From the NCBI GenBank assembly GCA_964584265.1, contig CAZOZI010000002.1, positions 66,340-130,339 on the forward strand: DNA of 64,000 bases, in the 5' to 3' direction. Numbering within the stretch: position 1 is the first letter of the stretch; every line of letters begins with the position of its first letter. The notes beneath the pieces are model-generated. The model did no database searches. It worked only from the letters and a program-made list of their open reading frames with translations, and was not told where the DNA came from. Source of the DNA: an uncultured Candidatus Saccharibacteria bacterium (lineage in GTDB: Bacteria > Patescibacteriota > Saccharimonadia > Saccharimonadales > CAYVSP01). Shown piece by piece: positions 1 to 64,000 of this stretch. The position numbers were made by a program, and so were the translations under genes.

Positions 1-1155
1 TTTTTCAAGTACATCTATAACAATTTTTTCGTCCTTGGCAATCTCAGGAAAAGGCTCACGGTACATATCAATCACTATTGGTGCTATGTTTCGGAACAAG
101 CCCTGTTCGATCCCAAGCTCATGTCCTTGGCGAATTGCGCGGCGTAGTAACCGACGCAGAATGTAACCCTGTGTCTTATTGCTCGGCGTGACGCCATCAG
201 CTGCCATAAATACAGCACTGCGCATATGATCGGCAATTATGCGCTTGGCCTGCACGTGGTCTTCATACTTTTTGCTGGATAATTCTTGTAACTTTTCAAT
301 AATTGGCCATAGCAAATCAATCTTAAACATGTCTGAACCGCCAATGCTAGCCGAGGCAATTCGCTCTAATCCACCACCAAAATCCACATTCTTATTTGGA
401 AGCTCGTCAAAACCACCGTCTTTATTCTTAATGTACTGCATGAAAACAGAGTTGCCGACTTCTATCCAGCGACCGCAATCACAATTAGGATGACAATGCT
501 CACCAAAACTCGTGTCATGTTCACTATCAGTATCAAAAAATACTTCGCTATCTGGTCCACCGGGTTCTCCGACCGGCATATTAGATGGTTCGCCAACACG
601 ACTCCACCAGTTCTTGTCTTGATAGTAAAAGATGCGCTCGCCAGGCTTCATGCCAATCTTATACCCGTCGGCCTCCGTATGCATCTCAGCCTCTTTAGCA
701 TCAATACTTTTAGCTTTAAAAAGCTTTTTCCAGATTTCTGCTGCTTCGGTATCTTTTGGTATTCCAATTTTATCGTCGCCGCTATAGCAAGTAACATAAA
801 GTTTTTGTGGGTCCAGTTTTACAACTTCGGTGAGAAATTCCCAGAACCATGGTAATTGTTGCTGTTTGAAGTAATCGCCAAGACTCCAGTTACCAAGCAT
901 TTCAAAGAACGTGGTATGACGATTATCTCCAACCTCATCTATGTCTTCGGCTCGAAAACAGGTTTGTGAATCGGTTAACCGTTTGCCGGCAGGGTGTTTT
1001 TCGCCTAATAGATATGGCATTAGTGGCTGCATACCACTGCCCGTAAAAAGCGTGGTAGGATCATTATCTGGCACAATCCTGGCACGAGGAATAATCTTGT
1101 GCCCCTTTTTAGCAAAAAAATCTAAATAAGCCTGTCTTATCTCTTGCGCCGTCAT
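1..1155 (-). CDS. alaS: Alanine--tRNA ligase, N-terminal part (gene runs off the left edge of the window)
   Basis: Absent from the ORF track because it is open at the window edge. Manual minus-strand translation from ATG at 1155-1153 gives MTAQEIRQAYLDFFAKKGHKIIPRARIVPDNDPTTLFTGSGMQPLMPYLLGEKHPAGKR, a typical AlaRS N-terminus. The plus-strand ORFs 239-1129 are antisense shadows. Confidence 0.8.
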   Translation of the reverse strand, partial: MTAQEIRQAYLDFFAKKGHKIIPRARIVPDNDPTTLFTGSGMQPLMPYLLGEKHPAGKRLTDSQTCFRAEDIDEVGDNRHTTFFEMLGNWSLGDYFKQQQLPWFWEFLTEVVKLDPQKLYVTCYSGDDKIGIPKDTEAAEIWKKLFKAKSIDAKEAEMHTEADGYKIGMKPGERIFYYQDKNWWSRVGEPSNMPVGEPGGPDSEVFFDTDSEHDTSFGEHCHPNCDCGRWIEVGNSVFMQYIKNKDGGFDELPNKNVDFGGGLERIASASIGGSDMFKIDLLWPIIEKLQELSSKKYEDHVQAKRIIADHMRSAVFMAADGVTPSNKTQGYILRRLLRRAIRQGHELGIEQGLFRNIAPIVIDMYREPFPEIAKDEKIVIDVLEK

Positions 1156-1223
1156 TTACGCATTATTGTATCACTTGAGGTATACTTTAAATAACCAGTG
1201 AAAAAACATAAATTATAAACAAT

Positions 1224-1874
1224 ATGAAACCACGACTACGCTATATTGGCCTACTGTTTCGACCTTCCACCCTAAGTCTCACGATTACGCTTATCATTAC
1301 TGAAGTATTTGCTGGGTTGTGTTTTTGGGCTAATGGGCTACGTACAGGCGCGTGGTACAACTATTGGTTTGGCTCGGGTGGTGCATTGACAGCTCTTCAA
1401 GAGCAGAACAATCTTATTGGTACGCTCAAGCATACAATCTTTAGCAACCCTACCTTCAATAAAGTTCTGTATTACGTAATGTGGCTAGTACTTGGGCTGC
1501 TTGTGTATGAAATTGTTATGGCAATTCGATCCATGGTTGGTTCGACAACTCAAGCTGTTGAAGAAGAGCACTATGTACACGCAAGTCCGCAAACGGTTTG
1601 GCGAAAATTCGGCTCACGTATTGTAATTCGTTTGGTTATCTTAGGTTGCTGGTTACTTTATAGTGTATTTTTTTTGAAGCTACTTCTGCCCTTTTCTCTA
1701 TTGTCGTTTAAAATCTGGGTAGGTCAGCTCGGTATGTGGACAGCATGGCTATATGCTATTTTGGGCACTGTTGTCTTATTCTTAAGCTTACATCTTCATA
1801 CAGTTTTTTTACGCCTTTTTATGCTTAGAGTACGTATATCAGACACTGCTAATGAAGCCTTGCTAGACCTCTGA
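1224..1874 (+). CDS. Hypothetical multi-pass membrane protein
   Basis: 216-aa ORF with an ATG start and several long hydrophobic segments. No recognisable motif. Confidence 0.5.
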   Translation: MKPRLRYIGLLFRPSTLSLTITLIITEVFAGLCFWANGLRTGAWYNYWFGSGGALTALQEQNNLIGTLKHTIFSNPTFNKVLYYVMWLVLGLLVYEIVMAIRSMVGSTTQAVEEEHYVHASPQTVWRKFGSRIVIRLVILGCWLLYSVFFLKLLLPFSLLSFKIWVGQLGMWTAWLYAILGTVVLFLSLHLHTVFLRLFMLRVRISDTANEALLDL

Positions 1875-2912
1875 AATAATACCGCCTCCCAGACAATAGT
1901 CGCCATTATATATAACGACAGATTGGCCTGGCGTTGCTGCACGAGTTGAGTCTGTTAATTTAAGGTTTAAGCCTGCTTTGGTTCTGGTAAGCTTAGCTTC
2001 AATAAGAGGTGCTCGATAACGAGTTTGCACTTTATAGGTCTTTGCTAAATCCGGCTCGAAATCTATCCAATGAACACTGCTAAGTGTAAGATTGTTATGC
2101 CAAAGTTTATTATCGTCTAGATTGGTCGTGACAAATACAATATTTTTTTTCATATCTTTAAACGTTACATAGTAAGGTAAGCCACCGCCAATATGTAATC
2201 CATGCCTCTGGCCAATTGTGTAGAAAATGGCACCATCGTGCTCGCCTATAACAACGCCGTTTTGGTCAAGAATACTACCTGGTCTGGTCTTAACAAACTG
2301 TTGCAAAAACTCTTTAATTCCAACGCTGCCGACAAAGCAAATACCTTGACTATCTTTCTTATCAGCAGTGGCTAAACCAAGTTTTTTAGCGAGAGCGCGG
2401 ACTTCGGCCTTTGTTTTAAACTCGCCAATGGGAAATAGAGTTTTTGCCAGTGCTTGCTTTGTAACTCGGTACAAGAAATAGGTTTGGTCTTTGTCTCTAT
2501 TTCTGGCACTTAGCAATTGGCCGTTTTTTATCCGCGCGTAATGTCCGGTCGCGATCATGTCAGCACCATCTTGTAACGCGGTGTGTAAAAATAGTTTGAA
2601 TTTAACCTCTTGATTGCACATAACGTCTGGATTAGGTGTACGCCCTTTTTTGTATTCATCCAGCATATAGTCCACCACCAGGGAGCGGTATTGTTTTTCA
2701 AAATCATACATTTTGAAATCAATGCCAAGTTGCACAGCAACGCGTTTTGCATCTTGATAATCTTCTTTCCATGGGCAATGATGGCCTGGCAAGTCTTGAC
2801 TCCAGTTTTTCATGTACACACCAATAACCCGGTAGCCTTGCTCTTTCAGCAAAGCAGCCGTAACAGAGGAGTCAACGCCCCCGCTCATCCCAACAAACAC
2901 TGTCTTAGACAT
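1863..2912 (-). CDS. mnmA: tRNA-specific 2-thiouridylase (tRNA 2-thiouridine34 synthase)
   Basis: 349 aa with an N-terminal PP-loop (GMSGGVDSS). MnmA-like length and layout, and AAGGAG upstream of the ATG. Confidence 0.9.
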   Translation of the reverse strand: MSKTVFVGMSGGVDSSVTAALLKEQGYRVIGVYMKNWSQDLPGHHCPWKEDYQDAKRVAVQLGIDFKMYDFEKQYRSLVVDYMLDEYKKGRTPNPDVMCNQEVKFKLFLHTALQDGADMIATGHYARIKNGQLLSARNRDKDQTYFLYRVTKQALAKTLFPIGEFKTKAEVRALAKKLGLATADKKDSQGICFVGSVGIKEFLQQFVKTRPGSILDQNGVVIGEHDGAIFYTIGQRHGLHIGGGLPYYVTFKDMKKNIVFVTTNLDDNKLWHNNLTLSSVHWIDFEPDLAKTYKVQTRYRAPLIEAKLTRTKAGLNLKLTDSTRAATPGQSVVIYNGDYCLGGGIISEV

Positions 2913-2961
2913 AGCTCCTTATTGTATCAGATTAGCCAATCTGTTATATAAAGCTATTAGA

Positions 2962-3243
2962 TTACACGTCCAAAAAAACTATGACCTTGTCCTTCTTAAC
3001 GTGCATGATGCCTTGGGAAATGCGAATTTTTTGCTCACCACGACTGCTACGAACAATAATATCGCCACTGCCCAGCAGCGTCATAAAATTATGATGGCGA
3101 GGCAAAATGTCGAACGGACCCGTGGCATTTATAGCCGAAACACTAAACGCATCATTGTCGTAATAGAGCTTAAAGGGTGAATAAACCTTTACGTGCATAC
3201 TAGGCTGGGGTTTTGCGATTGATTGGGTCTTCGCTTGTGGCAT
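2962..3243 (-). CDS. atpC: ATP synthase F1 epsilon subunit (short form, beta-sandwich only)
   Basis: 93 aa, starting 2 nt after the atpD stop. The position and size fit an epsilon subunit lacking the C-terminal helices. Confidence 0.7.
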   Translation of the reverse strand: MPQAKTQSIAKPQPSMHVKVYSPFKLYYDNDAFSVSAINATGPFDILPRHHNFMTLLGSGDIIVRSSRGEQKIRISQGIMHVKKDKVIVFLDV

Positions 3244-3245
3244 AA

Positions 3246-5400
<2,155 letters not shown>

Positions 5401-5404
<4 letters not shown>

Positions 5405-6831
5405 TTTTTGAGCTCCAGTGTACTGCCCGCTTTGAGCATATCCCGCACCTTGTCATAGTCTTGTTCGTTTGTCACCTTAGTAGCAAACGAGTTAGCCTGA
5501 GCTTTTAAGTTATGAAGATCCAACAAACTAGAATCTTCACTGTTCATGACAATATCAAGCATAAGCTGTTGTGCCATGAGAGAATAAGTATCATTTGGTG
5601 CCTGGCTCAGTAGCTCGAGAAGCCGCTTACCTGTATTAAGCGCTTGCTTAGATTCCATTGCTAGCTCAGAACCGAAGTGTGAAAATTCTTCAGCCTGACG
5701 ATAGTCAGCCAGAAGTTTTAACGATTGCGCAGCAAGCTGCTTTTGGCGTTTGTTATGCCCAATCCCGCCGACACGAGTAACGCTTTTACCTATACTTAAA
5801 GCCGGGCGTACACCACTACGAAAGATATCCAAATCCAAAATCCATTGCCCATCAGTGATAGACATTATATTAGTGGGCAAGTAGGCAGTAACATCTCCAC
5901 CGACTGTTAATACCACAGGAATATTAGTAAGGCATTTGCCGTTTTTCTTCAGCCGCCCAGCTCTCTCCAGTAACGAAGAGTGGGCATAGAACATATCTCC
6001 TGGGTAAGAATCACGGCCCGGGTTAACACCAGCTAGTAATGATACTTCTCGATATACCTGAGCATGACTGGTCATATCATCATAAATAATAATGGTGTCC
6101 TGGTTCATAACTTGCCACAGATACTCTGCAATAGCACAGCCCACGTAAGGCGCCAGATAGCTCATAATGAGAGATTCAAACATCGTCGAAACCACCACAA
6201 CAGCTTTCTCCATGGCACCACTAGCCTCAAGACGACTTAGCAACATATCAATATCATCACGACGTTTTGAAATTAGTACATACACTACGATTTGATCAGA
6301 GTTTTTTTGGTTCAATGCTAACTGGGTAACAAGGGCTGTTTTGCCAACTTTGCTATCACCCAGAAGCGCTAGGCGTTGCCCGCGCACAATCGGGAATATG
6401 GAGTCAATAACGGTAACACCACTTTCTAATTGTGTTTCGAGCGCTTGACGCGAATAGATCGGTGGTGCCACATTAAAGACCGGCCAAGAGGCATCAGCTG
6501 CAATTGGACCCTTTCCGTCGAGTGCTTCGCCAGTAACCGAAATAACCCTACCCACAAAGTCCTTGCCTACCTTGCAGACTAGTTCCTGATACTGCACCAC
6601 CACTACCATACCTGCAGCCAAATTGCTGTTACCTAAGTGCAGCACCACTACGTGATTATCAAAAATTTGATGGACAAAGCCTTTACTGCCATCTTCAAAA
6701 ACTACCAGAGCATGTAGGCTAACTGGTTGCAAGCCATGAACCTTGACCATGAAACGATCTACGGCAATAACTTCACCAACTGGATGACCAGCTGCAACAA
6801 GACGATCAACGTGACGGTTACCCGTACTCAT
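5401..6831 (-). CDS. atpA: ATP synthase F1 alpha subunit
   Basis: 476 aa with P-loop GDSKVGKT, in the alpha position of the operon. Confidence 0.95.
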
Positions 6832-7322
6832 GTTTTGTCTCCTATAATCTTGGCAACGAGCAATTCTCGCTGTGAATCAAAATGTTTACGTAAGCTGAAG
6901 TCAAAACTGCGGTTAGTAGTGCGCAAAATGCACCCCGCACCCAGGGCTGGCTCAAGCCCAATTTGCAGAAGTATCTCGGGATGAATCTCTCGTCTCAGCC
7001 ACGTCATGAGGCTGGTAATAAAGCGCGAAGACGGATCGGCGCTAAAACTAACATGTATTAAGGGAGCGTCTGAACGCAAATGTTCTAAAAACGTTTGTAG
7101 CTTTTCTCGTTTCGGTTGCTGCAATAAATTCAATTTATTGTAGGCTGCCAGCTCATCAAGCAAACGCGAAGTCGGTAATATTTTATCAACATTACCCCGT
7201 ACGTTGTTCTGCTGGACAGCTTCATCTAGGGCTTGCAGCTCGCGGACAAGTCTACCAACATCTGCCCTTGTTACAATCGAATAGGGTAATTGTATATCAA
7301 GTGCCACGTTTAATGTCCTCAA
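6828..7322 (-). CDS. atpH: ATP synthase F1 delta subunit (OSCP)
   Basis: 164 aa between atpF and atpA. The track start at 7322 is a TTG overlapping the atpF end, so the true start is uncertain (GTG at 7307 is also possible). Confidence 0.65.
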
Positions 7323-7914
7323 CTATCGCCTCTTTGTTTTCTTCAAGCTCATTTAAAATAAAATCAAGTTGATCACTCAAGTCGATCTGATTGCCAACGG
7401 CGGCTAATACATAGTGGTTCACAATGTCGGCCATATTTTGTTCAAAACGACTAATAAGGCGCGCTTTCTCTTCATGTATTTCTTTTTGTAACTGCTCGTT
7501 GAGAATTTGCCGTTGCTGCTCAATGGCAGCTTGTGTTTTCTGAATCGAGTCAACCGCTAATTGTTTAGCATCAGTTATTGATTTTTCGTATTTGGCAAAT
7601 TCTTCTTGGAGTGTCCGAGTAATTTCAGCCTTCATGTACTCATTTAGCTGTGAAGTAGTTAATCGCAAATCCTGCTGCAAGAACATGGCATTTTCACCGA
7701 TGATTTTCTCAAAATGGAGGCGCCCACGATTGCGCAGCTCTTCTCGAAATTCATCATTAAAAATGTGCTCAATGTCGTGCGTCGCTGCATCACCGTAGGC
7801 TTCTTGTTTTGTCTTGTCTTTGGATGATCCTGAAAGACTAAGTGCAACCCATATAAAAGCGAGCGTGGTTGCTATAAGCAACCCCAGTACTGCAACGAGA
7901 GCCCATGGATCCAT
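7297..7914 (-). CDS. atpF: ATP synthase Fo subunit b
   Basis: 205 aa with one N-terminal TM helix followed by a long charged coiled-coil region. Located upstream of atpH. Confidence 0.65.
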   Translation of the reverse strand: MDPWALVAVLGLLIATTLAFIWVALSLSGSSKDKTKQEAYGDAATHDIEHIFNDEFREELRNRGRLHFEKIIGENAMFLQQDLRLTTSQLNEYMKAEITRTLQEEFAKYEKSITDAKQLAVDSIQKTQAAIEQQRQILNEQLQKEIHEEKARLISRFEQNMADIVNHYVLAAVGNQIDLSDQLDFILNELEENKEAIVEDIKRGT

Positions 7915-7941
7915 TCTTACCCACCTTCTTTATGCATATGC

Positions 7942-8784
7942 TTATAACTTCAGTAGTAAATATACCGCAAAAACGCCACCGGTGAAAATAGTCAGACTTA
8001 TGAAGGTCACTTGAGCCAGACCAAATATGATAGAACGTTTGGACAATGGGTTTCGGCCAATCGCTGTAATACTGCTACGAACACCACCGTAAAGTAAGCT
8101 ACCACTTATGATGGCACATATTACCAATATTGCGCATGACAGATAGACTCTGGTAGGACTTACACTCTTACCAGCAATAGCAACACTCACTCTTTGTAGG
8201 AAGTTCGGCAGATTGTTCTTAGTGATCGCCTGTGGATTACGGATAATATTTATGTCTACGCTCACCATGCCAATAGCTACTGTCTTTTTTACGTCATCCA
8301 CGGTGGCTGATTCACTCCTAATTACATTAGTCTTACCGTCAAATGACGAAACTGCTCTACCAAAGACGAGTGGTTGACCGATCTGGGAGTGCATACCAAC
8401 ACCTGCAAGTGAAGAAATACTAATATAGTCATTTACGTGCACAGGGCCATTCTGGTCACTTATAAGCACGTTAAAGCGTCCAGTCGTAGCTACGTAAACT
8501 TGTTCGTTAGGTGCTGCCAAAGTAATAGATGTTTTCTGAGGATCAGTCACTACACCAAACATGTGATTTATGGTGTCAGCGCTGACCGGTTCAACTTTCG
8601 TATTACTGCCGCTCGCTAGAGCCACCATAGTACCCTTCTCAAGCACTTTGTCAGCATTGTAGCCTTTCACAACGGCCTGGGCCAGTGCCTGTCCCGCAAA
8701 ACCTTGACTTATAACCCCAATGAGCACAAATATAGCTAGCCAGCGACGCCAAGAAGGTTGCACATAATTTTTTATCTTAAGCAT
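7942..8784 (-). CDS. Signal-peptide protein with an extracytoplasmic domain and a C-terminal two-helix hairpin resembling an ATP synthase c subunit, but without the ion-binding carboxylate
   Basis: 280 aa with an N-terminal signal/TM segment (WLAIFVLIGVISQGFAGQALA). The C-terminal 73 aa form helix, loop ITAIGRNPLSKR, helix. The loop compares with GIARQPE in c subunits. The hairpin sits 27 nt upstream of atpF, exactly where atpE would be. Confidence 0.5.
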   Translation of the reverse strand: MLKIKNYVQPSWRRWLAIFVLIGVISQGFAGQALAQAVVKGYNADKVLEKGTMVALASGSNTKVEPVSADTINHMFGVVTDPQKTSITLAAPNEQVYVATTGRFNVLISDQNGPVHVNDYISISSLAGVGMHSQIGQPLVFGRAVSSFDGKTNVIRSESATVDDVKKTVAIGMVSVDINIIRNPQAITKNNLPNFLQRVSVAIAGKSVSPTRVYLSCAILVICAIISGSLLYGGVRSSITAIGRNPLSKRSIIFGLAQVTFISLTIFTGGVFAVYLLLKL

Positions 8785-8820
8785 AATAAACTATCCCTAG
8801 TATAACTCGACCAGCACCAA

Positions 8821-9963
8821 TCACTCAATGACGCCCAAAAGAGCATTGACAATGGTTGGGATGTCCTTTGCAGTCGTAGCCTGGCCCATGCTTAAACGTA
8901 AACTAGCCCGAGCTTTAGTTTCGGACAATCCAATGGCAGCCAGGACATGCGATGGTGTTTCGTTGCTGGCGCTACAGGCTGAGCCGGCAGCAGCCAATAC
9001 ACCCTTCATTTCCAGTGCAACAAGAAGTCGTTCGTTATCTTGGCCAGGAAGCGTGATATGTATATTATTCGGCAGACGATGCTTTAGGGAGCCATTGATA
9101 ATAGCTTGGGGAATCTGCTGCTGCAAAAGATTATAAAAATCGCGTTGCAGGCTTTGCAGTCGCTTAGCTTCCACATGACGTTTGGTTTGAACCAGCTCCA
9201 AGGCTTTAGCAAAGCCAATTGCTGCCGCTACATTCTCTGTGCCACTTCGCAGTCCATTCTCTTGCCCGCCCCCGAAAATAAGTGGTACAAGCTCCACACC
9301 GGCACGAATATAGAGCGCGCCAGATTGTTTGGGGCCATAAATCTTGCCGCCATTCAATGTCATCAAATCAACTCCCAAGCGGCTAACATGCAGGTCGAGA
9401 TAGTTAGTTGCCTGGCAGGCATCAGTATGAATATACAGCGGCAGGGATTGTTTCTTGTCTTGACGTTCACGCCGAACTTCTTGGACCAGTCGAGCAACTT
9501 CTTTAATTGGCTCAATGGTACCAATTTCATTGTTGGCATACATGATGCTTACAAGTACCGTTTGTGGCGTGATCATTTTTTTTAGTTTTGAGATATCAAT
9601 AAGACCATCGGGTTTTACTGGTGCCACGTGTCGTTTATGTTGTTCGGCTGGTTTTAGTACCGATTCGTGTTCAATTGCACTAACTATCATCTCGGCCTGC
9701 GGGAAGAGACGCATGACACCGGCAATAGCCAAGTTGTTGGCTTCAGTACCGCCAGCGGTAAAAATAATCTCTGCAGGTTTTGCTCCAAGAAGACGAGCTA
9801 CTCGCGAGCGTGCCGCAGCGAGATCATTGGCAATTTGCTGCGCCGGCAGATACGTAGCGGATGGGTTATAAAACTGCTCACTAAAATATGGCCGCATAGC
9901 CTTTAGTACCGCTTGGTCGATAGGTGTAGCTGCCGCATAATCCAAATAGATCATATTTTTCAT
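8821..9963 (-). CDS. Cysteine desulfurase (class V aminotransferase, NifS/IscS-like)
   Basis: 380 aa with LDYAAATP near the N-terminus and a GSACSA catalytic-cysteine loop near the C-terminus. Confidence 0.85.
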   Translation of the reverse strand: MKNMIYLDYAAATPIDQAVLKAMRPYFSEQFYNPSATYLPAQQIANDLAAARSRVARLLGAKPAEIIFTAGGTEANNLAIAGVMRLFPQAEMIVSAIEHESVLKPAEQHKRHVAPVKPDGLIDISKLKKMITPQTVLVSIMYANNEIGTIEPIKEVARLVQEVRRERQDKKQSLPLYIHTDACQATNYLDLHVSRLGVDLMTLNGGKIYGPKQSGALYIRAGVELVPLIFGGGQENGLRSGTENVAAAIGFAKALELVQTKRHVEAKRLQSLQRDFYNLLQQQIPQAIINGSLKHRLPNNIHITLPGQDNERLLVALEMKGVLAAAGSACSASNETPSHVLAAIGLSETKARASLRLSMGQATTAKDIPTIVNALLGVIE

Positions 9964-9988
9964 ACTAGCAGATAGGGTTGGCCTGACT

Positions 9989-10357
9989 TTATATGAAGTT
10001 GTAAACTTCGGTGCGAATTCGCTGTAGATACAATTGAGCAGCTTGGTAGATTCGGTAAGCTTCTTCTTTTGAAGTAACTTGGTATGGCTGATTGTCCTGG
10101 GCCTTTAAAATCGCATTAGGGCGTACATCGTAGCGAGTTGTTCTAACATGCCGCTCTCCATTTTTATCAAGCCATTCCTCATGCCAAATCCAAGTGTGCT
10201 TATCTAAGCAGAAAAATTCACGGCGTCCGCCTTCTTTTACGGGACCAAAGAGTTGGCCGCCAATTTTAGCTTCATGCCTGATTAAATTGCGATACAGTTC
10301 CGCACGGCGTTGTTCGCGGGCTTTGGCTGTTACATTCTCAAATAATTTGCGTATCAT
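9989..10357 (-). CDS. Hypothetical basic protein
   Basis: 122-aa ORF whose start overlaps the stop of the upstream ORF by 1 nt (TAATG). No motif recognised. Confidence 0.5.
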   Translation of the reverse strand: MIRKLFENVTAKAREQRRAELYRNLIRHEAKIGGQLFGPVKEGGRREFFCLDKHTWIWHEEWLDKNGERHVRTTRYDVRPNAILKAQDNQPYQVTSKEEAYRIYQAAQLYLQRIRTEVYNFI

Positions 10358-10632
10358 TAGGCTGCCTCTATATAGCGACGAATTACGTCAATATCAGGGT
10401 CCGGCGGCATCATAGTTATAATTTCAGCACCATCAGAGACTGCAGTTTTACTGGCATCTGCCTCAGGTGAATCAACGGATTGCAATTCAGTAAGCATTTC
10501 TCGCACCTGGGCGCTTTGCTCCAGATTTTGGACAGCTCCAACAACATCATCAAATAGACGTTGACTAGCAACTTCTTGGGCTTCGTCGGGTGTCCCAAGA
10601 TTATTAAACTGCTCTTCCCTGAATCCTAACAC
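10357..10632 (-). CDS. Hypothetical acidic protein
   Basis: 91-aa ORF with a GTG start preceded by GGAGAC. Coupled to the 122-aa ORF. Confidence 0.4.
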   Translation of the reverse strand: MLGFREEQFNNLGTPDEAQEVASQRLFDDVVGAVQNLEQSAQVREMLTELQSVDSPEADASKTAVSDGAEIITMMPPDPDIDVIRRYIEAA

Positions 10633-10642
10633 CTATGGTCTC

Positions 10643-11410
10643 CTATAGGTTAAATAACATTTTGGCGTTTTGCGTAGTGGTTGCAGCTAGTTCGTCAAAG
10701 TTTTCGCCACGCAATTTTGCCAGAAACTCCGCCGTAACACCCACATGTTTAGGCTCGCAGATTTTACCACGAAACGGTACAGGGGTCAAGTACGGCGCGT
10801 CAGTTTCTAAAACCAGTCGGTCAAGCGGTATCCTGCGGGCTGCTTCTAGTTGTCCTTCATCTTTAGTAAACGTCATAATGCCATTCAGACCAACATACAA
10901 CCCACGTGACAAAGCTTGGGTAAGTTGAGATGTATGAGCCGAAAAGCTATGTACCACTCCTTTCAATCCAGAAAAGTTGTCAAACAAAGGCCAAAAATCA
11001 TCAAACGCATCTCGAACGTGCAATATGACCGGCAAGTTGTAACGTTGTGCTAAATCTAGCTGAAACTCGAGCAGCTGCTTTTGCTTAGCCCTGGGAGAGT
11101 GATCGTAAAAATAGTCCAGTCCTGTTTCGCCGATTGCTACCACTTCAGGACTTTTGACTAAGTTCTCAAGGGTCGCTAGGGCAGCTCGGTTCTCGGCATA
11201 AACTATTCCTTCATGGGGGTGCAGTCCAATACTAGCCCAAGTGTTAGAATGAGTTTTTGCAAAACGAATAGCGGCTTCGCTATCTTCGAGCGTGCAGCCA
11301 ACCAAGAGAAACCGTGTTATGTGCTCAGCTATAGCTGCCTCAAAGACGTCATCGGCATCTAGTGGATAATCAGCAAAATGAATGTGGCAATGCGTATCAA
11401 ATAGTTCCAT
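10643..11410 (-). CDS. tatD: TatD-family metal-dependent hydrolase/DNase
   Basis: 255 aa with the N-terminal DTHCHI motif. Typical TatD length. Confidence 0.85.
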   Translation of the reverse strand: MELFDTHCHIHFADYPLDADDVFEAAIAEHITRFLLVGCTLEDSEAAIRFAKTHSNTWASIGLHPHEGIVYAENRAALATLENLVKSPEVVAIGETGLDYFYDHSPRAKQKQLLEFQLDLAQRYNLPVILHVRDAFDDFWPLFDNFSGLKGVVHSFSAHTSQLTQALSRGLYVGLNGIMTFTKDEGQLEAARRIPLDRLVLETDAPYLTPVPFRGKICEPKHVGVTAEFLAKLRGENFDELAATTTQNAKMLFNL

Positions 11411-11417
11411 ATGGGGT

Positions 11418-12869
11418 CTATTTTTTTACTGGCGTGTTTTCTTTGCGTGGAAACAACGTTCCTTCAACAGGGCGAACCACGCCCTCGTTAAAGGTCTGAC
11501 GGATTTTTACGGCAGTTTGGGGCAAAAATGGCTCCAGCAAGTCAGCTATCTCCAGCAAGCAACTTGCCTGGTATGCCAACACTTCACGCAGATGATCTGT
11601 ATCCTTTTGCTTGTGCAACTCCCATGGTTTTTCCTCGTCAATATATTGATTAAGCCCACGGACTTGTTCCCAGACTTCGTCAAGTGCACGATCAAACCGG
11701 CAATCTTCCAGTGCTTTGTTGTATTGTGCCATGTCGTGTTCGGAAGGAGGGATATTACCAATCAGCCCATTTTGATATTGCTTAATCATTGCCGTAGTGC
11801 GCTGGACAGCGTTGCCTAGTTCGTTAGCCAGCTCATTATTGTAAGCATCATGCAGCAGGGCCAAGCTAAACTCACCATCGTCGTAGCTTGGAATATGGCG
11901 CAGTAGATAGTAGCGGAAGGCTTCATTGCCATATTGTTTGACAACGTCTTGTGGCGCAACCGTGTTACCAAGGCTCTTACTCATTTTGGTGCCACCTTCA
12001 GCATTTATGAATCCATGCACATATAAAGTTTGAGGCAAAGGCAATTTAAGCCCAAGTAGTATACCGGGCCAGATAGCAGCATGGAAGCGTAAAATATCCT
12101 TACCTATAACTTGAATGTTGGCTGGCCAGAACTTTTTAAAATCACTATGTTCAGGGTAGCCGAGCACTGTAATATAGTTCATCAGAGCCTCGAACCATAC
12201 GTACATCACCTGTGTAGTATCGCCCGGTACTGGAATGCCCCATGCAATTTTTTCCTTTGGGCGGCTGACACTAATATCCTCAAGGCCAGCATTTATGACA
12301 GATAAAATCTCACGTTTGCGAGTGGCTGGGATAATGCGAAATGCGCCACTATCTATAGCTTGTTTAATCTGCGGCGTGTACTGGCTAAGTTTAAAGAAAT
12401 AGTTTTCTTCTTCGACTTTTTCATATGGTCGATTGTGGTTTGGGCAAACGCCCTTATTTTCTTTAACTGTCGCTTCTGTGAAGAAGGCCTCATCACCGGT
12501 ACAATACCAGCCGGAGTATTTTCCTTTGTAGATATCTTTAGCTAATGCTTCCCAGATAAGCTGGGCGCGCTGTTCATGTCCCTGATCAGTTGTGCGAATA
12601 AAGCGGTCATTACTAATATTGAGCAGTTTGCACAGGTCACGGAAGTGCTGACTCACTTGATCGCTAAAGGCTTTAGGTGTAAGTTTTTGCTCGGCCGCTT
12701 TTTCAGCAATTTTACCGCCATGCTCATCTGTACCCGTACTGAAAAGAACCGGTTTACCTTCAGCGCGTGCGTACCGTGCCAGAACGTCCGCAATAACAAA
12801 TTCAAAGGCATGCCCAAGATGAGGCTCACCATTTACATAGGGAATAGACGTGGTTACATAATAATTCAT
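11418..12869 (-). CDS. metG: Methionine--tRNA ligase (short form)
   Basis: 483 aa with a HIGH-type motif (PHLGHAFE) and KMSKS. Confidence 0.95.
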   Translation of the reverse strand: MNYYVTTSIPYVNGEPHLGHAFEFVIADVLARYARAEGKPVLFSTGTDEHGGKIAEKAAEQKLTPKAFSDQVSQHFRDLCKLLNISNDRFIRTTDQGHEQRAQLIWEALAKDIYKGKYSGWYCTGDEAFFTEATVKENKGVCPNHNRPYEKVEEENYFFKLSQYTPQIKQAIDSGAFRIIPATRKREILSVINAGLEDISVSRPKEKIAWGIPVPGDTTQVMYVWFEALMNYITVLGYPEHSDFKKFWPANIQVIGKDILRFHAAIWPGILLGLKLPLPQTLYVHGFINAEGGTKMSKSLGNTVAPQDVVKQYGNEAFRYYLLRHIPSYDDGEFSLALLHDAYNNELANELGNAVQRTTAMIKQYQNGLIGNIPPSEHDMAQYNKALEDCRFDRALDEVWEQVRGLNQYIDEEKPWELHKQKDTDHLREVLAYQASCLLEIADLLEPFLPQTAVKIRQTFNEGVVRPVEGTLFPRKENTPVKK

Positions 12870-12874
12870 CTCGC

Positions 12875-13034
12875 TCCTTCATATCACACCGGCCTGTTTC
12901 TAGCAGAGCCAGAACTCTGCCGGTGTTCTTGGCACTCTGCTATGTCAGAGACTGCGGTACTCATTCACCGTACCTATTTGTACGATTCATTCTGTTCCTC
13001 GCCTCTTCCTTGCATTGTGCACAAGTATGAAGAA
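12875..13034 (-). repeat. Family A structured intergenic element, copy 1 (sense on the minus strand), directly upstream of metG
   Basis: 160 nt. P1 TTCTTCATA/TATGAAGGA, P2 AGAGGC/GTCTCT, P3 CGTAC/GTACG, P4 ACACCGGC/GCCGGTGT. Shares junction blocks with the five other copies. Confidence 0.75.
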
Positions 13035-13060
13035 CCGATGTACTGGTCTATTGTATCAGT

Positions 13061-13582
13061 TTATAGCAGTGATACTTGCTGGTTGTCTGACTTTTCTGGC
13101 GTTGAATTAACGCCCGAATTAGGTATAGAAATGTTAAGCTTATCAGCTAGCCTGTCAATAAATACCATTTGTGCCTTCAATAGTTTTGTTTTGGCAGTGG
13201 CCAAATCAAACCATTCAGCTCGATCGTTTTCTAAAAACTCCTGTGTTTTGCCAGACCGAGGTGGCCACTCCATGGTAAAAGTTGATTCAAACTTAAGATG
13301 TTCTAAATGTACATCGCCTTGAACCGCCCAAATGTAATTGGTTTTACTACTACTTTTGGCTGTACCCAGATTAAGAAGTTTACCTGTAGGTGGTCTTATG
13401 CCTAATTCTTCTTCAAATTCTCGCTTAGCTGCAGCTAGATGGTCTTCGTCATTATTATGCTCGCCTTTTGGGATGGACCATACATCTTTTTTTTCCCAAA
13501 ATGGTCCAGCTAGATGGACCAGCAAAACCTCAATGCTGTTACCTCTTTTTCTATAAACCAATATCCCGGCGCTTTGTTTCAT
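13061..13582 (-). CDS. Nudix hydrolase
   Basis: 173 aa with Nudix box GEHNNDEDHLAAAKREFEEELGI. Confidence 0.85.
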   Translation of the reverse strand: MKQSAGILVYRKRGNSIEVLLVHLAGPFWEKKDVWSIPKGEHNNDEDHLAAAKREFEEELGIRPPTGKLLNLGTAKSSSKTNYIWAVQGDVHLEHLKFESTFTMEWPPRSGKTQEFLENDRAEWFDLATAKTKLLKAQMVFIDRLADKLNISIPNSGVNSTPEKSDNQQVSLL

Positions 13583-13610
13583 AAGATTTAAGCTATCCCT
13601 TTTACAATAA

Positions 13611-13687
13611 TGGTGGGCTCTACAGGGCTCGAACCTGTGACCTCAGCAATGTGAATGCTGCGCTCTAGCCAACTGAGCTAAGAACCC
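13611..13687 (-). tRNA. tRNA-Val (anticodon CAC), CCA encoded
   Basis: Hand-folded cloverleaf from GGGTTCTTAGCTCAGTTGGCTAGAGCGCAGCATTCACATTGCTGAGGTCACAGGTTCGAGCCCTGTAGAGCCCACCA. The anticodon loop is TTCACAT and the T-loop is TTCGAGC. Confidence 0.93.
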
Positions 13688-13781
13688 AATGTAGCTCGAT
13701 TATACCTCAAGCACAGCCTGGACTTGACGCTAAAGTTGGTTGCTGTCAAGATAAACATAAGCAATTAAGAAAGGTCAAATA

Positions 13782-14024
13782 ATGCCTCCACAAAATCAGA
13801 CGTTAAATCCTCAGCCACCAAACTCGCCGACACCGGCTGACAACCAGCCAATGACACCAGGTCCAACGCAGACACCTCAACAGCCTAACGTACCTACGCC
13901 GCCGACTGGTCCAGTCGTTCCTGAACAAGGCGGTAAGAAAAGTAAACGACTTTTGCTATGGATTGCAACGATAGTTATCGTGCTCGCAGGAGCAGCAGCT
14001 TATTGGTTTTTGGTAAAGTCTTAA
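13782..14024 (+). CDS. Hypothetical proline-rich protein with a C-terminal TM anchor
   Basis: 80-aa ORF with an ATG start, a P/Q/T-rich N-terminus and a hydrophobic C-terminal helix. Confidence 0.45.
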   Translation: MPPQNQTLNPQPPNSPTPADNQPMTPGPTQTPQQPNVPTPPTGPVVPEQGGKKSKRLLLWIATIVIVLAGAAAYWFLVKS

Positions 14025-14088
14025 ATCTCAAACAAATCCTCGACGCGAACGCCAGTTAGTCAATAAATTCGGCGAATCATATTGATAA

Positions 14089-14242
14089 CTGATCTGCTTG
14101 AGTGCAGTGCAAGGAGAATTTGAGGAGCAAAGTGAGCTGTATTGAAATACAGTGAGCGCGCGCCGGAAAATTCGACACAGCAATGTGCCAAGAGCCGGCA
14201 GAGTTGCCAGCTCTGCCGGCAATCAGGACGGCGACAGATTAG
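14089..14242 (+). repeat. Family A structured intergenic element, copy 2
   Basis: 154 nt. P1 CTGATCTG/CAGATTAG, P2 GAATTT/AAATTC, P3 CTGTAT/ATACAG, P4 GCCGGC(AGAG)/(CTCT)GCCGGC. Lies between the convergent 80-aa ORF and the trehalase gene. Confidence 0.75.
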
Positions 14243-15496
14243 CTAATCAATAAATTCTTTGCAGAATCGCTCAAAAACAGCATTCGTCCAGCCAAAGCCG
14301 GTCTGCGAAGGATAAAGCCCTTTAGCCGGCGGATCTAGCGGATTCACCACATTGTATTTTTCCAAAAAAACACCGTGGACTTTAAACCAATCCAGGTTGG
14401 TGTGGAGCCACTTTTCGGCAATACGCTTTGCGTCATGATTGTAGCCATAGCGCTGTAGTCCCTTAACTACCAAAAAATGCAGCGGCGCCCAGCCATTTGG
14501 GTAGGCCCACTGGGTCGGCACGGCGCCGGGTACAAATTTACTGAACACTGGCGTATCGGTCGTAGCCAGACCACCTTTGTTTTCAAAGCGTTTCAGCATT
14601 TTGACCATCTGGGCGGCTTGATTACTGTCTACCATACCGGCCCACATTGGATAAAACCCGGCTAGAGAGTTCACGCTGCCGCGTTTACGCTTTGCAAAAT
14701 TATAATCATAGTACCAACTGCGCACACTGCTCCACATAAGGTCTTGCATAACCATTTTGCGATGTTCTGCTGCTTCCTTCCATTTCTGGACAGAAGCTTC
14801 ATCTTTAACATGCTCATAGTAGCGGACAAAGTCCGTCTCGTATTTATAAAGTAAGGCATTTAGATCAACTGCTACATAGTCTAAACACTTGCGGTTAAAG
14901 CGTGAGGTCATATCCCAACCGCTTTCCGTTTCGGCCAAATCATGAATATAGTTAAAGTCATAGAAGCGTGACAAGCCCTGGTAAACTTGCCTGGCGTTAG
15001 GTTTATTAACCCCCATCCAAACCGTCTGATATTCGGCTTCTGCTACGCTTATAGCTTCACTAAGCCATTTGTCGTCGAGTTTATAGGCATCGAATACATC
15101 CCATATGAAACTAGTTAGGAATGGTGGCTGTGAATGCCCCGTTAAATAAGTACGCGAAGCATTGGGAATAGTTTTAAAACGCCTAAAAAGCACCAGAAGA
15201 TTTTCAATAATACCTATTATCAACTCCTTGTGTTCCTCGTCGAACATACCCTGGACCATAAAATAGCTATCCCAGTAATAGAGCTCGTTAAAATCAAATT
15301 CATGACCTTCTTCATAAGCGGGTACTAGATAAGGCTTTGGCAAGCCAACTAGCGTTTCATCATCTTTAGGGTGATAACGAATTAATTTTTCCCAATAGCC
15401 ATGAATGTAATCGCGCGCCGGTTGAACATCCCTAGCAGTCAGCTCACCATGCGAACGAAACAGCCCTTTTACAAGTTGAAAGGTTTTATTTAGCAT
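14243..15496 (-). CDS. Trehalase (glycoside hydrolase family 37-like), no signal peptide
   Basis: 417 aa with YYWDSYF and PTQWAYPNGWAP motifs characteristic of GH37 trehalases. Confidence 0.8.
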   Translation of the reverse strand: MLNKTFQLVKGLFRSHGELTARDVQPARDYIHGYWEKLIRYHPKDDETLVGLPKPYLVPAYEEGHEFDFNELYYWDSYFMVQGMFDEEHKELIIGIIENLLVLFRRFKTIPNASRTYLTGHSQPPFLTSFIWDVFDAYKLDDKWLSEAISVAEAEYQTVWMGVNKPNARQVYQGLSRFYDFNYIHDLAETESGWDMTSRFNRKCLDYVAVDLNALLYKYETDFVRYYEHVKDEASVQKWKEAAEHRKMVMQDLMWSSVRSWYYDYNFAKRKRGSVNSLAGFYPMWAGMVDSNQAAQMVKMLKRFENKGGLATTDTPVFSKFVPGAVPTQWAYPNGWAPLHFLVVKGLQRYGYNHDAKRIAEKWLHTNLDWFKVHGVFLEKYNVVNPLDPPAKGLYPSQTGFGWTNAVFERFCKEFID

Positions 15497-15578
15497 CTCT
15501 TCTCAGCCTAGGTCATCATAAGCTAGCGGTCAACCCACAAAGATTTGAAGCTGAATATACTATTATTCCTGGACTTAA

Positions 15579-15911
15579 CTACAGGCTAGGTGGTTGATCT
15601 TCTAAAACCGGGGCGCCGGCATAAAGTGCTCGATAACTTGCTTCAGCATCTGGGCTTAGCCTGTGAAAAACTAAATCACTTATGTTTTTTACATGATTGG
15701 GGGGTACTGGTAATTCACCGAGTTTCATATCACCCGTAACATCAGAGACTAGCCTAGCCCCCCGTTGTTCTAAAACTGGACGCCAACTACTGTTCGTAGC
15801 CGCAATTGGATCTCTGACCTGGTCTCCACTGCTCGACCCCGCTTCGATCGGGGGGGCAAATCTACCAACAATCTCGCCAAATGTAGCCATTTTTTTATCC
15901 TTCACGACCAT
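15579..15911 (-). CDS. Hypothetical protein
   Basis: 110-aa ORF with no motif. An alternative start exists at M8. Confidence 0.4.
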   Translation of the reverse strand: MVVKDKKMATFGEIVGRFAPPIEAGSSSGDQVRDPIAATNSSWRPVLEQRGARLVSDVTGDMKLGELPVPPNHVKNISDLVFHRLSPDAEASYRALYAGAPVLEDQPPSL

Positions 15912-15980
15912 TTTCCACCCACATCACACAAATTACAATTATTTATGCACATTTACAACAAAATATATCGTCTATAGTAT

Positions 15981-16406
15981 TTACTGCACTACTATTGTGC
16001 CAGTATCGCTCGGGTTGAGATGGTTGTGGTAACCAAATGTACCGGTTTTGGTCACTGTAAATGTAACAGTTTGGCCAGAGCTAACAGTTCCGACATTCAG
16101 GTCTAGGTCACTGGTATGTGCCGGGTGTGGATCAGAATCAAGTTGCATTGTACTTGATGAATCGTTTTTAATCGCAACCGTATCGCCAGATTTTACAGTT
16201 ACAGTACTGGGGCTAAAGCCATTATTGGTATACGTAATCGTGGCTGCTGCTGTCTGGTTACTATTTGTGTTGGGAGTTGAGTTTGAAGTTGCAGATGGTG
16301 TGCTTGTTGAAGATTTATTATCGGACTTGTTTGAAAGCATGATTGCACCACCAATACCCAAAACAGCTAAAACGATAACTATAATAATCACTACTGTCTT
16401 ATTCAC
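15981..16406 (-). CDS. Secreted or anchored cupredoxin-like domain protein
   Basis: 141 aa with a GTG start 7 nt after AAGGAG. It has an N-terminal TM/signal, an S/T-rich linker and a C-terminal beta domain (TVTVKSGDTVAIKN...GTFGYHNHLNP). Confidence 0.55.
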   Translation of the reverse strand: MNKTVVIIIVIVLAVLGIGGAIMLSNKSDNKSSTSTPSATSNSTPNTNSNQTAAATITYTNNGFSPSTVTVKSGDTVAIKNDSSSTMQLDSDPHPAHTSDLDLNVGTVSSGQTVTFTVTKTGTFGYHNHLNPSDTGTIVVQ

Positions 16407-16443
16407 GTCTTTGCTCCTTAATTACTTTACAATTCTACACTGA

Positions 16444-16558
16444 ATCAAGACCAAACAAAAAAGACCTTACCCTCATATTTGAGGGAATAAGAAGATGAAG
16501 ATATTTACTTTGGGATGATTACTTAGAGTTCAACAGGGAGAAAGAACGGCGAGTAAAG
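16444..16558 (-). repeat. Family B intergenic module, copy a (short form), containing the typA terminator
   Basis: Aligns with 22113-22290 and 24703-24880. Starts immediately after the typA stop. Confidence 0.65.
16457..16491 (-). terminator. Intrinsic terminator downstream of typA
   Basis: Minus-strand stem CTTA(TT)CCCTCA / TGAGGGTAAG followed by GTCTTTTTTG. Confidence 0.6.
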
Positions 16559-18385
16559 TTATTTATTGTGGTGTTTGCGTTTTACCGGGTTAAGTTCTTG
16601 CTTGCGCAGCCTTAATGATTTAGGCGTAACTTCCAATAATTCATCGTCCTCGATAAAGTCTATGCACTCTTCTAGACTGAAGATAGTTGGTGGTGTTAAT
16701 TGGACTACGCCGTCGCTGGATGAGCTGCGCATATTGGTCAAATGCTTGGCTTTGCAAACATTCATTTCCATGTCATCCTGACGTTTGTTGATGCCAACGA
16801 TTTGGCCAGCGTAAACATTCTCGCCGGGGCCAATCAGAGTTTCACCTCGCTCTTCAACCATTTGCAGAGCGTAAGGCGTCGTCACACCGGTTTCAAAAGC
16901 TATGATGACCCCATTGCGAAGCTGTTGGAGCACAGCACCAAGCGGTTCGTAACCCATCATCAGTGAGTTCATGATAACGGTGCCTTTAGTGTTGGTCATT
17001 AAGATGTTGCGCAAACCAAGTAAAGCCCTGGTTGGCATTTTATAAACTAGTTTTGTCATTCCTTTAGAATTGGCAAATTGCTCTTTTAAAACGGCCCGCC
17101 GGGTGCCGAGCTCCATCTGGATTGCACCGACATGTTCGGCAGGCACTTCTATCATAAGTTCCTCAATGGGTTCTAATTTCTGGCCTTTTTCTTCTTTCAA
17201 AACGACCTGGGGACGTCCGACTTCAAACTCATAACCTTCGCGGCGCATAGTTTCGATTAACACGCTCAGATGCAGTTCGCCCCGACCAGACACCACAAAG
17301 CCAATGTCATTATTTTCGACGCGCAAACCGACATTGGATTCCAATTCCTTATGCAAGCGTTCTCCAATTTGGCGGCTGGTAGTGAATTCGCCCTCTTTGC
17401 CTTTGAAAGGAGAAGTATTGGGGCCAAGATAAATCTTAAGGGTAGGTGCCTCGACCTCTAGCACTGGTAATGCTTCTGGGTTGTTGGCGTCAGCAATGGT
17501 CTCGCCGATCTGGGCATCACTAACGCCCGTCAACTGAATAATGTCACCAGCTACACCCTCTGCTACTTCAAACTTGGAGGTTCCCTGGCTCATGAATATG
17601 CTGTCAATCTTAGTGTTTGCACGGCTGCCGTCTTTTTTGCATAGAACGGCAGTATCGCCTGGTTTAACATGGCCGCGGGAAACCCTGCCAACCGCATATT
17701 TACCCTTGAAACTATCCCAAGCCAAAGCCGTTACCAACATCTGGAAGGGCTTGTCGCGCTGCACTTTAGGCGCTGGAATGTGGTCTTTAATAGCCTCAAA
17801 TATTACGCTCAAATCAGCAACGTCTGTCTCTGGATTAGACGGTACGGCCTGCCAGGCTTTGCCGGCGCGGCCAATCGAGTAATAAGTTGGGTAATGCAGT
17901 TGGTCTTCATGTACGGCTAGTTCTAGAAACAGGTCAGCAATTTCGTCTTCAACTTCATTAATCCTAGAGGCCGGTTTGTCAATTTTGTTGATTATAACAA
18001 TCGGTTTAAGCTCATAGGCCAAGGCTTTGCTCAGCACAAACTTGGTTTGGGGCATCGGGCCTTCCTGGGCGTCAACTATCAAAATACAGCCATCGGCCAT
18101 GTTCAAAGTCCGTTCGACTTCACCTGAGAAGTCGGCGTGACCCGGAGTATCAATAATGTTGATGCGAAAATCGCCGTACTGGGCAGCTGTAACTTTGGCG
18201 GTGATAGTAATGCCGCGCTCGCGCTCCTGGGCACCACTGTCCATAATCAGTTCCTGGCTCATTTCGGCCTGGTTGTCGCGAAAAGTTTTAGACTGCTTTA
18301 ATAGCCCGTCAACCAAGGTTGTCTTACCATGATCGACGTGGGCGATTATGGCGATATTTCTAATCTTGTTAGGGTCTTGTTTCAT
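16559..18385 (-). CDS. typA: Translational GTPase TypA/BipA
   Basis: 608 aa with G1 motif AHVDHGKTT and an EF-G-like domain order. Confidence 0.95.
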   Translation of the reverse strand: MKQDPNKIRNIAIIAHVDHGKTTLVDGLLKQSKTFRDNQAEMSQELIMDSGAQERERGITITAKVTAAQYGDFRINIIDTPGHADFSGEVERTLNMADGCILIVDAQEGPMPQTKFVLSKALAYELKPIVIINKIDKPASRINEVEDEIADLFLELAVHEDQLHYPTYYSIGRAGKAWQAVPSNPETDVADLSVIFEAIKDHIPAPKVQRDKPFQMLVTALAWDSFKGKYAVGRVSRGHVKPGDTAVLCKKDGSRANTKIDSIFMSQGTSKFEVAEGVAGDIIQLTGVSDAQIGETIADANNPEALPVLEVEAPTLKIYLGPNTSPFKGKEGEFTTSRQIGERLHKELESNVGLRVENNDIGFVVSGRGELHLSVLIETMRREGYEFEVGRPQVVLKEEKGQKLEPIEELMIEVPAEHVGAIQMELGTRRAVLKEQFANSKGMTKLVYKMPTRALLGLRNILMTNTKGTVIMNSLMMGYEPLGAVLQQLRNGVIIAFETGVTTPYALQMVEERGETLIGPGENVYAGQIVGINKRQDDMEMNVCKAKHLTNMRSSSSDGVVQLTPPTIFSLEECIDFIEDDELLEVTPKSLRLRKQELNPVKRKHHNK

Positions 18386-18388
18386 TGG

Positions 18389-19579
18389 TTATGAAGCTAC
18401 AAAAGTTAGGGCATATCCGATCTGGCCGGCTCTGCCAGCTCGACCGATGCGGTGCACGTAATCTTCATAGGTTTGGGGCAATGAGTAGTTAATAATATGC
18501 GTAATATCAGCTATATCAATCCCTCGTGCGGCTACGTCAGTCGCCACTAAAATGCTGACTTCATCATTTTTAAAACTGTTGAGTGCTCTTTGGCGCTGGC
18601 CTTGGCTTTTACCGCCATGTATGGCACTGGCCTTAAAGCCGCGCGCCTGTAGTTCCTTACTCAAGCGCTCCACGCTGCGTCTTGTTTCTTCAAAGACTAA
18701 AACTTTCTCAACCTCACCTTTTATAAGAATGTCGTGCAACTTATCTATTTTTTGGCCGGTAGAACTGTAGGCTACCACGTCTTGGTGGACACTTTCGCTT
18801 GTCTCGCCGCTTTTGATAGAAATGGTTACAGGATCGCTCGAAAAAGTTTGAATAAGATCACTGACTCGCCTATCCAAAGTGGCTGAAAAAAAATATGACT
18901 GGCGCGGCTCGCTCAGTTTGCTAAGAATAACCCGGACATCATGGACAAATCCCATATCCAGCATGCGGTCGACCTCATCAAGCACAACAACGTTAAATGA
19001 CGCCAGCTGCAGGCTACGGCGTTCAATATGGTCCTTTATTCTGCCTGGGGTTCCAACCACGATGCGCGGATTTATGCGCAGGTCACGCAGCTGCGGGTTC
19101 ATCGGACTGCCGCCAATCAGGGTAGCAGTGTTTATTCCGCTGCGGGCAGCCATCCAACGGAATTCTTCCTGGATTTGCTGGGCAAGCTCCCGAGTTGGCG
19201 CAATAATCAGAGCTTTGGCACTTCTTTGTTCCATAAGCTGGTTAATAATCGGTATGGCAAAAGCAGCTGTTTTGCCAGTTCCGGTATCTGCAATGCCAAT
19301 AATGTCTTTGCCGTTTAGAGCCAGCGCTATGGTCTGGTCCTGTATAGGCGTAGGAGTTCTATAGCCTTTATTGCTTAGGTTTTGCTTCAGCAGTTGGGCA
19401 ATCCGGAAATTGCTGAACATATTAGTTGGGTTGTAGCTGTCAGCTTCCTTAGGACTGGCAGCCCGCACAAAACGAGCCGGGTCAATATACTGGCCGCGGC
19501 GACGCCCGCTGTTATTTCGGGTTTGATTATTGGTTCGAGCGCGATACTTAATAGAAGATGAGCGATACGAATAAGACAT
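18389..19579 (-). CDS. DEAD-box ATP-dependent RNA helicase
   Basis: Motifs ADTGTGKT, DEVD (DEAD variant), SAT and HRIGRAGRAG. Confidence 0.9.
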   Translation of the reverse strand: MSYSYRSSSIKYRARTNNQTRNNSGRRRGQYIDPARFVRAASPKEADSYNPTNMFSNFRIAQLLKQNLSNKGYRTPTPIQDQTIALALNGKDIIGIADTGTGKTAAFAIPIINQLMEQRSAKALIIAPTRELAQQIQEEFRWMAARSGINTATLIGGSPMNPQLRDLRINPRIVVGTPGRIKDHIERRSLQLASFNVVVLDEVDRMLDMGFVHDVRVILSKLSEPRQSYFFSATLDRRVSDLIQTFSSDPVTISIKSGETSESVHQDVVAYSSTGQKIDKLHDILIKGEVEKVLVFEETRRSVERLSKELQARGFKASAIHGGKSQGQRQRALNSFKNDEVSILVATDVAARGIDIADITHIINYSLPQTYEDYVHRIGRAGRAGQIGYALTFVAS

Positions 19580-19749
19580 TAAAAAAAGAATCCTTTTGGT
19601 TTAAATAGTTACTACTTGTCGGTAATGAAATCGAGTAAGTAAACTATAAAACCCGGATTCATTGAAACAATCCATATACATTAGCATGTTACTAATTATA
19701 TGTCAACGATGTAGAACAGATATTTCTTTGTGTCTTGTTAGAAGAAAAT

Positions 19750-20553
19750 TTAGCGGCAGGCGGGCCAACTCCTAATATTTGATGGGCCTAAACCCCAGGA
19801 TGATCCGTCAAATACATCTGTGTGTATTACTGCAAGATCTCCATAGTCTGTCCGAATGTCAAGCCCAGTAAGAGTCAAGCTGCCAATTGTGCCATATAGG
19901 TAACCATTACCGCTAATACTCGGCCCTACAACATGAGCACCTAAACTAACTCGTTGAATTTCAGCTTGATAACGAGGTCCCATAATTGCACCTTTTGGTT
20001 TTTGAAATAAAAATCTGACATTTTCATATATGCCTTGTATTGTATTATGACAAGCCCATACTTTAGTCTTATTATTGCCTTGCCCAAGGTAAGCGTAGTT
20101 ACTATATGTATCGTTTGTAAATGTAGCATTCATCTCCGCTGCAAACGTATACCATGTTTGAGTCCCAATAATGCCATCAACAGCTATATTATTAGCTTTT
20201 TGCCATTCTATAGTGGCGTTTTTAGTGCCTGAATCAAAGTAACCATTTTGAGAAACAAACTGACCGGCTTTATGCATCAAGAAATATTGGGCTACCTTCA
20301 CGCAACCAGTATTATTTGGCTTACTATCACTTATAGTAGCCGGAATACCACCAAAACCATAACAGGCATTGGCAGTAAGCAAATATTCCCATGGTGAAGT
20401 GGCAAAGCTGCGGTACAGGAAGATTCCTCCGCCAACGGCTCCAAATATAAGCACAAAGGCTACTAGTTGTTTAAGTTTAGTGTTAGGAATTAATGCCTTA
20501 GTAATACGCTTCAGTTTACTTTGCTTTTTACTATTTTTCCTTTTTGCTGGCAT
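19750..20553 (-). CDS. N-terminally anchored peptidoglycan-binding-domain protein, paralog 1 of 3
   Basis: 267 aa. It has a basic N-terminus plus TM (MPAKRKNSKKQSKLKR...LVAFVLIFGAVGGG), a PG_binding_1-like segment (IEWQKANNIAVDGIIGTQTW), four conserved Cys and a C-terminal Cys-Arg. Confidence 0.6.
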   Translation of the reverse strand: MPAKRKNSKKQSKLKRITKALIPNTKLKQLVAFVLIFGAVGGGIFLYRSFATSPWEYLLTANACYGFGGIPATISDSKPNNTGCVKVAQYFLMHKAGQFVSQNGYFDSGTKNATIEWQKANNIAVDGIIGTQTWYTFAAEMNATFTNDTYSNYAYLGQGNNKTKVWACHNTIQGIYENVRFLFQKPKGAIMGPRYQAEIQRVSLGAHVVGPSISGNGYLYGTIGSLTLTGLDIRTDYGDLAVIHTDVFDGSSWGLGPSNIRSWPACR

Positions 20554-20649
20554 TTTCTGATCTTTTTGATTTTAGTTCTTCTTATGGTTCAAACAACTGG
20601 ATAGATAGAACAAATTATCTAGCCTGGGAGATATATACAAAGTAATTGT

Positions 20650-21459
20650 TTAACGGCAGGTAGTCCAGTATCTTACTTCATTTGTAGCAAAATTAATTTT
20701 TTCTCTACCATCAGCACCTTTGAAATTCGAACCATAACCCTCAACAGTAATCCAATCGCCTTGTAGAATCGAAAGGCTCCCCTCCAAGCTACCCGCTGTG
20801 CCATAGTAATATGTGTTGCTAGACTTATTATCCTTTTGAGTGCGGTTATTTTCTATCCAGTATCCATAACGTGGCCCAAGCGATGCACCGGCGGCTTTGA
20901 TGAATTGCAACTTGAAATTATATACACCGCCGAAAGCTGATGTATAGTTTTGGCAGCCCCACATCCTAACTTGATTCTCGAACTGGCCAAGATAGCTATA
21001 GCCAGGAGGAACATAGTAGTTAGTTGGGGCATTCACCGCTGCCGCCATAGTAAGCCAGGTCATTGGTCCTACAACGCCATCAGCAGTAAGGTTAGCCCCC
21101 CTCTGCCAAGCTCGTATGTTTTGATCTAGCGAAATATTGTAATCTTGGTGTTCGGCCCAATATAAACCAGCATACTTACCTAAAAACTTGTCCACAGCTT
21201 TGGTGCAACTACTCCAGTTATTATATGCTGTCCCGGCTGGGGGCGCAGAAAGCTTAGCAGGTTGTCCACCGTAGTTTGGGCAGGATGAGGCTTGTAAGAA
21301 GTACTCCCAGGGTGTTAAGGCAAAACTTCTATATAGGAAGTAGCCGCCTCCTACAGCCCCAAAGACTAGGATAAAGGTTACTAGTTGTTTGAGTTTGGTA
21401 TTAGGAACTAAGGCTTTAGCGAAACGTTTTAGTTTGCTTTGTTTCTTACGGGCTGGCAT
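20650..21459 (-). CDS. N-terminally anchored peptidoglycan-binding-domain protein, paralog 2 of 3
   Basis: 269 aa with the same architecture (IRAWQRGANLTADGVVGPMTW) and the same ...TCR ending. Confidence 0.6.
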   Translation of the reverse strand: MPARKKQSKLKRFAKALVPNTKLKQLVTFILVFGAVGGGYFLYRSFALTPWEYFLQASSCPNYGGQPAKLSAPPAGTAYNNWSSCTKAVDKFLGKYAGLYWAEHQDYNISLDQNIRAWQRGANLTADGVVGPMTWLTMAAAVNAPTNYYVPPGYSYLGQFENQVRMWGCQNYTSAFGGVYNFKLQFIKAAGASLGPRYGYWIENNRTQKDNKSSNTYYYGTAGSLEGSLSILQGDWITVEGYGSNFKGADGREKINFATNEVRYWTTCR

Positions 21460-21566
21460 TTTTGTTTATCCTTTGTGGTAACTATTAAGGATAAGTGTAG
21501 GTGCAGTTAGTTAAAAATACAAATTAGTTATCCACAGTCAAACTAACGCAAGTGTTAGCCGCCCTC

Positions 21567-22055
21567 TTAGCTGCCGAAGATTTTGTGCCAGAGCCTAACT
21601 AATAATTTTCCGTTTCTCTTCGCCTCTGCTTGGTTTCTCTGCGCCCTTGCAAGCCTAATTTCACCGAGTTGAATTTCACGTTCTCTACTTATCTCAGAAT
21701 ACCATACTTGGTAGTCTTCATAGGCTTGCTTCGGAAATAACGCAACAGAAACTGCATTTGGATTCCCACTGCATCTTACAGTTTTATCATCTGCCACCTC
21801 AACTATGCAACCGTCAGCAAAATAGATATACCATTCCTCACCAAATTTTTCAGATAATTGCCTTGGTAATTCCGCTGGAGAACCAAATGTTACACCAAAA
21901 GACCCTAGATAATATCCATCCCCTAAATCCATATCCCTTTCAGGATTATTTACTATCGGACAAGACGCTACATCGAAGTCATCCCTAAGTACTCGATGGA
22001 TATTATGCCAATCTTTATTTACCTCTATTATTCCTGCACCTTCCACATATTCCAT
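21567..22055 (-). CDS. Hypothetical cytoplasmic protein
   Basis: 162-aa ORF with an ATG start and no motif. Sits between PG-binding paralogs 2 and 3. Confidence 0.45.
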   Translation of the reverse strand: MEYVEGAGIIEVNKDWHNIHRVLRDDFDVASCPIVNNPERDMDLGDGYYLGSFGVTFGSPAELPRQLSEKFGEEWYIYFADGCIVEVADDKTVRCSGNPNAVSVALFPKQAYEDYQVWYSEISREREIQLGEIRLARAQRNQAEAKRNGKLLVRLWHKIFGS

Positions 22056-22112
22056 GATAATAGTGTAAATTTATTAACCATACTTGCAAGCATGAGCATT
22101 TACAGATTAGGA

Positions 22113-22290
22113 ACAAACAAAAAAGCACTATCTAAATTAGATAATGCTCATTTGGTGGAGCACCTCGAAAAAAGTTCACCCCTCATTATTGAGGAAATAC
22201 GTAGATGTAGGTATTTACTCTGAGATTATTATATAGAACACAAACGAAAGAAAGAACGGCGGCAAAAGATAGCTGTCCCCTAAGGGTATA
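22113..22290 (-). repeat. Family B intergenic module, copy b (long form)
   Basis: Aligns with copies a and c. Contains hairpins CCTCA-ATAA-TGAGG and AGCATTATCTAA-TT-TAGATAGTGCT followed by a T-run on the minus strand. Confidence 0.65.
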
Positions 22291-22310
22291 ATTTACAGTA
22301 ACGGATTAAA

Positions 22311-23105
22311 CTAGCGGCATTGTGCCAGGTTAGATACGTTCCAGTATTCAATCGTATGACCTCCGCTTGCATTGGCAGAATCAGGAAAGATGCTATCTCC
22401 ATTAGGCATGTTCAAACTACCACTCCAAGCTGCCGTAGTGCCACCAAAATAGGTATTAAACCAGCCAGAGTTGTATATTTCACTGCCCCCACCACCAATG
22501 CTTTTTCTATATATTTTTACAAACAAAGGTGGACCTAACGTTGCACCTTGTGGCTTCATAAAGCGCAAGTTAACATTATATGTTCCTCCGTAAGCGGTGG
22601 TATACGTCTGGCAGCCCCATTCCACTACTCCATTTCCAAACGTGCTTAGATACGAATAGTTTCCAGCAGGAGCGCTTGAGCCAACGCTTTGAGCATTTAG
22701 TGCGACCTGAAGTGTATACCATGTTTGCGGACCCACCGCACCATCAGGAGTTATGTTATTGGCTTTTTGCCATTGGACGACAGCGGCTCTTGTGTATGGG
22801 CCAAAGCCCACTTCGTTGCTTGTCCCTAGTCCTGCTCGTTCCCATAACACGACATGCAGGGTGACCATACAACCATCTGGTCCATGACCTTGGGTATATA
22901 GGCCTGGTACGCCATTGATATTTGGGCAATTATACGCTCTCAACGTATACTCCCACGGTGAATAAGCAAAGCTTCTGTAGAGGAAGTAACCGCCCCCAAC
23001 AGCTCCGAAGACGAGGATAAAGGCTAGGAGTTGTTTGAGTTTGGTGTTTGGAACAAGGGCTCTTCCAAAACGCTTCAGTTTGCTTTGTTTCTTTTTGACT
23101 GGCAT
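22311..23105 (-). CDS. N-terminally anchored peptidoglycan-binding-domain protein, paralog 3 of 3
   Basis: 264 aa with the same architecture (VVQWQKANNITPDGAVGPQTW) and the same ...QCR ending. Confidence 0.6.
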   Translation of the reverse strand: MPVKKKQSKLKRFGRALVPNTKLKQLLAFILVFGAVGGGYFLYRSFAYSPWEYTLRAYNCPNINGVPGLYTQGHGPDGCMVTLHVVLWERAGLGTSNEVGFGPYTRAAVVQWQKANNITPDGAVGPQTWYTLQVALNAQSVGSSAPAGNYSYLSTFGNGVVEWGCQTYTTAYGGTYNVNLRFMKPQGATLGPPLFVKIYRKSIGGGGSEIYNSGWFNTYFGGTTAAWSGSLNMPNGDSIFPDSANASGGHTIEYWNVSNLAQCR

Positions 23106-23223
23106 GTTAATAAACCTTGTTTGATTTTAGTTGTTCTTATGGTTCAGTATAGGAAGTTTTTTATAAGATATCAAATAGTTATCCACAGCTAAGTTATTTG
23201 GGTTATTGCTTTAATATCTTAAG

Positions 23224-24123
23224 TCAAACGTCAGGTGTGTAATCACGGCTCTCACGTTTACCATTTTCGTCGACATAGGTTGCTTTTAGATCTTTTAGAT
23301 CTGGGTATTCGTGAGGGTAATCAAGATACCAGTAGGGTCGATTCCTCTGGTCACGGTACTCGGCTTGGCCGTAAGCGACCATATAGTTGGTATATACACG
23401 GGGTGCGCCTATTACGTCTAATACTTTCTGGTATGGCTCAACTACTTGATCCTCTACTCGCCACTGCAAAGTGTCAAGATTATAAATAAGATAAAACAGC
23501 GAATCAATCGCAAACATAAACACCGAAATTATAATAATTGAGATTAGCCCTCCGGTATTAAGTAGGAGTAACGACAAAATCACCACTGTGCCAAGTGTTC
23601 CAGAAATAAACCATTCCAATCCGGATAGTCTACTGCCAATTAAACCAACTTGGGTGCTACGGGCATTGATAAGGCCGGATAAGCCAAACAGCATATTGCT
23701 GTAGGCGGCTGCGCCCTCTGGACTTTTCTTGTCGCAGTCATTAATTGCTTTTACTAGATTTTCAAAAGCGTAATTTGTCTTGTAGTAATACGCAACATGG
23801 TGGATTTGAGTTGCTTGTATATATGACTCGATTGCATTGTTCATGTGCTTGACATACTTTTTGTCTTCGAGCGGAAGAGTGAGGTAGTAGAAGTTCAATA
23901 ATGCTGAGCGTTCATTATTCGCCTGTGATCGAATATTTACCATCCGTGTTTGCCTGTGAGCTAAAACATACGCATTGAAAGTTCCGAAGAGGAATGTAGA
24001 CATGCCTATTAATGCAATTGCCGATGAGTTCTTAGCGTGAAAATTTATTAAGCCAAACAGCGTAACAATAAAAATGATTGCTGCATAACGCAGTGGCCGA
24101 TTGTGAATATAACGGCTGTTCAT
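23224..24123 (-). CDS. Hypothetical membrane protein (two N-terminal and two C-proximal TM helices)
   Basis: 299-aa ORF. Only the hydrophobicity pattern supports the call. Confidence 0.5.
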   Translation of the reverse strand: MNSRYIHNRPLRYAAIIFIVTLFGLINFHAKNSSAIALIGMSTFLFGTFNAYVLAHRQTRMVNIRSQANNERSALLNFYYLTLPLEDKKYVKHMNNAIESYIQATQIHHVAYYYKTNYAFENLVKAINDCDKKSPEGAAAYSNMLFGLSGLINARSTQVGLIGSRLSGLEWFISGTLGTVVILSLLLLNTGGLISIIIISVFMFAIDSLFYLIYNLDTLQWRVEDQVVEPYQKVLDVIGAPRVYTNYMVAYGQAEYRDQRNRPYWYLDYPHEYPDLKDLKATYVDENGKRESRDYTPDV

Positions 24124-24150
24124 TAACGATATTTTAGCATAAGCTGAACG

Positions 24151-24690
24151 CTATAATTTTTGTTGTATGTCATCAATCCTTTTGTTTATAAAGGGCGAGA
24201 AATACCCCTCGTAAACTTTTTGTAAATTAACCGACAACCAATCTATGCCTGTTATCCGCCGCCGACAGTTTTCAGAACCACAATTACATGCCCATTTTGA
24301 TACCCATTGATTGTCATTTTCCCACATGCAATAATCTGGATTAATTTCTTCGCCAGGATAAATATTTCTTCTGGCCACAAAAGTAACTTCATCACTCATC
24401 CATATATTGGGCTCACAAGAATGGTTAGTGTATATAGCTACATCCCTAGGGGTGTTAATCTTGGTAGCAATATACAGATCTTCATCTATAGGCACAGCGC
24501 TATCTTTAATAGTTCGCCCGGCAATAATATCTTTTCGTTTGAAAACGTTCCCGCCCCATATGAGTAGAGTTTCGTCACACTTAATTAATTCAGTTGCAAA
24601 CATACCCATACCGCTTATAGATGATGGTTTAATCTCTATCCTGGGATCTATCCAGGATCTTGGTATGTAGCCAAGACATTGTTTATTCAT
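24151..24690 (-). CDS. SET-domain protein (putative lysine methyltransferase) with a post-SET Cys cluster
   Basis: NHSCEPN motif plus C-terminal CNCGSENCRRR. The track start at 24711 is a TTG inside a T-run, so I prefer ATG at 24690 (MNKQCLGY...). Confidence 0.75.
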   Translation of the reverse strand: MNKQCLGYIPRSWIDPRIEIKPSSISGMGMFATELIKCDETLLIWGGNVFKRKDIIAGRTIKDSAVPIDEDLYIATKINTPRDVAIYTNHSCEPNIWMSDEVTFVARRNIYPGEEINPDYCMWENDNQWVSKWACNCGSENCRRRITGIDWLSVNLQKVYEGYFSPFINKRIDDIQQKL

Positions 24691-24702
24691 ACGATTGATA
24701 TT

Positions 24703-24880
24703 AACAAACAAAAAAGCACTAGAAAATGATTCTAATGCTCATTTGCCAAGCGCACCTCGAAAAAAGTTCACCCCTCATAATTGAAGAAATAAGAAGATGG
24801 CGGTATTTACTCTGGGATGATTACATTGAATTCAAAAGAGAGTAAGAACGGCGAAAGAAGTTAGTAGTCCCCCTAGCGGT
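24703..24880 (-). repeat. Family B intergenic module, copy c (long form)
   Basis: Aligns with copies a and b. The hairpin AGCATTAGAA-TCATT-TTCTAGTGCT followed by a T-run ends 13 nt before the SET gene ATG. Confidence 0.65.
24735..24845 (+). CDS. Possible 36-aa small ORF inside Family B copy c (MLICQAHLEKSSPLIIEEIRRWRYLLWDDYIEFKRE)
   Basis: This is the only uninterrupted version of a plus-strand reading frame that shows synonymous-type differences among the three Family B copies. No Shine-Dalgarno is visible. Confidence 0.25.
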   Translation: MLICQAHLEKSSPLIIEEIRRWRYLLWDDYIEFKRE

Positions 24881-24934
24881 ATGCACCCTGAATTGATTGC
24901 ATAAATAGATAAAAGATGTTACTATAAATATACA

Positions 24935-25210
24935 ATGGGTTTGTTCGAGGAACTAAGCAATATCACGCGCAATGAAGCCAAAGCTGGTGTAGCTCAATTT
25001 ATTAATAAAACTGAACAAGAAGATGGTGTAGACGGAACACTGCGAGCACAGGAAATACCAGGCTTACGCTTTCTTGTTGAAGAAGGTCTAACACAGTTAA
25101 ATAATATGGAACAACTTTCAGAACGTGACATATATGTAATTGATGCTACGATGGCAATGTTTGTTGGACCTTTGACCGAAGTTGCCATAATTCGTAAGTT
25201 TAAAGAATAG
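24935..25210 (+). CDS. Hypothetical protein
   Basis: 91-aa ORF with an ATG start and no motif. Confidence 0.4.
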   Translation: MGLFEELSNITRNEAKAGVAQFINKTEQEDGVDGTLRAQEIPGLRFLVEEGLTQLNNMEQLSERDIYVIDATMAMFVGPLTEVAIIRKFKE

Positions 25211-25216
25211 AACCAA

Positions 25217-25247
25217 ACAAAAAAGACCTTTCAAATACTGAAAAGTC
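25217..25247 (-). terminator. Intrinsic terminator downstream of ssrA
   Basis: Minus-strand hairpin AGACTTTTCA-GTATT-TGAAAGGTCT followed by TTTTTTG. Confidence 0.6.
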
Positions 25248-25251
25248 TCTT

Positions 25252-25662
25252 ATGGTGGAGCTGCCGGGTACTACCCCCGGGTCCGCTAGTTTATCTGGTT
25301 AGTCTTCTACAGGCATAGGTCATTTGATTACTGCAAGACATAGAAATGACCAAAAAGTCTTACAGGTTGATTCAATTGTCTTAACCAAATGTCGAATCAA
25401 ACATTTGATGCATCCAGATTATATGACACGCACTGGCAATATCTGGCGTCAGGCTAGGCGCGGTTAAAGCTAATTAAGCCTTAACAAAAGATGGAGCTAG
25501 CGGAGAGATAGAAGCAACAAAGTTGTCTACCTTACCTTGAATGCTAGCTACAAATTCGCGAATTCGTGATTTTGCACTTATTCGTGGTTGCCATATGACG
25601 CTTAGCAAGCGACCTGCTGATCTAACCGATAAAGTCCAACGTCAAGCTTAAAATTCAGCCCC
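25252..25662 (-). ncRNA. ssrA: tmRNA (ssrA)
   Basis: The 5' end is GGGGCTGAATTTTAAGCTTGACG and the 3' end is GGACCCGGGGGTAGTACCCGGCAGCTCCACCA. The acceptor stem GGGGCTG/CAGCTCC includes the G3-U70 alanine identity pair. An internal tag-like frame runs from GCA after AATAAGT to TAA. Confidence 0.85.
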
Positions 25663-25697
25663 GTAACAGATATTATACACTTTTAATATGCTTATGT

Positions 25698-27017
25698 CTA
25701 GTGTCCGCTTGCGGGTGCCTCTTGAGAGCCCCAATCTTGGTGTAGTAAATGTTTTGGTGGACGATAAATCGTCAGGAATAGAATACCCCCAAACAACACC
25801 GTGATACCGCCAGCTAGAACCGGTACGCCCACTCCTATCTCTGCTAGATAACCACTTAGAGCCGCGGGAATAAATTGTGCCAAGGACTGAACGGACGCGT
25901 TGATGCCAAGAACTTCACCCTGTATATGTTGGTCTGCCGAGATGCTGACTAGCGCTGTAAGGTTGGCAATTGAGTTACCTAGGAAAAATGCAAATATTGG
26001 TGTAATCCACAACAAGTCAGTCGTGTTTGAAGCCATTAAGAACATAAAGAGTGTTAAGCCAGAACCGATCAGACTAAATCGTACCACCTGATATGGCTTA
26101 AGCCGCTTGGCTAATAGTGGTGTAAAAATGGCTTGCGTAATAGCGATCCAAATACCAATGTACGCAAAGAAGTCACCGATATTGTTCTGAGTAAAGTGCA
26201 GTTTTTGTATAAGTAGCACCTGGAAAAAAGTTTGGAAAAATGCAAAACCGCCCCAAAATAAGAAAACAGATGGGAAAACTACCCTAAGACCCGGATACGA
26301 CATGGCAGTTACAATGTTATGAAGTGATTTTGTAAGTTTGACTTTGACATGTCTTAGCATTTTATGTGTCTCTGGCAACAAGAAAAGTACTAGCAGCAAG
26401 TTAACGGTACTTAGCGCAGCCGTAAACCAAAACGGTGTAGCCGGATTAAACCAGTATGGAGTATGCACTAATCCAAAAAAACTTATGCCGGGGCTGCCTA
26501 ATTTAGCACCTAAATAAGGACCTAGAACAAAGCCAAAGCCAAAAGCCGCCCCAATAAGGGCAAAGCGTTTAGCTCGATCTCTGACCGGTGTTACATCAGC
26601 TATTACCGCTTGAGCAACACTAAGATTGCCGCCAGTAATACCGTCCAGACCACGGCTAAAAAACAATAGCGGTAGGCTGCGCGTAATGATTCCAATAGCA
26701 AATAAGACATAGCCGACAGCAGTACCGAAGATACTAAAACCAAGTACCGGTTTGCGCCCATAGCGGTCTGATAATTGCCCCAAAATAGGAGTAGCTAGAA
26801 ATTGCATAAACGGATAGATAGCCAACAGCCAGCCAAGCAAGATAAGGCCACCCTTAAATGTCCAACCAGCCGGAAGCAGATAATAGGCTGAATGTGGATT
26901 AGCCAGTAATTGTGGAATAATCGGAATAAGAATACCGACGCCGAGCACGTCTAGAAATATGGTCAGTAAAACAATTGGCAGCGCTTTATGTTCAAACCTT
27001 GAAGAAGCTTTTGTCAT
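25698..27017 (-). CDS. MFS transporter (drug:H+ antiporter-like)
   Basis: 439 aa with roughly 12 hydrophobic helices and an MFS motif-A-like GQLSDRYGRKP. Confidence 0.8.
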   Translation of the reverse strand: MTKASSRFEHKALPIVLLTIFLDVLGVGILIPIIPQLLANPHSAYYLLPAGWTFKGGLILLGWLLAIYPFMQFLATPILGQLSDRYGRKPVLGFSIFGTAVGYVLFAIGIITRSLPLLFFSRGLDGITGGNLSVAQAVIADVTPVRDRAKRFALIGAAFGFGFVLGPYLGAKLGSPGISFFGLVHTPYWFNPATPFWFTAALSTVNLLLVLFLLPETHKMLRHVKVKLTKSLHNIVTAMSYPGLRVVFPSVFLFWGGFAFFQTFFQVLLIQKLHFTQNNIGDFFAYIGIWIAITQAIFTPLLAKRLKPYQVVRFSLIGSGLTLFMFLMASNTTDLLWITPIFAFFLGNSIANLTALVSISADQHIQGEVLGINASVQSLAQFIPAALSGYLAEIGVGVPVLAGGITVLFGGILFLTIYRPPKHLLHQDWGSQEAPASGH

Positions 27018-27033
27018 TCAGCTGATTCCCTTA

Positions 27034-27498
27034 TTAGACATTAAATGGGTGGTCGCACGCACCGGGTCTATCGGGTCTACAGACTTCTTGATGCATGAGA
27101 CTAAGCACTTCGAGCAACTGCTGTTGCTGCTTATCGCTTAGTTTAGCAAACATCGGCGCGTGGTAGCTATTGAGTACCTGCAAGGCTTCATCGGTCATGC
27201 GCTCGCCCTTGGCGGTCGGCACCGTAATGTGTTCCCGGCGATTACGTTCACTGATACGGGTTGTCAGCATGCCTTGATCGTGAAGCAACTTAATTTGCCG
27301 GCTAATGCTCGCCTCGGTTTGGCCAAGCGCTTCAGCTATGTGCCGCTGCTGAACGCTTGGGTTATTATGCAACACCATTAATATTTTAAACTGAGAAAAG
27401 CCTATGCCGAGCTGTTCCTGCAGCGCTTGATCAGATTGTTTGGCTAATACGCCAGACAAATGTTGAAGCAGGTAGCCGATGTTGTTTGTTGGTCCCAT
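27034..27498 (-). CDS. MarR-family transcriptional regulator
   Basis: 154 aa with a winged-HTH region. Located upstream of the MFS gene in the same operon. Confidence 0.8.
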   Translation of the reverse strand: MGPTNNIGYLLQHLSGVLAKQSDQALQEQLGIGFSQFKILMVLHNNPSVQQRHIAEALGQTEASISRQIKLLHDQGMLTTRISERNRREHITVPTAKGERMTDEALQVLNSYHAPMFAKLSDKQQQQLLEVLSLMHQEVCRPDRPGACDHPFNV

Positions 27499-27532
27499 GA
27501 GCTTAAAGCCTTGAAAATATATTAACTAACTG

Positions 27533-27562
27533 ATTGTAGCGTATGCATACTTAACACGTCAA
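27533..27562 (-). promoter_or_regulatory. Putative marR-MFS promoter with an operator palindrome in the spacer
   Basis: On the minus strand: TTGACG, an 18-nt spacer, then TACAAT. The perfect palindrome GTATGCATAC (27541-27550) lies in the spacer. Confidence 0.4.
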
Positions 27563-27587
27563 GTATTGTTTGTACGGAGCAGGGAAG

Positions 27588-28382
27588 TTATAAAATTTTG
27601 GCTTTGACACTGGCTACATAAAGTCTGTTCCAGTCCCTTAAAGACAATGCTTGGGGACGCAACTCAGAAGCAATTTGAGCCTCGTCCAGAACCACTTGTA
27701 TCTGAGCCTTTTCCATTCTTAGACCGCCTGCTAAAGAGTTAATCAGCGTTTTGCGCCGGGCGGCAAAGCCAGCTTTTACTAGCTTAAAGAAGGCTTTTGT
27801 CCCAGTATCCGACAGTAGTAGTTCTGATCGGCTCTTGAGAATCAAAATCTGTGAATCAACTTTTGGTGGCGGCGTAAAAAACTTGGCTGGTACCACAGCT
27901 CCCAAGCTTACATGCCAGTAAAACTGAGCACTTACACTCAGTAAAGACATGCCGCCGGGACGCGCTGCAACCCGCTCGGCGACTTCTTTTTGGACCAATA
28001 AAACAATCCGACTGGCTGGATTTGATGAGTCCGATAGCATTCTGAGTAGATTACCAGTCAAGTAATACGGAATATTGGCTACGACTTTGTAATCAGGCGG
28101 TAACGATGTAAGGTCAAAGCGCAAAATATCACTCTCAATTACTTGCAAATTGGGAATTTTTTGGCTAGCAAGCTTGCGAGCAAAAGAGTTATCTAGCTCA
28201 ACCGCAATTACACAGCCAGCTACCGCACACAACTTATGAGTAAGACTGCCGGTACCTGGGCCAATCTCAAGTACTGTGTCATCTTGCGTTAAATCAGCCG
28301 CCTCGATAATACCGTCCAGCGCCGCTTCGTCAGTCAGCCAATGTTGGCCAAGGGACTTTTTTGCGGGCGGCAAACTGTTCAT
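27588..28382 (-). CDS. rsmA: 16S rRNA (adenine1518/1519-N6)-dimethyltransferase
   Basis: 264 aa with SAM-binding VLEIGPGTGSLT. KsgA-like length. Confidence 0.9.
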   Translation of the reverse strand: MNSLPPAKKSLGQHWLTDEAALDGIIEAADLTQDDTVLEIGPGTGSLTHKLCAVAGCVIAVELDNSFARKLASQKIPNLQVIESDILRFDLTSLPPDYKVVANIPYYLTGNLLRMLSDSSNPASRIVLLVQKEVAERVAARPGGMSLLSVSAQFYWHVSLGAVVPAKFFTPPPKVDSQILILKSRSELLLSDTGTKAFFKLVKAGFAARRKTLINSLAGGLRMEKAQIQVVLDEAQIASELRPQALSLRDWNRLYVASVKAKIL

Positions 28383-28801
28383 AAATCCAAGAGCTTTAGG
28401 CCAGTTTGATCATCATAGGAGCGTGATAGACCATCTTTGTACCAACGATGCAGTAACACCTCACAGGTAGCCGCAACTTCCAGTTCTTTCAGATGGCCAC
28501 CAAAAGCTTGCATATCAGCTTTAGAAAAAGTGCCATGTATATGAAGAATTGGCTCGTCGTTTTCCCATGCTACATTTCCCTGCAAGCTTAAAATCTCCAA
28601 TGGCCCTTCTAATTTTTCCCAAATGTATTGTTTTTTGTCTAGTTCATAAAAGCCTGTTTCTGCCCACATAGCTGCCCCAATAGAATTAAGCCATGCGCTT
28701 GTTACCTGCTGCTGCTTAACAAATTCGGTGAGTTGTTCTATGAGCAGCTCGCCTTTTTCAAGCCTTACCAACCAGTTGTAGCCATCAAATTTAAAAGTCA
28801 T
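28379..28801 (-). CDS. PPC (DUF296) domain protein
   Basis: 140 aa with a beta-rich pattern ending ...HIHGTFS...GGHL, typical of PPC/DUF296 proteins. Confidence 0.6.
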   Translation of the reverse strand: MTFKFDGYNWLVRLEKGELLIEQLTEFVKQQQVTSAWLNSIGAAMWAETGFYELDKKQYIWEKLEGPLEILSLQGNVAWENDEPILHIHGTFSKADMQAFGGHLKELEVAATCEVLLHRWYKDGLSRSYDDQTGLKLLDL

Positions 28802-28810
28802 ACTCTGATT

Positions 28811-30034
28811 TTACCAATACCCATGGGATTGCCAATAGGCATATGCTCCGCCCCAGCCGCCAAATTTGCTAGCATAGCCGCTAAAATGTCTCAGTTGGCA
28901 AACCGGATCAACATCCCAATTAGGACAGGCGTTTATGAGAACACTGCCGGGGCAGCGTTGTCCCAGACCCAAACAACCACTGCCATTGCGCGCACCTGCG
29001 TGCCAGTTGGACTCACGACTAATAATATAGTTAACGTAACTGTAATCGCCTTGAGATATCCCAGCGGCCGCCATAATACCAGTTTTGTCGTTTGGTATGT
29101 CTACAAATGAACCTTCAGCAACAATTTGTGTGACCGCTTCCTGAACGGTAACTTCTTGGATGATTTGACGTTGTCCGTCTGGATTATTAATGAAAGTAAC
29201 GAGCTTCTTGCCCGGCGACCCGGCTTGGCGTACGACCCTCGTTCCGTAAGACAACGAGTTATCTTTAATAGTTTTAACAGGTGTTGGAATAGCTTGTTCC
29301 TCCGTTAAAAGCTGTGTGCCCTTTCGCAAAATAAAGACCTGTTGGTTAGCTGTAATAGTTGACGCAACAGCCGGCTGCACCGTATCCCCGCCCTCCAGCT
29401 TAATGTTCTTTTCCTTTAATAGATCGCCAACCGTGCCGGTTTGTGTCCGAACCTGGGCAGGCGTTCCGTATATATTAAGAGTAAGTGGAGTGGCCCGTCT
29501 TATGGAAACCTTAGCCGTAATACCGTCTTTAATAAAATCATCAGCCGGTGCCACACTAACTCTATCCTCTGGATATAGCGTAACGCCAGCTTGCTCAGCG
29601 ATAGTACGTGGCGTGGTGGCCGCTGTTAATGAAAACATTTGATGTTTGCCTTCAACAATAGTGATCGGCCTGGCTCGGTAGACATTGATCTTAAAGTTGT
29701 CCTCGGGAATAATCGTACTGGCTGAAGGTTCAACAACGTCGCCTTCATTCACCACAATGCCAAGCCGCTGTAAAAGCTCGCCGACTGTCTTTGCCCTAGT
29801 GGGAATAGTTTCTGTTTTCTTGTCGTGCGACAGAATTACAATATGAGCATCACTGGGTTCAACGGTGTGCCCGTTAAAAGCCACAAAAGCAAAAGCCGTC
29901 AAAAAAAATAAGCAAAGGAAAGTTATAACAGGAACAACAAAAGGATGCTTTCTTAACTGCAACCAGCGATGATGCCTGGCCCTTAACTTGGCCAGACGTT
30001 TAGTTTTATGAATAAACCTAATGCGCTTAGGCAC
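28811..30034 (-). CDS. Cell-wall protein with DUF348-like repeats, a G5-like domain and a C-terminal Cys-rich transglycosylase-like domain (RpfB/YabE-type architecture)
   Basis: 407 aa with a GTG start and an N-terminal TM. It has repeated V..GTVGDLL-type modules and a C-terminal IISRESNWHAGARNGSGCLGLGQ. Confidence 0.6.
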   Translation of the reverse strand: MPKRIRFIHKTKRLAKLRARHHRWLQLRKHPFVVPVITFLCLFFLTAFAFVAFNGHTVEPSDAHIVILSHDKKTETIPTRAKTVGELLQRLGIVVNEGDVVEPSASTIIPEDNFKINVYRARPITIVEGKHQMFSLTAATTPRTIAEQAGVTLYPEDRVSVAPADDFIKDGITAKVSIRRATPLTLNIYGTPAQVRTQTGTVGDLLKEKNIKLEGGDTVQPAVASTITANQQVFILRKGTQLLTEEQAIPTPVKTIKDNSLSYGTRVVRQAGSPGKKLVTFINNPDGQRQIIQEVTVQEAVTQIVAEGSFVDIPNDKTGIMAAAGISQGDYSYVNYIISRESNWHAGARNGSGCLGLGQRCPGSVLINACPNWDVDPVCQLRHFSGYASKFGGWGGAYAYWQSHGYW

Positions 30035-30138
30035 GCTCCTCTACCTTTCCCTCAAGCTGAACCCTCTAAAAAATATCAACATTCGCAACTTAAAAACCAG
30101 CGTCCAGTGTAACAAATTTCAGGGGTAAAAGCTATTAA

Positions 30139-32265
30139 CTATAGCTTTTCTAGTGGTGCAAATGCAGCATTGAGCTTTTTAGTGCCCTTGCCCTTGAAAT
30201 AGATAGTTATATTCTCACCTTCAACTTCTACAACCCGACCAGCCCCAAATAGTTTGTGGCGAACTTGATCGCCTTCGCTTAGCTCAGGCGTGTAAGCTGG
30301 TTCTTGATTTGCTTCATCATAGTGGTATATATCAGTTTCAAAAGCCATGCTTTGACTAGTAGGTTCAATTTCACTAAGAAACCTCGAGGGTGGGTTGTGT
30401 TGCGAGCTGCCATACAGCATGCGCAGATTGGCTTGAATAAGATAAAGCTCCTCTCTAGCCCGAGTCATGCCGACATAACACAGCCGTCGCTCTTCTTCCA
30501 TTTCGCCTTCGTCATATAGCGCTCTGGAATGCGGGAATATAGTTTCTTCCATGCCAGTCATAAATACTACCGGAAATTCCAAGCCTTTAGCCGCGTGCAA
30601 GGTCATAAGCGTCACGGCATTATTGCCAAAACTAGCTTCATCAATATCGCTAATCAATGAAACTTCCTCCAAAAAACCCGCCAGTCCAATGTCTTCATAT
30701 GATCTGGCTACACTTAACAGTTCACGGACGTTCTCTTGCCTGGCCTCGCCTTGGGGCGTGCCATCAGACAGATAGTCAAGATAGCCAAGTCGCCGGATCA
30801 AGCTGTCCAATAGACCAGTCAAGCTAGCTTCTTCAATAAGCTCATGAAACTTGGTTATAAGCTCGCCAAGTTCAAACAATGCTTTTTGGGCTTTAGGGGT
30901 TAACTCAGCACACTGCTCGGCCGATAAAAGCGCTGCATGTAAACCTTGATTTGTGTCTGTTTGAAAGCGCGAGAATACCTCTAGTGACTTTGGCCCAAGA
31001 CCACGAGTTGGCACATTAACAATACGTTGAAAACTAGCGCCATCTTCTGGTTGGTAAATCAAGCGCAGGTAGGCTACCAGATCTTTAATTTCTTTGCGCT
31101 CATAAAAACGCACGCTCCCAACAATACGATATGGTACTCCGTAGCGGATAAAACTCTCTTCTATAGAGCGGCTCTGGGCGTTTGTGCGATATAACACCGC
31201 AAAATCTTCATAGGTTCGCACTTTTATATCAGTGGTATTACGAATCCGCTGCACAATTGCCTCTGCTTCAGCTCGCTCACTATGCACTTGCATTATTTGG
31301 ACCGGCAAGCCATGGTCGGCTTCAGTCCACAACTTTTTATCTGAGCGCTGTAAGTTTTTGGTAATCACAGCGTGAGCAGCATCCAAAATATGCTTGGTGC
31401 TGCGATAGTTCTGCTCCAATTTAATTATGGTAGCCTTGGGATAATCTTTCTCAAAATTAAGAATATTGCGAAAGTCAGCACCTCGCCAACTGTAGATTGA
31501 TTGCCAATCATCACCAACTACTGCGATATTGTGCGCGGGATTGGTCAGCAATTTAATCAGTTTATACTGGGCTGCATTAGTATCTTGATATTCATCTATC
31601 AAAATGTAGCGAAACTGCGTTTGCCACTTGCTGCAGATTTGTTTCTGGGAGTCTAGCAAGTGGACTGTGCGGCCAATTAGATCATCAAAATCAAGTGCAT
31701 TGGAGGCACGCAGGATTTTTTCGTACTCAGGATAAACAAGTGCTGCAGCTCGTTCGGCTGGACTACTTTGCAGGCTGGCGTACTGAGTTGGTGTAACAAG
31801 TTCATTTTTGGCACTGCTAATAAGGGTGGCTAGCAAGCGCGGTGGGAAGCTCTTTTCATCAATATGTAATTGTTTGACGGCTTGTTTAACAGCGGCAAGG
31901 CGATCAGCTTCGTCAAAAATAACAAAGTTACGTGGGACACCAATATGTTCGCCGTCTTGCCTTAAAAGTCGTACACAAATGGAGTGAAAGGTTCCCATGA
32001 AAGGCATAAAACTACGGTTGTCGGCTCGCTCACTTAAAAGAGTGGCAACGCGTTCACGCATTTCACGAGCTGCCTTGTTGGTGAATGTGACAGCCAGAAT
32101 ATTGAATGATGTGGCTTTTTGGCTGGCAATTAGATAGGCAATCCGGTGTGTAAGTGTTTTAGTTTTACCACTACCAGCGCCAGCTAAAATAAGCAGTGGC
32201 CCTCCAGTCGATTCAACCGCGCGGCGTTGTTCGGGATTCAAACCAACCAAAACGTCTTTTAACAC
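30139..32265 (-). CDS. pcrA: ATP-dependent DNA helicase PcrA/UvrD
   Basis: 708 aa with Walker A AGAGSGKT and UvrD-family motifs. GTG start. Confidence 0.9.
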   Translation of the reverse strand: MLKDVLVGLNPEQRRAVESTGGPLLILAGAGSGKTKTLTHRIAYLIASQKATSFNILAVTFTNKAAREMRERVATLLSERADNRSFMPFMGTFHSICVRLLRQDGEHIGVPRNFVIFDEADRLAAVKQAVKQLHIDEKSFPPRLLATLISSAKNELVTPTQYASLQSSPAERAAALVYPEYEKILRASNALDFDDLIGRTVHLLDSQKQICSKWQTQFRYILIDEYQDTNAAQYKLIKLLTNPAHNIAVVGDDWQSIYSWRGADFRNILNFEKDYPKATIIKLEQNYRSTKHILDAAHAVITKNLQRSDKKLWTEADHGLPVQIMQVHSERAEAEAIVQRIRNTTDIKVRTYEDFAVLYRTNAQSRSIEESFIRYGVPYRIVGSVRFYERKEIKDLVAYLRLIYQPEDGASFQRIVNVPTRGLGPKSLEVFSRFQTDTNQGLHAALLSAEQCAELTPKAQKALFELGELITKFHELIEEASLTGLLDSLIRRLGYLDYLSDGTPQGEARQENVRELLSVARSYEDIGLAGFLEEVSLISDIDEASFGNNAVTLMTLHAAKGLEFPVVFMTGMEETIFPHSRALYDEGEMEEERRLCYVGMTRAREELYLIQANLRMLYGSSQHNPPSRFLSEIEPTSQSMAFETDIYHYDEANQEPAYTPELSEGDQVRHKLFGAGRVVEVEGENITIYFKGKGTKKLNAAFAPLEKL

Positions 32266-32303
32266 TTAGCTATTTTAGCAATAATAGTGCGTTTCTTAGT
32301 TAC

Positions 32304-32909
32304 TTAGCTACTCATCAAGAGCCAGATTGTAATAACAGCAATGAGCCCTGCGCCACCTAAACCAATAAGTATCAGTCGAACATTACGGCGCTGCTTAACT
32401 TCGCCAATATGCACTACATAAGCTTTGCTTTCAATGAGTTTCTGAGTAGCTGCCTGTCGCGCTTTTTCCTCTTGGCTCATTTGTTCCAGCTTGTCGGCTG
32501 CATTAGTCTTGTCGGTTTTTTTCGAAGATTCAACAGCGTCTGGTACAGTTTCGTCAGGAACTGGTTTATCTTTGTCAGTTTCTGTATTCTCTGGGGTTTT
32601 TGCGTCTGGCGTTGCACTGTCTTTTTGTGGGGTAGATGATCCACTATGTTCTGTTGTCTCAGAAGAAATCGGTACGACACTTTTGCCTTCATGAGGCGCA
32701 AGGCTCTGTTCTTCAGGTGGTTTGCCTAACAAGGTGCCGCTTTGCTCACCGTTTTTTTTGCTATCCAATGTAGCTGAGGCTGATGGTGTAACCATAGGGT
32801 CATCTATCATTTTTTTGTGGCCGACAATAACTGGGCGTGATGTCGAGGATGGCTCACTTTTGCCCGGTTTGGCGACATCAAATACCCGCTCATCATCATT
32901 TTTTGCCAT
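32304..32909 (-). CDS. Hypothetical low-complexity protein with a C-terminal TM anchor
   Basis: 201-aa ORF that overlaps the tpiA stop by 14 nt. Confidence 0.5.
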   Translation of the reverse strand: MAKNDDERVFDVAKPGKSEPSSTSRPVIVGHKKMIDDPMVTPSASATLDSKKNGEQSGTLLGKPPEEQSLAPHEGKSVVPISSETTEHSGSSTPQKDSATPDAKTPENTETDKDKPVPDETVPDAVESSKKTDKTNAADKLEQMSQEEKARQAATQKLIESKAYVVHIGEVKQRRNVRLILIGLGGAGLIAVITIWLLMSS

Positions 32910-33708
32910 GGCTCACCTCTTTTACCCGGTTTAAAGTACGTTCAGCTGCCGCAACAATGCCACTAAATTCGTGATAATTGAGGCTGGCACCGCCAGGTAG
33001 CAAGCCATCCACTCCCGCTACATTCAAATATCCAGCAGCGTTGTCAGCATCACTGCTGCCACCATAGAGTACACGCACACGCCTCGCTGCTTTCTCACCA
33101 TAAAGCTCACTAATATGATGACGGATGAGACTCGTGACCTTTTCGACTTCATCGGGTTTAGCTATCGCATGATGCGCATAATCTGTACCGCTGCTGATAG
33201 CCCATACCGGCTCATACGCTACAACTAAATCTTCAATTTCTTGAGATGTTAGATTGCTCACGGCCGTGGTGAGTTGATCATGGATAACCCGGCTGGTCTC
33301 GCCCATCATTTTTTCGCTTTTGGTTTCACCTATGCAGAGAATTGGCGTGATGTCATTGCGAAATGCGGCTGCCACTTTTTCACTAATCGTACGTAAACTT
33401 TCACCAAAAACATGCCGGCGCTCAGAGTGTCCGACAAGTGCGTAATGAGCAATCTCCCGGAGCATATTGAATGACACTTCGCCCGTATAGGCACCCTCAT
33501 CCTTAAAATAAGCGTTTTGGGCACATAGGCGAAACTTGTGGCGATCAATCTGCACACTTAGCGGCTGTAGAGCCAGCATGCTTGGCGCCAACACAACCTC
33601 AATCTGCCGATGGGTTTTAATGTGTTGGTCAAGCCGGTGTGCCAGCAAACTGGACTGAGCCACGCTCAAGTGCATTTTCCAGTTACCCACAATTAATATC
33701 TTACGCAT
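32896..33708 (-). CDS. tpiA: Triosephosphate isomerase
   Basis: N-terminal VGNWKMH, catalytic-region GHSERR, 270 aa. Confidence 0.92.
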   Translation of the reverse strand: MRKILIVGNWKMHLSVAQSSLLAHRLDQHIKTHRQIEVVLAPSMLALQPLSVQIDRHKFRLCAQNAYFKDEGAYTGEVSFNMLREIAHYALVGHSERRHVFGESLRTISEKVAAAFRNDITPILCIGETKSEKMMGETSRVIHDQLTTAVSNLTSQEIEDLVVAYEPVWAISSGTDYAHHAIAKPDEVEKVTSLIRHHISELYGEKAARRVRVLYGGSSDADNAAGYLNVAGVDGLLPGGASLNYHEFSGIVAAAERTLNRVKEVSHGKK

Positions 33709-33736
33709 AATTCTTACGGTTATTGTAATACCTTTG

Positions 33737-35035
33737 CTACCGTTTATCCATGAGCGCTTCCACGCCCGGTAATTTTTTACCAGCCATTAATTCCAAACTG
33801 GCGCCACCGCCTGTTGAGACATGATTAAAACAATCAGTCATACGACGCTGTTCAATGTAAGCCACTGTGTCACCACCTCCAATCAGACTAAATGGACGGT
33901 GGCCATATTGACCAAATAAAGCGTCCATAACCAGCTCTGTACCATGAGCAAACGGACCAACTGGACCATGCAACGAGTCCACTTCCGTAACACCCATAGT
34001 GCCATTCCATATAACCGTGTTGCAGAGCTGCATAGCACCGGCAATAAAAGCCCCACTAAAGGGTCCGGTGTCTAGAATCATCTCATCTGAGGCGATAGTG
34101 GCGCTGGAACGTGGTGGACGTTTGGGATAATTCTCTACATCTGCAATAACGTGAGCGTCCCAGTCTACTATACGGGTCTTGGTATGTTCGGCTGCACGCG
34201 AGGCCACCACGCCGTCTTGCGGTAAGTAGAAAATAAAATGTTGTTTCTTGGCTTTGGCCCGGGCTTTATCCAAAATGTCTTTGGCCAAAGGTAGGTCGGT
34301 CTTATCTGCCTTGCTTGCACCAATGGCAATATGCTCGGCCAATAAGAACGTGTTAGCCATGGCGCCACCAATAGCTACTACGTCAGCCAGTTCAATAAAA
34401 CGCCTTAATAGAGCAAGCTTATCAGCAATTTTCGCGCCGCCAATAATTGCCATGAGCGGACGTTTAGGGTTCTCCATAACTTCAGTAATGGTGTCTACTT
34501 CTTGTTCTAGCAATAGTCCAGCCACACTAGGCATGTAGGACGTCATGCCCACAATTGAAGCATGGGAACGATGTGCCACACCAAAACAATCCTGCACAAA
34601 GACAGCCGCGTGGCTATCCGTTGCCAACCTTTTTGCAAATTCTTTATCGTTGACTTCTTCTTCGGGATGAAAGCGCACATTTTCAAGCATGGCAATCTGC
34701 CCCGGTTTTAGTTTTGCAGTCTGCTTGTTCACTTCAGGTCCAACGCAGTTGGCAATAAAGTCAACCGGCCGCTTCAATAATTGGCTCAAATGTTTGGCAA
34801 CCGGACGAAGACTATAGGCTTGGTCTATTTTGCCTTCAGGCCTGCCTAGGTGTGAAGTAATTACAATGCTGCATTTTTTATCGAGCAAATACTCAATGGT
34901 GGGCAAAGATTTTTGCATCCGGTAATCGTCAGCAATCTTGCCATCTTCATCTAACGGCACGTTATAGTCAGCTCGCAAAAGTACTTGTTTGCCTTTGAGT
35001 TCTATGTCTCGAATTGTCTTTTTATGAAACGCCAC
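33737..35035 (-). CDS. pgk: Phosphoglycerate kinase
   Basis: 432 aa with VLLRADYNVP near the N-terminus. GTG start. Confidence 0.92.
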   Translation of the reverse strand: MAFHKKTIRDIELKGKQVLLRADYNVPLDEDGKIADDYRMQKSLPTIEYLLDKKCSIVITSHLGRPEGKIDQAYSLRPVAKHLSQLLKRPVDFIANCVGPEVNKQTAKLKPGQIAMLENVRFHPEEEVNDKEFAKRLATDSHAAVFVQDCFGVAHRSHASIVGMTSYMPSVAGLLLEQEVDTITEVMENPKRPLMAIIGGAKIADKLALLRRFIELADVVAIGGAMANTFLLAEHIAIGASKADKTDLPLAKDILDKARAKAKKQHFIFYLPQDGVVASRAAEHTKTRIVDWDAHVIADVENYPKRPPRSSATIASDEMILDTGPFSGAFIAGAMQLCNTVIWNGTMGVTEVDSLHGPVGPFAHGTELVMDALFGQYGHRPFSLIGGGDTVAYIEQRRMTDCFNHVSTGGGASLELMAGKKLPGVEALMDKR

Positions 35036-35045
35036 CCTATTATAC

Positions 35046-36476
35046 CTATAATACTCTTACCTTTATTGTATCAGTTGTGCCGACCACGCCAGGATATTTT
35101 CCAGAGGCCGTTACAATAATGTCACCTTTAGCGAGCACCTTGTTCTTCTGCAGCCAATTGGTGAGTTTAGTGGCCGCTAATCTATCAGCCGGCCGTACAT
35201 AGCTTTTAGTGCCATATGCAAGGGCCAGCTGTTGCGCAGTCCGTGCATCAGTCGTGACCGCAATTATAGAAATGACTGGGCGATGCGCGGCAATTTGCCG
35301 AGCGGTCGCTCCCGATTTTGTCTCAGCTACAATCGCTTTCGCACCTATGCTCTCTGCCAAAGTAATGGTAGCAGCCGAAATTGCTCTGGAGTAGTTTGAC
35401 TGCGCATCATCCAAAAAGTCTATTTCGACCACATGATTAGACTCTATGTAGTTAATAACACGCTTCATGACTTCGACGGTTTGGATAGCATGTTGGCCAT
35501 TAGCGGTTTCATCGCTCAACATCAAACAGTCAGTGCCTAAAATAACGGCGGTGGCTATATCTGACACCTCAGCTCTGGTGGGTTCAGATTCATGTATCAT
35601 GCTGGCCAGCATCTGCGTAGCAACGATAGTGGGTTTAGCTAATCTCAAGCCCAAAGCGATCACCTTACGTTGCACAACTGGGACGGATTCAGGTGAAGTT
35701 TCGGTCGCTAGATCACCCCGGGCTACCATAAGCACATCAGCTTCATCCGCAATCTCATCAAGCTGTTCAACCGCTGCCTTAGTTTCAATTTTAGCGATAA
35801 TTTTAGCGTGGCTGCCAAGATTGTGTAGTTTTTCGCGCAGTTTACGAACATCGCTCGGCGTTTGTACAAAGCTCATTGCCACATAATCAATATCATGCGA
35901 TGAACCAAATGACAGATCTTTTAGGTCTTTATCCGTCAAAATATCACCTTTAAGATCAGTGTCAGGTAGATTGATGCCTTTACGCTTCACTAGCACGCCG
36001 TCATTGTCCGCTGTCGCGTGGACCAATCCATCTTTAACACTGGTAATAGCGGTGCGTACTTTGCCATCAAATATGTACAAACGCTCGCCACGCTTCACTT
36101 TTTTACTTAAGTCATACTGTGTTGGTACAACCCCACTGCTCTCGTAGTCAGCTTCAAAGCCAAAGCGCAAAGTTTGACCTTTTTGCACTGGAATAACGCC
36201 ATCAAAATCTCCAAGGCGAATTTTTGGGCCTTGTAGATCCTGCACAATTGCAACAGGTTTGCCATACTCACGACTAGCCTTTCGAATCCATTTTATTTGT
36301 TGGGTGCGCACCTCATAAGTATCATGGCTAAAATTAAGGCGCAGGCCGTTTGCGCCGGCTTTAATCAACCCCAAAATAGCTTCATAACTATTGGTGGCCG
36401 GTCCAATGGTAGCCAGAATTTTAGTTCTTTTAAACTGAGCAACAGGAACATTGGGTATACGATCAGTCACATCCAT
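35046..36476 (-). CDS. pyk: Pyruvate kinase
   Basis: 476 aa with the TKILATIGPA N-terminus and the MVARGDL motif. Confidence 0.92.
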   Translation of the reverse strand: MDVTDRIPNVPVAQFKRTKILATIGPATNSYEAILGLIKAGANGLRLNFSHDTYEVRTQQIKWIRKASREYGKPVAIVQDLQGPKIRLGDFDGVIPVQKGQTLRFGFEADYESSGVVPTQYDLSKKVKRGERLYIFDGKVRTAITSVKDGLVHATADNDGVLVKRKGINLPDTDLKGDILTDKDLKDLSFGSSHDIDYVAMSFVQTPSDVRKLREKLHNLGSHAKIIAKIETKAAVEQLDEIADEADVLMVARGDLATETSPESVPVVQRKVIALGLRLAKPTIVATQMLASMIHESEPTRAEVSDIATAVILGTDCLMLSDETANGQHAIQTVEVMKRVINYIESNHVVEIDFLDDAQSNYSRAISAATITLAESIGAKAIVAETKSGATARQIAAHRPVISIIAVTTDARTAQQLALAYGTKSYVRPADRLAATKLTNWLQKNKVLAKGDIIVTASGKYPGVVGTTDTIKVRVL

Positions 36477-36539
36477 ACTTCTTATAAGTGTACTTGCTTA
36501 TGCTTACAAGAGGCAAGTTTTATACAGATTAAGAAGTAC

Positions 36540-36614
36540 TGGTGACCTCAAGGGGAATCGAACCCCTATTGCCAGGATGAAAACCTGGTGTCCTAACCGT
36601 TAGACGATGAGGCC
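36540..36614 (-). tRNA. tRNA-Glu (anticodon UUC), CCA encoded
   Basis: Hand-folded from GGCCTCATCGTCTAACGGTTAGGACACCAGGTTTTCATCCTGGCAATAGGGGTTCGATTCCCCTTGAGGTCACCA. Confidence 0.9.
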
Positions 36615-36875
36615 AGAATGACCGCGCTAGTGTACCATAACAGAGGTGAAAAAGAAATCCCCGCTACGTTTTTGCGGGGATTTATTAGGGGGCCCCACGA
36701 CGAGAGGATTCGTCGTGGGGTAAAGCGAAAGAATTGTTGGAGGCTGAATGTAAAACGACTTCCGTCGTTTAACGGAAGCCGAAATACAATTTTGAGCTGC
36801 GGTCAGTCTTTGCTCTTTTGAACTAGATTTATACTAGCACAATTTTGTTTTTTTGGCTAGTTAGTTTTCCACAAG

Positions 36876-37505
36876 TTAACGCATTCGACGCAACACAACT
36901 GTACGATAGCCAAGCGCACCTGCCACGGTGACAATGGCAAATAGTCCAGCTATATTACCAGATCCAGTATTGACTAGAGTGGTAGGTGTTGTTGATGTGG
37001 CTGTAGGGGTTATAGGAGGCGCACATTGCAGGCCATCACCACCCAAAGTAGCATTTAACATGGAACCAGGTTCGTCTAGTGGTAGGTGACCATTTTTACC
37101 AGTTGGCTTTGCTCCCAAGCTCAGATCCACTTGGTAAAAACACTTTGGCACATTGACCGTCATATTGTACGTGCCGGGCGTAATTTCTCTTAATCTAGTA
37201 AAGTCAAATAGTACTTGGTCTTCGACTGGGAATGGGTTGCCGGCTGGATGAGGAACTATGAACGAAGCAAACACAATATCTTTAATACACTTGTCGTCAC
37301 CCTCTATTTTGAATCCAATGCTAACTGTGTCACCTTTGTCATTAGTACCTTTTACGAAACCTTCTCCACGCTTGCCCGCTAGTATGACCTTACAGTTTGG
37401 TGTGTCACCATTTGCAGCCGATACATGTGCTGAGGCGCCAACACCTACTGCTAAGACCACTCCTAAAGCGAGACCTAAAATTATGTTACGTACTTTCATA
37501 AACAT
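36876..37505 (-). CDS. Sortase-anchored surface protein (LVNTG sorting signal), paralog family S
   Basis: 209 aa with a signal peptide and a conserved domain (GDTPNCKV...NVPKCFYQVDLSLG...NGHLP). The C-terminus is LVNTG, a hydrophobic helix, then RRMR. Confidence 0.7.
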   Translation of the reverse strand: MFMKVRNIILGLALGVVLAVGVGASAHVSAANGDTPNCKVILAGKRGEGFVKGTNDKGDTVSIGFKIEGDDKCIKDIVFASFIVPHPAGNPFPVEDQVLFDFTRLREITPGTYNMTVNVPKCFYQVDLSLGAKPTGKNGHLPLDEPGSMLNATLGGDGLQCAPPITPTATSTTPTTLVNTGSGNIAGLFAIVTVAGALGYRTVVLRRMR

Positions 37506-37565
37506 TTAACCTTTCCTATCCCACCGTACACAACCTACTCCAACGGAGTTTATATAATATAAGCT

Positions 37566-37593
37566 ATTTTATCATATTAATCATCAGAGTCAA
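37566..37593 (-). promoter_or_regulatory. Putative sigma70-type promoter of 36876-37505
   Basis: On the minus strand: TTGACT, a 16-nt spacer, then TGATAAAAT (extended -10). The upstream block GCTTGTGCTTTAATA is shared with 38852-38892. Confidence 0.45.
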
Positions 37594-37794
37594 TACTTTT
37601 TATAACATTTTCTATTAAAGCACAAGCGTTTTATAGATACCATTAATTACACTTATTCCATTAATTACGTGAAGTTGTTTATTGAGAACGCTCGTGGCCA
37701 ATGGATTGTCAAGCGGTCTGTAAACTAATTTACCTTGGCATATTTCTGTGATTCGCTATCAGTTAGAATTGACTAAATTAGCTGTTTGCCCGCA

Positions 37795-38763
37795 CTAGCG
37801 CTTGGCAAATTTGCGAAGGAAATAGAATTTGTGCCACAGAGCACCACCAATAGCCGCGGCCGTAAAGATGCCCGCGATATCTTCGGCCCCCGTATCAGTT
37901 AGGGTTGTTGTGCTACTGGCTGTAGTAGTCACTGGAGTGGAAGTGGGTGGAGGTGTTGTAATAGTCTTGGTTTTGAAGTTGACAACTCTTACACACTTAT
38001 TCTTGTCAGACACCCATTTAGTATCACCATTGGCAAATTTGATATGTACGCTGCCAACGACGGTGAATGGACCATTACTGCTGTATTTGTGAGTATCGCT
38101 CTGCTTGAAGCTTACTTCGTTATTCTCATCCCAAGCAATTTTGTAGCCAATGATTTGGGCGTTATGGACTTCACCATTCACTTTGGCACTTACAGTGCGC
38201 TCTTCTTTGTTAACAAAAGCTACATCTAGGCTGCTACAAACACCGGTTGAAGGCGGAGGTGGTGGTGGATTGGGTGCACAATCTAGACCGTTACCACCTA
38301 CGTAAGCGTTTAACAAACGTCCTGGTTCGTAGGGCAGGTGGCCATTAGGACCAGTTGGGTTTAACCCCAAGGCAAGGTCAACCTGGTAAAAACACTTCGG
38401 CACGTTAACAGTCATTTTGTATGTGCCAGGGCTGGCATTCTCAAGCTTAGATGCACCAAATAACATCTGATCCTCAAGTGGATATGGGTTGCCGTCTTGA
38501 TGTGGGATAGTAAAGGCAGCAAGCACAAAATTCTTATGGCAGTTGCTATCACCTCGTACTATAAAATCTATGCTGATCGTATCGCCTTTAGAATTAGTTC
38601 CCTTAACGAACCCTTGACCAAGACCTTGCTCGATAAATTGGCAGGTTGGTGTGTCGCCAGGTGAAGCAGCAACATGTGACTTGACCGCAAAACCAACCAC
38701 CAAAGCTAAGCCTAAAACCAAACCTAAAACTAAGTTATGTGTTCTTCCTAAACCTTTGGCCAT
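37795..38763 (-). CDS. Sortase-anchored surface protein (LTDTG sorting signal), paralog family S with an extra domain
   Basis: 322 aa with the same N-terminal domain as 36876-37505 and 50276-50917. It also has a poly-Pro linker, an extra beta domain, and LTDTG followed by a TM helix and a basic tail. Confidence 0.7.
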   Translation of the reverse strand: MAKGLGRTHNLVLGLVLGLALVVGFAVKSHVAASPGDTPTCQFIEQGLGQGFVKGTNSKGDTISIDFIVRGDSNCHKNFVLAAFTIPHQDGNPYPLEDQMLFGASKLENASPGTYKMTVNVPKCFYQVDLALGLNPTGPNGHLPYEPGRLLNAYVGGNGLDCAPNPPPPPPSTGVCSSLDVAFVNKEERTVSAKVNGEVHNAQIIGYKIAWDENNEVSFKQSDTHKYSSNGPFTVVGSVHIKFANGDTKWVSDKNKCVRVVNFKTKTITTPPPTSTPVTTTASSTTTLTDTGAEDIAGIFTAAAIGGALWHKFYFLRKFAKR

Positions 38764-38828
38764 ATGTGCTCCCTCCTTAAATCTTCCCCTAAGTCCACTC
38801 CAAAATAGAGGAATTAGCTATGACTTTA

Positions 38829-38857
38829 ATTCTGCAATCATAGATTATAAAAGTCAA
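38829..38857 (-). promoter_or_regulatory. Putative promoter of 37795-38763
   Basis: On the minus strand: TTGACT, a 17-nt spacer, then CAGAAT. It shares the conserved upstream block with 37588-37630. Confidence 0.35.
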
Positions 38858-38967
38858 TACTTTTCATAATATTTTTATTAAAGCACAAGCGTAATAGAAT
38901 CGCAGCGATATTTCCGGCACATTATTCATAATGTGAAGGAAATTTACTCATAGATTAGCTTTGCTAT

Positions 38968-40422
38968 CTAACTGATAACAAGATCTTTTTGAGGAGCTTT
39001 GGTAACTGTTTTGGCTGGAGCCTTGAGCTTGGACTTTACAAAGCTAAAGCCAAAGGTACTGCCCTTACCTTCTTGGCTTTTGAAGATAATGGCGCCACCC
39101 TGGGCGACAATAACCTTTTTTGCCATAAACAGACCAAGTCCTGTGCCATCCGGTCGGGCTTTTTTGGCATTGTCAGCCCGATAAAACTTAGTAAACAGAT
39201 GGTGCTGTTCCTCGCGCGGCACACCTAGGCCGTCGTCATTTACCGTAAATTCAACTGTGCTGGGCGTATTGTTAACCGAGATTGTAATGTGCCCCCCGCT
39301 CGGTGTGTAGTAAATAGCATTATCTATAAAGTTCATTATGACCTGACGTATTTTGTTTTCGTCGAGCATGAGGCTTGGAAATGCCTTAGGTTGATGGTAA
39401 ACCATCTCAAGCCCCCGGCCTTTGGCAGTTTCAACTAATTGCGCCACTTCGCCCTTGACCACCTCAGCTAGGTTAGTAGGCGTTGCTTCAATCACAAATT
39501 TGCCGGTTTTGAGGCGCGAGACATTCAAGAGGTCAGCAATTAAATAGACCATGCGCTGAGAACTGGTAAAGGCTTGCTCGAGCAATTTACTCTGTGTTTT
39601 ACTGACTTTACCGGCATCGCCTTCTAGCACCATGCTCATATAGCCTTTGACACTAGTTAACGGCGTACGTAACTGGTGTGAAGCCATGCTAATAAAGTCG
39701 TCCTTAGCTTCATCAAGCTCGCGCAATTTCTCGTTGGTTTTTTGTAGTTTTTTGAGCACCAATTGATTTTCCTCAAACAATAATCGGTTATCTAGCGCCA
39801 CGCCTACGGCTTCGCTTAGGCGCTCAAACAAGTTTGCATCGCTTCTATGCAGCTCGTGAACCTGGGAATTAAAACCAATGACAATGATTCCAACCAAGTG
39901 CTTGCGAGCCATTAACTTAGTTATATAAATAGTCTGGAGCGGCAAAGCTTCGCGCAAAGTTGAAATATGGTTAGTTTCTGTACCCAACAAGCTAGCTAGT
40001 TTTCTATCTGTTACGTGGGCTAGCTGTACTAGTCGAGAGCGTTCTTCTTTTTCAAACCACTCAGAAGTTGTGACAATGCGAAGGTTACGCAATGTCTCAT
40101 CGTCGTCAGGACGTAGTTTGCTTGCCGTACTCCACCCAAACGACTGTAAGTATGGATGATTGGGCGTCTTGCCAGCTATTGCTACAAAGGCGTAGTTAGA
40201 GTTTGTCAGAATAGCCTGCGAGATTTGGTTTCCCACTGTTTCTAGTGACTCGTGCGATTCGAGCACAAGCGTGTCAATCGTACGCAGCAAGGAGAGCGTA
40301 CGGTTTGTTTCAGCCAGCTCCAGGTTGCGGCGATACATTTCCTCAGTTACATGCTCAAGGTCTTGCTCAAGCTGTTTACGCCTTGTAAAAGGTCGCTTTA
40401 TGCGTGTTTGTTCAACCGCCAT
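38968..40422 (-). CDS. Cytoplasmic sensor histidine kinase (GAF-like sensor + HisKA + HATPase_c)
   Basis: 484 aa with H-box MASHQLRTPLTS and C-terminal N/G boxes (DNAIYYTP, DDGLGVP, GTGLGL). No TM segments. Confidence 0.85.
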   Translation of the reverse strand: MAVEQTRIKRPFTRRKQLEQDLEHVTEEMYRRNLELAETNRTLSLLRTIDTLVLESHESLETVGNQISQAILTNSNYAFVAIAGKTPNHPYLQSFGWSTASKLRPDDDETLRNLRIVTTSEWFEKEERSRLVQLAHVTDRKLASLLGTETNHISTLREALPLQTIYITKLMARKHLVGIIVIGFNSQVHELHRSDANLFERLSEAVGVALDNRLLFEENQLVLKKLQKTNEKLRELDEAKDDFISMASHQLRTPLTSVKGYMSMVLEGDAGKVSKTQSKLLEQAFTSSQRMVYLIADLLNVSRLKTGKFVIEATPTNLAEVVKGEVAQLVETAKGRGLEMVYHQPKAFPSLMLDENKIRQVIMNFIDNAIYYTPSGGHITISVNNTPSTVEFTVNDDGLGVPREEQHHLFTKFYRADNAKKARPDGTGLGLFMAKKVIVAQGGAIIFKSQEGKGSTFGFSFVKSKLKAPAKTVTKAPQKDLVIS

Positions 40423-40447
40423 GTCCTAATTGTAACCGCTTATGGCT

Positions 40448-40611
40448 GAATCCATTGCATATCTTACGTTCGTTAAGCGAAGGCTTGGTTGATGAGTGCA
40501 AGGTGCTCGTTATTGTGAGGAAGCGTATCCGTAAGATACGTTGACGAGCAAAACGAGTGCATTGTGCCATCGAGCAAGATTGAGGCTGAACGGAAGGTAT
40601 ACGATGGGTTC
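40448..40611 (+). repeat. Family A structured intergenic element, copy 3 (antisense to the flanking minus-strand genes)
   Basis: 164 nt. P1 GAATCCATTGCATATC/GGTATACGATGGGTTC (one mismatch, three G-U), P2 TGCTCGT/ACGAGCA, P3 CGTATC/GATACG, P4 CCATCG/CGATGG. Confidence 0.65.
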
Positions 40612-40613
40612 AC

Positions 40614-40895
40614 TTATCTTAAGCTTTGGGGTAATTCGCCAGGCTGCATCTGAGCTGTAATTTTGGCAGACGCCTCTTTACAGACCTCAACAGAAATCTG
40701 CCCAAATAGTTCTTTATACTTTTCGACTAGCTTATCTATAACACTCGGTTCATTGCCGGTAACGGTAACAACATGTTGTTTGCCCCACTCCAGTTTGATA
40801 CCGGTAACTTGTTTGGCTTGTTCAATAGCTACAGGTCCAATTATATTCTCTTGTTCTTCGATGATTTTTTGGGCGATCTGTGCGTAGTTATCCAT
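40614..40895 (-). CDS. Hypothetical small protein
   Basis: I prefer ATG at 40895 (MDNYAQIAQKIIEEQ...), which overlaps the upstream stop by 8 nt. The track start at 40967 would lie inside the upstream gene. Confidence 0.5.
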   Translation of the reverse strand: MDNYAQIAQKIIEEQENIIGPVAIEQAKQVTGIKLEWGKQHVVTVTGNEPSVIDKLVEKYKELFGQISVEVCKEASAKITAQMQPGELPQSLR

Positions 40896-41742
40896 TGGAG
40901 TTGCTCTCCATCTCCACAGTTTCAGTACTGACAGGTGCAGCGACAATTTTTCGTCGCACCCTATCAATCATTAAAATAGCAAAAGCCATAAGTCCGTAAG
41001 CAAAAACATAAAACAAGTCGTTTGAAGCAGCAGGTTGCCAGGTATCTTTGTAGGACTGGTATAGGAAGTTAAAGTCAGCGGCATATTGAACAACTAAAGC
41101 TAGTAAAACAATCGAGACTGATTTAAGCATTTTCCCGCCCGCCATCCTGCGTGCTTGCATGATAGCTATTAGACCAAGCAAAAAGTAAAACGCCTGAATA
41201 ATGGGATACGCTGCGTTGGTGAGAGAATAGATTGTACCACGATCATCATGCACTGCCAGGTGAAGGAATGCGACCCACATTAGCCACGCTAATCCTACTG
41301 TAAGTGCAATGCTAATAACCAATACCGTGCGCGGTTTGAATATACTCCCCTTATATACGATTACTCTTAACAAATTGACAATTGCGAGAATGTAGAAAAT
41401 ACCAGTTAAAAGAAAGGGTATATCGCCTACAGATGGAAAGGCTAATTCGACATTCCCTAATCTAAAGTAAAGGGCATAAATTAATTGACCTAGAAACTGC
41501 ATAAAAAGCCCGATTGCAAAAAAGCCGAGCGCTCGTCCAAAACTACTTTTGAATAATCCCCATTTTTTCGCAACTACTACGCCGGAGATTGCTCCTGTTG
41601 CGGCAATTAACCCATAAGAGTCTGTAAAATTATCGCGTGAGGGTGCATTAAAATGATTAATGCCAATCCACCAACCGATGTAGACGAGGAAAATTACAAT
41701 AGGCAAGTAAAGAGCTAGATTTTGCGAACGGCTATTTCTCAT
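40888..41742 (-). CDS. Hypothetical multi-pass membrane protein
   Basis: 284 aa with about 8 hydrophobic helices. Confidence 0.55.
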   Translation of the reverse strand: MRNSRSQNLALYLPIVIFLVYIGWWIGINHFNAPSRDNFTDSYGLIAATGAISGVVVAKKWGLFKSSFGRALGFFAIGLFMQFLGQLIYALYFRLGNVELAFPSVGDIPFLLTGIFYILAIVNLLRVIVYKGSIFKPRTVLVISIALTVGLAWLMWVAFLHLAVHDDRGTIYSLTNAAYPIIQAFYFLLGLIAIMQARRMAGGKMLKSVSIVLLALVVQYAADFNFLYQSYKDTWQPAASNDLFYVFAYGLMAFAILMIDRVRRKIVAAPVSTETVEMESNSNG

Positions 41743-41802
41743 TTGTTATAATCTCTAGTACCCTTTTAGGTATAGAATACTCTTTTTTAAAGCTTTATCA
41801 AT

Positions 41803-42723
41803 ATGACACAATGGCGAACAATTAAACGAGATGACCTGGAAACTCTAAGACAACATTATTTGCGGTTTGAACCCTATTGCCATTTAAATATCGTTGATAT
41901 GTGGAGCTACAGAGGCGGACCAAACCATTGGTTTAAAACCGGTGACACAGTAGTATACCAATTAAATGATTACATGGACAATTCGTACTATTTCACTCTT
42001 CTTGGCAAGGAATCTGCCAAACATGCAATTGTAGAATTATGTGAAAAAAACAAGCGTAAGAAAACATTAATTCTGAAATGTTTGCCTGAAGAGACCCTAA
42101 AAGCACTTGATGGATGGGATGCGCTTTTAGAATTCAAAGAAGATATTGATAATCACGATTATATTTTCAGTGTTGAATCTCTTGTTAAATTCAGCTCAAA
42201 GGAGTTAAAAAACAAACAGAAAATTTATAGACGTTTAGTGAAAATGCATCCCAACTTAAAAGTAAGGTTGTTAAATATTCAGGAGACTTCAGAACGACAA
42301 TTAATTTATAGAGTATATAAAAGATGGGTATTGCAAACTCACCCACCCGATTGGCATAAAGAGTATTTAGCTATAAAGCGAGCTCTGACCTTAAAAGGGG
42401 TCAATCTAATTTGTCTGGGCGTTTTTGATGGCCAAAAAATGGTTGGTTTCACCATTAATGAAGCCGAAAGCAATGGTTACTATCAGGCTTTCTTTGGTAA
42501 AGCAGATAGGTCTCATCATGGCCTGGGTTTGCTCTTGGAGCATGAAACTGCTAAGTATATGCAAAAGCATTATGGCTCACGCTTCATGAATCTTCAGTGT
42601 GATTCGGGCATTGAGGGTTTGCGTAATTATAAGACTTCTCTAGGCCCGCTTAGACACTTGAAAAAATACATCGTAACAATTGATAGCTCAAAGGCTAGAA
42701 GTTCCACCAAGCAGATCATATAA
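41803..42723 (+). CDS. DUF2156 / lysyl-PG-synthase C-terminal-like (GNAT-fold) protein
   Basis: 306 aa. The N-terminal pattern (LETLRQHYLRFEPYCHLNIVDMWSYRG) and length resemble stand-alone DUF2156 proteins. This assignment is from memory only. Confidence 0.4.
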   Translation: MTQWRTIKRDDLETLRQHYLRFEPYCHLNIVDMWSYRGGPNHWFKTGDTVVYQLNDYMDNSYYFTLLGKESAKHAIVELCEKNKRKKTLILKCLPEETLKALDGWDALLEFKEDIDNHDYIFSVESLVKFSSKELKNKQKIYRRLVKMHPNLKVRLLNIQETSERQLIYRVYKRWVLQTHPPDWHKEYLAIKRALTLKGVNLICLGVFDGQKMVGFTINEAESNGYYQAFFGKADRSHHGLGLLLEHETAKYMQKHYGSRFMNLQCDSGIEGLRNYKTSLGPLRHLKKYIVTIDSSKARSSTKQII

Positions 42724-42725
42724 AT

Positions 42726-43067
42726 TTAGAATCGACGGGACTCAATTTCGCTTGCCTGAAAATACTTTTTTGTAAAATCTATGGCCAACTCATCTTCAAA
42801 TTTTTTGCAAGTATAAATATCAACACTGAAGAATAATACTGGTTCGTCCCACGCATAAAAATGGGCGCCTGATGACTCCCAGTGAATCCATCCAGCCCAG
42901 CCAAACTTATCTGACTTATGGGTGACAGGTGGTAGTAAAGTTGTCATCCCTAAAACTCCCGAGAGTTCAGATAGATAGTCCTTTATGTGTTCATCATTTA
43001 TAGGATTCGCTGGTATTCCTTCTATAACCAATCGCTGTCTATAAATTGATGGTGCTAAATCTCTCAT
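42726..43067 (-). CDS. S-adenosylmethionine decarboxylase-like (SpeH/SpeD-type pyruvoyl enzyme fold) protein
   Basis: 113 aa. IHWESSGAHFYAWDEP...SVDIYTCKKF matches the AdoMetDC pattern (ES processing site ... D.F.C). Confidence 0.5.
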   Translation of the reverse strand: MRDLAPSIYRQRLVIEGIPANPINDEHIKDYLSELSGVLGMTTLLPPVTHKSDKFGWAGWIHWESSGAHFYAWDEPVLFFSVDIYTCKKFEDELAIDFTKKYFQASEIESRRF

Positions 43068-43129
43068 GTTTTTATTTTAGTACATTTGTTGGTAATGTCT
43101 CCTTCATAGTACCTGCTAATGTCTGGAAG

Positions 43130-44053
43130 TCAACTGTTAGTAGCAACTATAATCGTTCCAATAATCATTATTGCTACAGCCAGGATCTTTTGAGTTAAGT
43201 GCTTTTTATTTACATCTTCGTGTATGTATTTCGGAAGTAATCTAGAAAGTAGCAAACCAAGCAAAATTAAGTATATAGATTGTACACTCATAACTGCCTG
43301 TACCACAGCAATGGGTGCAAGAAACATGGCATAACGCATAGAGATTATGCCACCTAAATTTAGTACTTCATTAAAGGTGCTTGCGCCTATAGCAGTTCTC
43401 TTAAACTTTTTAGCCATAGCTATAAAAGCGTTGCGAGCCTTACTATGAAAGACCAATAGAAAGATACCAGCAATAACGCCCGCTGAATATTCATAGAATT
43501 GCGTGGGTAAGTAGGCGGTCTCCTTAGCAATCTTTTTGAACACTACGTCACTAACGGCTATTAAAAAACAAGCGATTAGCATTTTAACAAAAATATCTTT
43601 GTTAAATTTAAGGCTTCTGTTCTCGCTTTCAACGGTTAGGATAATTGAACCGCCAATGATCAGGCCCATAGCTGCAAGTTGTAAAACACTAAGATGTTCG
43701 CCCAAAAAGATAAGTGCCAAAACGTAGTTAAATACAACTATCATCTGGAATAGAATAGCCACAAGCGACGCGTCTGCAATTACTAAAGCCTTATAGTAAA
43801 AATAATAACCCCATAACACCAGTAAACCAGCGCTAATCGCTCCCAATGCATTTGCAATACCAAAACTCGTGATATCGTTACGCGCAATAAACCCTACAAA
43901 TATTAAGAAAGGTACACCCGCCAGCCCTGCTAATATTGTAATAACATAAGCCGGACTATCCTCAGTTACTTTTTCAATTAAATATTTGTCAACAAAATTG
44001 CAACCAGCAAAAAGCAACGGTGCCAAGAGTGCAAGTGGTATCCATGCTTCCAT
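43130..44053 (-). CDS. EamA/DMT-family transporter
   Basis: 307 aa with about 10 TM helices in two similar halves. Confidence 0.7.
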   Translation of the reverse strand: MEAWIPLALLAPLLFAGCNFVDKYLIEKVTEDSPAYVITILAGLAGVPFLIFVGFIARNDITSFGIANALGAISAGLLVLWGYYFYYKALVIADASLVAILFQMIVVFNYVLALIFLGEHLSVLQLAAMGLIIGGSIILTVESENRSLKFNKDIFVKMLIACFLIAVSDVVFKKIAKETAYLPTQFYEYSAGVIAGIFLLVFHSKARNAFIAMAKKFKRTAIGASTFNEVLNLGGIISMRYAMFLAPIAVVQAVMSVQSIYLILLGLLLSRLLPKYIHEDVNKKHLTQKILAVAIMIIGTIIVATNS

Positions 44054-44154
44054 TTACCTCAAGTATGTCATTGGCAACTTATTTTGCAAATGTTCAAAGC
44101 GAAACAAGAACTTTTATATACTTTGGCGTCCGATATATACTACCCGTAGAGATT

Positions 44155-44523
44155 ATGACGAAAATTGCAATTATTGAAGATGACCTGGCTATCAGCCAGA
44201 TGTACCGCATCAAGTTTGAGGCGGAGGGCTTTGAAGTTGAGACTGCCGAGAATGGCAAACTAGGCTTAGCACTATGTGAAAAGCTAAAACCAGATATTAT
44301 CCTACTCGATCTAATGATGCCCGAAATGCGTGGTGATGAAATGCTGGCTGCCCTCCGAAAGACTGACTGGGGCAAGCATATTAAGGTGGTCATTCTAACC
44401 AATATGGGCGAGCAAGAAGTACCTGAGGATGTTAAGAAGCTTGGAGTAGCCGCTGTTATTCTTAAGGCTGATATGACCCCGCGCCAAGTGGCTGAACTCG
44501 TTAAGACTACGCTTAAATCTTAA
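44155..44523 (+). CDS. Single-domain response regulator (CheY-like receiver)
   Basis: I prefer ATG at 44155 (MTKIAIIEDD...). It has the acidic pocket DD, the phospho-acceptor context ILLDLMMP, and a conserved K (ILKAD). The track start at 44020 overlaps the divergent transporter gene. Confidence 0.85.
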   Translation: MTKIAIIEDDLAISQMYRIKFEAEGFEVETAENGKLGLALCEKLKPDIILLDLMMPEMRGDEMLAALRKTDWGKHIKVVILTNMGEQEVPEDVKKLGVAAVILKADMTPRQVAELVKTTLKS

Positions 44524-44548
44524 GCTTGCTACAATATAATTAATGGCA

Positions 44549-44713
44549 AAAACTCCGCATTTGAGTGCAATGCAAGGAAGCGTCGAGAAACGTAGTGAGG
44601 TGTACATAAGGTACATTGAACAAGTATCGGAGACGCTGACACCGCAATACACCAAAAGCCTCAGTAGAGTGGCTAGCTTTGCTAGACAGCAGGCTGAGGC
44701 GGTGCGAGGTTTT
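44549..44713 (+). repeat. Family A structured intergenic element, copy 4, directly upstream of the murD-like gene
   Basis: 165 nt. P1 AAAACTCCGCA/TGCGAGGTTTT, P2 AGCGTC/GACGCT, P3 GTGTAC/GTACAT, P4 GCCTCAG/CTGAGGC. Confidence 0.75.
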
Positions 44714-44715
44714 GC

Positions 44716-46029
44716 ATGAGGATTGCAATTCTTGGTTATGGTGCTCAAGGTAAAGCCGCTTATGAATATTGGAATAAACTTGGTAGCGAACTAACTATCT
44801 GTGACAGCAATGCAGCACTCGCTACACCAAACGGGGTTCAAACCAAGCTCGGCCAAGATTATCTAAAAGACCTGGCGAAATTTGATCTGCTAGTCCGCAC
44901 GCCTGCCCTACATCCCCGTGACATAGTTGCAGCAAATCCTGACCAACCAAACATTCTTGATAAAGTCACAACTGTAACTAATGAATTTTTCAAGGTTTGC
45001 CCAACCAAAAATATCATTGGCGTTACTGGCACCAAGGGCAAAGGCACCACCAGCACGCTGATTGCCAAAATGCTAGAAGCCAGTGGTAAAAAGGTGCATT
45101 TGGGCGGCAATATAGGCACCCCACCACTAGATATGCTCAAAGCAGGAATCCAGCCAAATGATTGGTTAGTATTGGAGCTAGCCAACTTCCAGTTGATTGA
45201 CCTCAAAGCTTCCCCAGCTATAGCTGTCTGCCTTATGGTAGTACCGGAACATATGGATTGGCACAGTGATATGAACGACTATATCGCTGCTAAGCAACAG
45301 CTTTTTGCTCACCAATCATCAAGCAATGCAGCAATTTATTATGGACTCAATCCAACTTCGCAACATATTGCCAGTGTAAGCCCCGGCCAAAAAATCCCTT
45401 ACATGAAACATCCTGGAGCTGATGTAATAGAAAATGCCGTGGTTATCGACGGCCAAACCATCTGCAAAGTTGATAAGCTTAAATTGCTCGGCAAGCACAA
45501 CTGGCAAAATGTCTGTGCTGCCGTTACTACTGTCTGGCAGATAGATAAAAACGTTGAGGCTATACGTTCAGTCATCACCACATTCACGGGTCTTGAACAC
45601 CGCTTAGAATTAGTTCGTGAACTCAATGGTGTAACTTATTACAATGACTCATTCGCTTCTGTCCCAGATGCCACAATAGCCGCCATTAAAGCCATAGATC
45701 AACCAAAGGTGGTGATTGTCGGGGGATTTGAAAGAGGCTTAGATTTAACTGAACTCACCCAGGCTTTTGTGGCAAATCAAAGCACCATAAGTAAAGTTCT
45801 TTGTATCGGCGTAACCGGTTCTAAAGTTGCTGAATCTCTTAAGAAAGCTGGTTTCACCAACTATGAAGTCGTTGCAGAAAAAAGTATGAATAACATCGTC
45901 AAAAAGACACAGTCTACGGCTCAGTCTGGGGATGCGGTGCTTCTTTCACCTGGCTTTGCCAGTTTTGATATGTTCAAAAATTTTGAGGAACGTGGCCTGC
46001 AATTTAAAGAGGCGGTCAATGCACTATGA
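44716..46029 (+). CDS. murD: Mur ligase, MurD-like (UDP-MurNAc-L-Ala--glutamate ligase; possibly the L-Glu-adding MurD2 type)
   Basis: 437 aa with P-loop GVTGTKGKGTT and N-terminal ILGYGAQGKAAYEYW. It is 4-nt ATGA-coupled to the next gene. Confidence 0.75.
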   Translation: MRIAILGYGAQGKAAYEYWNKLGSELTICDSNAALATPNGVQTKLGQDYLKDLAKFDLLVRTPALHPRDIVAANPDQPNILDKVTTVTNEFFKVCPTKNIIGVTGTKGKGTTSTLIAKMLEASGKKVHLGGNIGTPPLDMLKAGIQPNDWLVLELANFQLIDLKASPAIAVCLMVVPEHMDWHSDMNDYIAAKQQLFAHQSSSNAAIYYGLNPTSQHIASVSPGQKIPYMKHPGADVIENAVVIDGQTICKVDKLKLLGKHNWQNVCAAVTTVWQIDKNVEAIRSVITTFTGLEHRLELVRELNGVTYYNDSFASVPDATIAAIKAIDQPKVVIVGGFERGLDLTELTQAFVANQSTISKVLCIGVTGSKVAESLKKAGFTNYEVVAEKSMNNIVKKTQSTAQSGDAVLLSPGFASFDMFKNFEERGLQFKEAVNAL

Positions 46030-47318
46030 GTAAATACAACACTTTTATGTTTAAAGATTATCAATTTGACATAGCCGCTAAAACCCTGCAACTACACTAC
46101 AGTTTTGACGAGCAACTCAACTTTAATGAGATATATAAATTTGATTTTGATTTCGTAGATTACAGCGAACATCAACTCGATATTGCTTTGCAAAGTTTGT
46201 TCTTAATGGCTGGCGTTTCGTATTATAAAACCTATTTGCCTCAGAAAATCGAATTCCAAATGCCCATCAGTCTTGATCAAGCTAGTCTCAACTTCTTTGC
46301 CAAAACCTACCAAAAAGGTCTGGGAGAATTCTTTTATACAAATCACCTTAATCCAAATACGCCTGTTCAGTTTCCGCCAAGTTCTGCTCACGCACAGCCT
46401 ATTGAAGCAGATGATAATAATGGATTATTGATTGGCATTGGGGGAGGTAAAGACTCTTTGTTAAGTGTAGAGCTTCTACGCGACCAGCCCAAAATAGCCA
46501 CCTGGAGCGTGGGACATCGCACACAACTCACACCACTAGTCGAAAAAATAGGTTTGCCACACTACTGGGTAGACCGCACGATTGACCCGAAGTTGCTGGA
46601 GCTGAAAAATAACCCAGATGCCTATAACGGCCATATCCCGATCTCTGCAATTCTGGCTTGCGTAGGTGTAATAGTGACAATCCTGACTGGCTATCGTGAC
46701 GTAGTGGTTTCCAATGAGAGCTCTGCCAGCGAACCAAATCTTATATATCAAGGCATACCGATTAACCACCAGTACTCTAAATCTCTCGAATTTGAGAAGG
46801 ACTTCCAGCAATTCCTAAAGTGTTATTATGGAGAAAGTCTACGTTATTATTCTTTCTTGCGACCATTGAGTGAACTACATATTGCCAAATTATTTGCACG
46901 AGTTGGGTTTGAAAAGTACAAAAGTGTGTTTAGCTCATGTAATCGAGCCTTTACTCAACACAGTGATCATATGTTTTGGTGTGGTGAGTGTCCCAAATGT
47001 GCATTTACTTTCTTAGCCCTAACGCCATTTATTGATCGAGAAAAACTAGAAGCCCTATTTGAGGGCAAAAATCTGCTATTGGATCAAAAGCTAGAGGCAA
47101 CCTATCGCCAGTTATTGGGCATTGAAGGCGACAAACCTTTAGATTGTGTCGGTGAGGTCAAAGAGTCACGTGCCGCGATGAGGCTAGCTCAGAAAATATA
47201 CCCAGAACTATCAAAATATCAATTCGAGATACCCAAAGAATATGACTATCTTGCTCTCTCGTCGCACAGTATGCCTGCAGAGCTTTTTGTAGTTTTTCAA
47301 GCAGCAATCAACTTCTAA
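46026..47318 (+). CDS. PP-loop ATPase-like protein with a CGECPKC motif, coupled to murD (candidate MurL-type epimerase)
   Basis: 430 aa with a GIGGGKDS PP-loop-like motif and FWCGECPKCAF. Start overlaps the murD stop. Confidence 0.4.
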   Translation: MSKYNTFMFKDYQFDIAAKTLQLHYSFDEQLNFNEIYKFDFDFVDYSEHQLDIALQSLFLMAGVSYYKTYLPQKIEFQMPISLDQASLNFFAKTYQKGLGEFFYTNHLNPNTPVQFPPSSAHAQPIEADDNNGLLIGIGGGKDSLLSVELLRDQPKIATWSVGHRTQLTPLVEKIGLPHYWVDRTIDPKLLELKNNPDAYNGHIPISAILACVGVIVTILTGYRDVVVSNESSASEPNLIYQGIPINHQYSKSLEFEKDFQQFLKCYYGESLRYYSFLRPLSELHIAKLFARVGFEKYKSVFSSCNRAFTQHSDHMFWCGECPKCAFTFLALTPFIDREKLEALFEGKNLLLDQKLEATYRQLLGIEGDKPLDCVGEVKESRAAMRLAQKIYPELSKYQFEIPKEYDYLALSSHSMPAELFVVFQAAINF

Positions 47319-47337
47319 GATTGCAAATTTTTATCAA

Positions 47338-48594
47338 TTATTCATTTAACAGCACGGCACGCCTATAAAGTTCATGTTCTGGTGTTATCCGATTAGAAAG
47401 CGGTACTTTAACAATTGACTTTTCAGGTATCGGTAACTCAATAGTTTCACCTGGTAAACCACGATCCGCTATGCTAACTGCTACTCTGGCTTTATCTAAA
47501 ATAGAAGTAATTTGTAGAACACCATTTACTGAGGTGCGTCTATTAGAGACATCCTCCACAATGATGAGCCCGTTGGATGCCTCAACCAATTTTTGATCTT
47601 CTTCACTTCTATACTTGAACGTCTTTACGCCAGGTCCTACTTTTTCTTTTTGTAGATAAACAACGTCCAAACCCATATGCACCCCCAGCAGTAATCCAAG
47701 CTGATTTGCCCCATCTGCTACAGGTACGATTAGATCGGCTTTAAACGGTGCTGCCATCCGCTCAAGTGAGTTTAAGATCAGTTTTAGTACTTTAGGGTGT
47801 CTATAAGCTTCTTCGAAATCCATTTTATTATTAGAAGTCTGGCCTCCCGCAAATGTCCATTCCCCACTACGTTTTATCTTAAAGAAACCGATGTCGAGAA
47901 GGGCCTCAAGTACTCGCTCGGATTCTGCAGGTCTTATGCGATCAAAATCACCAGGTACATTATCGCTTACCCAAAGTTGCCCAGTATCTTCGTCCATTTG
48001 ATAGAGTGAATGGTATTGAATTCCAATTCGTCCGAGGTTAGCTGCGGCTCGACCCTGGCTTCTATCAACTAAGGCAAATGCATCTTTTACTTCTCCGCCA
48101 TTTTGACGCAGCATGTCAGCCATAGCCGCAAAACGCATACCCGAAAAGACGCTCCCAGCCACAACTAAGACATCCTGCCCGTCTACGCTTGGACCATGCA
48201 GCCCATATCCATTTTTAATATCTCTTGGGACTGAAGGATCGTCTTTGTCGAGAACAACCATTGTGTAGGTAGCGCCCTCGAAAGGACTGCCGCGCATAGC
48301 ACCTGCCAATGTCATGGATAACATGGCACCAGCAACGGTGCTAGCAGCAATTCTACTATAGCCCGTCTTGTTGCCTTCACTGAGCCCGTATATAAAAGCC
48401 AGTCTGCCAGCTTCTAGGGCAATGCCTCCCTCGCATATCGCTCTAGATGAATCAAAATTCCAGTTTGAGTACTCGCCTGGTCCATAACTTAAAGGCGTGT
48501 CAAAATGCTCAACTGCTGTATCTTGCAAAGTTTGGCCAAACGCAATTAAAGGATGTATCTCAGAAGCTGAAGGTGTTATAAGGGTTTTTGGCAT
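47338..48594 (-). CDS. Tandem phosphoribosyltransferase-like (OPRT-type) domain protein
   Basis: 418 aa with two PRTase-like loops (VLVVAGSVFSGMR and LIIVEDVSNRRTS). Confidence 0.45.
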   Translation of the reverse strand: MPKTLITPSASEIHPLIAFGQTLQDTAVEHFDTPLSYGPGEYSNWNFDSSRAICEGGIALEAGRLAFIYGLSEGNKTGYSRIAASTVAGAMLSMTLAGAMRGSPFEGATYTMVVLDKDDPSVPRDIKNGYGLHGPSVDGQDVLVVAGSVFSGMRFAAMADMLRQNGGEVKDAFALVDRSQGRAAANLGRIGIQYHSLYQMDEDTGQLWVSDNVPGDFDRIRPAESERVLEALLDIGFFKIKRSGEWTFAGGQTSNNKMDFEEAYRHPKVLKLILNSLERMAAPFKADLIVPVADGANQLGLLLGVHMGLDVVYLQKEKVGPGVKTFKYRSEEDQKLVEASNGLIIVEDVSNRRTSVNGVLQITSILDKARVAVSIADRGLPGETIELPIPEKSIVKVPLSNRITPEHELYRRAVLLNE

Positions 48595-48607
48595 GCGCTC
48601 ACTTCGA

Positions 48608-49420
48608 TTAGCTGTTTTCCACTCCCCTCTTCGCGGCTCTTATAACATTATCAAATAAAGCGCAGACTGTCAGTGGGCCGACACCTCCCCTAGTGGGTGT
48701 TATCGTCAAATCTTCGCGCTCATACACATCTGGCGCTAAATCGCCTACTGTTATGCCTGATTCACTCGCCACCCCAGCATCGACTACTACAGCACCTTGC
48801 GTGATCATATCTGAGTATAAAATAGCAGGGCTGCCTGTGGCAGTGATAATGATATCCGCCTGTTTTGTGTGTACCGACAGATCAGGTATACCTCTTTCTA
48901 CAACCTCAACATTAATACCAGAACTCTTTAGCATACGCTCTAAGGGCGCGCCAACTAGCTTACCACGGCCAATTAGTAGCACTTTTTTCCCAGTTAAATC
49001 AACGTTATATCCAGACAGGAGCCACAGTATAGCCATCGGTGTAGCGGGATCAAACTTAGCGTTTTTGCCCAGAGCATCTACATCTTTTTCAGGTGCAACC
49101 ATGTTAACAATTTCTTCGGTCTGGCTAGTATCTGTTATAGGTAATTGAACAATGATGCCATGGATTTTTTTATCTTGATTAAGTTTTTGCAAAAGTTTTG
49201 CAATTTCCTCTTGTGAAACAAAATGTACATCAACATCAACTAGAATGTCAGCACCATACGCTTTTTTCAGTTTTACATAAGTATTTATAACCGGATCATC
49301 TTTGCATTGAACAATAGCTAGCTTCGGTTCAATATCGTGGGCTTGCCTTAAACCACGGACAGTTTTGGACTGCCGCTCTTTGATAAAATCCGCTAGTTCT
49401 TTACCGTTTAGTAGTCTCAT
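48608..49420 (-). CDS. folD: Bifunctional methylene-THF dehydrogenase / methenyl-THF cyclohydrolase
   Basis: I prefer ATG at 49420 (MRLLNGKELADFIKER...). The track start at 49606 adds 62 non-FolD residues that overlap Family A copy 5. Confidence 0.88.
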   Translation of the reverse strand: MRLLNGKELADFIKERQSKTVRGLRQAHDIEPKLAIVQCKDDPVINTYVKLKKAYGADILVDVDVHFVSQEEIAKLLQKLNQDKKIHGIIVQLPITDTSQTEEIVNMVAPEKDVDALGKNAKFDPATPMAILWLLSGYNVDLTGKKVLLIGRGKLVGAPLERMLKSSGINVEVVERGIPDLSVHTKQADIIITATGSPAILYSDMITQGAVVVDAGVASESGITVGDLAPDVYEREDLTITPTRGGVGPLTVCALFDNVIRAAKRGVENS

Positions 49421-49490
49421 CTGTGCTATTGTAACCCAATATTGCAAAAACAGGGGTAATTTGCTAAAGTTCCCGTAGTTTGACCAAATC

Positions 49491-49656
49491 AGCTTGCTTG
49501 GCTTTAGGCTAGTGCTAGGAAAGCCGCTGTTTGTGAGGTCAGTTGTATATAAATACTGCTGGCCGATCAAATCAGCGAGATTAACACCGCAATAGTCAAA
49601 GAGCACAAACAGAGTTTTGACTCTGTCAAAAGCAGGTTTGTGCGGCCAAGCAAGTT
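49491..49656 (+). repeat. Family A structured intergenic element, copy 5, ending 2 nt before tRNA-Lys
   Basis: 166 nt. P1 AGCTTGCTTGGC/GCCAAGCAAGTT, P2 CGCTG/CAGCG, P3 GTAT/ATAC, P4 GCACAAAC/GTTTGTGC. Confidence 0.7.
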
Positions 49657-49658
49657 GA

Positions 49659-49735
49659 GGGCCAGTAGCTCAGCTGGTTAGAGCACCTGCCTCTTAAGCA
49701 GGGTGTCGAGGGTTCGAGTCCCTCCTGGCCCTCCA
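49659..49735 (+). tRNA. tRNA-Lys (anticodon CUU), CCA encoded
   Basis: Hand-folded from GGGCCAGTAGCTCAGCTGGTTAGAGCACCTGCCTCTTAAGCAGGGTGTCGAGGGTTCGAGTCCCTCCTGGCCCTCCA. Confidence 0.92.
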
Positions 49736-49759
49736 AACCCGCCCATGCTTGCAAAATGA

Positions 49760-50140
49760 ATGACTCAGTATCAAGATAATCGTATGAGTGACGCAGAAAG
49801 TATATTAGAAGGTGACCCAACTGTCGGTCATGATCCGAGTGAACCAGCTGAAGACGCCGTGTTGGCAGCACAGTTACTGAGTGATTTGGCAGCAGTAGGA
49901 ATTAATTTTAGTACAGGCTTCATACCTTACGGTGGTGGCTTTGCCCAGGGATGGGATCGAGTACATAGTCTAAGAGGTCGAGACGGGAATACCTACAATG
50001 TTGAATGGTTTATTCAACAGCTGAGTGCTTCCCATGAACCGAACGGCCGACCAGATTATGTAAAAGTAAGCAGTGTCATCGGAATATGGTCTACGCAGCA
50101 TGCGGTAAGCCAACCCATTCATCCTTCACAAAGTGCTTAG
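49760..50140 (+). CDS. Hypothetical protein
   Basis: 126-aa ORF with an ATG start, followed by a terminator hairpin. Confidence 0.45.
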   Translation: MTQYQDNRMSDAESILEGDPTVGHDPSEPAEDAVLAAQLLSDLAAVGINFSTGFIPYGGGFAQGWDRVHSLRGRDGNTYNVEWFIQQLSASHEPNGRPDYVKVSSVIGIWSTQHAVSQPIHPSQSA

Positions 50141-50209
50141 CTTAGTTCGATTAGCGTTACTGTGGCCGTCCACCACACTTTAATAACAAACTTCATTCGC
50201 CATATTAAA

Positions 50210-50255
50210 AGGCAGCCCGTGTAAGTGTGTCCCAGTCAGGCTGCCTCTTTTAGTT
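50210..50255. terminator. Bidirectional terminator hairpin between convergent genes
   Basis: AGGCAGCC ... GGCTGCCT stem flanked by AAAA on the left and CTTTTAGTTTT on the right. Confidence 0.55.
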
Positions 50256-50275
50256 TTATTTAAATAGTGTGTTAT

Positions 50276-50917
50276 TTATTTACTAAGTTGGCGTCGGCGG
50301 CTGAACAGGTAGTGTCCGATAGCTGACAAACCAGATACCGATAGTGCTGCTGCAGCTACACCTGATGGGCCAGTACTTGTCAATTCAGCAGGGTGAGTGG
50401 TAGAAGCTGGTGTTGCAGTAGGAGTAGTTTTTGGTGTTTTAACTTCGCACTTAAGACCATGCCCACCTACGTAAGCGTTTAACAAACGACCTGGTTCAAA
50501 TGGCAAGTGCCCGTTAGGACCGGTTGGGTTCAAGCCCAAAGCCAGGTCAACTTGGTAGAAACACTTTGGTACATTAACGGTCATTGTGTGCGTACCAGGC
50601 TTAGCATTTTTCAGTTTGGCGTCCGCAAACAACTTCTGATCTTCAAGGGGGTATGGGTTACCATCTTTGTGTGGAATGGTGAAGGCACTAAGCACAAAGT
50701 CCTTACGACAGTTAGAATCGCCAGATACCTTGAAATCTATACTTATAGTATCGCCTTGGGCATTAGTGCCTTTAACGAAACCTTTGCCAAGACCTTCTTC
50801 TGTAAACTTACAAGTTGGCGTATCGCCAGGGTTAGCGAATACCTTCGCTGAAGCGGTCATGCCGGTAGCCAAAGCTACACCTAAAGCGAGACCTATAACT
50901 AAATTACGTATTTTCAT
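50276..50917 (-). CDS. Sortase-anchored surface protein (LTSTG sorting signal), paralog family S
   Basis: 213 aa, highly similar to the N-terminal domain of 37795-38763. The C-terminus is LTSTG, a TM helix, then RRRQLSK. Confidence 0.7.
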   Translation of the reverse strand: MKIRNLVIGLALGVALATGMTASAKVFANPGDTPTCKFTEEGLGKGFVKGTNAQGDTISIDFKVSGDSNCRKDFVLSAFTIPHKDGNPYPLEDQKLFADAKLKNAKPGTHTMTVNVPKCFYQVDLALGLNPTGPNGHLPFEPGRLLNAYVGGHGLKCEVKTPKTTPTATPASTTHPAELTSTGPSGVAAAALSVSGLSAIGHYLFSRRRQLSK

Positions 50918-50961
50918 AAACTTCCTCTCCTTAATGCGCCAGTCCTCACTAGCTTATGAAC

Positions 50962-50990
50962 ATTGTAGAACATAGTTCTAGGATTGTCAA
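50962..50990 (-). promoter_or_regulatory. Near-consensus sigma70-type promoter of 50276-50917
   Basis: On the minus strand: TTGACA, a 17-nt spacer, then TACAAT. Confidence 0.55.
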
Positions 50991-51015
50991 GTATATAATA
51001 TAAAATGCTTGTTTT

Positions 51016-51045
51016 AAAAAGAAAACCCCTTAAATAGGAGTTTTC
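51016..51045 (-). terminator. Intrinsic terminator downstream of 51082-51930
   Basis: Minus-strand stem GAAAACTCC/GGGGTTTTC followed by TTTTT. Confidence 0.55.
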
Positions 51046-51081
51046 TTCGTCTATAGAAAGACTAGTTATTGTTATTATTGC

Positions 51082-51930
51082 TCATGAGCCTATGATTCCT
51101 CCTTTCTCCATGGCATTAATTAGCCGCGTTAACCCTATACCGCCACCTGAGCGGGGGAAGAAGTTAAGCTCCAAAAACTCATGTAATTCTTTTTCAACCC
51201 GTTTTTTACCGAACAGGTCAAACAATTTTTGGGCATACTTACCCTTACTAATGGAGTAAAACCCTTTTGTCATTTCTACCGCGTCGTTACTTCTTTCGGC
51301 ACTCCCAATAGTCTCATGACCGTGCATAATGACGTCTATCTTGTGGGCGTGGCTTTTACCTTTCTTTTTCATGTTCCAAAAAGGCGATGTGTAGACAGGG
51401 AAGTCTTGGCAAAATACGATTGGACCAAAGTCAGCCTGCATACGGCCTTCGTGGGTGTGTGTAAGTTCGCGAGTTTTATAATGACGAGCTAGCACGTCAT
51501 ATTGCTTATAGTGGAAGTCCTTACGGCTACCAAAGCCAAGGTGTTCTAATAGCTCGGTCTCGAACTTTTGTAAGTCCTTAATACTGCCCTTGATCTCGAA
51601 CTCGAACATAGGGAAGATGAGCTTATGGCGGCCAGGTACAGGGTTCTGTTCATTACGGTAGCTAGTACTCACACAGAAAACACCCGGCAACTGTGGACGT
51701 GTAAGCAGTTCATACTCCAACCACATCTGACCGGTTTGCGGTAAAGGCCATAAGTTACCAGCGTAGTTATAGGTAGCTACAGTATCTGGGTCCTCGCAAG
51801 CAGCTAATATGCTTAAGCGATCCTGAGTACTTACCTCTACGAAACCCTTGCTTAAACAAAAGCTACGCAACTTATTGACTACCTTGCTAAAGGCAAGGCT
51901 ATCATCTACTCCTCTATAATTGTTTACCAT
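51082..51930 (-). CDS. Class II aaRS catalytic-core paralog without an anticodon-binding domain (asparagine synthetase A / AsnRS-paralog type)
   Basis: 282 aa with a motif-2-like STSYRNEQNPVPGRH and a motif-3-like GGGIGLTRL. Confidence 0.55.
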   Translation of the reverse strand: MVNNYRGVDDSLAFSKVVNKLRSFCLSKGFVEVSTQDRLSILAACEDPDTVATYNYAGNLWPLPQTGQMWLEYELLTRPQLPGVFCVSTSYRNEQNPVPGRHKLIFPMFEFEIKGSIKDLQKFETELLEHLGFGSRKDFHYKQYDVLARHYKTRELTHTHEGRMQADFGPIVFCQDFPVYTSPFWNMKKKGKSHAHKIDVIMHGHETIGSAERSNDAVEMTKGFYSISKGKYAQKLFDLFGKKRVEKELHEFLELNFFPRSGGGIGLTRLINAMEKGGIIGS

Positions 51931-52172
51931 TTATACCCTCCTTATGTTGATTTACTTGAGCACCCCCGCACGTTGACAGCCCTTTGCCGGTGCGGGGATG
52001 CGCCGAATGCATAAAAAAACAGCCCCGTAGGGCTGTTTTGCTGCAAAGATATGGCCGCGTTTTCATGCTCGGCGATATCTAATTTTATGCATTAGGATAC
52101 AACATAGCATAAGCATATCCAGCCTGCCAAATAGATTTGTAAAAGATTGTTAATTTATATCATAGTTAGCAT

Positions 52173-52209
52173 AAACGGAGACCTCTCATTAGTTTAAAGG
52201 TCTCCGTTT
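52173..52209 (-). terminator. Strong hairpin downstream of the KGG small ORF
   Basis: AAACGGAGACC ... GGTCTCCGTTT, an 11-bp perfect stem. Confidence 0.45.
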
Positions 52210-52243
52210 ATTGTAAGTAGTGTGGCTACTTGGCTATGGATCT

Positions 52244-52348
52244 CTAGGAGTTTCGGCGGCGCGCTCGGCCGCTTGCCCTGCCCCCCATACTCGAAATTTC
52301 GCGTTGACGAGCTTTATCCATTGCCGCAAATCCGCGTTTTTTTGCCAT
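52244..52348 (-). CDS. Small KGG-repeat / general-stress-type protein (34 aa), below the ORF-track size cutoff
   Basis: Manual translation gives MAKKRGFAAMDKARQREISSMGGRASGRARRRNS. GGGAGGG lies 5 nt upstream of the ATG. The GFA.MD...REI...GG pattern is typical of KGG stress-induced proteins. Confidence 0.6.
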   Translation of the reverse strand: MAKKRGFAAMDKARQREISSMGGRASGRARRRNS

Positions 52349-52423
52349 AAAAACCCTCCCTTACATTAGTTAGCCTACCTAGCATAGTTGCTTAATACAC
52401 GGTTCACTATTAGATATTTAACT

Positions 52424-52588
52424 ACAAGTTCGCATCGCATGGGCCTGCTGCCCAGCTGAACTGGCCACTCTGCGCATGCTTTTAGCGTGGTGCGATGTCA
52501 GAAACTCCGCTACTCGTTCACCGTATAATCATACGACTCACTCTGTTGCTCGTTTCTTCCTAGCACCGCATCCAAATGCGAAACTTGT
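52424..52588 (-). repeat. Family A structured intergenic element, copy 6 (sense on the minus strand), between the DHFR-like gene and the KGG ORF
   Basis: 165 nt. P1 ACAAGTTTCGCAT/ATGCGAACTTGT (one bulge), P2 AGAAAC/GTTTCT, P3 CGTAT/ATACG, P4 GCATG/CATGC. Confidence 0.75.
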
Positions 52589-52593
52589 ATGAA

Positions 52594-53082
52594 TTAAGCT
52601 TGATTTCGTCGCCAAACTTCAAAATGATAGGTTATAGCATTCTCGGTAATGGGTTCGCTCTTGGAAACAAGCTTAAAATCACGTTCAAACTCAGGAAAGA
52701 ACTTGGTGCAATTAAAGTCACCAGTTAGTCGTGTTAAGTGCAGCTCCTCCGCTAAATCCATTGTGCTTTTAAATAACAGAGCACCGCCCGTATTCCATAC
52801 ATCGGTTTTACAGGTTTTTAGGAATTCACGCCCGTCTGACACTGCTACAAAACCCTCTCGCAGTTTTTCGTGCACCCCACGCATGGCAACATAATTAATC
52901 TTATGTTCGTTCTCATATGGCCGCGAAAGTTCAACGTACAAACCAAAGCCCATGAGTATGTAACCCTTCTTGATTTTGTTGCGGTAGTAGTGCACATCAG
53001 TTGGCACTTTACCTTGCCATGGGAGGCCATGCTCATCTGCAATGCCCCGCTTGCTGTCAATCGCAGCAATAAAACGAATCAT
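52594..53082 (-). CDS. folA: Dihydrofolate reductase-like protein
   Basis: 162 aa. The N-terminal IAAIDSKRGIADEHGLPW aligns to the DHFR IAA...IG....PW motif. Adjacent to folC. Confidence 0.7.
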   Translation of the reverse strand: MIRFIAAIDSKRGIADEHGLPWQGKVPTDVHYYRNKIKKGYILMGFGLYVELSRPYENEHKINYVAMRGVHEKLREGFVAVSDGREFLKTCKTDVWNTGGALLFKSTMDLAEELHLTRLTGDFNCTKFFPEFERDFKLVSKSEPITENAITYHFEVWRRNQA

Positions 53083-53097
53083 AACTTTATTATAGCT

Positions 53098-54381
53098 TTA
53101 TTTTTTGCTCTTAAGAATAATGGGTCTGATATGGTTCATTAGATAGAACGACCCTGTTACAACTAGAATTGGCTCAGATCGCTTCAGAAGAGTTTGATAG
53201 GCTTCAGCCGGTTTGTTAACAATTTCTATGCTTTCAAACCCCAGGCTTTTACAACCTTCTACAATTTTGTATGGATTAATTGATTGTCTGGTAAAATCTT
53301 GCTGGCTCGTAAACGATGTAACAATAAGATGGTCTGAAAAACTGGTTAAGGCTTTGAGGCTAGTTTTTAATCTTAGATTGGAACTCTGAACAAGGCTAAA
53401 TAATACCGCGATTTCTTGATCGCCAAACATGTGCTGCAAGCTCTCACCGAGCGCTTCCAGCTTCTGGCCATTATGTGCGCCATCAAGAATAATAGTTTTA
53501 CCCTCGCGCTGAATTATCTCCATACGTGCTGGAATATAGGTTTTAGCGGTCTCATGCAGCTTTTCAGAACTTAATTGAGTAAGATCATCTCGCTTAGCTA
53601 CAGCTTTATATACCTCTCTAGCAAGCTGCCAGTTACGTCGCTGATATAAAGGCAAACCTTTAGTAATAATATGGCTTTCTAAAGCCGATTCTATCTCTTG
53701 TAGTATTGCATGCTTCTTTGCGCAAACCTCACGGACAACTTGCATGATGGCATCGCCTTGTTGATACATAAATACTAGATTGCTAGTTTGGATAATGCCT
53801 GCCTTCTGTGTAGCAATTTCTGGTAATGTTTTACCAAGAACATCGGTATGATCTAAACCAATGTCGGTAATAATACAGACTTTGTCTGAACGCCTTACAA
53901 CATTGGTTCCGTCAAGCAGGCCACCCATACCAACTTCCATTACCGCATAATCAACTTTTTCTTTGGCGAAATACCAATAAGCAAAAGCCACTAGTAATTC
54001 AAAATAAGTCGGTTTGATATCACTACTTTCAATAATCGCGATCAACTCACTCAAAACCTTGCAATATTGTGCTTCGGGAAATGGCATAAGATTTATCTGT
54101 AACCGTTCATTTACTTCGTCAATATGAGGCGAAATAGATAAACCAGTCTTTTTACCGGCAGCAGTTAATAAAGCAGCAATGTAGTAGCTGGTTGAGCTTT
54201 TACCGGATGTACCAGCAACATGAATAACTTTGAGCTTATCCTGTGGATTATCAAGCACTGCCATGAGCTTCCACATACGCTCAAGTGTGTAGGGCGCGCT
54301 CATAGAGCGTGATTTTGGCACATAACTTGCTAAAGCTTGGTGTACATCGGCGAAATTCTTCAATCTATCCATGCTTGCCAT
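53098..54381 (-). CDS. folC: Folylpolyglutamate synthase / dihydrofolate synthase
   Basis: 427 aa with a Mur-ligase-type P-loop (HVAGTSGKSST). Confidence 0.88.
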   Translation of the reverse strand: MASMDRLKNFADVHQALASYVPKSRSMSAPYTLERMWKLMAVLDNPQDKLKVIHVAGTSGKSSTSYYIAALLTAAGKKTGLSISPHIDEVNERLQINLMPFPEAQYCKVLSELIAIIESSDIKPTYFELLVAFAYWYFAKEKVDYAVMEVGMGGLLDGTNVVRRSDKVCIITDIGLDHTDVLGKTLPEIATQKAGIIQTSNLVFMYQQGDAIMQVVREVCAKKHAILQEIESALESHIITKGLPLYQRRNWQLAREVYKAVAKRDDLTQLSSEKLHETAKTYIPARMEIIQREGKTIILDGAHNGQKLEALGESLQHMFGDQEIAVLFSLVQSSNLRLKTSLKALTSFSDHLIVTSFTSQQDFTRQSINPYKIVEGCKSLGFESIEIVNKPAEAYQTLLKRSEPILVVTGSFYLMNHIRPIILKSKK

Positions 54382-54467
54382 ATTGTACTATTTCTTAATA
54401 ACAGCAGGTGCCTACTAACAAACTCGCGGAGAACCTCAGTAGTTGCGGCTTGTGTCTTTTTAGTGAC

Positions 54468-57341
54468 TTAGGGTTTGCCGGCGGTTTGCTTGCTGTTTCT
54501 GGCAGCAACAGTCAGAGCCCCAACCATTCCTAGAATGGTTAAGCCGGCCAGCATTTCCAGAAGTGCAGTCTGTCCGGTATTAACAAGAGGTGGAGTTGTT
54601 GCGGCCAAAACTTGTGGAACAGTCAGACTGTGTTGATCCTGATCGCATACTACTGTTTGGTTGTTATTAGTAAGAGAATTGATAAGACTACTAATATCTA
54701 ATTCGTTGTCTTCGATCTGTCGGATTGTGAGTGTACCACAGGCTGTGACAGTGTTGTTTACACCAGTAGTCTGATTAGCTGGAATAGTATATTGTGCGGT
54801 GTAAATCCATGTCTCGTCAGTTTCTAGGATGTCATTATTGTTATCATCGCCTGATTGATAGGTACCAGCACCAGCAATGTTATCGTTAACGGTAACTCCG
54901 CTAAGCGGGGTGTTACCAGTATTGGTTACGGTAAAGGTGTAAGTAATAGTACTGCCAGCTACCGCGGACGACGGACCCGATTTCACCACATGGATAGATG
55001 GGTTTAGTACAACAAGTGTGTGTTCATCGGTGTCGGTAACTGTCTCCTGCAACGTATCAGTTCCACTGGCGGTTACATGGTTTGTAACGTCAGCTGTCTG
55101 CGAGGTAGGTATTGTGTAGGTAGCGGTGCAGGTAGTCGATTCGCTAACAGCTAAAACATTCGCCAAGCAGGTTTCGCCAGTCGCAATATCGTCGTCTATG
55201 CCAACATTTGTGAGCTCCACATCACCCGTATTGGTTACCAAGAAATCATATGTAACAGTGCTACCTGCCAATGCAGTAGCAGGACCCGATTTGATAACTT
55301 GAATTGAGGGGTGCAAGACATCAAGCGTATGGTCATCGGTATCACATACTTTTGTATCAATGTAGTGTCCGCAAGCTGTAACGGTGTTGACAACATCATC
55401 GGTTTGGTTAGCTGGAATGACAAAATCTTTTGTATATATCCACGTTTCAGTGGTCTGTAAAATACCGTCGTGATTAGTGTCGCCAGACTGGTAATTACCA
55501 TCGCCAGCAACATTATCTTTAACGGTCAATGCGCTAAGTGCCGTGTCGCCTGTGTTGGTTACTGTAAAGTTATAAGTTACAGTATCGCCTTCATGAGCCT
55601 GGGTAGCTCCACTCTTAACAACATGAATGCTTGGATGGGCAATATCGTCATTGGTAACTATGCAGGTCTTAGTTTCACCAATAGCAATGGTGCCGCTACA
55701 ATCGGCGCCAAGGTTTTTAGTGTAGCCAGCATCAGGTAGTTCATCAACTGAGTAGTTGCCTTCATTCAAATTAATGGTGGTGCCTGCTTCATCGCCGGCA
55801 AAATTAGGAACAACAACTGAGTTACCACTGACTGTCATGGTAAAGTCATCAGCGCTTTCGGTACCGCTGTTATTGTTTATAACGTGCTTCTTAACAATCA
55901 GTTTTGGCTGAATAGCGGTATTAGTAAGAGTACAGCTCTTGGTTGTGCCAATATCGAGCATAATACTTATAACCGAGTTGGACACATTACAATCACCGCT
56001 AACGTCGCTCAACATATAACCTGTTTGTTGTGTTTCGCTAACAGTATGGTTACCAGCGTTAAATTGTGTGTTGGTTGCGCCATTAGTAACTTGGGTACTA
56101 TCAACAAATAGCGGGAATAAATTAGCGTCTTTTGGCGTACCATATGGATTGCTCACCAGTTTGTTGACGGTAATCTTAGGAGCTATATCATCGTTTGTAA
56201 TGGTGCAGACTGCTTGTTGCCCAGCAGCCAGTGTTATGCTGCCGTCCTTGGCACAGTCTCCACCCCAGTCACTGGCGCTGTAAGAAGGAAGCGTAGTTTC
56301 ACTAGCAGTGTGTGCGCCAGCAGTAACTGGAACGACTGTAGACCACGCCACGTTATTACCATCTATCTTAGCTTGGAAGTCGTTAGCGGTTTTATTACCG
56401 CCATTATTATTAGTTACTGTCTTAACAAGTTTAAGGGTCGGTGCAATATCATTATTTGTAATTGTACAAATCTTAGTTTCACCAGCTGCAATTGTTCCCG
56501 AACAACCTGCACTCAACGACTTGGCGTACCCCGCATCGGCAGTTTCATCAACGCTGTAAGATCCGGTGCCAACTTGTACGGTTGTACCTGACTCACTACC
56601 CGCAAAAGAGCTTTGTGACGGACTGTTGGCTGTTACATTCATAGTAAAGTCACCGGCACTTTTTTGGCCGCCACTATCGTTAATAACATGTTTAACCACT
56701 ACCAAGTTTTGGATGTTGGCTGAGAAACATCCGTTACCAAGCGGAGTCTTGCCATTTTTTTCTACCGAATTATCGTCATTATGGTTTGCTCCACCAGCGA
56801 CTAAAAAGCCGGCATCAGGCCCATTAGCCAGGCTACCATGAATATCGTAAGTCACGACACAAGCATCAAAAGTTGTAGTGCCTGCGGGGTAAGTATGCGA
56901 GATTGGACCCCAATTACCAGAATTATAGTCCACGTTTGGGTCATAGACACCGCAGTAAGGTGGGCTAGCAGCATAATGAACGGCATTGTCTGATGGAGTC
57001 CCGACGTGCGCAACAATAGGATTATTATTTGCATCTTTGCCGGTAATCAAATTTCCGGGTGCAGAAGCATCATGCCAATCAACCGCCCAGCCAACGCCGA
57101 AACGATCAAGGTTACAGTTTGAGTGGTGAGTAGTCCATTGCCACTGTCCTTGGACTGTTAGTGTGATTGAGCCATCGCCATTGACAACATAGTTGCCGGT
57201 AGTTGCAGGCGGTATTGGGTCGGCTGCGTCAGCAAAGACTCGTGCTGCAGGAGCTACAAGAGCTGCCAAGAAAAGAAAGGCCATAAATAGAGCCAAAGAA
57301 GATTTGATAAAACCACCCAGTTTGCTGCGTAATGAAGCCAT
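54468..57341 (-). CDS. Large sortase-anchored surface protein with repeated prealbumin/DUF11-type Ig-like domains (LVNTG sorting signal)
   Basis: About 957 aa. I prefer ATG at 57341, preceded by AGGTGA. It has a signal peptide and repeated modules (VVKHVINDSGG..SAGDF; HPSI.VVKSG...TVTY.F.VTNTG). The C-terminus is LVNTG, a TM helix, then a basic tail. Confidence 0.8.
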   Translation of the reverse strand: MASLRSKLGGFIKSSLALFMAFLFLAALVAPAARVFADAADPIPPATTGNYVVNGDGSITLTVQGQWQWTTHHSNCNLDRFGVGWAVDWHDASAPGNLITGKDANNNPIVAHVGTPSDNAVHYAASPPYCGVYDPNVDYNSGNWGPISHTYPAGTTTFDACVVTYDIHGSLANGPDAGFLVAGGANHNDDNSVEKNGKTPLGNGCFSANIQNLVVVKHVINDSGGQKSAGDFTMNVTANSPSQSSFAGSESGTTVQVGTGSYSVDETADAGYAKSLSAGCSGTIAAGETKICTITNNDIAPTLKLVKTVTNNNGGNKTANDFQAKIDGNNVAWSTVVPVTAGAHTASETTLPSYSASDWGGDCAKDGSITLAAGQQAVCTITNDDIAPKITVNKLVSNPYGTPKDANLFPLFVDSTQVTNGATNTQFNAGNHTVSETQQTGYMLSDVSGDCNVSNSVISIMLDIGTTKSCTLTNTAIQPKLIVKKHVINNNSGTESADDFTMTVSGNSVVVPNFAGDEAGTTINLNEGNYSVDELPDAGYTKNLGADCSGTIAIGETKTCIVTNDDIAHPSIHVVKSGATQAHEGDTVTYNFTVTNTGDTALSALTVKDNVAGDGNYQSGDTNHDGILQTTETWIYTKDFVIPANQTDDVVNTVTACGHYIDTKVCDTDDHTLDVLHPSIQVIKSGPATALAGSTVTYDFLVTNTGDVELTNVGIDDDIATGETCLANVLAVSESTTCTATYTIPTSQTADVTNHVTASGTDTLQETVTDTDEHTLVVLNPSIHVVKSGPSSAVAGSTITYTFTVTNTGNTPLSGVTVNDNIAGAGTYQSGDDNNNDILETDETWIYTAQYTIPANQTTGVNNTVTACGTLTIRQIEDNELDISSLINSLTNNNQTVVCDQDQHSLTVPQVLAATTPPLVNTGQTALLEMLAGLTILGMVGALTVAARNSKQTAGKP

Positions 57342-57447
57342 AATCACCTGCCCTTTATATTAGCGTTGTTGCTTTGGGAGGTTATTTGTTTGGTTTGCAT
57401 TATAAACTAACTTAAACAGTAACGCAACTGGTTATAATTAAGCCAGT

Positions 57448-58065
57448 ATGAAACAAACTACTGACCAACCGCTTCATAGCCTTAACAATGTATTGACAGT
57501 TATTGCCCTAACTTTGGGCATATACATTATTGCAGTGCCCTTTTTGCCAGAGTTTAGATGGCGGGTAAAACAAGTGTTTAACAAGCCGGAAGCCTCCAAA
57601 GTGCAAATTACCAGCAACGACAGTAGTGCGAGCAACAATTCATCAACCCAGCCGATATCAAGCGATACATGGTTGGATGTTCCGCGACTCAGTCTTCATA
57701 CGCCAATTTATACTAGCCCGTCAATGTCAGAGCTCAATAAAGGTGTTTGGCATATCCCCGGTACCAGCACCCCCGATAAAGATGGTAATACTGTAGTGGC
57801 GGGACACCGTTTTACCTACACTAATCCGCAAGGTGTCTTTTATTTTCTTGATAAGCTACAGATAAATGACCGCGTAACCGTTGATTGGCGAGGCACAGAA
57901 TATACATATAAAGTGACCAAAGTTTTTGTTGTTCCCCCCTCGGATACATCAGCAAGCGCACCTACCAAAGTTAATACATTCACCATGTATACCTGCACTC
58001 CGCTTTTAACTGCCAAGAACCGGTTAATTGTGCAAGCTGAACTAGTTTCTAAGAGGACATCATGA
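57448..58065 (+). CDS. Sortase (cysteine transpeptidase)
   Basis: 205 aa with an N-terminal TM. Catalytic His is in VVAGHR, Cys in TMYTCTP, and Arg in KNRLIV. Confidence 0.85.
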   Translation: MKQTTDQPLHSLNNVLTVIALTLGIYIIAVPFLPEFRWRVKQVFNKPEASKVQITSNDSSASNNSSTQPISSDTWLDVPRLSLHTPIYTSPSMSELNKGVWHIPGTSTPDKDGNTVVAGHRFTYTNPQGVFYFLDKLQINDRVTVDWRGTEYTYKVTKVFVVPPSDTSASAPTKVNTFTMYTCTPLLTAKNRLIVQAELVSKRTS

Positions 58066-58160
58066 AAGAATGGCACCGCACCGTCATATTAGTTACGATA
58101 ATTCTACTTGGAATTGCGGTTATTGTCTTTTTGCAGCACCTTCATACAGCAAATTTTTGA
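58062..58160 (+). CDS. Possible 32-aa single-TM peptide translationally coupled to the sortase gene
   Basis: ATGA overlap with the sortase stop. The peptide is MKEWHRTVILVTIILLGIAVIVFLQHLHTANF. It is below the ORF-track cutoff. Confidence 0.35.
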   Translation: MKEWHRTVILVTIILLGIAVIVFLQHLHTANF

Positions 58161-58243
58161 AACATTATCAAAAATCTCTTAGAAGAACAGCAAGCTGAAC
58201 GCAGTTAGAGCCCTTCTTTTTGCTGCGTGATACTATTACAGCG

Positions 58244-58801
58244 ATGAAAGTTCTGATATTTGAGGGTATAGCTACAAGCGGCAAGTCTACCGTCATTTCC
58301 GGTTTGCAAAAAGCTTTACCTAACCGAGTAGTTGTAGTTGCTGGGGAGACCGAAACACATATACCAATTATGCAAGAAACTAATGGCAAGCATATTGAGT
58401 TCTTCAAAAAACTTATCCAAAAGTATCTTGCAAAGAGGCCCGACATATTAATTTTTGATAGGCTCTACTTAACTCAAGCATTTCGCGCAAAATGTAGCAT
58501 TGATAATTATGCAGAAATTGAAAAACTACTCTCCAAATATTCTTCATTGACTATTTTTCTCAAGGTAGATGATGATGTGATTGAGGATAGAATAACTAAG
58601 GCATCTGGGCACAGAGGATTGGATTATTTCAGATCGCGTGGCGAGACATTAGAAGAAAGAAGGCAATACTATGTTGACCAACAGAATTACCAACTTGAAT
58701 TATTAAAACACTCAACTCTTCCCTATAGGATCTTTAATACCACTACGCATAATTACGAAAAGATAACTCAAGAAATCGCTGCCTCAATCGATAAAGAATG
58801 A
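58244..58801 (+). CDS. P-loop NTPase / small-molecule kinase-like protein (dNK/TMPK-like fold)
   Basis: I prefer ATG at 58244 (MKVLIFEGIATSGKST...). The track start at 58220 is a TTG. Confidence 0.5.
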   Translation: MKVLIFEGIATSGKSTVISGLQKALPNRVVVVAGETETHIPIMQETNGKHIEFFKKLIQKYLAKRPDILIFDRLYLTQAFRAKCSIDNYAEIEKLLSKYSSLTIFLKVDDDVIEDRITKASGHRGLDYFRSRGETLEERRQYYVDQQNYQLELLKHSTLPYRIFNTTTHNYEKITQEIAASIDKE

Positions 58802-58858
58802 CCTAAAATTTGGCCCCAATACTAATGCTTTGGTACAGCATGATATACGAAGTTAGAA

Positions 58859-59209
58859 CTACTCTGATTGCTCAGCACTAGGTTCAGTAGTAGGTATACT
58901 TCCTATCTCTGCCATATAAGTTCTAAGCCTATCATCAATATGGTACGTACCTGTACCAATATCACTATCTGGTACAAAACCATCTTGCATAAATTCTGAG
59001 TGGCGCTGATGAAATGTGTGAATTACGGCTTCAATCGCTTTAGCAGTATCTTCATCGTGTGCCCACTCTAATAAATCTTGTCTGAATCCAAAGAGAGCCA
59101 TTATGAATCTAGCTTGATATTCTGGATTTCCACTATAGATTCGTCTAAAACCGCGGGCTTCTGGCCATTGGGCAGGGTCAACAGGTACTGGTGCTTTGTC
59201 ATAATTCAT
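58859..59209 (-). CDS. Hypothetical protein
   Basis: 116-aa ORF with an ATG start and no motif. Confidence 0.45.
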   Translation of the reverse strand: MNYDKAPVPVDPAQWPEARGFRRIYSGNPEYQARFIMALFGFRQDLLEWAHDEDTAKAIEAVIHTFHQRHSEFMQDGFVPDSDIGTGTYHIDDRLRTYMAEIGSIPTTEPSAEQSE

Positions 59210-59256
59210 AACTTTAAACTAGGCTTAGTGGTCGTCATAAGCAAGCATAAGCGAAA

Positions 59257-59275
59257 TGGTACCCGCGGCAGGATT
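59257..59275 (-). repeat. 19-nt exact duplicate of the 3' end of tRNA-Arg (att-like direct repeat)
   Basis: TGGTACCCGCGGCAGGATT occurs at 59257-59275 and again at 59438-59456, inside tRNA-Arg. Confidence 0.7.
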
Positions 59276-59390
59276 ATCGCGAAGCTCTTCTGCTCAAACA
59301 TGCTCGATGCAAGCATCTGCGCATGTTTTCGCTGCACGAACCAGCGACTATCGCCAGCAGGCTGTCGAGTCGCAGAACCAAATCTGTCAA

Positions 59391-59435
59391 CAAATAAAAA
59401 CGGCACCACGACGACCTAAAGGTCATCATGTTGCC
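59391..59435 (-). terminator. Intrinsic terminator downstream of tRNA-Arg
   Basis: A 15-bp minus-strand stem GGCAACATGATGACC/GGTCGTCGTGGTGCC (one mismatch) followed by GTTTTTATTTG. Confidence 0.6.
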
Positions 59436-59437
59436 GC

Positions 59438-59514
59438 TGGTACCCGCGGCAGGATTTGAACCTGCGACCCCTTGGTTCGAAGCCAAGTACTCTAATCCAC
59501 TGAGCTACGCGGGC
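59438..59514 (-). tRNA. tRNA-Arg (anticodon UCG), CCA encoded
   Basis: Hand-folded from GCCCGCGTAGCTCAGTGGATTAGAGTACTTGGCTTCGAACCAAGGGGTCGCAGGTTCAAATCCTGCCGCGGGTACCA. Confidence 0.9.
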
Positions 59515-59539
59515 ATGCTAACAGATTAACATGAATAAT

Positions 59540-59614
59540 GCCCCTCGCAGGAATTGAAACTGCAAACCTCTGGCACTGGAACCCAACGCTCACCCAAGCT
59601 GAGCTACAGGCGCC
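59540..59614 (-). pseudogene. Degenerate tRNA-like sequence (Trp-CCA-like anticodon arm), probably non-functional
   Basis: The sequence is GGCGCCTGTAGCTCAGCTTGGGTGAGCGTTGGGTTCCAGTGCCAGAGGTTTGCAGTTTCAATTCCTGCGAGGGGC. The D arm and T loop are recognisable. However, the acceptor stem pairs at only 3-5 of 7 positions, G53-C61 is broken, and no CCA is encoded. Confidence 0.35.
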
Positions 59615-59638
59615 TACTAAAAACGACGGTAGATTATA

Positions 59639-60211
59639 TCAGTTTGTATCTGTTTTGTCCGACTTTGTATTGGGAGAAGGCAATGCTTTTTGCTGGGATG
59701 TATCTTTTTGATTTAAGGTAGCTTGTAATACCTTAAGCACACTTTGAGCGTGTTCTTTGCTCATACCAATTCTGGCAACAGTAAGAGGCTGTTTAGAGCC
59801 AGAGGACTGCATAAAATTCATAACCACACCGTAGTTATTAACCATTACGTGTAATTTATCGGTATAAGTAATACGTGGGTCCAAGGGCATAATTGCCACC
59901 ATAGGCTGCACTTGGCCATCGTCGTCATTCATCATGTGCGAGGCAGGTATTGATTGCTGGTTATACCCAGCCAATTCCCACAATTTGGTGGCGTGATCTT
60001 CTTTGATAGCAAAGTGACTAATTAGTAGTAGTAGTACGTCTTCGCTAGGGCGACGATTGCCACTTTCAAACTCAGTTAATAAATCAACGTCAATCTCAAC
60101 CGCGCCGGAGACTTCAGCCAGACTCTCGCGTCGTTTTTCACGTGTCTGTTTTAGGGCTAGTCCAAGGTATTGAAAAGGACGATCTGTTCTCTTCTTCTCG
60201 CTCATGCACAT
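59639..60211 (-). CDS. XRE-family helix-turn-helix protein with a C-terminal extension
   Basis: 190 aa with an N-terminal HTH region (LGLALKQTREKRRESLAEVSGAVEIDVDLLTEFESG). The start may be ATG at 60211 or 60205. Confidence 0.65.
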   Translation of the reverse strand: MCMSEKKRTDRPFQYLGLALKQTREKRRESLAEVSGAVEIDVDLLTEFESGNRRPSEDVLLLLISHFAIKEDHATKLWELAGYNQQSIPASHMMNDDDGQVQPMVAIMPLDPRITYTDKLHVMVNNYGVVMNFMQSSGSKQPLTVARIGMSKEHAQSVLKVLQATLNQKDTSQQKALPSPNTKSDKTDTN

Positions 60212-60272
60212 AGTATGGTACGCCTTTTATATGTTGGCCGCAACCCCCGAATAACCGTTATAATGGTCAGTA

Positions 60273-61304
60273 ATGTATGTGCTGCAAAACGTTCCTTTAA
60301 GTTCCTACTCGACAATGCGGCTGGGCGGTCCAGCAGCATATTTAACAGATATTAACAGCCGGCAAGAAATTACCGAGGCATTAGCTTGGGCTGAGAGTCG
60401 ACAGTTGCCAACCATAATGATTGGTAGCGGTAGTAACATTGTCTGGACTGATGCCGGATTTCCAGGACTAGTCATGGTTAATAAAATCAGCCGGTTCGAA
60501 GACTTTGCCGAAGATGAGCAAAACCACTATATTACTTCGGGTGGCGGCGATAACTGGGATGTACTGGTTGCTAAAACCGTTGGTATGGGGCTTAGCGGCA
60601 TTGAATTTTTATCACTGATTCCGGGTACGGTTGGGGCGACTCCTGTCCAGAACGTCGGTGCTTACGGCCAAGAATTATCAAACGTTTTGGTAAGTGTCGA
60701 AGCGTATGACAAACAAACCAAAAGTTTTGTGACAATTTCCAATAGTGACTGTGCGTTTGCCTACCGTACAAGCCGATTTAAAACTACTGACCATGGACGC
60801 TTTTTTATCATTAGTATTACGCTTCACCTTATGAAAACTAACCCTGCCCCACCCTTTTACGACAGCCTAGAGGCCTATCTGCAAGCTGACGGTATCCGTG
60901 AATACACACCACAAATAATCCGCGACGCCGTTATTGCAATTCGCAACAGTAAACTACCTGATCCGGCTAAAGTGGCAAATAATGGCTCCTTCTTTGCCAA
61001 TCCAATCATTGATGAGGATACGTTTATGCAATTGCAATCGAGCAGTCCAAACATTATGTCGTGGGAGGTGGATGACGGCCGTAGAAAGATCTCGGCGGCG
61101 TGGTTGGTTGAGCAGGCCGGCTTTAAGGACGTGCATGATGCTGAGACTGGAATGGGGACGTGGCCTAAACAAGCTCTTGTGTTAGTTAACGAACATGCTG
61201 AACATACGTCTGACTTATTAAAGTTCAAGCAAAAAATTATAGATGCAGTTCAGACAAAATTTGGCATTACCTTGCAACAAGAGCCGGAGTTGCTTGGAGC
61301 ATAG
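60273..61304 (+). CDS. murB: UDP-N-acetylenolpyruvoylglucosamine reductase
   Basis: 343 aa with an N-terminal FAD-binding pattern (YSTMRLGGPA...GSGSN). Confidence 0.88.
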   Translation: MYVLQNVPLSSYSTMRLGGPAAYLTDINSRQEITEALAWAESRQLPTIMIGSGSNIVWTDAGFPGLVMVNKISRFEDFAEDEQNHYITSGGGDNWDVLVAKTVGMGLSGIEFLSLIPGTVGATPVQNVGAYGQELSNVLVSVEAYDKQTKSFVTISNSDCAFAYRTSRFKTTDHGRFFIISITLHLMKTNPAPPFYDSLEAYLQADGIREYTPQIIRDAVIAIRNSKLPDPAKVANNGSFFANPIIDEDTFMQLQSSSPNIMSWEVDDGRRKISAAWLVEQAGFKDVHDAETGMGTWPKQALVLVNEHAEHTSDLLKFKQKIIDAVQTKFGITLQQEPELLGA

Positions 61305-61335
61305 GATTTAGGGGTATTCTAAAAATACTGGTTGT

Positions 61336-62661
61336 TTAACGCGTTGACTTGTCAAACAGTGGGAATTTTTTAGCTAGTGTTGTTACTTCTTGTCTGATAG
61401 TTAGAAGTATCTCGTCTTGATCAGCTTGTTTTTTAAACTTAGCGATAAAGGCGGGGCGCTCTTCCTTGGCCTTAGGTAATTTGGCTGTTTTAACATGCTC
61501 AACTACCCGCGTGATCCACTCCCCAATTTGCTCCATTTCAGCTTCCTTCATCCCACGCGTTGTTACTAGTGGTGTGCCAAGACGTAATCCTGAGGGATAG
61601 AATGGTGAACAGGGTTCATAAGGGATGGTATTACGATTGGCATACATACCGGCTACGTCCATGGCATAGGCCGCTTGAGTGCCTAGTCCATCACTAAACT
61701 CCGTTAAATCAATGAGCATTAAGTGGTTTTGCGTACCGCCACCGACTAGTTTTAAGCCGTTATCCATGAGTGACTTTGCTAGGGCATCAGCATTTTTCCT
61801 GATCTGCCTAATGTAGCGCTTATACCCCGGGGTGGTGGCCTCGGCAGCTGCTATAGCAATACCTGCTGTTGTGGCATTATGAGGGCCACCTTGCAGGCCT
61901 GGTATAACTGCCGAGTCCATCTTACTGCCGAGCTCCGGATCCCGCTTCAATCCCCTTTCGGTGACCAATATCATAGCCCCACGCGGACCTCGGAAAGTCT
62001 TATGGGTAGTCGTCATAATAACGTCAACATCTGGCACTGGCGAGGAATGCTCGCCTCCCAAGATTAGTCCTGTTATATGTGATACATCTGCAACTAACCA
62101 TGCCCCGACTTCATCGGCAACTTCACGAAATTTTTTAAAGTCCAGCAGAAAAGGGTACGCAGTAATGCCAGCAACAATAACCTTTGGCTTATGTTGCTTA
62201 GCCAGTTGTTTCATCTCGTCAAAGTCAATATGAAGGTCATGCCCAACGCCATACTGCACAGAGTTGAAATATTTACCCGAAAATGTAACTTTAGGATGTC
62301 CGTGGGTTAAGTGCCCGCCCATGGCAAGTTTAAGACCCATTAACGTATCGCCAGGCTCCATAAGCGCAAAATATATAGCGCTGTTAGCTGGCGATCCAGA
62401 ATACGGCTGTACGTTTACGTACGGCACGCCAAATAACTTTTTGACACGATCACGCGCTAAGTCTTCAATCTTATCGATATTCTGATTGCCTTCATAATAG
62501 CGGCGACCCGGATAACCTTCGGAATATTTACTGTTTAGTGCTGTGCCCAGCGCAGCATGAACATCATCAGAGCAGTGGTTCTCTGATGGTATGAGACCGA
62601 TCATTTCAACTTGCCGCTTGGCCTCGGCTTTAATTAGTTTCTCAATAGCTTTATCTTTCAT
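61336..62661 (-). CDS. glyA: Serine hydroxymethyltransferase
   Basis: 441 aa with the PLP-lysine context TTTHKTFRGPRG. Confidence 0.93.
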   Translation of the reverse strand: MKDKAIEKLIKAEAKRQVEMIGLIPSENHCSDDVHAALGTALNSKYSEGYPGRRYYEGNQNIDKIEDLARDRVKKLFGVPYVNVQPYSGSPANSAIYFALMEPGDTLMGLKLAMGGHLTHGHPKVTFSGKYFNSVQYGVGHDLHIDFDEMKQLAKQHKPKVIVAGITAYPFLLDFKKFREVADEVGAWLVADVSHITGLILGGEHSSPVPDVDVIMTTTHKTFRGPRGAMILVTERGLKRDPELGSKMDSAVIPGLQGGPHNATTAGIAIAAAEATTPGYKRYIRQIRKNADALAKSLMDNGLKLVGGGTQNHLMLIDLTEFSDGLGTQAAYAMDVAGMYANRNTIPYEPCSPFYPSGLRLGTPLVTTRGMKEAEMEQIGEWITRVVEHVKTAKLPKAKEERPAFIAKFKKQADQDEILLTIRQEVTTLAKKFPLFDKSTR

Positions 62662-62773
62662 CTTCCAATTCCTCCATTACGCTTATAAATCAATGGGCCA
62701 AATTAAAGCGTAGCTAGATCATGTTTCTATTCTACAGCACAGCTTGCCAGGTTATAAATCTCTTAAATATTTA

Positions 62774-64000
62774 CTAAGAGGTAACTGTTTGTCTTTGCAA
62801 AACTTCACGAACGTTATGGATAGCTTCATCTACTAAGTCTTGTTCTTGAGCTTCTACCCACAAGCGTATAACCGGCTCTGTGCCTGAAGGTCTGACAACT
62901 AGGCGGCCAATACCTTTTAGTTTTTCTTCTTCTTGGGCAATTGTATCTGAAATAAGCGGATCACTCAGCCTTGCTTCGGCTTCGCCGTTTTGAACACGAA
63001 GGTTTACCATTTTTTCCGGCCAGAGTTCAAGCTCATCTCTTAGATCTGCTAGAGTTTTTCCTTCTTGAACTAGTTGTGCAGCCAACCATGCACCCATATA
63101 TAAACCATCTCCGCTTGGTAAGTGAGTAAGGTCTATCATATGACCAGTAAATTCCCCGCCACGCGTAAAGCCTGGACCAAGTTTTTTGGTCAGATCTTGT
63201 AGCTTTGCCGTAACCTCACTATCGCCGTTATTGCATTGGTCAAAAATCACCCCAGACTCTTCCACTGCACGCCGTAACGCAGAATTAGTATAAATCGTAC
63301 CTACAATTCCTTTCTGACCAATTGCCAGACGTTTTAACCAATAGTTACCGTCCAGTTTACGGCTACGATTATCAATTGCTAGTACTCGGTCGGCGTCACC
63401 ATCGTTACTAAATACCCCCAAAAAATCGTCCGTGTTACCTGTTAATAACCAATACTCATCCAGAAATTTCTTTACACCCTCTTGATCAGCGGCCCCGCAT
63501 GCTTGATTGATTCGTGTACCATCATCAGTACAAGCAAATCTAATGACATGTGCTCCTAAGGCTTCATATAAACGTGGTCCTAGTTCGTAGGCGGCCCCAT
63601 TGGCAGCATCTACAATCACCCTTTTGCCAGCGAGTACTTCTTCCGCGCCAAGCGCTTCGATTGTTGTATGGAGATATTGCTCTGACAGCTCTGGACGCCT
63701 AGTATATTTACCGCTGCTGTTGTTAGCTCTATGGACCGGCCTATGGTACCTATCCTCAAGTTCACGTAAAGTATCAATGTTCGGTTTCACACCACCCTTT
63801 TCGAATAATTTCATGCCGTTATTGCTTGCTCGATTATGACTGGCTGTGATAGCAATGGCATTTGTGCCATATTCTTGAGCTACCCAGGCAATAACTGGAG
63901 TTGGTGCAACACCAAGGTCCCAAACCTCTGCACCGGCCATGCCTAAACCACCACATGCAGCTGCACGTAACGACTCACTTGAAGTTCTTGTGTCACTACC
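62774..64000 (-). CDS. glmM: Phosphohexomutase (GlmM/phosphoglucosamine mutase-like); N-terminus lies beyond the right edge of the window
   Basis: The frame stays open upstream of the track Met (…GSDTRTSSESLRAAACGGLGMAGAEV…). The active-site loop is TASHNRASNNGMK. Confidence 0.75.
   Translation of the reverse strand, partial: GSDTRTSSESLRAAACGGLGMAGAEVWDLGVAPTPVIAWVAQEYGTNAIAITASHNRASNNGMKLFEKGGVKPNIDTLRELEDRYHRPVHRANNSSGKYTRRPELSEQYLHTTIEALGAEEVLAGKRVIVDAANGAAYELGPRLYEALGAHVIRFACTDDGTRINQACGAADQEGVKKFLDEYWLLTGNTDDFLGVFSNDGDADRVLAIDNRSRKLDGNYWLKRLAIGQKGIVGTIYTNSALRRAVEESGVIFDQCNNGDSEVTAKLQDLTKKLGPGFTRGGEFTGHMIDLTHLPSGDGLYMGAWLAAQLVQEGKTLADLRDELELWPEKMVNLRVQNGEAEARLSDPLISDTIAQEEEKLKGIGRLVVRPSGTEPVIRLWVEAQEQDLVDEAIHNVREVLQRQTVTS

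Follow-up and report, generated by a model that had tools for sequence, protein, structure and literature searches.

In the 64,000-nt stretch of Saccharibacteria DNA analysed here (the window, 64 kb), the Shine-Dalgarno (SD) sequence of metG appears to be buried in a helix that closes a large fold of the 5' leader. This locus raises the question of whether the leader is a switch dedicated to metG, as proposed by a sequence-only reading (a translational riboswitch or a protein- or tRNA-responsive leader), or an element of another kind. The identity of the gene is secure (11418..12869, minus strand, ATG at 12869..12867), since its 483-aa product carries the MetRS domain PF09334 (E = 1e-101). On the minus strand, positions 12890..12867 read GGTGTGATATGAAGGAGCGAGATG, in which AAGGAG (12879..12874) is followed by the spacer CGAG and then by the ATG, so that the SD stands 4 nt before the start codon as originally reported. 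The element upstream, copy 1 (c1) of a family that we call family A, spans 12871..13038 on the same strand and forms the metG 5' leader. Its closing helix P1 pairs the 5' arm TTCTTCATA (13034..13026) with the 3' arm TATGAAGGA (12883..12875), which lies 148 nt downstream and contains the SD. RNAfold recovered this helix and added three pairs across a G/G mismatch, TCG at 13038..13036 with CGA at 12873..12871. The outermost pair is U13038-A12871, and with the three added pairs only 1 nt separates the helix from the metG ATG. The proposed pairing of two arms about 150 nt apart, with AAGGA held in the 3' arm, was thus recovered.

The predicted occlusion of the SD is strong. P1 takes up five of the six SD bases, and the unpaired probability of AAGGA is only 0.002-0.009 (>99% paired). 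Opening the region from -15 to +4 of metG would cost 10.8 kcal/mol, compared with a median of 6.6 for 56 ORF starts of the window. The 206-nt leader has a folding energy of -75.3 kcal/mol (z = -7.1 versus dinucleotide shuffles), and 0 of 200 shuffles were as stable. P1 encloses two arms. P2 (12928..13025) is a long hairpin with three internal loops, which include two facing UGA/UGA motifs of the tandem G-A type and a conserved AAGGA / GACA loop, and P3 (12886..12926) is a hairpin with a conserved internal loop, AGAGU / CAG. The two AUGA motifs assigned by the sequence-only reading to the P3 region do exist (12990..12987 and 12964..12961) but are located in P2, where they face each other as 2x2 GA loops and are not displayed Met codons. 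The RNA of c1 probably folds in this way in the cell, and the predicted energies suggest that P1 pairing would affect metG translation.

The leader is probably part of the metG transcript. A -10-like hexamer, TACAAT (13050..13055, minus strand), precedes the first P1 pair of c1 by 11 nt. The same hexamer is found in L002 and in the element-free locus L005, where it stands 9 nt before the metG ATG, and we infer that it is the -10 box of the metG promoter; it gave no match in a two-hexamer promoter scan because its -35 is poor. The conservation of TACAAT just upstream of P1 places c1 probably within the transcript. For a transcription start downstream of the element, no support was found in the sequence. 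The sole promoter match near the 3' end of c1 (12887..12858) would start inside metG and was set aside as chance. The P1-SD arrangement is retained in the metG orthologs of L001 and L002. Over c1 itself, gene callers place a spurious 248-aa antisense ORF.

The fold is not confined to metG. Family A elements are three-way junctions of about 160 nt, in which P1, the closing helix, varies in sequence and the two enclosed arms are conserved. Five copies occur in the window and three in 21 kb of L001, and the covariance model gave 51 matches, with loci from about 30 Saccharibacteria/Patescibacteria assemblies; model R1 matched c1 at 13034..12874 with 164 bits (E = 2.4e-41). In the alignment 92.9% of cells are paired, and double changes occur at 39 of 45 pairs. 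The covariation score of 0.606 compares with 0.196 in shuffles and with no more than 0.08 when partners are slid. The invariant bases sit in loops and the stems covary. P1 (median length 13 bp) is conserved in pairing: across 52 copies, 8.94 of its first 10 positions pair, versus 6.0 (sd 0.14) for arms exchanged among copies, and the 5' arms are pairwise only 40% identical. Copies within one genome are 51-70% identical. G-U pairs exceed A-C pairs on the element's own strand, also in antisense contexts (42 to 14).

Searches for known relatives of family A gave little. Rfam models had no match to it in the whole window at the gathering score, the region 12700..13200 gave only a chance lncRNA match at E <= 10, and no ribozyme, group I or group II model matched in the window. 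About 22 pattern matches outside Saccharibacteria failed the family A model, and we regard the family as probably confined to Saccharibacteria. A scan of viral contigs gave one chance match that was negative with the covariance model. A peptide profile search of 5.8 billion proteins returned only three short matches and was uninformative on host range, its word index being too coarse for a 55-aa low-complexity query. No earlier description was found in the literature on Saccharibacteria repeats, structured RNAs and leaderless genes, and family A is apparently an undescribed folded repeat.

The other four copies of the window lie at diverse sites. Copy c3 (44546..44715, plus strand, 174 bits) is directly upstream of murD (ATG 44716); its P1 3' arm TGCGAGGTTTTGC holds the SD GAGG and ends at the murD ATG, the opening energy is 11.0 kcal/mol, and this SD-in-P1 arrangement at murD recurs in three genomes. 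Copy c2 (52425..52585, minus strand), also matched by the covariance model, follows closely on the stop codon of DHFR; a 34-aa KGG-family ORF (52348..52244) begins about 75 nt further downstream, with its SD outside P1. Copy c4 (14088..14246, plus strand), which has an ortholog in L001, is between convergent genes, and its 3' end touches the stop codon (14243..14245) of a trehalase gene on the opposite strand. Copy c5 (49489..49658, plus strand) is divergent (62 bits), and the last base of its P1 immediately precedes tRNA-Lys (49659); it is 51% identical to the L069 copy at tRNA-Lys, which would fit separate insertions as well as drift without constraint. The AUGA motifs of c1 are GUGA in three of the four other copies (c2, c3 and c4), and the motif is lost in c5. 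Overlap of P1 with an SD or start is present in c1, c3 and their orthologs and absent in c2, c4 and the antisense and in-gene copies.

Across all loci, nine unrelated genes (metG, murD, mutM, an rpsA-like gene, HIT, xth, a glycosyltransferase gene, trxB and one more) have a start codon that the P1 3' end either approaches to within about 0-5 nt or overlaps slightly. P1 also ends at tRNA-Lys in two genomes and at 5S rRNA in three lineages, and 13-14 copies end within about 14 nt of stop codons on the opposite strand. The orientation classes are ++ 8, -+ 6, -- 13 and +- 8, with 7 sense copies scored in an ORF, 5 of them clearly internal. The host genes of the 5' copies share no common pathway, and most copies are not near amino-acid genes. 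Because copies occur at many gene boundaries and inside genes, c1 probably does not act as a switch that senses methionine or tRNA. Most 5' copies have the outermost P1 pair 0-1 nt before the start codon. Random insertion followed by selection would be expected to give a looser spacing, and the precision hints at targeting or at RNA processing. Several copies that abut start codons (L020, L024 and L010) do so without any SD, and simple SD occlusion does not account for the translation of these genes.

Comparison with relatives suggests how c1 came to this site. The metG leaders of L001 and L002 carry the same element, and relatives at 76-78% protein identity lack it. In these relatives a -10 box lies 6-9 nt before the start codon, so that metG looks leaderless. 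The empty sites read TATACAATAGACCGGTC followed by ATG in L005 and TATACTGACACG followed by GTG in L004, whereas the filled site of the window reads TACAATAGACCAGTAC, then the element (ATCGG...GGAGCGAG), then ATG; the insertion boundaries of c1 were taken from L005. Since metG looks leaderless at the empty sites, the entire c1, with both P1 arms and the SD, is read as an insertion between promoter and ATG. This comparison of filled and empty sites shows c1 to be an insertion. At murD, the empty site of L070 has TTGATA-N17-GATACT-N7-ATG, and c2 is missing from the corresponding spacer of the relative L069. Leaderless genes look common in the source genome, as 13 of 57 ORFs of the window lack an SD and have TANNNT 5-10 nt ahead of the start.

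Family A is probably mobile, as judged from such presence/absence comparisons. A possible target-site duplication was seen at trxB (CATG, L041) and at metG (AT), and none was clear at murD (L067 versus L068) or at c2. No transposase lies beside any family A copy in the gene tables of the loci, and neither a conserved terminal repeat nor a near-identical copy pair was found among the copies. A recent replacement was considered for the very different copies at one site of L018 and L060 and was dropped, the two genomes being about 80% identical outside the rRNA genes in a comparison of whole loci, which makes the inference unsafe.

About 10% of the copies lie inside genes. Copies in murD, recF, a second Mur ligase gene, a DinB-like polymerase gene and dus are in frame (s1) and stop-free. 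This holds for all five of the sense copies that have 60 or more open codons on each flank, whereas the same frame is open in only about 21% of copies outside genes. By this comparison of frames, the in-gene copies are translated. It also removes the reading of the elements as introns, for which trxB and a pilin gene that look split had been considered. The lepA gene of L047 also speaks against introns, since no start codon is available to it outside the element. The MurD proteins P0135 and P0137 carry the inserted peptide, which in MurD includes GALHEDAMQG, and P0130 represents the empty site. AlphaFold predicted a normal MurD fold for P0135 (pTM 0.82) with the insert (residues 148-199) as a loop of pLDDT <50 flanked by well-predicted elements; the host protein is thus predicted to accommodate the insert as a surface loop. 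In annotation, gene callers extend or interrupt ORFs through family A elements, the 517-aa MurD being one example.

Copies held at the same site were compared between species. The identity was 79% for c1/L001, 86% for c3/L069 and 72% for c4/L001, versus 40-48% at third codon positions of the adjacent genes in the same species comparisons, so that the copies are under constraint. The same-site pairs contained 6, 9 and 15 double-compensated pairs versus 4, 6 and 4 broken ones. These comparisons show purifying selection on same-site copies, and c1 and c3 would therefore do something for the host. Their role could be a regulated one.

Among described repeats, the Rickettsia palindromic elements (RPEs) are the closest in kind. 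As summarised in section 4.2 of PMC10969869 after Ogata et al. 2000, RPEs are self-folding repeats of about 150 nt that are scattered in a small, host-dependent bacterial genome; they are intergenic, in or next to RNA genes and often in frame in unrelated housekeeping genes, where they add a conserved, tolerated peptide, and no transposase is known for them. Family A shares the size, self-folding, many copies, RNA-gene and in-frame sites, a related tolerated peptide and the lack of a transposase found. The phylum differs, which makes homology unlikely, and family A is likened to RPEs by description. Family A also folds as a three-way junction with conserved internal loops, unlike a plain palindrome. 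No more than about 10% of its copies are in genes, and many are exactly at starts, RNA 5' ends or stops. With 51-70% identity inside one genome the copies are old, yet those that share a site are held by selection. MITEs and the Correia/NEMIS, ERIC, BOX, RUP and MIRU repeats are short non-autonomous repeats at gene boundaries that form stem-loops in transcripts; they can alter neighbouring expression, and some of them carry ORFs fusing with host genes (PMC10969869). Family A fits the general description of such repeats but differs from MITEs in that its terminal arms (P1) are conserved in pairing and not in sequence, in that it has neither clear target-site duplications nor near-identical copies, and in a covariation far stronger than expected of a decaying repeat.

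We therefore favour, with a probability of roughly 0.55, the reading of c1 as a member of a dispersed, probably insertion-derived, RPE-like family that now serves as a metG leader occluding its own SD. In the ancestor of the clade, a copy would have landed exactly between the promoter or start site and the ATG of a leaderless metG. The insertion would have brought both P1 arms, and today it also carries the only SD of metG. The gene would now be translated from a 170-nt structured leader with the SD paired in P1, so that ribosome access must depend on P1 opening. Initiation would be constitutive and structure-limited, through breathing or standby binding, and the leader would not be a metG-specific sensor.

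The predicted fold and SD occlusion thus stand from the original proposal, and the sensor step found no support. Against a sensor dedicated to metG stand the same core at unrelated genes, at tRNA and 5S rRNA, antisense to stops and in frame in genes, and the element-free metG of relatives, which looks leaderless. T-box leaders resemble c1 as structured leaders of about 170 nt before aminoacyl-tRNA synthetase (aaRS) genes with G-A loop motifs and, in the case of actinobacterial ileS T-boxes, with sequestration of the SD. In contrast to them, c1 has no T-box sequence, no specifier loop and no Rfam T-box match (RF00230); the absence of a T-box architecture, noted from the start, was borne out by cmscan even at E <= 10. 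The gene set (copies before murD, mutM, xth, trxB, tRNA-Lys and 5S, and inside recF, dus and murD) is not one for a T-box, and the AUGA of c1 is GUGA in most other copies. T-box, SAM and other aaRS-leader readings of c1 were ruled out by context and by this alignment. Translational riboswitches and RNA thermometers likewise place the SD or start in the 3' strand of a closing helix, with a predicted opening of about 11 kcal/mol here, but the family A gene set is incoherent, the copies include coding, rRNA-spacer and antisense ones, and the element is missing from metG of near relatives.

Four other readings were weighed against the RPE-like leader. As a tentative possibility, family A could be a portable RNA module at gene and transcript boundaries, kept folded for control of initiation or end processing. 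Such a module would land or survive at the +1 of leaderless genes, at mature tRNA or 5S 5' ends and at stop codons. If this were true, it would imply a targeting or RNA-end function without a described bacterial counterpart.

It is unlikely that the conserved core acts as receptor of some global signal, be it a small ligand, a protein or the ribosome, with P1 as the expression platform and the start-abutting genes as a regulon under the control of P1 stability. This reading generalises the logic of the sequence-only proposal. Family A does have a conserved aptamer-like core with covarying stems and conserved loop nucleotides, as in aptamers; nine unrelated genes have their SD or start codon next to P1 or within it, SD and pairing are kept across species at metG and murD, and copies in place are under purifying selection. 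No riboswitch class is known to occur, as family A does, antisense at stops (13-14 copies), in the 23S-5S spacer and in frame inside five genes. The genes have no common pathway, the metG of slightly more distant relatives lacks the element, and Rfam gave no match.

Cleavage at the 3' edge of P1, by the element itself or by a host nuclease, is improbable as well. An RNA-processing module of this kind would restore native 5' ends (a leaderless AUG, a mature tRNA or 5S), and 5'-end insertions would then be nearly harmless. The outermost P1 pair does lie 0-1 nt before starts and at the first base of tRNA-Lys and 5S rRNA, some such genes are without an SD (L020, L024 and L010), and the ancestral genes look leaderless. 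Yet the SD of c1 and that of c3 persist across species, although a leader that is cut off would have no use for one, and the in-gene copies are translated through and keep the fold, where cleavage would destroy essential mRNAs. No Rfam ribozyme model matched, and the antisense copies would be left unexplained.

Very unlikely is a structure that matters only in DNA, as a single-stranded or cruciform intermediate of transposition or recombination with the RNA fold and SD occlusion as side effects: both orientations relative to host genes, the G-U over A-C excess that follows the element strand even when antisense (42 to 14) and the clear presence/absence differences between relatives are consistent with it, but same-site copies are conserved far above neutral with compensatory changes, as dead transposon copies would not be, the loci yielded neither a transposase nor conserved ends nor young copies, and the tandem G-A loops and compact three-way junction are typical RNA features.

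On the favoured reading of c1 as an RPE-like insertion, the metG leader in Saccharibacteria genomes should not be annotated as a metG riboswitch. In this reduced, episymbiotic lineage, a folded repeat can apparently give a formerly leaderless gene a structured leader and make it SD-dependent, become part of essential proteins that tolerate it as a loop, and remain under selection while sequences diverge by tens of percent. Should targeting or processing account for the precision at boundaries, family A would offer a handle on the interchange of leaderless and leadered initiation and would point to an undescribed mobile or processing system in the Candidate Phyla Radiation (CPR).

The minus strand at 12890..12867 reads GGTGTGATATGAAGGAGCGAGATG, and the ORF starting at 12869 encodes a 483-aa MetRS (PF09334, E = 1e-101). 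In the RNAfold structure of c1, the minus-strand copy of the Family A element at metG, TTCTTCATA (13034..13026) pairs with TATGAAGGA (12883..12875) in the closing helix P1. RNAfold adds pairs between TCG (13038..13036) and CGA (12873..12871), so the closing helix ends 1 nt short of the metG ATG. The sole Shine-Dalgarno (SD)-like sequence before metG is AAGGAG (12879..12874), with five bases inside this helix. The 206-nt leader has a folding energy of -75.3 kcal/mol (z = -7.1), and the unpaired probability of AAGGA is 0.002–0.009 in the Boltzmann ensemble. The pairing and these probabilities bear out the sequence-only reading that P1 buries the metG SD. Opening positions -15 to +4 costs 10.8 kcal/mol (window ORF starts, n = 56: median 6.6, 90th percentile 11.1). 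The two AUGA motifs that had been placed in hairpin P3 are both present in c1, but are located in the long hairpin P2; both align with GUGA in c2, c3 and c4.

Searches with nhmmer and with a four-copy covariance model yielded five full Family A copies in the window. Besides c1, c2 (52585..52425, minus strand) lies between DHFR and a 34-aa KGG ORF, c3 (44551..44712, plus) directly upstream of the Mur ligase gene murD, and c4 (14088..14246, plus) between convergent genes; c5 (49493..49653, plus) is a divergent copy ending at tRNA-Lys. All five have the same plan: P1 varies in sequence, P2 is long and interrupted by three internal loops, and P3 is a hairpin that carries an AGAGU/CAG loop. These three helices join with hardly any unpaired bases at the junction. 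The element matches no Rfam family. Across 52 copies, pairing in P1 (median length 13 bp), a helix outside the covariance model, covers 8.94 of the first 10 positions, compared with 6.0 when arms are swapped between copies. In the model alignment, which is biased towards the modelled structure, 92.9% of cells are standard pairs, two-sided changes occur in 39 of 45 pairs, and the covariation score of 0.606 exceeds those of column shuffles (0.196) and slid partners (0.08 or less). The fold is, as judged from these patterns, a real, conserved structure.

Copies at the same site in other genomes (L-numbered loci) were then compared. Element identity was 79% for c1/L001, 86% for c3/L069 and 72% for c4/L001; nucleotide identity was 73.5% for metG, 72% for murD and 74% for trehalase, with 40% (window versus L002), 48% and 47% at third positions, respectively. 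Stem differences were mostly compensated, with 6 double-compensated, 4 one-sided-kept and 4 broken pairs in c1/L001, 9, 3 and 6 in c4/L001, and 15, 2 and 4 in c3/L019. G-U outnumbered A-C in stems (128 vs 62) and in antisense contexts (42 vs 14). By these comparisons, same-site copies are under clear selection and not junk. Copies within a genome are only 51–70% identical, indicating an old family without recent burst. The two tRNA-Lys copies share 51% identity, which does not exceed that of unrelated copies and fits either independent insertion or drift.

In metG leaders of relatives, the element is present in L001 and L002/L003 (83–84% protein identity), which share the 5' arm of c1 and have an SD (GGAG) within the 3' arm, but absent from L004 and L005 (76–78%), which have just 56–63 nt upstream. 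The upstream sequence is TATACAATAGACCGGTC before the ATG in L005 and TATACTGACACG before the GTG in L004, with a -10 hexamer 6–9 nt ahead of the start codon, the signature of a leaderless mRNA. In the window, TACAATAGACC, as in the relatives, is followed by the entire element, which contains the SD as well as both P1 arms, and after that by the ATG. Putative promoters were assigned from conserved -10-like hexamers, and the window TACAAT is not called by a stricter two-hexamer scan. The murD element is present in the window, L069 (86% identical) and L019, and L070 murD has no element and TTGATA-N17-GATACT-N7-ATG upstream. c2 is absent from the corresponding spacer of L069. We infer that metG was ancestrally leaderless and that the element was inserted between the mRNA 5' end and the ATG. 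In 13 of 57 window ORFs, a TANNNT lies 5–10 nt ahead of the start codon and there is no SD; a further 23 carry a clear SD. Leadered and leaderless initiation thus seem to be combined in this genome. Leaderless-type ORFs carry TAAAAT/TATAAT/TACAAT-like hexamers ending 5–10 nt before the start codon, for example 21567..22055, 23224..24123, 30139..32265 and 52594..53082 (minus), and 57448..58065 and 60273..61304 (plus).

Near murD, the ORF 46026..47318 (plus) overlaps the murD end and has no Pfam-A match in the scan. Its orthologs in L069 and L070 carry the labels MurL_N/MurL_epimerase_C, pointing to a MurD-MurL pair that forms D-glutamate on the peptidoglycan precursor.

At nine unrelated genes, the P1 3' edge sits ~0–5 nt away from the start codon or runs slightly into it. 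In two genomes it abuts the first base of tRNA-Lys, and in 13–14 copies it reaches or overlaps an opposite-strand gene's stop codon. In three lineages, a copy in the 23S-5S spacer ends at the 5S 5' end. With gene calls in other-genome loci being ORF heuristics, orientations relative to neighbouring genes were ++ 8, -+ 6, -- 13 and +- 8, plus seven sense copies scored in an ORF. Copies at unrelated genes, RNA genes and opposite-strand stops and within genes rule out a metG-specific sensor of the kind to which the earlier riboswitch or tRNA-responsive logic pointed; nothing links Family A at metG to methionine, tRNA-Met or MetRS.

Two 23S-5S spacers (L018:5745-6252 and L060:1447-1951) each hold two oppositely oriented copies, the antisense one just past the 23S 3' end and the sense one ending at the 5S 5' end. 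An antisense copy between metG and tatD (L001:11434-11593, minus) extends over the final 27 nt of metG, so that the C-terminal codons and the stop of a 486-aa MetRS come from the element; the window metG-tatD gap is only 7 nt, without an element. In L041, trxB is split by an element (3913-4077, minus) into ATGACGCATG and CATGACGTCATAATGG; the joined flanks, MTHDVIMVGAGP, match the L013 ortholog (…TTHDLVVVGAGP), and the CATG repeat, located at a palindromic site, is a possible 4-bp target duplication. Among window RNA genes, the tmRNA gene (25253..25662, minus, 64.9 bits) has a ~70-nt insertion relative to the Rfam model just past the tag-coding region. A tRNA-like Rfam match exactly at threshold (29.5 bits; 59539..59613, minus) adjoins tRNA-Arg; it was not called as a tRNA by ARAGORN and might represent a tRNA that is degenerate or unusual.

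Five sense copies are flanked on each side by 60 or more open codons; their host genes are recF, dus, murD, a DinB-like gene and a Mur ligase gene. All five keep the same frame and are stop-free, and this frame is open in only about one-fifth of copies outside genes. L047 lepA has no start codon outside its element. Splicing was therefore rejected, and in-gene copies are, on their reading frames, probably translated. In the MurD proteins P0135 and P0137, the element peptide follows ...PPLDMLKG (171-nt insert), and the close relative P0130 has the empty site. The AlphaFold model of P0135 shows a normal MurD fold (pTM 0.82) with the insert as a loop of pLDDT below 50.

At a probability of roughly 0.55, we favor the metG element as an old insertion turned leader. 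The insertion would have moved the ATG away from the mRNA 5' end, and the element would bring its own SD, which would take over initiation. With that SD held in P1, translation would require P1 to open. The family could instead be a factor-responsive regulon or a processing module regenerating native 5' ends, both unlikely; these alternatives draw on P1 ending, for most copies, within 0–1 nt of the start and on several genes with P1 at the start having no SD. A structure acting purely at the DNA level draws on the same points and is quite improbable.

By its MetRS homologs, the window belongs to Saccharibacteria (Saccharimonadales). The conserved loops were written as a degenerate pattern, which detects only copies with these loops intact and was scanned over 185,579 species (one genome each); it matched 60 loci, ~38 from Saccharibacteria or Patescibacteria and the remainder expected chance matches. 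The model confirmed 51 matches, all in Saccharibacteria/Patescibacteria loci, with two or three frequently lying within 8 kb. Our searches of the incompletely searchable literature found no prior description of Family A. The closest described systems are the Rickettsia palindromic elements, ~150-bp folded repeats of a reduced genome (PMC10969869, section 4.2) that are sited in intergenic DNA, RNA genes and, in frame, many housekeeping genes (PMC10969869). Unlike these, Family A has a three-way junction with conserved loops, its ends vary yet always pair, it sits exactly at gene boundaries, and its same-site copies are clearly under selection. A 248-aa ORF (12576..13322, plus) runs antisense through c1 into both adjacent genes; it is almost certainly spurious and exemplifies how Family A elements can mislead gene callers.

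Follow-up and report, generated by a model that had tools for sequence, protein, structure and literature searches.

A covarying RNA family without a catalogue entry in the intergenic regions of Saccharibacteria

Copies in the window and their neighbours

The window, which is the whole 64,000-nucleotide stretch of Candidatus Saccharibacteria DNA analysed here, carries five full copies of a folded intergenic element of about 165 nt, termed Family A, together with one related rod-shaped hairpin. The first copy, c1 (12871-13038, minus strand), is the 5′ leader of metG (11418-12869, minus strand), and the 3′ arm of its closing helix P1, TCGGTTCTTCATA/TATGAAGGAGCGA, which includes the Shine-Dalgarno (SD) sequence AAGGAG, stops 1 nt short of the ATG. 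Reading of the sequence predicts an extended −10 element, TGATACAAT (13050-13058, minus strand), about 12 nt upstream of this helix and conserved in the related stretch L027. Copy c2 (14086-14245, plus strand) is not a leader; it lies 61 nt past a small proline-rich membrane ORF (13782-14024, plus strand) and is convergent with a trehalase gene (14243-15496, minus strand), the stop codon of which is overlapped by the 3′ arm of P1. For a Mur ligase gene (44716-46029, plus strand), the 5′ leader is c4 (44549-44713, plus strand), with a predicted extended −10 element, TGCTACAAT (44527-44535, plus strand), 13 nt upstream of P1 and conserved in L033. Copy c5 (49489-49658, plus strand) lies within the 5′ leader of a tRNA-Lys gene (49659-49735, plus strand), its P1 3′ arm ending at position −1 of the tRNA; the promoter of this unit (49442-49470, plus strand; TTGCAA, 17 nt, TAAAGT with a TGC extension) is near-identical in a three-way comparison of the window, L033 and L035, despite saturated synonymous sites. 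Finally, c6 (52424-52588, minus strand), in a 3′-UTR or intercistronic position, begins 6 nt past the stop codon of a DHFR gene (52594-53082, minus strand) and lies 76 nt upstream of a gene for a KGG-family peptide (52244-52348, minus strand). As the first-pass annotation had remarked, each copy nearly fills its intergenic gap (191, 192 nt and so on).

That annotation counted six copies, of which five hold. The covariance model R1 scores these at 143-182 bits (c1, 173; c2, 159; c4, 182, the top-scoring member; c5, 143, the most divergent full member; c6, 178), and the next match in the window reaches 10.8 bits. A degenerate pattern of the 3′ half matched exactly the same five in the window, with none expected from 100 shuffles. 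Their minimum free energies are −60 to −70 kcal/mol (z −3.5 to −7.3), and in every case the sense strand is more stable than its complement. Copies c1, c2, c4, c5 and c6 are thus real, homologous members of an uncatalogued folded RNA family of Saccharibacteria.

The sixth, c3 (40448-40611, plus strand), is a related variant of Family A and not a full member. It is a rod-shaped hairpin of −76.9 kcal/mol, antisense to both neighbouring genes, that scores only 8-12 bits as a whole element (R1, 8.4 bits; R2, 11.9 bits, E 0.07) and has neither the CUGACAC block nor any of the P4/P5 arm. Its central part (40484-40578) matches the arm-only model R3 at 19.3 bits (E 0.014), with 65% identity to the consensus of the P1b-P2-P3 arm. 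A similar rod occurs at L018:1240-1450 (minus strand), sharing with c3 the apex GUAUCCGUA(A)GAUAC.

A further 26 members of Family A were found, every one in Saccharibacteria MAGs or metagenome contigs, and viral, plasmid and phage collections gave no matches. The family had been described as unassigned, which agrees with Rfam 15: at gathering thresholds only tRNAs and the tmRNA were matched in the whole window, and at E ≤ 10, across 12000-15000 and 44450-44800, no copy was overlapped by any match except a 12-bit chance match to R2_retro_el. Family A appears to be a kind of RNA without an earlier catalogue entry, and it merits experiments.

Fold, helices and covariation

The fold is a three-way junction composed of P1, a long arm with conserved internal loops, and the P4/P5 arm. 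In c4, all on the plus strand, the helices map to 44549-44561/44701-44713 (P1), 44560-44573/44644-44656 (P1b), 44580-44584/44632-44637 (P2), 44599-44605/44611-44617 (P3), 44658-44665/44693-44700 (P4) and 44670-44677/44681-44688 (P5). Helices P1 to P4 had been proposed before, and all four are recovered and covary, although P1 is usually longer than listed and runs into the signals of the flanking genes. It is specific to its locus, 8-19 bp long and mostly 11-19 bp, with arms that differ wholly between copies except for the innermost 3-5 bp, which are semi-conserved. The blocks once taken as unpaired are so only in part, for they contain conserved helices: P1b, in which CUUG pairs with CAAG and UGC with GCA, and P5, beyond the AGAGT block. 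The latter block proves to be an internal loop, AGAG/GCAG, enclosing P5 as an additional covarying hairpin with the conserved apex GGC-UCU-GCC.

Covariation is very strong across the enlarged homologue set, which draws on many genomes. In the 26-member alignment, 93.4% of cells are paired versus 30-44% (about 35%) with slid partners, and double changes occur at 47 of 57 pairs; the observed values were reached in none of 500 shuffles. On the proposed strand, G.U pairs outnumber A.C by 101 to 31. Conservation reaches 90% or more of members at about 60 positions, with CUGACAC or GCAACAC near-invariant, and the unpaired core positions are identical before metG, gltX, rplJ, tRNA-Lys and 5S rRNA. 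Non-Watson-Crick covariations (A.G to C.A at columns 41/117; G.A to A.G at columns 33/126) argue for a particular tertiary fold. The alignment holds no conserved alternative pairing, and a CAGAG/CUCUG alternative has no covariation support in it.

P1 (8-19 bp) and P1b (about 12 bp) could stack on a continuous 5′ strand into a quasi-continuous helix of 22-30 bp, a size suited to RNase III. Together with the very stable folds, this is consistent with a structural stabiliser or insulator, that is, a compact nuclease-resistant domain at transcript ends or an RNase III processing hairpin like the intercistronic signals of phage T7, that senses no specific signal. Near a 5′ end it would block 5′-end-dependent decay, and in a 3′ UTR it would block 3′ exonucleases; the element is indeed found 5′ as well as 3′ of genes, and in a spacer between rRNAs, and start sites predicted from −10 positions leave only about 5-12 unpaired nucleotides ahead of P1. 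However, a stabiliser or RNase III site needs only a strong helix, which leaves some 60 invariant loop and junction nucleotides over and the isosteric non-canonical covariations and the conserved P5 apex unexplained, so this account seems unlikely. For the RNase III stems of phage T7 and rRNA, the t-elements of plant mitochondria and tRNA punctuation, a helix or a tRNA-like shape is enough. Family A is like them in that a structured module separates functional RNAs and its base coincides with the end of the mature neighbour; it differs from them in its large conserved non-helical core and its lack of a T-loop or tRNA-like features.

P1 and the downstream unit

The strongest contextual regularity, absent from the first-pass annotation, is that the element sits at the 5′ end of a predicted transcript, with P1 abutting the downstream RNA at its first functional nucleotide. 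Most copies follow a promoter by a few nucleotides and are in sense; between tandem genes, a tally gives the sense orientation in about 14 cases and antisense in 3. The −10-like boxes stand upstream of most copies, and c1, c4 and c5 have conserved promoter elements 12-19 nt ahead of P1. In most cases the 3′ strand of P1 stops within a few nucleotides of a start codon, of tRNA +1 or of 5S +1, the last in a member within a 23S-5S spacer. For metG, the Mur ligase gene, a wHTH gene, HIT, HAD, xth, gltX, a pilin gene, tRNA-Lys (two different copies) and 5S rRNA, the first functional nucleotide falls at −8 to +2 relative to where the P1 3′ arm ends, and for four more genes at +6 to +12. The start codon is 4-8 nt inside P1 for xth, gltX and the pilin gene and 8-12 nt outside for rplJ, prs and others. 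Positions −14 to +3 have a predicted unpaired probability of 0.09-0.42 in 13 of 14 leader copies. As a compact genome puts any intergenic insert near a start codon, this proximity could be partly geometric. The downstream genes, which include prs, HIT, HAD, xth, rnhB, ruvA, aminoacyl-tRNA synthetase genes and rplJ, share no common theme, and about half of them have no recognisable SD sequence. Besides c6, which follows a stop codon, the conserved non-leader copies include c2 and L006b between convergent genes, and the copies of L007 and L012 and that at L029:11423-11605, which are antisense to their neighbours.

Such leaders recall T-boxes (RF00230), which are likewise leaders of some 200 nt present in many diverged copies per genome, their loops and junctions conserved and their stems free to covary; Family A also precedes the aminoacyl-tRNA synthetase genes metG and gltX. 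T-boxes of Actinobacteria act by sequestering the SD sequence. RF00230, however, gave no match at E ≤ 10 in the copies tested, and Family A contains neither a T-box sequence nor an antiterminator or anti-sequestrator, for which the 0-2 nt from the end of P1 to the start codon leave no room. No specifier position changes with the gene, the unpaired core being constant across metG, gltX, rplJ, tRNA-Lys and 5S rRNA. Unlike T-boxes, the family is also found in 3′ UTRs and ahead of tRNA, 5S rRNA, pilin and DNA-repair genes.

A riboswitch-like sensor of one global small molecule, such as a nucleotide or an alarmone, that gates translation through P1 over a housekeeping regulon would share with TPP and purine aptamers the closing P1 with two arms, the highly conserved junction, the 5′ leader position and the SD sequence or start codon within the P1 3′ strand; many of the downstream genes concern nucleic acids, nucleotides or translation, and the core is aptamer-like in its structural complexity and conservation. 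Nevertheless, a locus-specific P1 of 11-19 bp should form regardless of ligand, no conserved alternative pairing exists, no aptamer model matched, and in close relatives the same genes have no copy ahead of them. Nor is the set of downstream units coherent, with copies before tRNA and 5S rRNA, in 3′ UTRs and antisense to genes, and a sensor of this kind is therefore very unlikely.

Of the remaining accounts built on the position of P1, one is a new class of self-cleaving or self-processing ribozyme, in which a catalytic junction core would cut at or near the base of P1, detach the module and leave a defined 5′ end: a leaderless mRNA or the mature 5′ end of a tRNA or 5S rRNA. In keeping with it, many copies, among them those before tRNA-Lys and 5S rRNA, have a P1 that ends at 0 to +2 relative to the start of the downstream RNA, about half of the downstream genes have no SD sequence, and the metG site of L032, which is empty, looks leaderless. 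A conserved junction core with freely covarying stems, in many copies per genome and in diverse contexts, is typical of small ribozyme classes such as twister, hatchet and pistol, and likewise of the lariat-capping ribozyme GIR1, a three-way junction of about 190 nt that sets the 5′ end of a downstream mRNA. Against this, no Rfam ribozyme model matched, 165 nt is large for a self-cleaver, copies in 3′ UTRs or antisense would gain nothing by 5′-end formation, and the distances between P1 and the start codon imply a non-uniform cleavage register, no single one fitting all; we regard a ribozyme as improbable.

The copies could instead act in trans, as small RNAs with their own transcription or as RNP components, and simply happen to lie in the gaps. 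Copies antisense to genes or in convergent gaps are still conserved and −10-like boxes precede most copies, both of which would suit this reading, but no terminator was found behind the copies that precede genes, and P1 binds each element to its locus by drawing on coding or tRNA nucleotides of the adjacent unit. Moreover, pairing among the variable parts leaves no guide free. This possibility is a slim one.

Conservation, gain and loss, and a proposed role

Where orthologous copies could be compared, they are far better conserved than saturated synonymous sites. The c4 orthologue in L033 is 86% identical, compared with 39% at four-fold sites of the neighbouring gene; those of c1 in L027 and L029 are 80-81% identical, and that of c2 in L029, adjoining trehalase, 72%. 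Overall, identities of 72-86% for c1, c2 and c4 stand beside 26-39% at the saturated four-fold sites of adjacent genes, which indicates that each copy is under selection in place. Given that c2 is conserved though it is not a leader, the function cannot be solely the control of a downstream start site.

Presence and absence vary among relatives at four sites (NUDIX-metG, metG-TatD, DHFR-KGG and the tRNA-Lys leader), with sharp boundaries. The c1 site is empty in L032 (TAAAAT, 9 nt, ATG), as is the 76-nt DHFR-KGG spacer orthologous to the c6 site in L033; the tRNA-Lys leader is empty in L035, and L033 carries a different copy (45% identity) at the c5 site. Compared with five copies per 64 kb here, none occurs in the stretches of L030, L031, L032, L034 and L035 (12-21 kb each, at similar distance), and the module is therefore dispensable for the same genes. 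This gain and loss implies that Family A has spread by some insertion process over long time scales. When filled and empty sites are compared, the outer P1 repeatedly resembles flank sequence plus its complement, which hints at templated or guided insertion.

The four polymorphic sites, the two unrelated copies at the tRNA-Lys site in two lineages, the uneven density and the flank-like outer P1 would fit a selfish, non-autonomous mobile element of structured RNA or single-stranded DNA, akin to an intron or a MITE, with the fold serving its own propagation or removal. Patescibacteria are, moreover, rich in group I introns (PMC13011429). RF00028 gave no match, and every copy is intergenic or in a leader, which speaks against a group I intron. 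The earlier view of a selected RNA fold and not a recent MITE is upheld by every test that could be run (covariation, G.U excess, paralogue divergence and orthologue conservation): the paralogues in the window are 44-69% identical with no near-identical pair, and they have no conserved termini and no terminal inverted repeats; no direct repeats flank P1, and a target duplication is not evident. No transposase or reverse transcriptase was seen adjoining any copy. A single Y1_Tnp gene was seen, in L034, and the 24-nt REP-like hairpin on its flanks is its own and bears no relation to Family A; no cognate Y1 transposase as in IS200/IS605-derived PATE or REP-RAYT systems accompanies the Family A hairpins in the stretches examined. 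Dead transposon copies would not be under purifying selection, as the orthologues are, non-leader c2 included, and viral, plasmid and phage collections hold no match; a selfish element is unlikely.

Family A can also be set beside ERIC/IRU, bcr1 of Bacillus cereus, the Correia elements of Neisseria and the pneumococcal BOX and RUP elements, families in which copies share high identity along with conserved termini or inverted repeats. It is like them in its length (theirs are about 100-160 nt), tens of copies, intergenic and presumably co-transcribed positions, stable RNA hairpins and variable presence among relatives, and unlike them in its divergent paralogues, compensated stems, conserved loops and orthologues under purifying selection.

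The reading we prefer, at low confidence and with a probability of roughly 35%, is that Family A serves a Saccharimonadales clade as a transcribed module acting in cis; bound by a common factor, it would lock the downstream RNA at its 5′ end or process that end. The three-way-junction core would be the docking surface for one shared partner, most likely a protein (a processing endonuclease, a helicase or an RNA-binding regulator) and less likely a small ligand. P1 would pair the extreme 5′ end of the transcript with sequence reaching the SD and start codon, tRNA +1 or 5S +1, and the duplex might thereby hold the 5′ end or the translation-initiation region of the downstream RNA and block initiation or processing until the factor opens P1, or P1 is cleaved, and that end is released. 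New copies would arise rarely, through the insertion process. It should be noted that P1, at 11-19 bp, is more stable than an ordinary ligand-gated switch would allow, which speaks against the cis-acting module. A bolder and clearly less probable form is a hitherto undescribed punctuation system for 5′ ends in Saccharibacteria, in which the element, either a ribozyme or a substrate specific to a dedicated nuclease, would be cut at the P1 base, and flank-templated spread to new transcription units would build P1 from the target sequence. If this were true, the cut at the P1 base would release leaderless mRNAs as well as the mature 5′ ends of tRNA and 5S rRNA.

Copies, fold and covariation

Family A, an element of about 165 nt, is a real structured RNA family, represented in the window by five members and one apparently related variant. 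Six copies had been listed in the first-pass annotation, five of which, c1 (12871-13038, minus strand), c2 (14086-14245, plus), c4 (44549-44713, plus), c5 (49489-49658, plus) and c6 (52424-52588, minus), align throughout, whereas c3 (40448-40611, plus) does not. When the window is scanned with a degenerate pattern for the 3' half, these five places and no others match, chance predicting none. R1, a covariance model made from the five, gives them 143-182 bits, against 10.8 bits for the next match in the 64 kb and 8.4 bits for c3. The folding energy per copy is -60 to -70 kcal/mol (z -3.5 to -7.3), and in every case the assigned strand folds more stably than the opposite one.

The consensus, a three-way junction, opens with the 5' arm of P1, a locus-specific closing helix, followed by helix P1b (CUUGR, four to five variable base pairs, UGC), the internal loop AAGGAA or AAGGCG, and P2, beyond which a series of 2-bp helices is set between conserved purine-rich loops (GAG.., tandem GA) and leads to P3, with an invariant GUA/UAC beside a variable loop. 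The return strand carries ..GA..GAG..CG.., then P2', (C)UGACAC or GCAACAC, and GCA with the P1b return strand ending in CCAAG, then A(R). The second arm consists of P4, CAGAGU, P5 (apex GGC-UCU-GCC), AGCAGG and P4', and GYG precedes the 3' arm of P1. An alternative pairing of CAGAG with CUCUG, acting as a switch, was rejected, as the variant copies c6, L006b and L029b (the latter two from related contigs) break it without compensation in the alignment.

Among 26 members, standard pairs occupy 93.4% of cells, as opposed to 30-44% with slid partners, and both-sided changes occur in 47 of 57 pairs, values reached by none of 500 shuffles. Covariation is present in every helix, so that the four helices first proposed, P1 to P4, are confirmed; the blocks described with them as unpaired turn out to be partly conserved helix, P1b and P5 being additional. 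G.U pairs outnumber A.C (101 to 31), which identifies the functional strand. Two covariations are not of the Watson-Crick type, A.G to C.A at columns 41/117 and G.A to A.G at columns 33/126, and mark specific non-canonical pairs. They also separate two loop subtypes, which may occur together in a single genome: AAGGAA with CUGACAC, and AAGGCG with GCAACAC (alignments A4 and A6, columns 41-43 and 114-117), which covary as a unit and are both found in the related contig L033.

The variant c3 scores 11.9 bits (E 0.07) with R2, the model of 31 members, and 19.3 bits (E 0.014) at 40484-40578 with R3, a model of the long arm only, ranking just under the five members; its identity to the arm consensus is 65% (MAFFT). 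It forms one long rod, devoid of the CUGACAC block and of the P4/P5 arm. A second rod, at L018:1240-1450 (minus strand) of a related contig, has the apex GUAUCCGUA(A)GAUAC and a CGTTCGTT block in common with it. On this sequence likeness, c3 is treated as a putative variant, known from these two examples only, and the two rods may constitute a sister family.

Distribution, selection and turnover

Scanned with the 3'-half pattern, the GTDB species genomes yielded six loci in Saccharibacteria/Saccharimonadales MAGs and four evident chance matches in other phyla. A metagenome scan gave 14 further members, and orthologous as well as additional copies came from contigs that surround MetRS and FolD homologues, leading to the final alignment of 31 members (A6), from which R2 was built. 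In one Saccharimonadales lineage, the density is roughly one copy per 13 kb. The earlier view that the family is unassigned is borne out by Rfam 15, which, at E<=10 over 12000-15000 and 44450-44800, offers nothing on a copy except a 12-bit chance match to R2_retro_el and, at gathering thresholds, only four to five tRNAs and the tmRNA in the whole window. A phage or plasmid origin was rejected, since neither viral contigs (IMG/VR, pattern scans) nor plasmid and phage collections (blastn) contain a match. Full-text searches of the literature on structured and non-coding RNAs of Saccharibacteria and Patescibacteria returned no such element. The family has no description in the literature or databases searched and is, so far, restricted to Saccharibacteria.

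Between the window genome and three relatives (L027, L029 and L033), four-fold degenerate sites of the adjacent genes are saturated (26-39% identity), yet orthologous elements retain 86% (c4), 80-81% (c1) and 72% (c2) identity, so that each copy, the non-leader c2 among them, is under purifying selection in place. Paralogues are 44-69% identical.

Orthologous sites may also be empty, as are the 17-nt NUDIX-metG spacer in L032, the DHFR-KGG spacer in L033 and the tRNA-Lys leader in L035, and no copy was found in 12-21 kb of each of L030, L031, L032, L034 and L035. The tRNA-Lys leader copies of the window and L033 share only 45% identity, and their P1 helices are unrelated. Between metG and TatD, which in the window are 7 nt apart, L029 carries an additional copy in antisense orientation; at L029:11400-11461 the MetRS frame runs into this element, and the C-terminus is altered (ending in RKDKDAVTQQPA, as against RKENTPVKK in the window). 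In each of four comparisons of a filled with an empty site, one P1 arm looks, in its outer part, like the original flank, and the opposite arm is complementary to it (flank-like arms at window 12871-12883, 49641-49658 and 52424-52435, and at L029:11430-11450). Templated or guided insertion could account for such an arm, but so, just as well, could selected outward extension of P1 or deletions leaving one arm in place. A selfish intron-like or MITE-like nature of the family is considered improbable. Spread with a closing helix apparently built from flank sequence would also be new.

Gene context and the start of the downstream unit

Neighbouring genes were identified by Pfam and by reading of the downstream ORFs. 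Copies immediately precede metG (c1), a Mur ligase gene (c4), tRNA-Lys (c5) and 5S rRNA, the last within the 23S-5S spacer (L002 and L005), as well as rplJ, gltX, prs, rnhB, ruvA, xth, genes for a HIT protein, a HAD hydrolase and a wHTH protein, and pilin-like genes. At tandem gene pairs, about 14 copies are in the sense orientation and three are antisense. Conserved putative promoter elements lie upstream of c1 (TGATACAAT), c4 (TGCTACAAT) and c5, the last (TTGCAA, 17 nt, TAAAGT) being nearly identical in three genomes; judging from the -10 positions, P1 would begin about 5-12 nt downstream of the transcription start site. A sigma-70 scan (22 sites, 16.6 expected) missed the conserved tRNA-Lys promoter and is not informative.

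P1 comprises 11-19 bp in most copies (shortest, 8 bp), with a different sequence at every locus, and its 3' arm usually ends close to the start of the downstream unit. Counted from the end of this arm, the downstream RNA has its first functional nucleotide at -8 to +2 for metG (three genomes), Mur ligase (two genomes), the wHTH, HIT, HAD, xth and gltX genes, one pilin, tRNA-Lys (two different copies) and 5S rRNA, and at +6 to +12 for ruvA, rplJ, a pilin-like gene and prs. The arm includes the Shine-Dalgarno sequence in c1 (AAGGAG) and c4 (GAGG), the start codon itself for xth, gltX and pilin, and the first four nucleotides of the tRNA in L033. In 13 of 14 leader copies, positions -14 to +3 have a thermodynamically predicted unpaired probability of 0.09-0.42. 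About half of the genes behind the copies have no recognisable Shine-Dalgarno sequence. At L032:1699-1718, where the element is absent, a -10-like TAAAAT stands 9 nt before the metG ATG with no Shine-Dalgarno sequence, and this metG appears to be leaderless.

The family fits no standard class, be it riboswitch, T-box, r-protein leader, ribozyme or MITE. Its sense bias, position beside promoters and coincidence of P1 with the downstream start point to action in cis on the transcript, and its large conserved non-helical core calls for a specific partner or catalysis rather than a mere hairpin. We therefore tentatively favour, with a probability of about one in three, a factor-recognised module, in which the core would be bound by a specific factor and the 5' end of the downstream RNA would be held or processed. 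Catalysis, which the size of the core would also suit, makes a self-processing ribozyme conceivable, but doubtful: a uniform cleavage register, also rejected as a source of leaderless mRNAs, is at odds with xth, gltX, the pilin gene, rplJ and prs. A simple stabiliser or RNase III signal is unlikely to a similar degree, given that so large a non-helical core exceeds what a mere hairpin needs. A global riboswitch is less likely still, because an ordinary metabolite riboswitch or T-box is hard to square with so long a P1, with an incoherent set of genes and with copies in front of tRNA and 5S rRNA; the T-box, suggested by metG and gltX, was rejected, there being no specifier and no T-box sequence in addition to those copies.

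The main weakness of every cis model is the conserved copies outside leader positions: c6 comes after the DHFR stop codon, c2 and L006b sit between genes that converge, and L007, L012 and L029:11423-11605 are antisense to both neighbours. Trans-acting small RNAs, as improbable as a global riboswitch, are the remaining reading. Integron attC sites, ssDNA initiation signals and IS200-type ssDNA elements were rejected because the copies are oriented with transcription rather than along one direction of replication, c1 and c2 being on opposite strands 1 kb apart. A retron msr-msd, likewise closed by an inverted repeat, was rejected, as none of the copies has a reverse transcriptase beside it.

Patescibacteria (CPR) have tiny genomes and few recognisable regulators, and to our knowledge almost nothing is known of their RNA biology. 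Here, a large, information-rich fold stands at the 5' ends of mRNAs, a tRNA precursor and the 23S-5S spacer. If the element gates or processes 5' ends, it would add a new tier of global post-transcriptional regulation to an ultrasmall episymbiont; if the fold is catalytic, it would be a new ribozyme class.

Other features of the window and its relatives

The tmRNA gene is located at 25253-25662 (minus strand; RF00023, 64.9 bits) and confirms that the DNA is bacterial. Beside tRNA-Arg, 59539-59613 (minus) reaches 29.5 bits with the Rfam tRNA model (gathering score 29) and has no ARAGORN call, and the minus strand of the adjoining 230 nt (59210-59440) folds at -89 kcal/mol; the two could be an unusual tRNA, a tRNA with an intron, or a structured element of another kind. 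Two long intergenic gaps, 36615-36875 and 51931-52423, are dense with GC-rich hairpins, which the Family A covariance model finds unrelated; several GC-rich hairpins are terminator-like, such as AAACGGAGACC...GGTCTCCGTTT 3' of the KGG peptide gene. In the related contig L034 (4200-4990), a Y1 (IS200/RAYT-type) transposase gene of 209 aa, flanked by three copies of the hairpin GTGTGAAAGGATAAACCTCTCACA, lies between a response regulator and a Mur ligase, at the site occupied in the window by c4. The transposase and its hairpins are a separate REP/RAYT-like system at the c4 hot spot.

Follow-up and report, generated by a model that had tools for sequence, protein, structure and literature searches.

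Three intergenic copies of one repeat lie in the 64,000-nucleotide stretch of Saccharibacteria DNA analyzed here (the window), and each carries features both of a transcription terminator and of a broken small gene. What are they? A first-pass annotation had described them as a three-copy repeat with codon-like conservation, and this was borne out by the repeat finder, by a core pattern, and by the translations. The repeat finder returned a family (D3) at 16450-16570 (copy a), 22160-22280 (copy b), and 24752-24872 (copy c), with 64 to 83% identity to copy b, and grouped the left ends of the module copies into families D5 and D7. A 21-nt degenerate core pattern matched the three module sites only, with 0.03 matches expected by chance in the window. 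The translations quoted earlier were correct, including the in-frame TGA codons of copies a (16496-16498) and b (22221-22223) and the TAA of copy c (24843-24845). The sequence CAAACAAAAAAG occurs exactly four times in the window (0.09 expected), in copies a, b, and c and in the flank of the tmRNA gene, ssrA. There, CAAACAAAAAAG, a hairpin, and TGGTGGAGC (25214-25261) form a fourth copy of the module left end, which the annotation lacked.

A minus-strand hairpin with a T-run had been attributed to every copy. This holds for copies b and c, whose hairpin arms indeed differ in sequence while staying complementary, but not for copy a. In copy a the rest of the terminator hairpin and a 9-nt core have been deleted, what remains matches the present ssrA terminator without a mismatch over 18 nt, and the visible hairpin (CCCTCAAATATGAGGG) is made of coding sequence of the tail described below. 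Reading the structures as terminators was correct, but their original owner, ssrA, had been overlooked. All three copies are downstream of minus-strand genes, for which the hairpins and T-runs of the window still look like usable terminators that may be active at present. The ssrA gene adjoins copy c; it scored above the RF00023 gathering threshold of 47 bits and was missed by ARAGORN. Its 3' end, GCUCCACCA, reads TGGTGGAGC on the plus strand (25253-25261, the last 9 nt of ssrA), and its terminator folds with -17.2 kcal/mol. Coordinates are collected in Table 1.

Table 1. Features of the three repeat copies and of the ssrA region (window coordinates)
Feature	Coordinates	Strand	Basis
Copy a, leftover T-run and first terminator-stem bases (CCAAACAAAAAAGACCTT)	16451..16468	-	Sequence, junction table
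Copy a, recombinase tail pseudogene	16457..16567	+	P0079 tail, 59% over 37 aa, E 3e-10
Copy b, relic of recombinase codons ~480-505 (..SIYRLGTN)	22047..22122	+	tblastn
Copy b, T-run (22114-22125) and terminator hairpin (22149-22123)	22114..22152	-	Terminator scan, fold
Copy b, intact 9-nt att core TGGTGGAGC, reverse complement of last 9 tmRNA nt	22153..22161	+	Junction table
Copy b, recombinase tail pseudogene	22161..22283	+	P0074 and P0079 alignments, codon table
Copy c, T-run (24705-24716) and terminator hairpin (24740-24714)	24703..24743	-	Terminator scan, fold, sequence
Copy c, mutated att core, TGCCAAGCGC versus family TGGTGGAGC	24744..24753	+	Junction table, sequence
Copy c, recombinase tail pseudogene	24753..24875	+	P0079 tail, 85% over 40 aa, E 9e-19
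91-aa ORF between copy c and ssrA	24935..25210	+	No family match
Decayed 3' end of serine recombinase gene running into ssrA (..RIEPNKKDLSNTEKSLMVELPGTTPGSASLSG-stop)	25144..25278	+	tblastn with split-form recombinases
Intrinsic terminator of ssrA, fourth left-end copy	25214..25252	-	Hairpin 25251-25221 and T-run; terminator scan, D5/D7
tmRNA gene ssrA, integration target	25253..25662	-	Rfam RF00023, 64.9 bits, full model 1-374

The plus-strand peptide of the module (HLEKSSPLI..RRWRYLLWDDY..RRKKLVVP-stop) is homologous to the C-terminal tail of large serine recombinases (LSRs) of about 550 to 590 aa. Two full-length, unsplit LSR genes, P0074 (590 aa, contig L022) and P0079 (L023), carry hairpin, core, and tail within one open reading frame. 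Copy b aligned by tblastn with amino acids 524 to 585 of P0074 over 62 codons in a single frame (64.5% identity, E 4e-18) and matched the P0079 tail at 75.8% over 62 aa (E 1e-27). The tails of copies c and a matched P0074 at 67.5% and 48.6% (E 1e-3), respectively. Read on the plus strand, the terminator segment of copy c codes for recombinase linker residues NKKALENDSNAHL, 71% identical to P0074 residues 530 to 543, and that of copy b for linker residues NKKALSKLDNAH. The codon 480-505 relic of copy b lies upstream of the remainder of that copy and in frame with it, and it matched the L006 recombinase (aa 480 to 516) at 50% and P0046 and P0047 at 64 to 67% over 39 to 45 aa (E about 2e-8); upstream recombinase homology in the same frame as the tail was also found in L002 and L021. 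The LSR family has Pfam Resolvase and Recombinase domains. An AlphaFold2 model (mean pLDDT, 84.5) matched unnamed serine-integrase/att complexes best in Foldseek (9y66, 9dxf, 9dxd, and 9dxh), followed by Bxb1, phiC31, and an LSR-DNA complex (4kis). The dual-use codons (residues 529 to 553) are modeled as a disordered linker and the tail (residues 552 to 581) as one helix.

In related Saccharibacteria and Patescibacteria contigs, the same module forms the far boundary of islands inserted at the 3' end of ssrA. In L006 the module is at 1843, the tmRNA gene is at 9079-9456, and a 534-aa LSR gene (7539-9143) overlaps ssrA by 65 nt; in L005 the module is at 8003, the LSR gene is at 12920-14629, and the tmRNA gene is at 14505-14907. 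Further module and tmRNA pairs were found in L008, L013, L014, and L017, and tandem arrays consist of six modules within 5 kb in L016 and two in L014. The island LSR gene runs through a terminator hairpin, crosses the final 9 nt of ssrA (TGGTGGAGC), and continues into ssrA antisense, a pattern seen in 53 of 77 family members and, by eye, in about 8 more. The tail stands at the opposite island end in the same frame, which is shared across the junction: LSRs read ..MVE/LxGxAP, the latter part being ssrA antisense, and modules read ..LVE/HLEKSS. The module peptide is the missing true C terminus of the island LSR, its last 40 codons. Each of 27 junctions compared has an A-run, a variable hairpin, (A/T)TGGTGGAGC, and then either tmRNA body or tail, with the TGGTGGAGC core as the point where the two types diverge. 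Most fold as a stem followed by a U-run, the stem sequences are unrelated, and a start codon (ATG, TTG, or GTG) is always found at the junction.

We therefore consider it very probable that the modules are ssrA-distal or internal junctions of Saccharibacteria/Patescibacteria LSR islands whose insertion point is the very 3' end of the tmRNA gene. In such an element the LSR gene would itself contain the attachment site, some 40 codons short of the stop. Along the plus strand of that gene, the codons for ..IYRLGTNKK double as the U-run of the opposite strand, about nine further codons as its terminator hairpin, and xTG GTG GAG as the tmRNA end CUCCACCA. There follow HLEKSSPLI, whose DNA may be an att arm, and lastly a 30-residue helix ending ..RRKKLVVP-stop; in copy b the tail starts with a near-invariant 25-nt block, ACCTCGAAAAAAGTTCACCCCTCAT, the putative attP arm. 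Recombination inside TGGTGGAGC would join the LSR body to ssrA, so that the island hairpin became the new ssrA terminator and the LSR frame continued into ssrA antisense, while the old terminator, fused to the 40-codon tail, would form the far island end. The next island to enter at ssrA would rejoin the earlier LSR 3' end to a new tail, giving internal attP-like junctions and tandem arrays. We infer the exact crossover position, only from where junction sequences diverge, and likewise the order of island insertions. No circular form or empty site was observed, and the contigs with P0074 and P0079 are 2.3 to 2.4 kb long, a size at which an excised circle is indistinguishable from an internal tandem-array junction.

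Elsewhere the tail is constrained as protein. Among 12 loci chosen solely by a 24-nt DNA pattern, the tail frame is open for at least 35 codons in 11, and 6 stop at the same Pro-stop. In frame, its pN/pS is 0.34, the shifted frames give 0.76 and 1.25, and diversity at codon positions 1, 2, and 3 is 0.30, 0.12, and 0.46. These values show purifying selection on the tail outside the window. The tail may matter for recombinase function. The synonymous-type substitutions noticed at first pass are also real (pN/pS 0.26 to 0.44 among the three window copies), and attributing them to selection on a peptide rather than an RNA was correct.

In the window itself the tails have decayed. All three have an in-frame stop. 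Copy b keeps the conserved stop (22281-22283). The att core of copy c contains a 1-nt insertion that breaks the frame, and its ancestral Pro-stop is gone owing to a 1-nt insertion. Besides carrying its deletion, copy a runs at its end into the stop codon of bipA (16559-16561, minus strand). Of the recombinase genes, only the relic beside ssrA is left in the window; it has two in-frame stops upstream and matched P0052 at 48% over 54 aa and many other split-form recombinases at 50 to 60% over about 30 aa; its ssrA-internal part is trivially conserved, and its upstream part is weak evidence. Because all recombinases have been lost, the window tails are unselected pseudogene fragments. The three repeats are thus decaying junction scars of mobile islands rather than a novel small protein or a quirk of the genetic code, and the earlier suggestion of relics of a duplicated gene end carried with inserted cassettes was essentially right. 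Islands would have inserted successively at the tmRNA gene end, each leaving a scar of an ssrA terminator copy and a broken tail. Copy a lies downstream of bipA and a DEAD-box helicase gene, both of core-like GC content and outside the island in relatives, so that a simple tandem-insertion history needs an extra rearrangement. The 91-aa frame between copy c and ssrA had no tblastn match in any related locus and may be leftover cargo of the innermost island, or spurious.

The annotation had also offered a small-protein family with one intact 36-aa member (24735-24845). That member is not intact, since homologues extend nine codons further to the conserved Pro-stop and mostly have GAA, AAA, or CAA/CAG at the position of its TAA, and as stated the proposal found no support. 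A related reading, which we regard as unlikely, is an independent gene of about 45 aa that starts at the ATG, TTG, or GTG of xTGGTGGAG, was fused to the recombinase only secondarily, and yields, at the island boundary, a product such as a recombination directionality factor or regulator. L001 does have an intact 45-aa frame behind a promoter-like TTAACA-N18-TATAAT, about 34 small ORFs (32 to 114 aa) have been called in metagenomes, and the frame is conserved when detached from the recombinase. The start codon at almost every junction, however, follows from the tmRNA terminus (CCA plus one base) rather than from selection; upstream lies a terminator hairpin, with no ribosome-binding site seen by eye in the sequences read; and the segment is the C terminus of two full-length recombinases, with the in-frame homology upstream described above. 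All 10 ORF clusters looked up were unnamed singletons, and the database ORFs are fragments called at island boundaries. Such a gene would be compatible with the tail being an LSR C terminus; the two are not mutually exclusive. Far less probable is an RNA element on the minus strand (a small RNA, a 3'-untranslated-region element, or a displaced tmRNA 3' portion) with an accidental plus-strand frame. The minus strand does end like a tRNA-type gene, in GCUCCACCA, hairpin, and U-run, always downstream of minus-strand genes in the window, but no Rfam family matched even at E ≤10, folding energies are indistinguishable from those of shuffled sequences on both strands (z, -1.6 to +0.5), the acceptor-like end has no T-arm before it, and resemblance to the tmRNA body stops at 9 nt. 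Substitutions have a period of 3, pN/pS is low in the plus frame only, and the tail in L004 has a one-codon indel.

To the idea that copies a and b are still functional genes whose TGA is translated as Trp, by recoding or by descent from a code 4 donor, we give virtually no credence. TGA accounts for two of the three interruptions, at sites with TGG in relatives, and L016 has TGA at the second Trp position too, but its frame shifts immediately afterwards, and TGG to TGA is a single G-to-A transition. Of the 46 open frames in the window with 200 codons or more, 13 end in TGA, which is also the tail's own stop in L015, L017, and L023. In copy b there are Trp-to-Cys, Asp-to-Tyr, and Phe-to-His changes as well, and the recombinase upstream is truncated; copy a is without an att core. 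Since TGA is a normal stop codon in this window, TGA for TGG is ordinary decay, and the UGA-reading donor proposed at first pass is rejected.

Junction scars of LSR islands can be set beside several known systems. The L016 array resembles integron cassette arrays in its short recombination-site modules between one or a few promoterless genes, beside a fixed site, but lacks both an IntI tyrosine integrase and recombination at attC hairpins; integron-like mobilization of single cassettes in trans would be pure speculation. Classical tRNA/tmRNA-gene islands (Islander/TIGER resources; PMC4383910, PMC12424338) likewise split and restore their target, leave a displaced fragment at the far end, and form tandem arrays at ssrA. 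They use tyrosine integrases, whereas here just 9 nt of the target are repeated, together with a terminator equivalent in function but unrelated in sequence, and the restoring sequence is recombinase coding sequence. The SSV-type ("suicidal") tyrosine integrases of archaeal viruses and plasmids have attP within the integrase frame (PMC7253208; reviewed in PMC8371274), and integration into a tRNA-type gene splits the integrase gene to opposite element ends. That split costs a large part of the enzyme; in the bacterial serine recombinase, detachment affects no more than the final ~40 of ~560 codons and leaves both the catalytic and the DNA-binding domains intact. The nearest parallel comes from the ssrA-specific islands of Dehalococcoides, whose serine recombinase is DsiB (McMurdie et al. 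2011, BMC Genomics 12:287, PMC3146451). They form tandem arrays downstream of ssrA flanked by repeats of its 3' end. The 3' end of dsiB always overlaps the attachment site, with the stop codon in ssrA or the next island, and its authors suggested that dsiB may be fully functional only on a circular element or beside an island supplying the 3' fragment (PMC3146451). Tandem arrays at the ssrA end and an LSR gene overlapping the attachment site are shared, a likeness of layout between Chloroflexi there and Patescibacteria here. For the Dehalococcoides islands the insertion point is the T-loop (ssrA positions 333/334) and the repeat is 20 bp long, whereas those described here use the last 9 nt and supply the terminator. 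The C-terminal portion in Dehalococcoides was described as divergent and probably nonfunctional (PMC3146451); here, in contrast, the detached 40 codons are conserved, evolve under purifying selection, and are found rejoined in two full-length genes.

The peptide encoded on the plus strand of the three modules is the C-terminal tail of a large serine recombinase (LSR), detached from its gene by integration at ssrA, as follows from recombinase ends that match it in frame and from two unsplit genes. In the related metagenome loci L006 and L005, the interval between module and tmRNA gene is 6.5 to 7.2 kb and carries plus-strand genes, the last of which encodes a serine recombinase (534 and 569 amino acids, respectively). 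The recombinase open reading frame (ORF) crosses the A-run, the hairpin, and ATGGTGGAG and then runs through the tmRNA gene in antisense for 65 nt (L006) or 125 nt (L005). Its C terminus in L006 reads ..SSIYRLGTNKKDLGEVSLSNMVE/LRGIAPRSESSLTTLLQA, and the module at the opposite end of that island reads, in the same frame, ..LLVE/HLEKSSPLIIEEIRRWRDLIWDDY.. A search with the reconstituted protein returned 77 recombinase family members. The C-terminal motif (M/L)VELxGxAPxS, which is the antisense translation of the tmRNA T-arm and which the ssrA of the window yields as MVELPGTTPGSASLSG, is present in 53 of them and, by eye, in about 8 more, such that approximately 61 of the 77 end in ssrA-antisense residues. 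The two members that bear the tail are P0074, a 590-amino-acid protein from locus L022, and P0079, from locus L023. A single ORF in L023 holds, in order, TTTACAGACTAGGAACAAACAAAAAAG, the hairpin, TGGTGGAGC, ACCTTGAAAAAAG.., and the tail, which closes with CCC TGA.

The parent protein carries Pfam domains PF00239 and PF07508 and has the LSR architecture of a resolvase catalytic domain, a recombinase domain, and a zinc ribbon with a coiled coil. The AlphaFold2 model of P0074 has a mean pLDDT of 84.5 and a long coiled coil at residues 388 to 491. The best Foldseek matches to this model were unnamed serine-integrase/att complexes, followed by Bxb1, phiC31, and the 4kis LSR-DNA complex, with E values to 9e-16; phmmer against PDB sequences found nothing. 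The distant family members P0106 to P0114 have C termini of the form ..GGPxG[TA], not VELxGxAP; their genes may extend into 3' ends of tRNA-type genes other than ssrA, in which case the device would be at work at further targets.

A pattern scan of species-representative genomes gave one match, in a Candidatus Saccharibacteria metagenome-assembled genome (L001), where this frame stays open as an intact ORF of 45 codons. A word-index protein search with that 45-amino-acid ORF returned no match, and exhaustive phmmer was needed; queried with 36 residues of copy c, it returned about 34 small ORFs of 32 to 114 amino acids. These share LVEHLEKSSPLIxEEIRRWRxLLWDDYxxYK..RRKKLxVP behind unrelated N-terminal extensions, and many read NKKA or NKKD, which is the A-run of the terminator. 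Viral contigs were scanned with both the DNA pattern and the peptide pattern as a possible origin, and neither gave a match. In the longer contigs (L005, L006, L008, L013, L014, and L017), the tmRNA gene always lies to the right of the module and on the opposite strand. An intact tmRNA gene stands at one end of the array in the window, and likewise in L005, L006, L008, L013, and L014.

All 27 junctions from the window and the loci follow one plan, with an A-run, a variable hairpin, and (A/T)TGGTGGAGC, followed by either the tail or the tmRNA body, which at the junction reads TG[CG][CG]GGG.. On the minus strand, most junctions form a stem with a U-run behind it, and the stems are unrelated in sequence (GACCUC/GAGGUC, GCAUCAG/CUGGUGC, and GCAUUAUC/GAUAGUGC). 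The observation in the first-pass annotation that the hairpin arms differ but stay complementary is explained by a hairpin that, after insertion of the island, must terminate ssrA while encoding recombinase residues. In the P0074 model, T-run, hairpin, core, and conserved DNA block together encode a low-confidence unstructured linker (residues 529 to 553), and residues 552 to 581 form a single helix. On this model, the dual-use DNA therefore falls in a stretch of the protein with hardly any sequence requirement. In the reconstituted attP, a dyad that could place the crossover dinucleotide is, by eye, a loose pseudosymmetry only (GAG-CAC-CTC; GAGG..TTTATCAA versus TTGAAAAAAG..CCCTC).

In the window itself, the tmRNA gene is complete by Rfam and lies 370 nt from copy c; unlike Rfam, ARAGORN gave no tmRNA at this position. 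In the Rfam alignment, ssrA carries about 72 extra nt behind its tag-coding region, and posterior probability is low across the pseudoknot region. The sequence CAAACAAAAAAG occurs at exactly four sites in the 64 kb, compared with 0.09 expected: the three copies and the ssrA terminator. That terminator, with 20 nt beyond it, constitutes a fourth copy of the left end of the module, which a count of three had overlooked. A 21-nt degenerate core pattern matches the window at the three copies only (0.03 expected). The repeat finder placed the copies at 64 to 83% identity to copy b and reported the left ends of the modules as separate repeat families, with left-end family D5 showing 73% identity over 63 nt. 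The three translations proposed earlier were right, their interrupting stop codons were verified in the sequence, and the terminator scan detected the minus-strand hairpin and T-run ending both copy b and copy c.

Features of the window, in order of subject
Feature	Position	Strand	Description
ssrA (tmRNA gene)	25253-25662	-	RF00023, 64.9 bits, full model
Copy a, repeat	16450-16570
Copy a, stop	16496-16498		TGA
Hairpin downstream of bipA	16469-16485		CCCTCAAATATGAGGG, T-run 7 nt later
bipA stop codon	16559-16561
Copy b, repeat	22160-22280
Copy b, unsplit-type junction	22047-22283	+	About 25 LSR codons (..SIYRLGTN), linker/hairpin, intact core, and tail in a single frame
Copy b, match to P0074	22095-22280		P0074 amino acids 524-585, E 4e-18
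Copy b, stop	22221-22223		TGA
Copy c, repeat	24752-24872
Copy c, stop	24843-24845		TAA, premature
ORF between copy c and ssrA	24935-25210	+	91 amino acids
Recombinase 3' relic	25144-25278		Decayed, next to ssrA
PG_binding_1 paralogs	19750-20553, 20650-21459, 22311-23105	-	About 265 amino acids each
Repeat family D2/D4	37075-37182, 38251-38550, 50420-50719		72-75% identity
tRNA-Arg	59441-59514	-
Borderline second tRNA match	59539-59613	-	29.5 bits, cutoff 29
Repeat pair	59565-59594, 62026-62055		2.5 kb apart

Copy b keeps all nine nucleotides of TGGTGGAGC, the hairpin, the T-run, and about 20 nt of flank from the ssrA end, and on the minus strand its hairpin is preceded by GCUCCACCA, the universal tmRNA 3' end. 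It is 76% identical to P0079 over 62 residues (E 1e-27), and its match to P0074 is contiguous and in frame. It is damaged by its TGA, by several radical replacements, and by absence of the recombinase body. Copy c shares 85% identity with the P0079 tail (E 9e-19); its core is mutated and has gained 1 nt, which shifts the frame, and it has a premature stop and has lost the terminal stop. Copy a matches the P0079 tail with an E value of 3e-10; it retains T-run and stem over 18 nt without a mismatch to the current ssrA terminator and then jumps directly into the tail, with the core deleted and a TGA stop, and it abuts the bipA stop codon. An intact tail ORF is absent from all three copies (TGA in a, TGA in b, and TAA plus frameshift in c), and the three tails are pseudogene fragments. 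The bipA stop codon falls within the relic tail of copy a, and the sole hairpin downstream of bipA is built from tail codons; the scar seems to have been reused as a terminator.

Outside the window, the tail is under purifying selection. In a sample independent of ORF calls, 12 metagenome loci matching a 24-nt DNA pattern at the tail start, 11 are open for at least 35 codons, 6 end at the shared Pro-stop, and an early stop occurs in L016 only. Over codons 9 to 27, which lie outside the pattern, 17 external copies gave a pN/pS of 0.34 in frame versus 0.76 and 1.25 in the shifted frames, and pairwise diversity at codon positions 1, 2, and 3 was 0.30, 0.12, and 0.46. These data show directly that the 40 detached codons belong to the protein as a conserved portion and are kept by selection. 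The first nine tail codons (ACCTYGAAAAAAGTTCACCCCTCAT) have far lower synonymous variability than the rest; in seven copies not chosen by pattern, pS was 0.26 for those nine, 0.50 for codons 9 to 27, and 0.74 for codons 28 to 38. The low pS of this block points to constraint acting at the DNA level, with an attP arm beside the crossover as the simplest reading.

Several other readings of the modules were weighed. Selection on a peptide, as claimed in the first-pass annotation, holds insofar as the tail is constrained as coding sequence, but the peptide is an LSR C terminus and not a free-standing gene. Separate translation of the tail, as a rival to a role within the recombinase, is conceivable but improbable; the 10 small-ORF clusters looked up (10 of 10) were unnamed singletons, which is what chance-called boundary fragments would look like. 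A displaced 3' portion of tmRNA would share more than the junction; aligned to the 230 nt at the 3' end of ssrA, the module is alike only in the last 9 nt and the terminator, and the T-arm is absent. Rfam at E values up to 10 gave tmRNA only and nothing for the module, and folding z-scores of -1.6 to +0.5 on both strands were no better than those of shuffled sequence. With no likeness to the tmRNA body or T-arm, no Rfam family, and no excess folding, the core is not a structured RNA, and it is not a piece displaced from tmRNA either. A donor reading UGA as Trp, suggested earlier from the interruptions, fails because the homologues have TGG and TGA stops the tails of L015, L017, and L023; in the window TGA is in use as a stop and ends 13 of 46 long frames. 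The TGA codons of copies a and b need no special genetic code.

The modules and ssrA bracket islands, the LSR gene crosses the junction in the frame of the tail, and unsplit genes exist. From this arrangement we infer crossover within TGGTGGAGC, by which the island's own hairpin would become the new ssrA terminator. Successive insertions beside ssrA would leave internal attP-like junctions, of which copies b and c would be examples, and copy a, as the outermost, would be the oldest. Relic hairpins may now act as terminators of upstream minus-strand genes, and the tail presumably contributes to recombinase function; a preprint searched for the role of the phiC31 integrase C-terminal tail yielded no statement on it. 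It seems to us rather unlikely that the split is in addition a built-in switch, with the state of the DNA setting competence for integration or excision and the arrays beside ssrA serving as an integron-like platform for collecting and shuffling accessory genes in the very small Patescibacteria genomes. Under such a switch, full-length LSR with its tethered 30-residue helix would be made only from the excised circle or an internal tandem-array junction, and the enzyme from the integrated copy would lack the tail and finish in random residues read from ssrA antisense.

As in the ssrA islands (ssrA-GI) of Dehalococcoides with recombinase DsiB, the LSR gene overlaps att and its stop lies outside the island, 65 nt into ssrA in L006 and 125 nt in L005. 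The Dehalococcoides insertions fall in the T-loop and are associated with a direct repeat of 20 bp of ssrA, whereas here divergence begins right after the last 9 nt and the T-arm is not duplicated. A second small serine recombinase, as a counterpart to the DsiA that accompanies the CcrB/DsiB-clade enzyme, was not noted in either L005 or L006. The authors of the Dehalococcoides work speculated that the recombinase may be fully functional only on the circle or beside an island giving the 3' fragment (PMC3146451). Displaced 3' fragments left by islands at tmRNA genes are a classical finding, and the integrase in such cases is usually of the tyrosine type (PMC4383910); archaeal SSV-type tyrosine integrases have their own gene split upon integration (PMC7253208, PMC8371274). 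A tyrosine catalytic domain was not found here, the enzyme being a serine recombinase, and the only principle shared with the SSV type is an attP inside the integrase gene. Different from these systems are the Patescibacteria host, the insertion at the last 9 nt with a terminator supplied from coding sequence, and the conservation of the detached 40 codons. A full-text search found no paper combining Saccharibacteria with tmRNA or a genomic island, weak evidence given its incomplete coverage.

These results lend sequence-level support to what was speculative in Dehalococcoides: integration can split the gene of the serine integrase that carries it out, and selection can still keep the detached piece. 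They explain the puzzling "small ORF" of conserved sequence that turns up sporadically in gene calls from CPR metagenomes, and they provide a marker of ssrA island boundaries in Saccharibacteria, TGGTGGAGC followed by ACCTYGAAAAAAGTTCACCCCTCAT, for a region of lineage-specific accessory genes that include peptidoglycan-binding paralogs and SET-domain and bestrophin-like proteins. The DNA is of dual use, as the terminator of an essential host gene lies opposite to codons for a protein linker that is disordered. Genome engineering uses large serine integrases as tools, and a natural state-dependent C-terminal module would be of interest to that field.

Pfam analysis of 17 neighboring ORFs found no integrase gene beside the target in the window; one was found in L005 and in L006. 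The decayed recombinase relic next to ssrA is weak evidence, and with a relic and no recombinase ORF, the window holds relics rather than active islands. A classical island with its integrase is ruled out in the window, where bipA and the DEAD-box helicase gene are housekeeping genes. No circular form or empty site was seen, and the unsplit genes of P0074 and P0079 are on short contigs. The accessory stretch from 19.5 to 25.5 kb has a GC content of 0.38 to 0.43, lower than its surroundings. As cargo common to the window and other islands, tblastn returned only bipA, trehalase, and MFS genes, which are flanking core genes. The bipA and helicase genes upstream of copy a resemble core genes in GC content, and in L008, L013, and L017 they are found beyond the island; the module adjoins trehalase instead in L005, L018, and L020; the placement of bipA and helicase between copies a and b requires a rearrangement.

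Other arrays include two modules in L014 and six in 5 kb in L016. The latter lie in tandem at positions 2007 to 6782 of the 162-kb contig Ga0097691_1000011, with one ORF between neighbors; core and tail are intact in some of them, and the rest show decay, a layout like that of an integron cassette array. The PG_binding_1 paralogs of the window all fall in the low-GC stretch from 19.5 to 25.5 kb, two in the interval from copy a to copy b and the third in that from copy b to copy c, with their 5' 161 nt 71 to 80% identical (family D1). The 91-amino-acid ORF beside ssrA overlaps the weak recombinase relic at its 3' end and has no Pfam match and no relative in any fetched locus. A borderline second tRNA match lies beside tRNA-Arg, with a repeat pair nearby, and this region may be a second integration scar at a tRNA gene. 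The D2/D4 repeats are probably paralogous genes.
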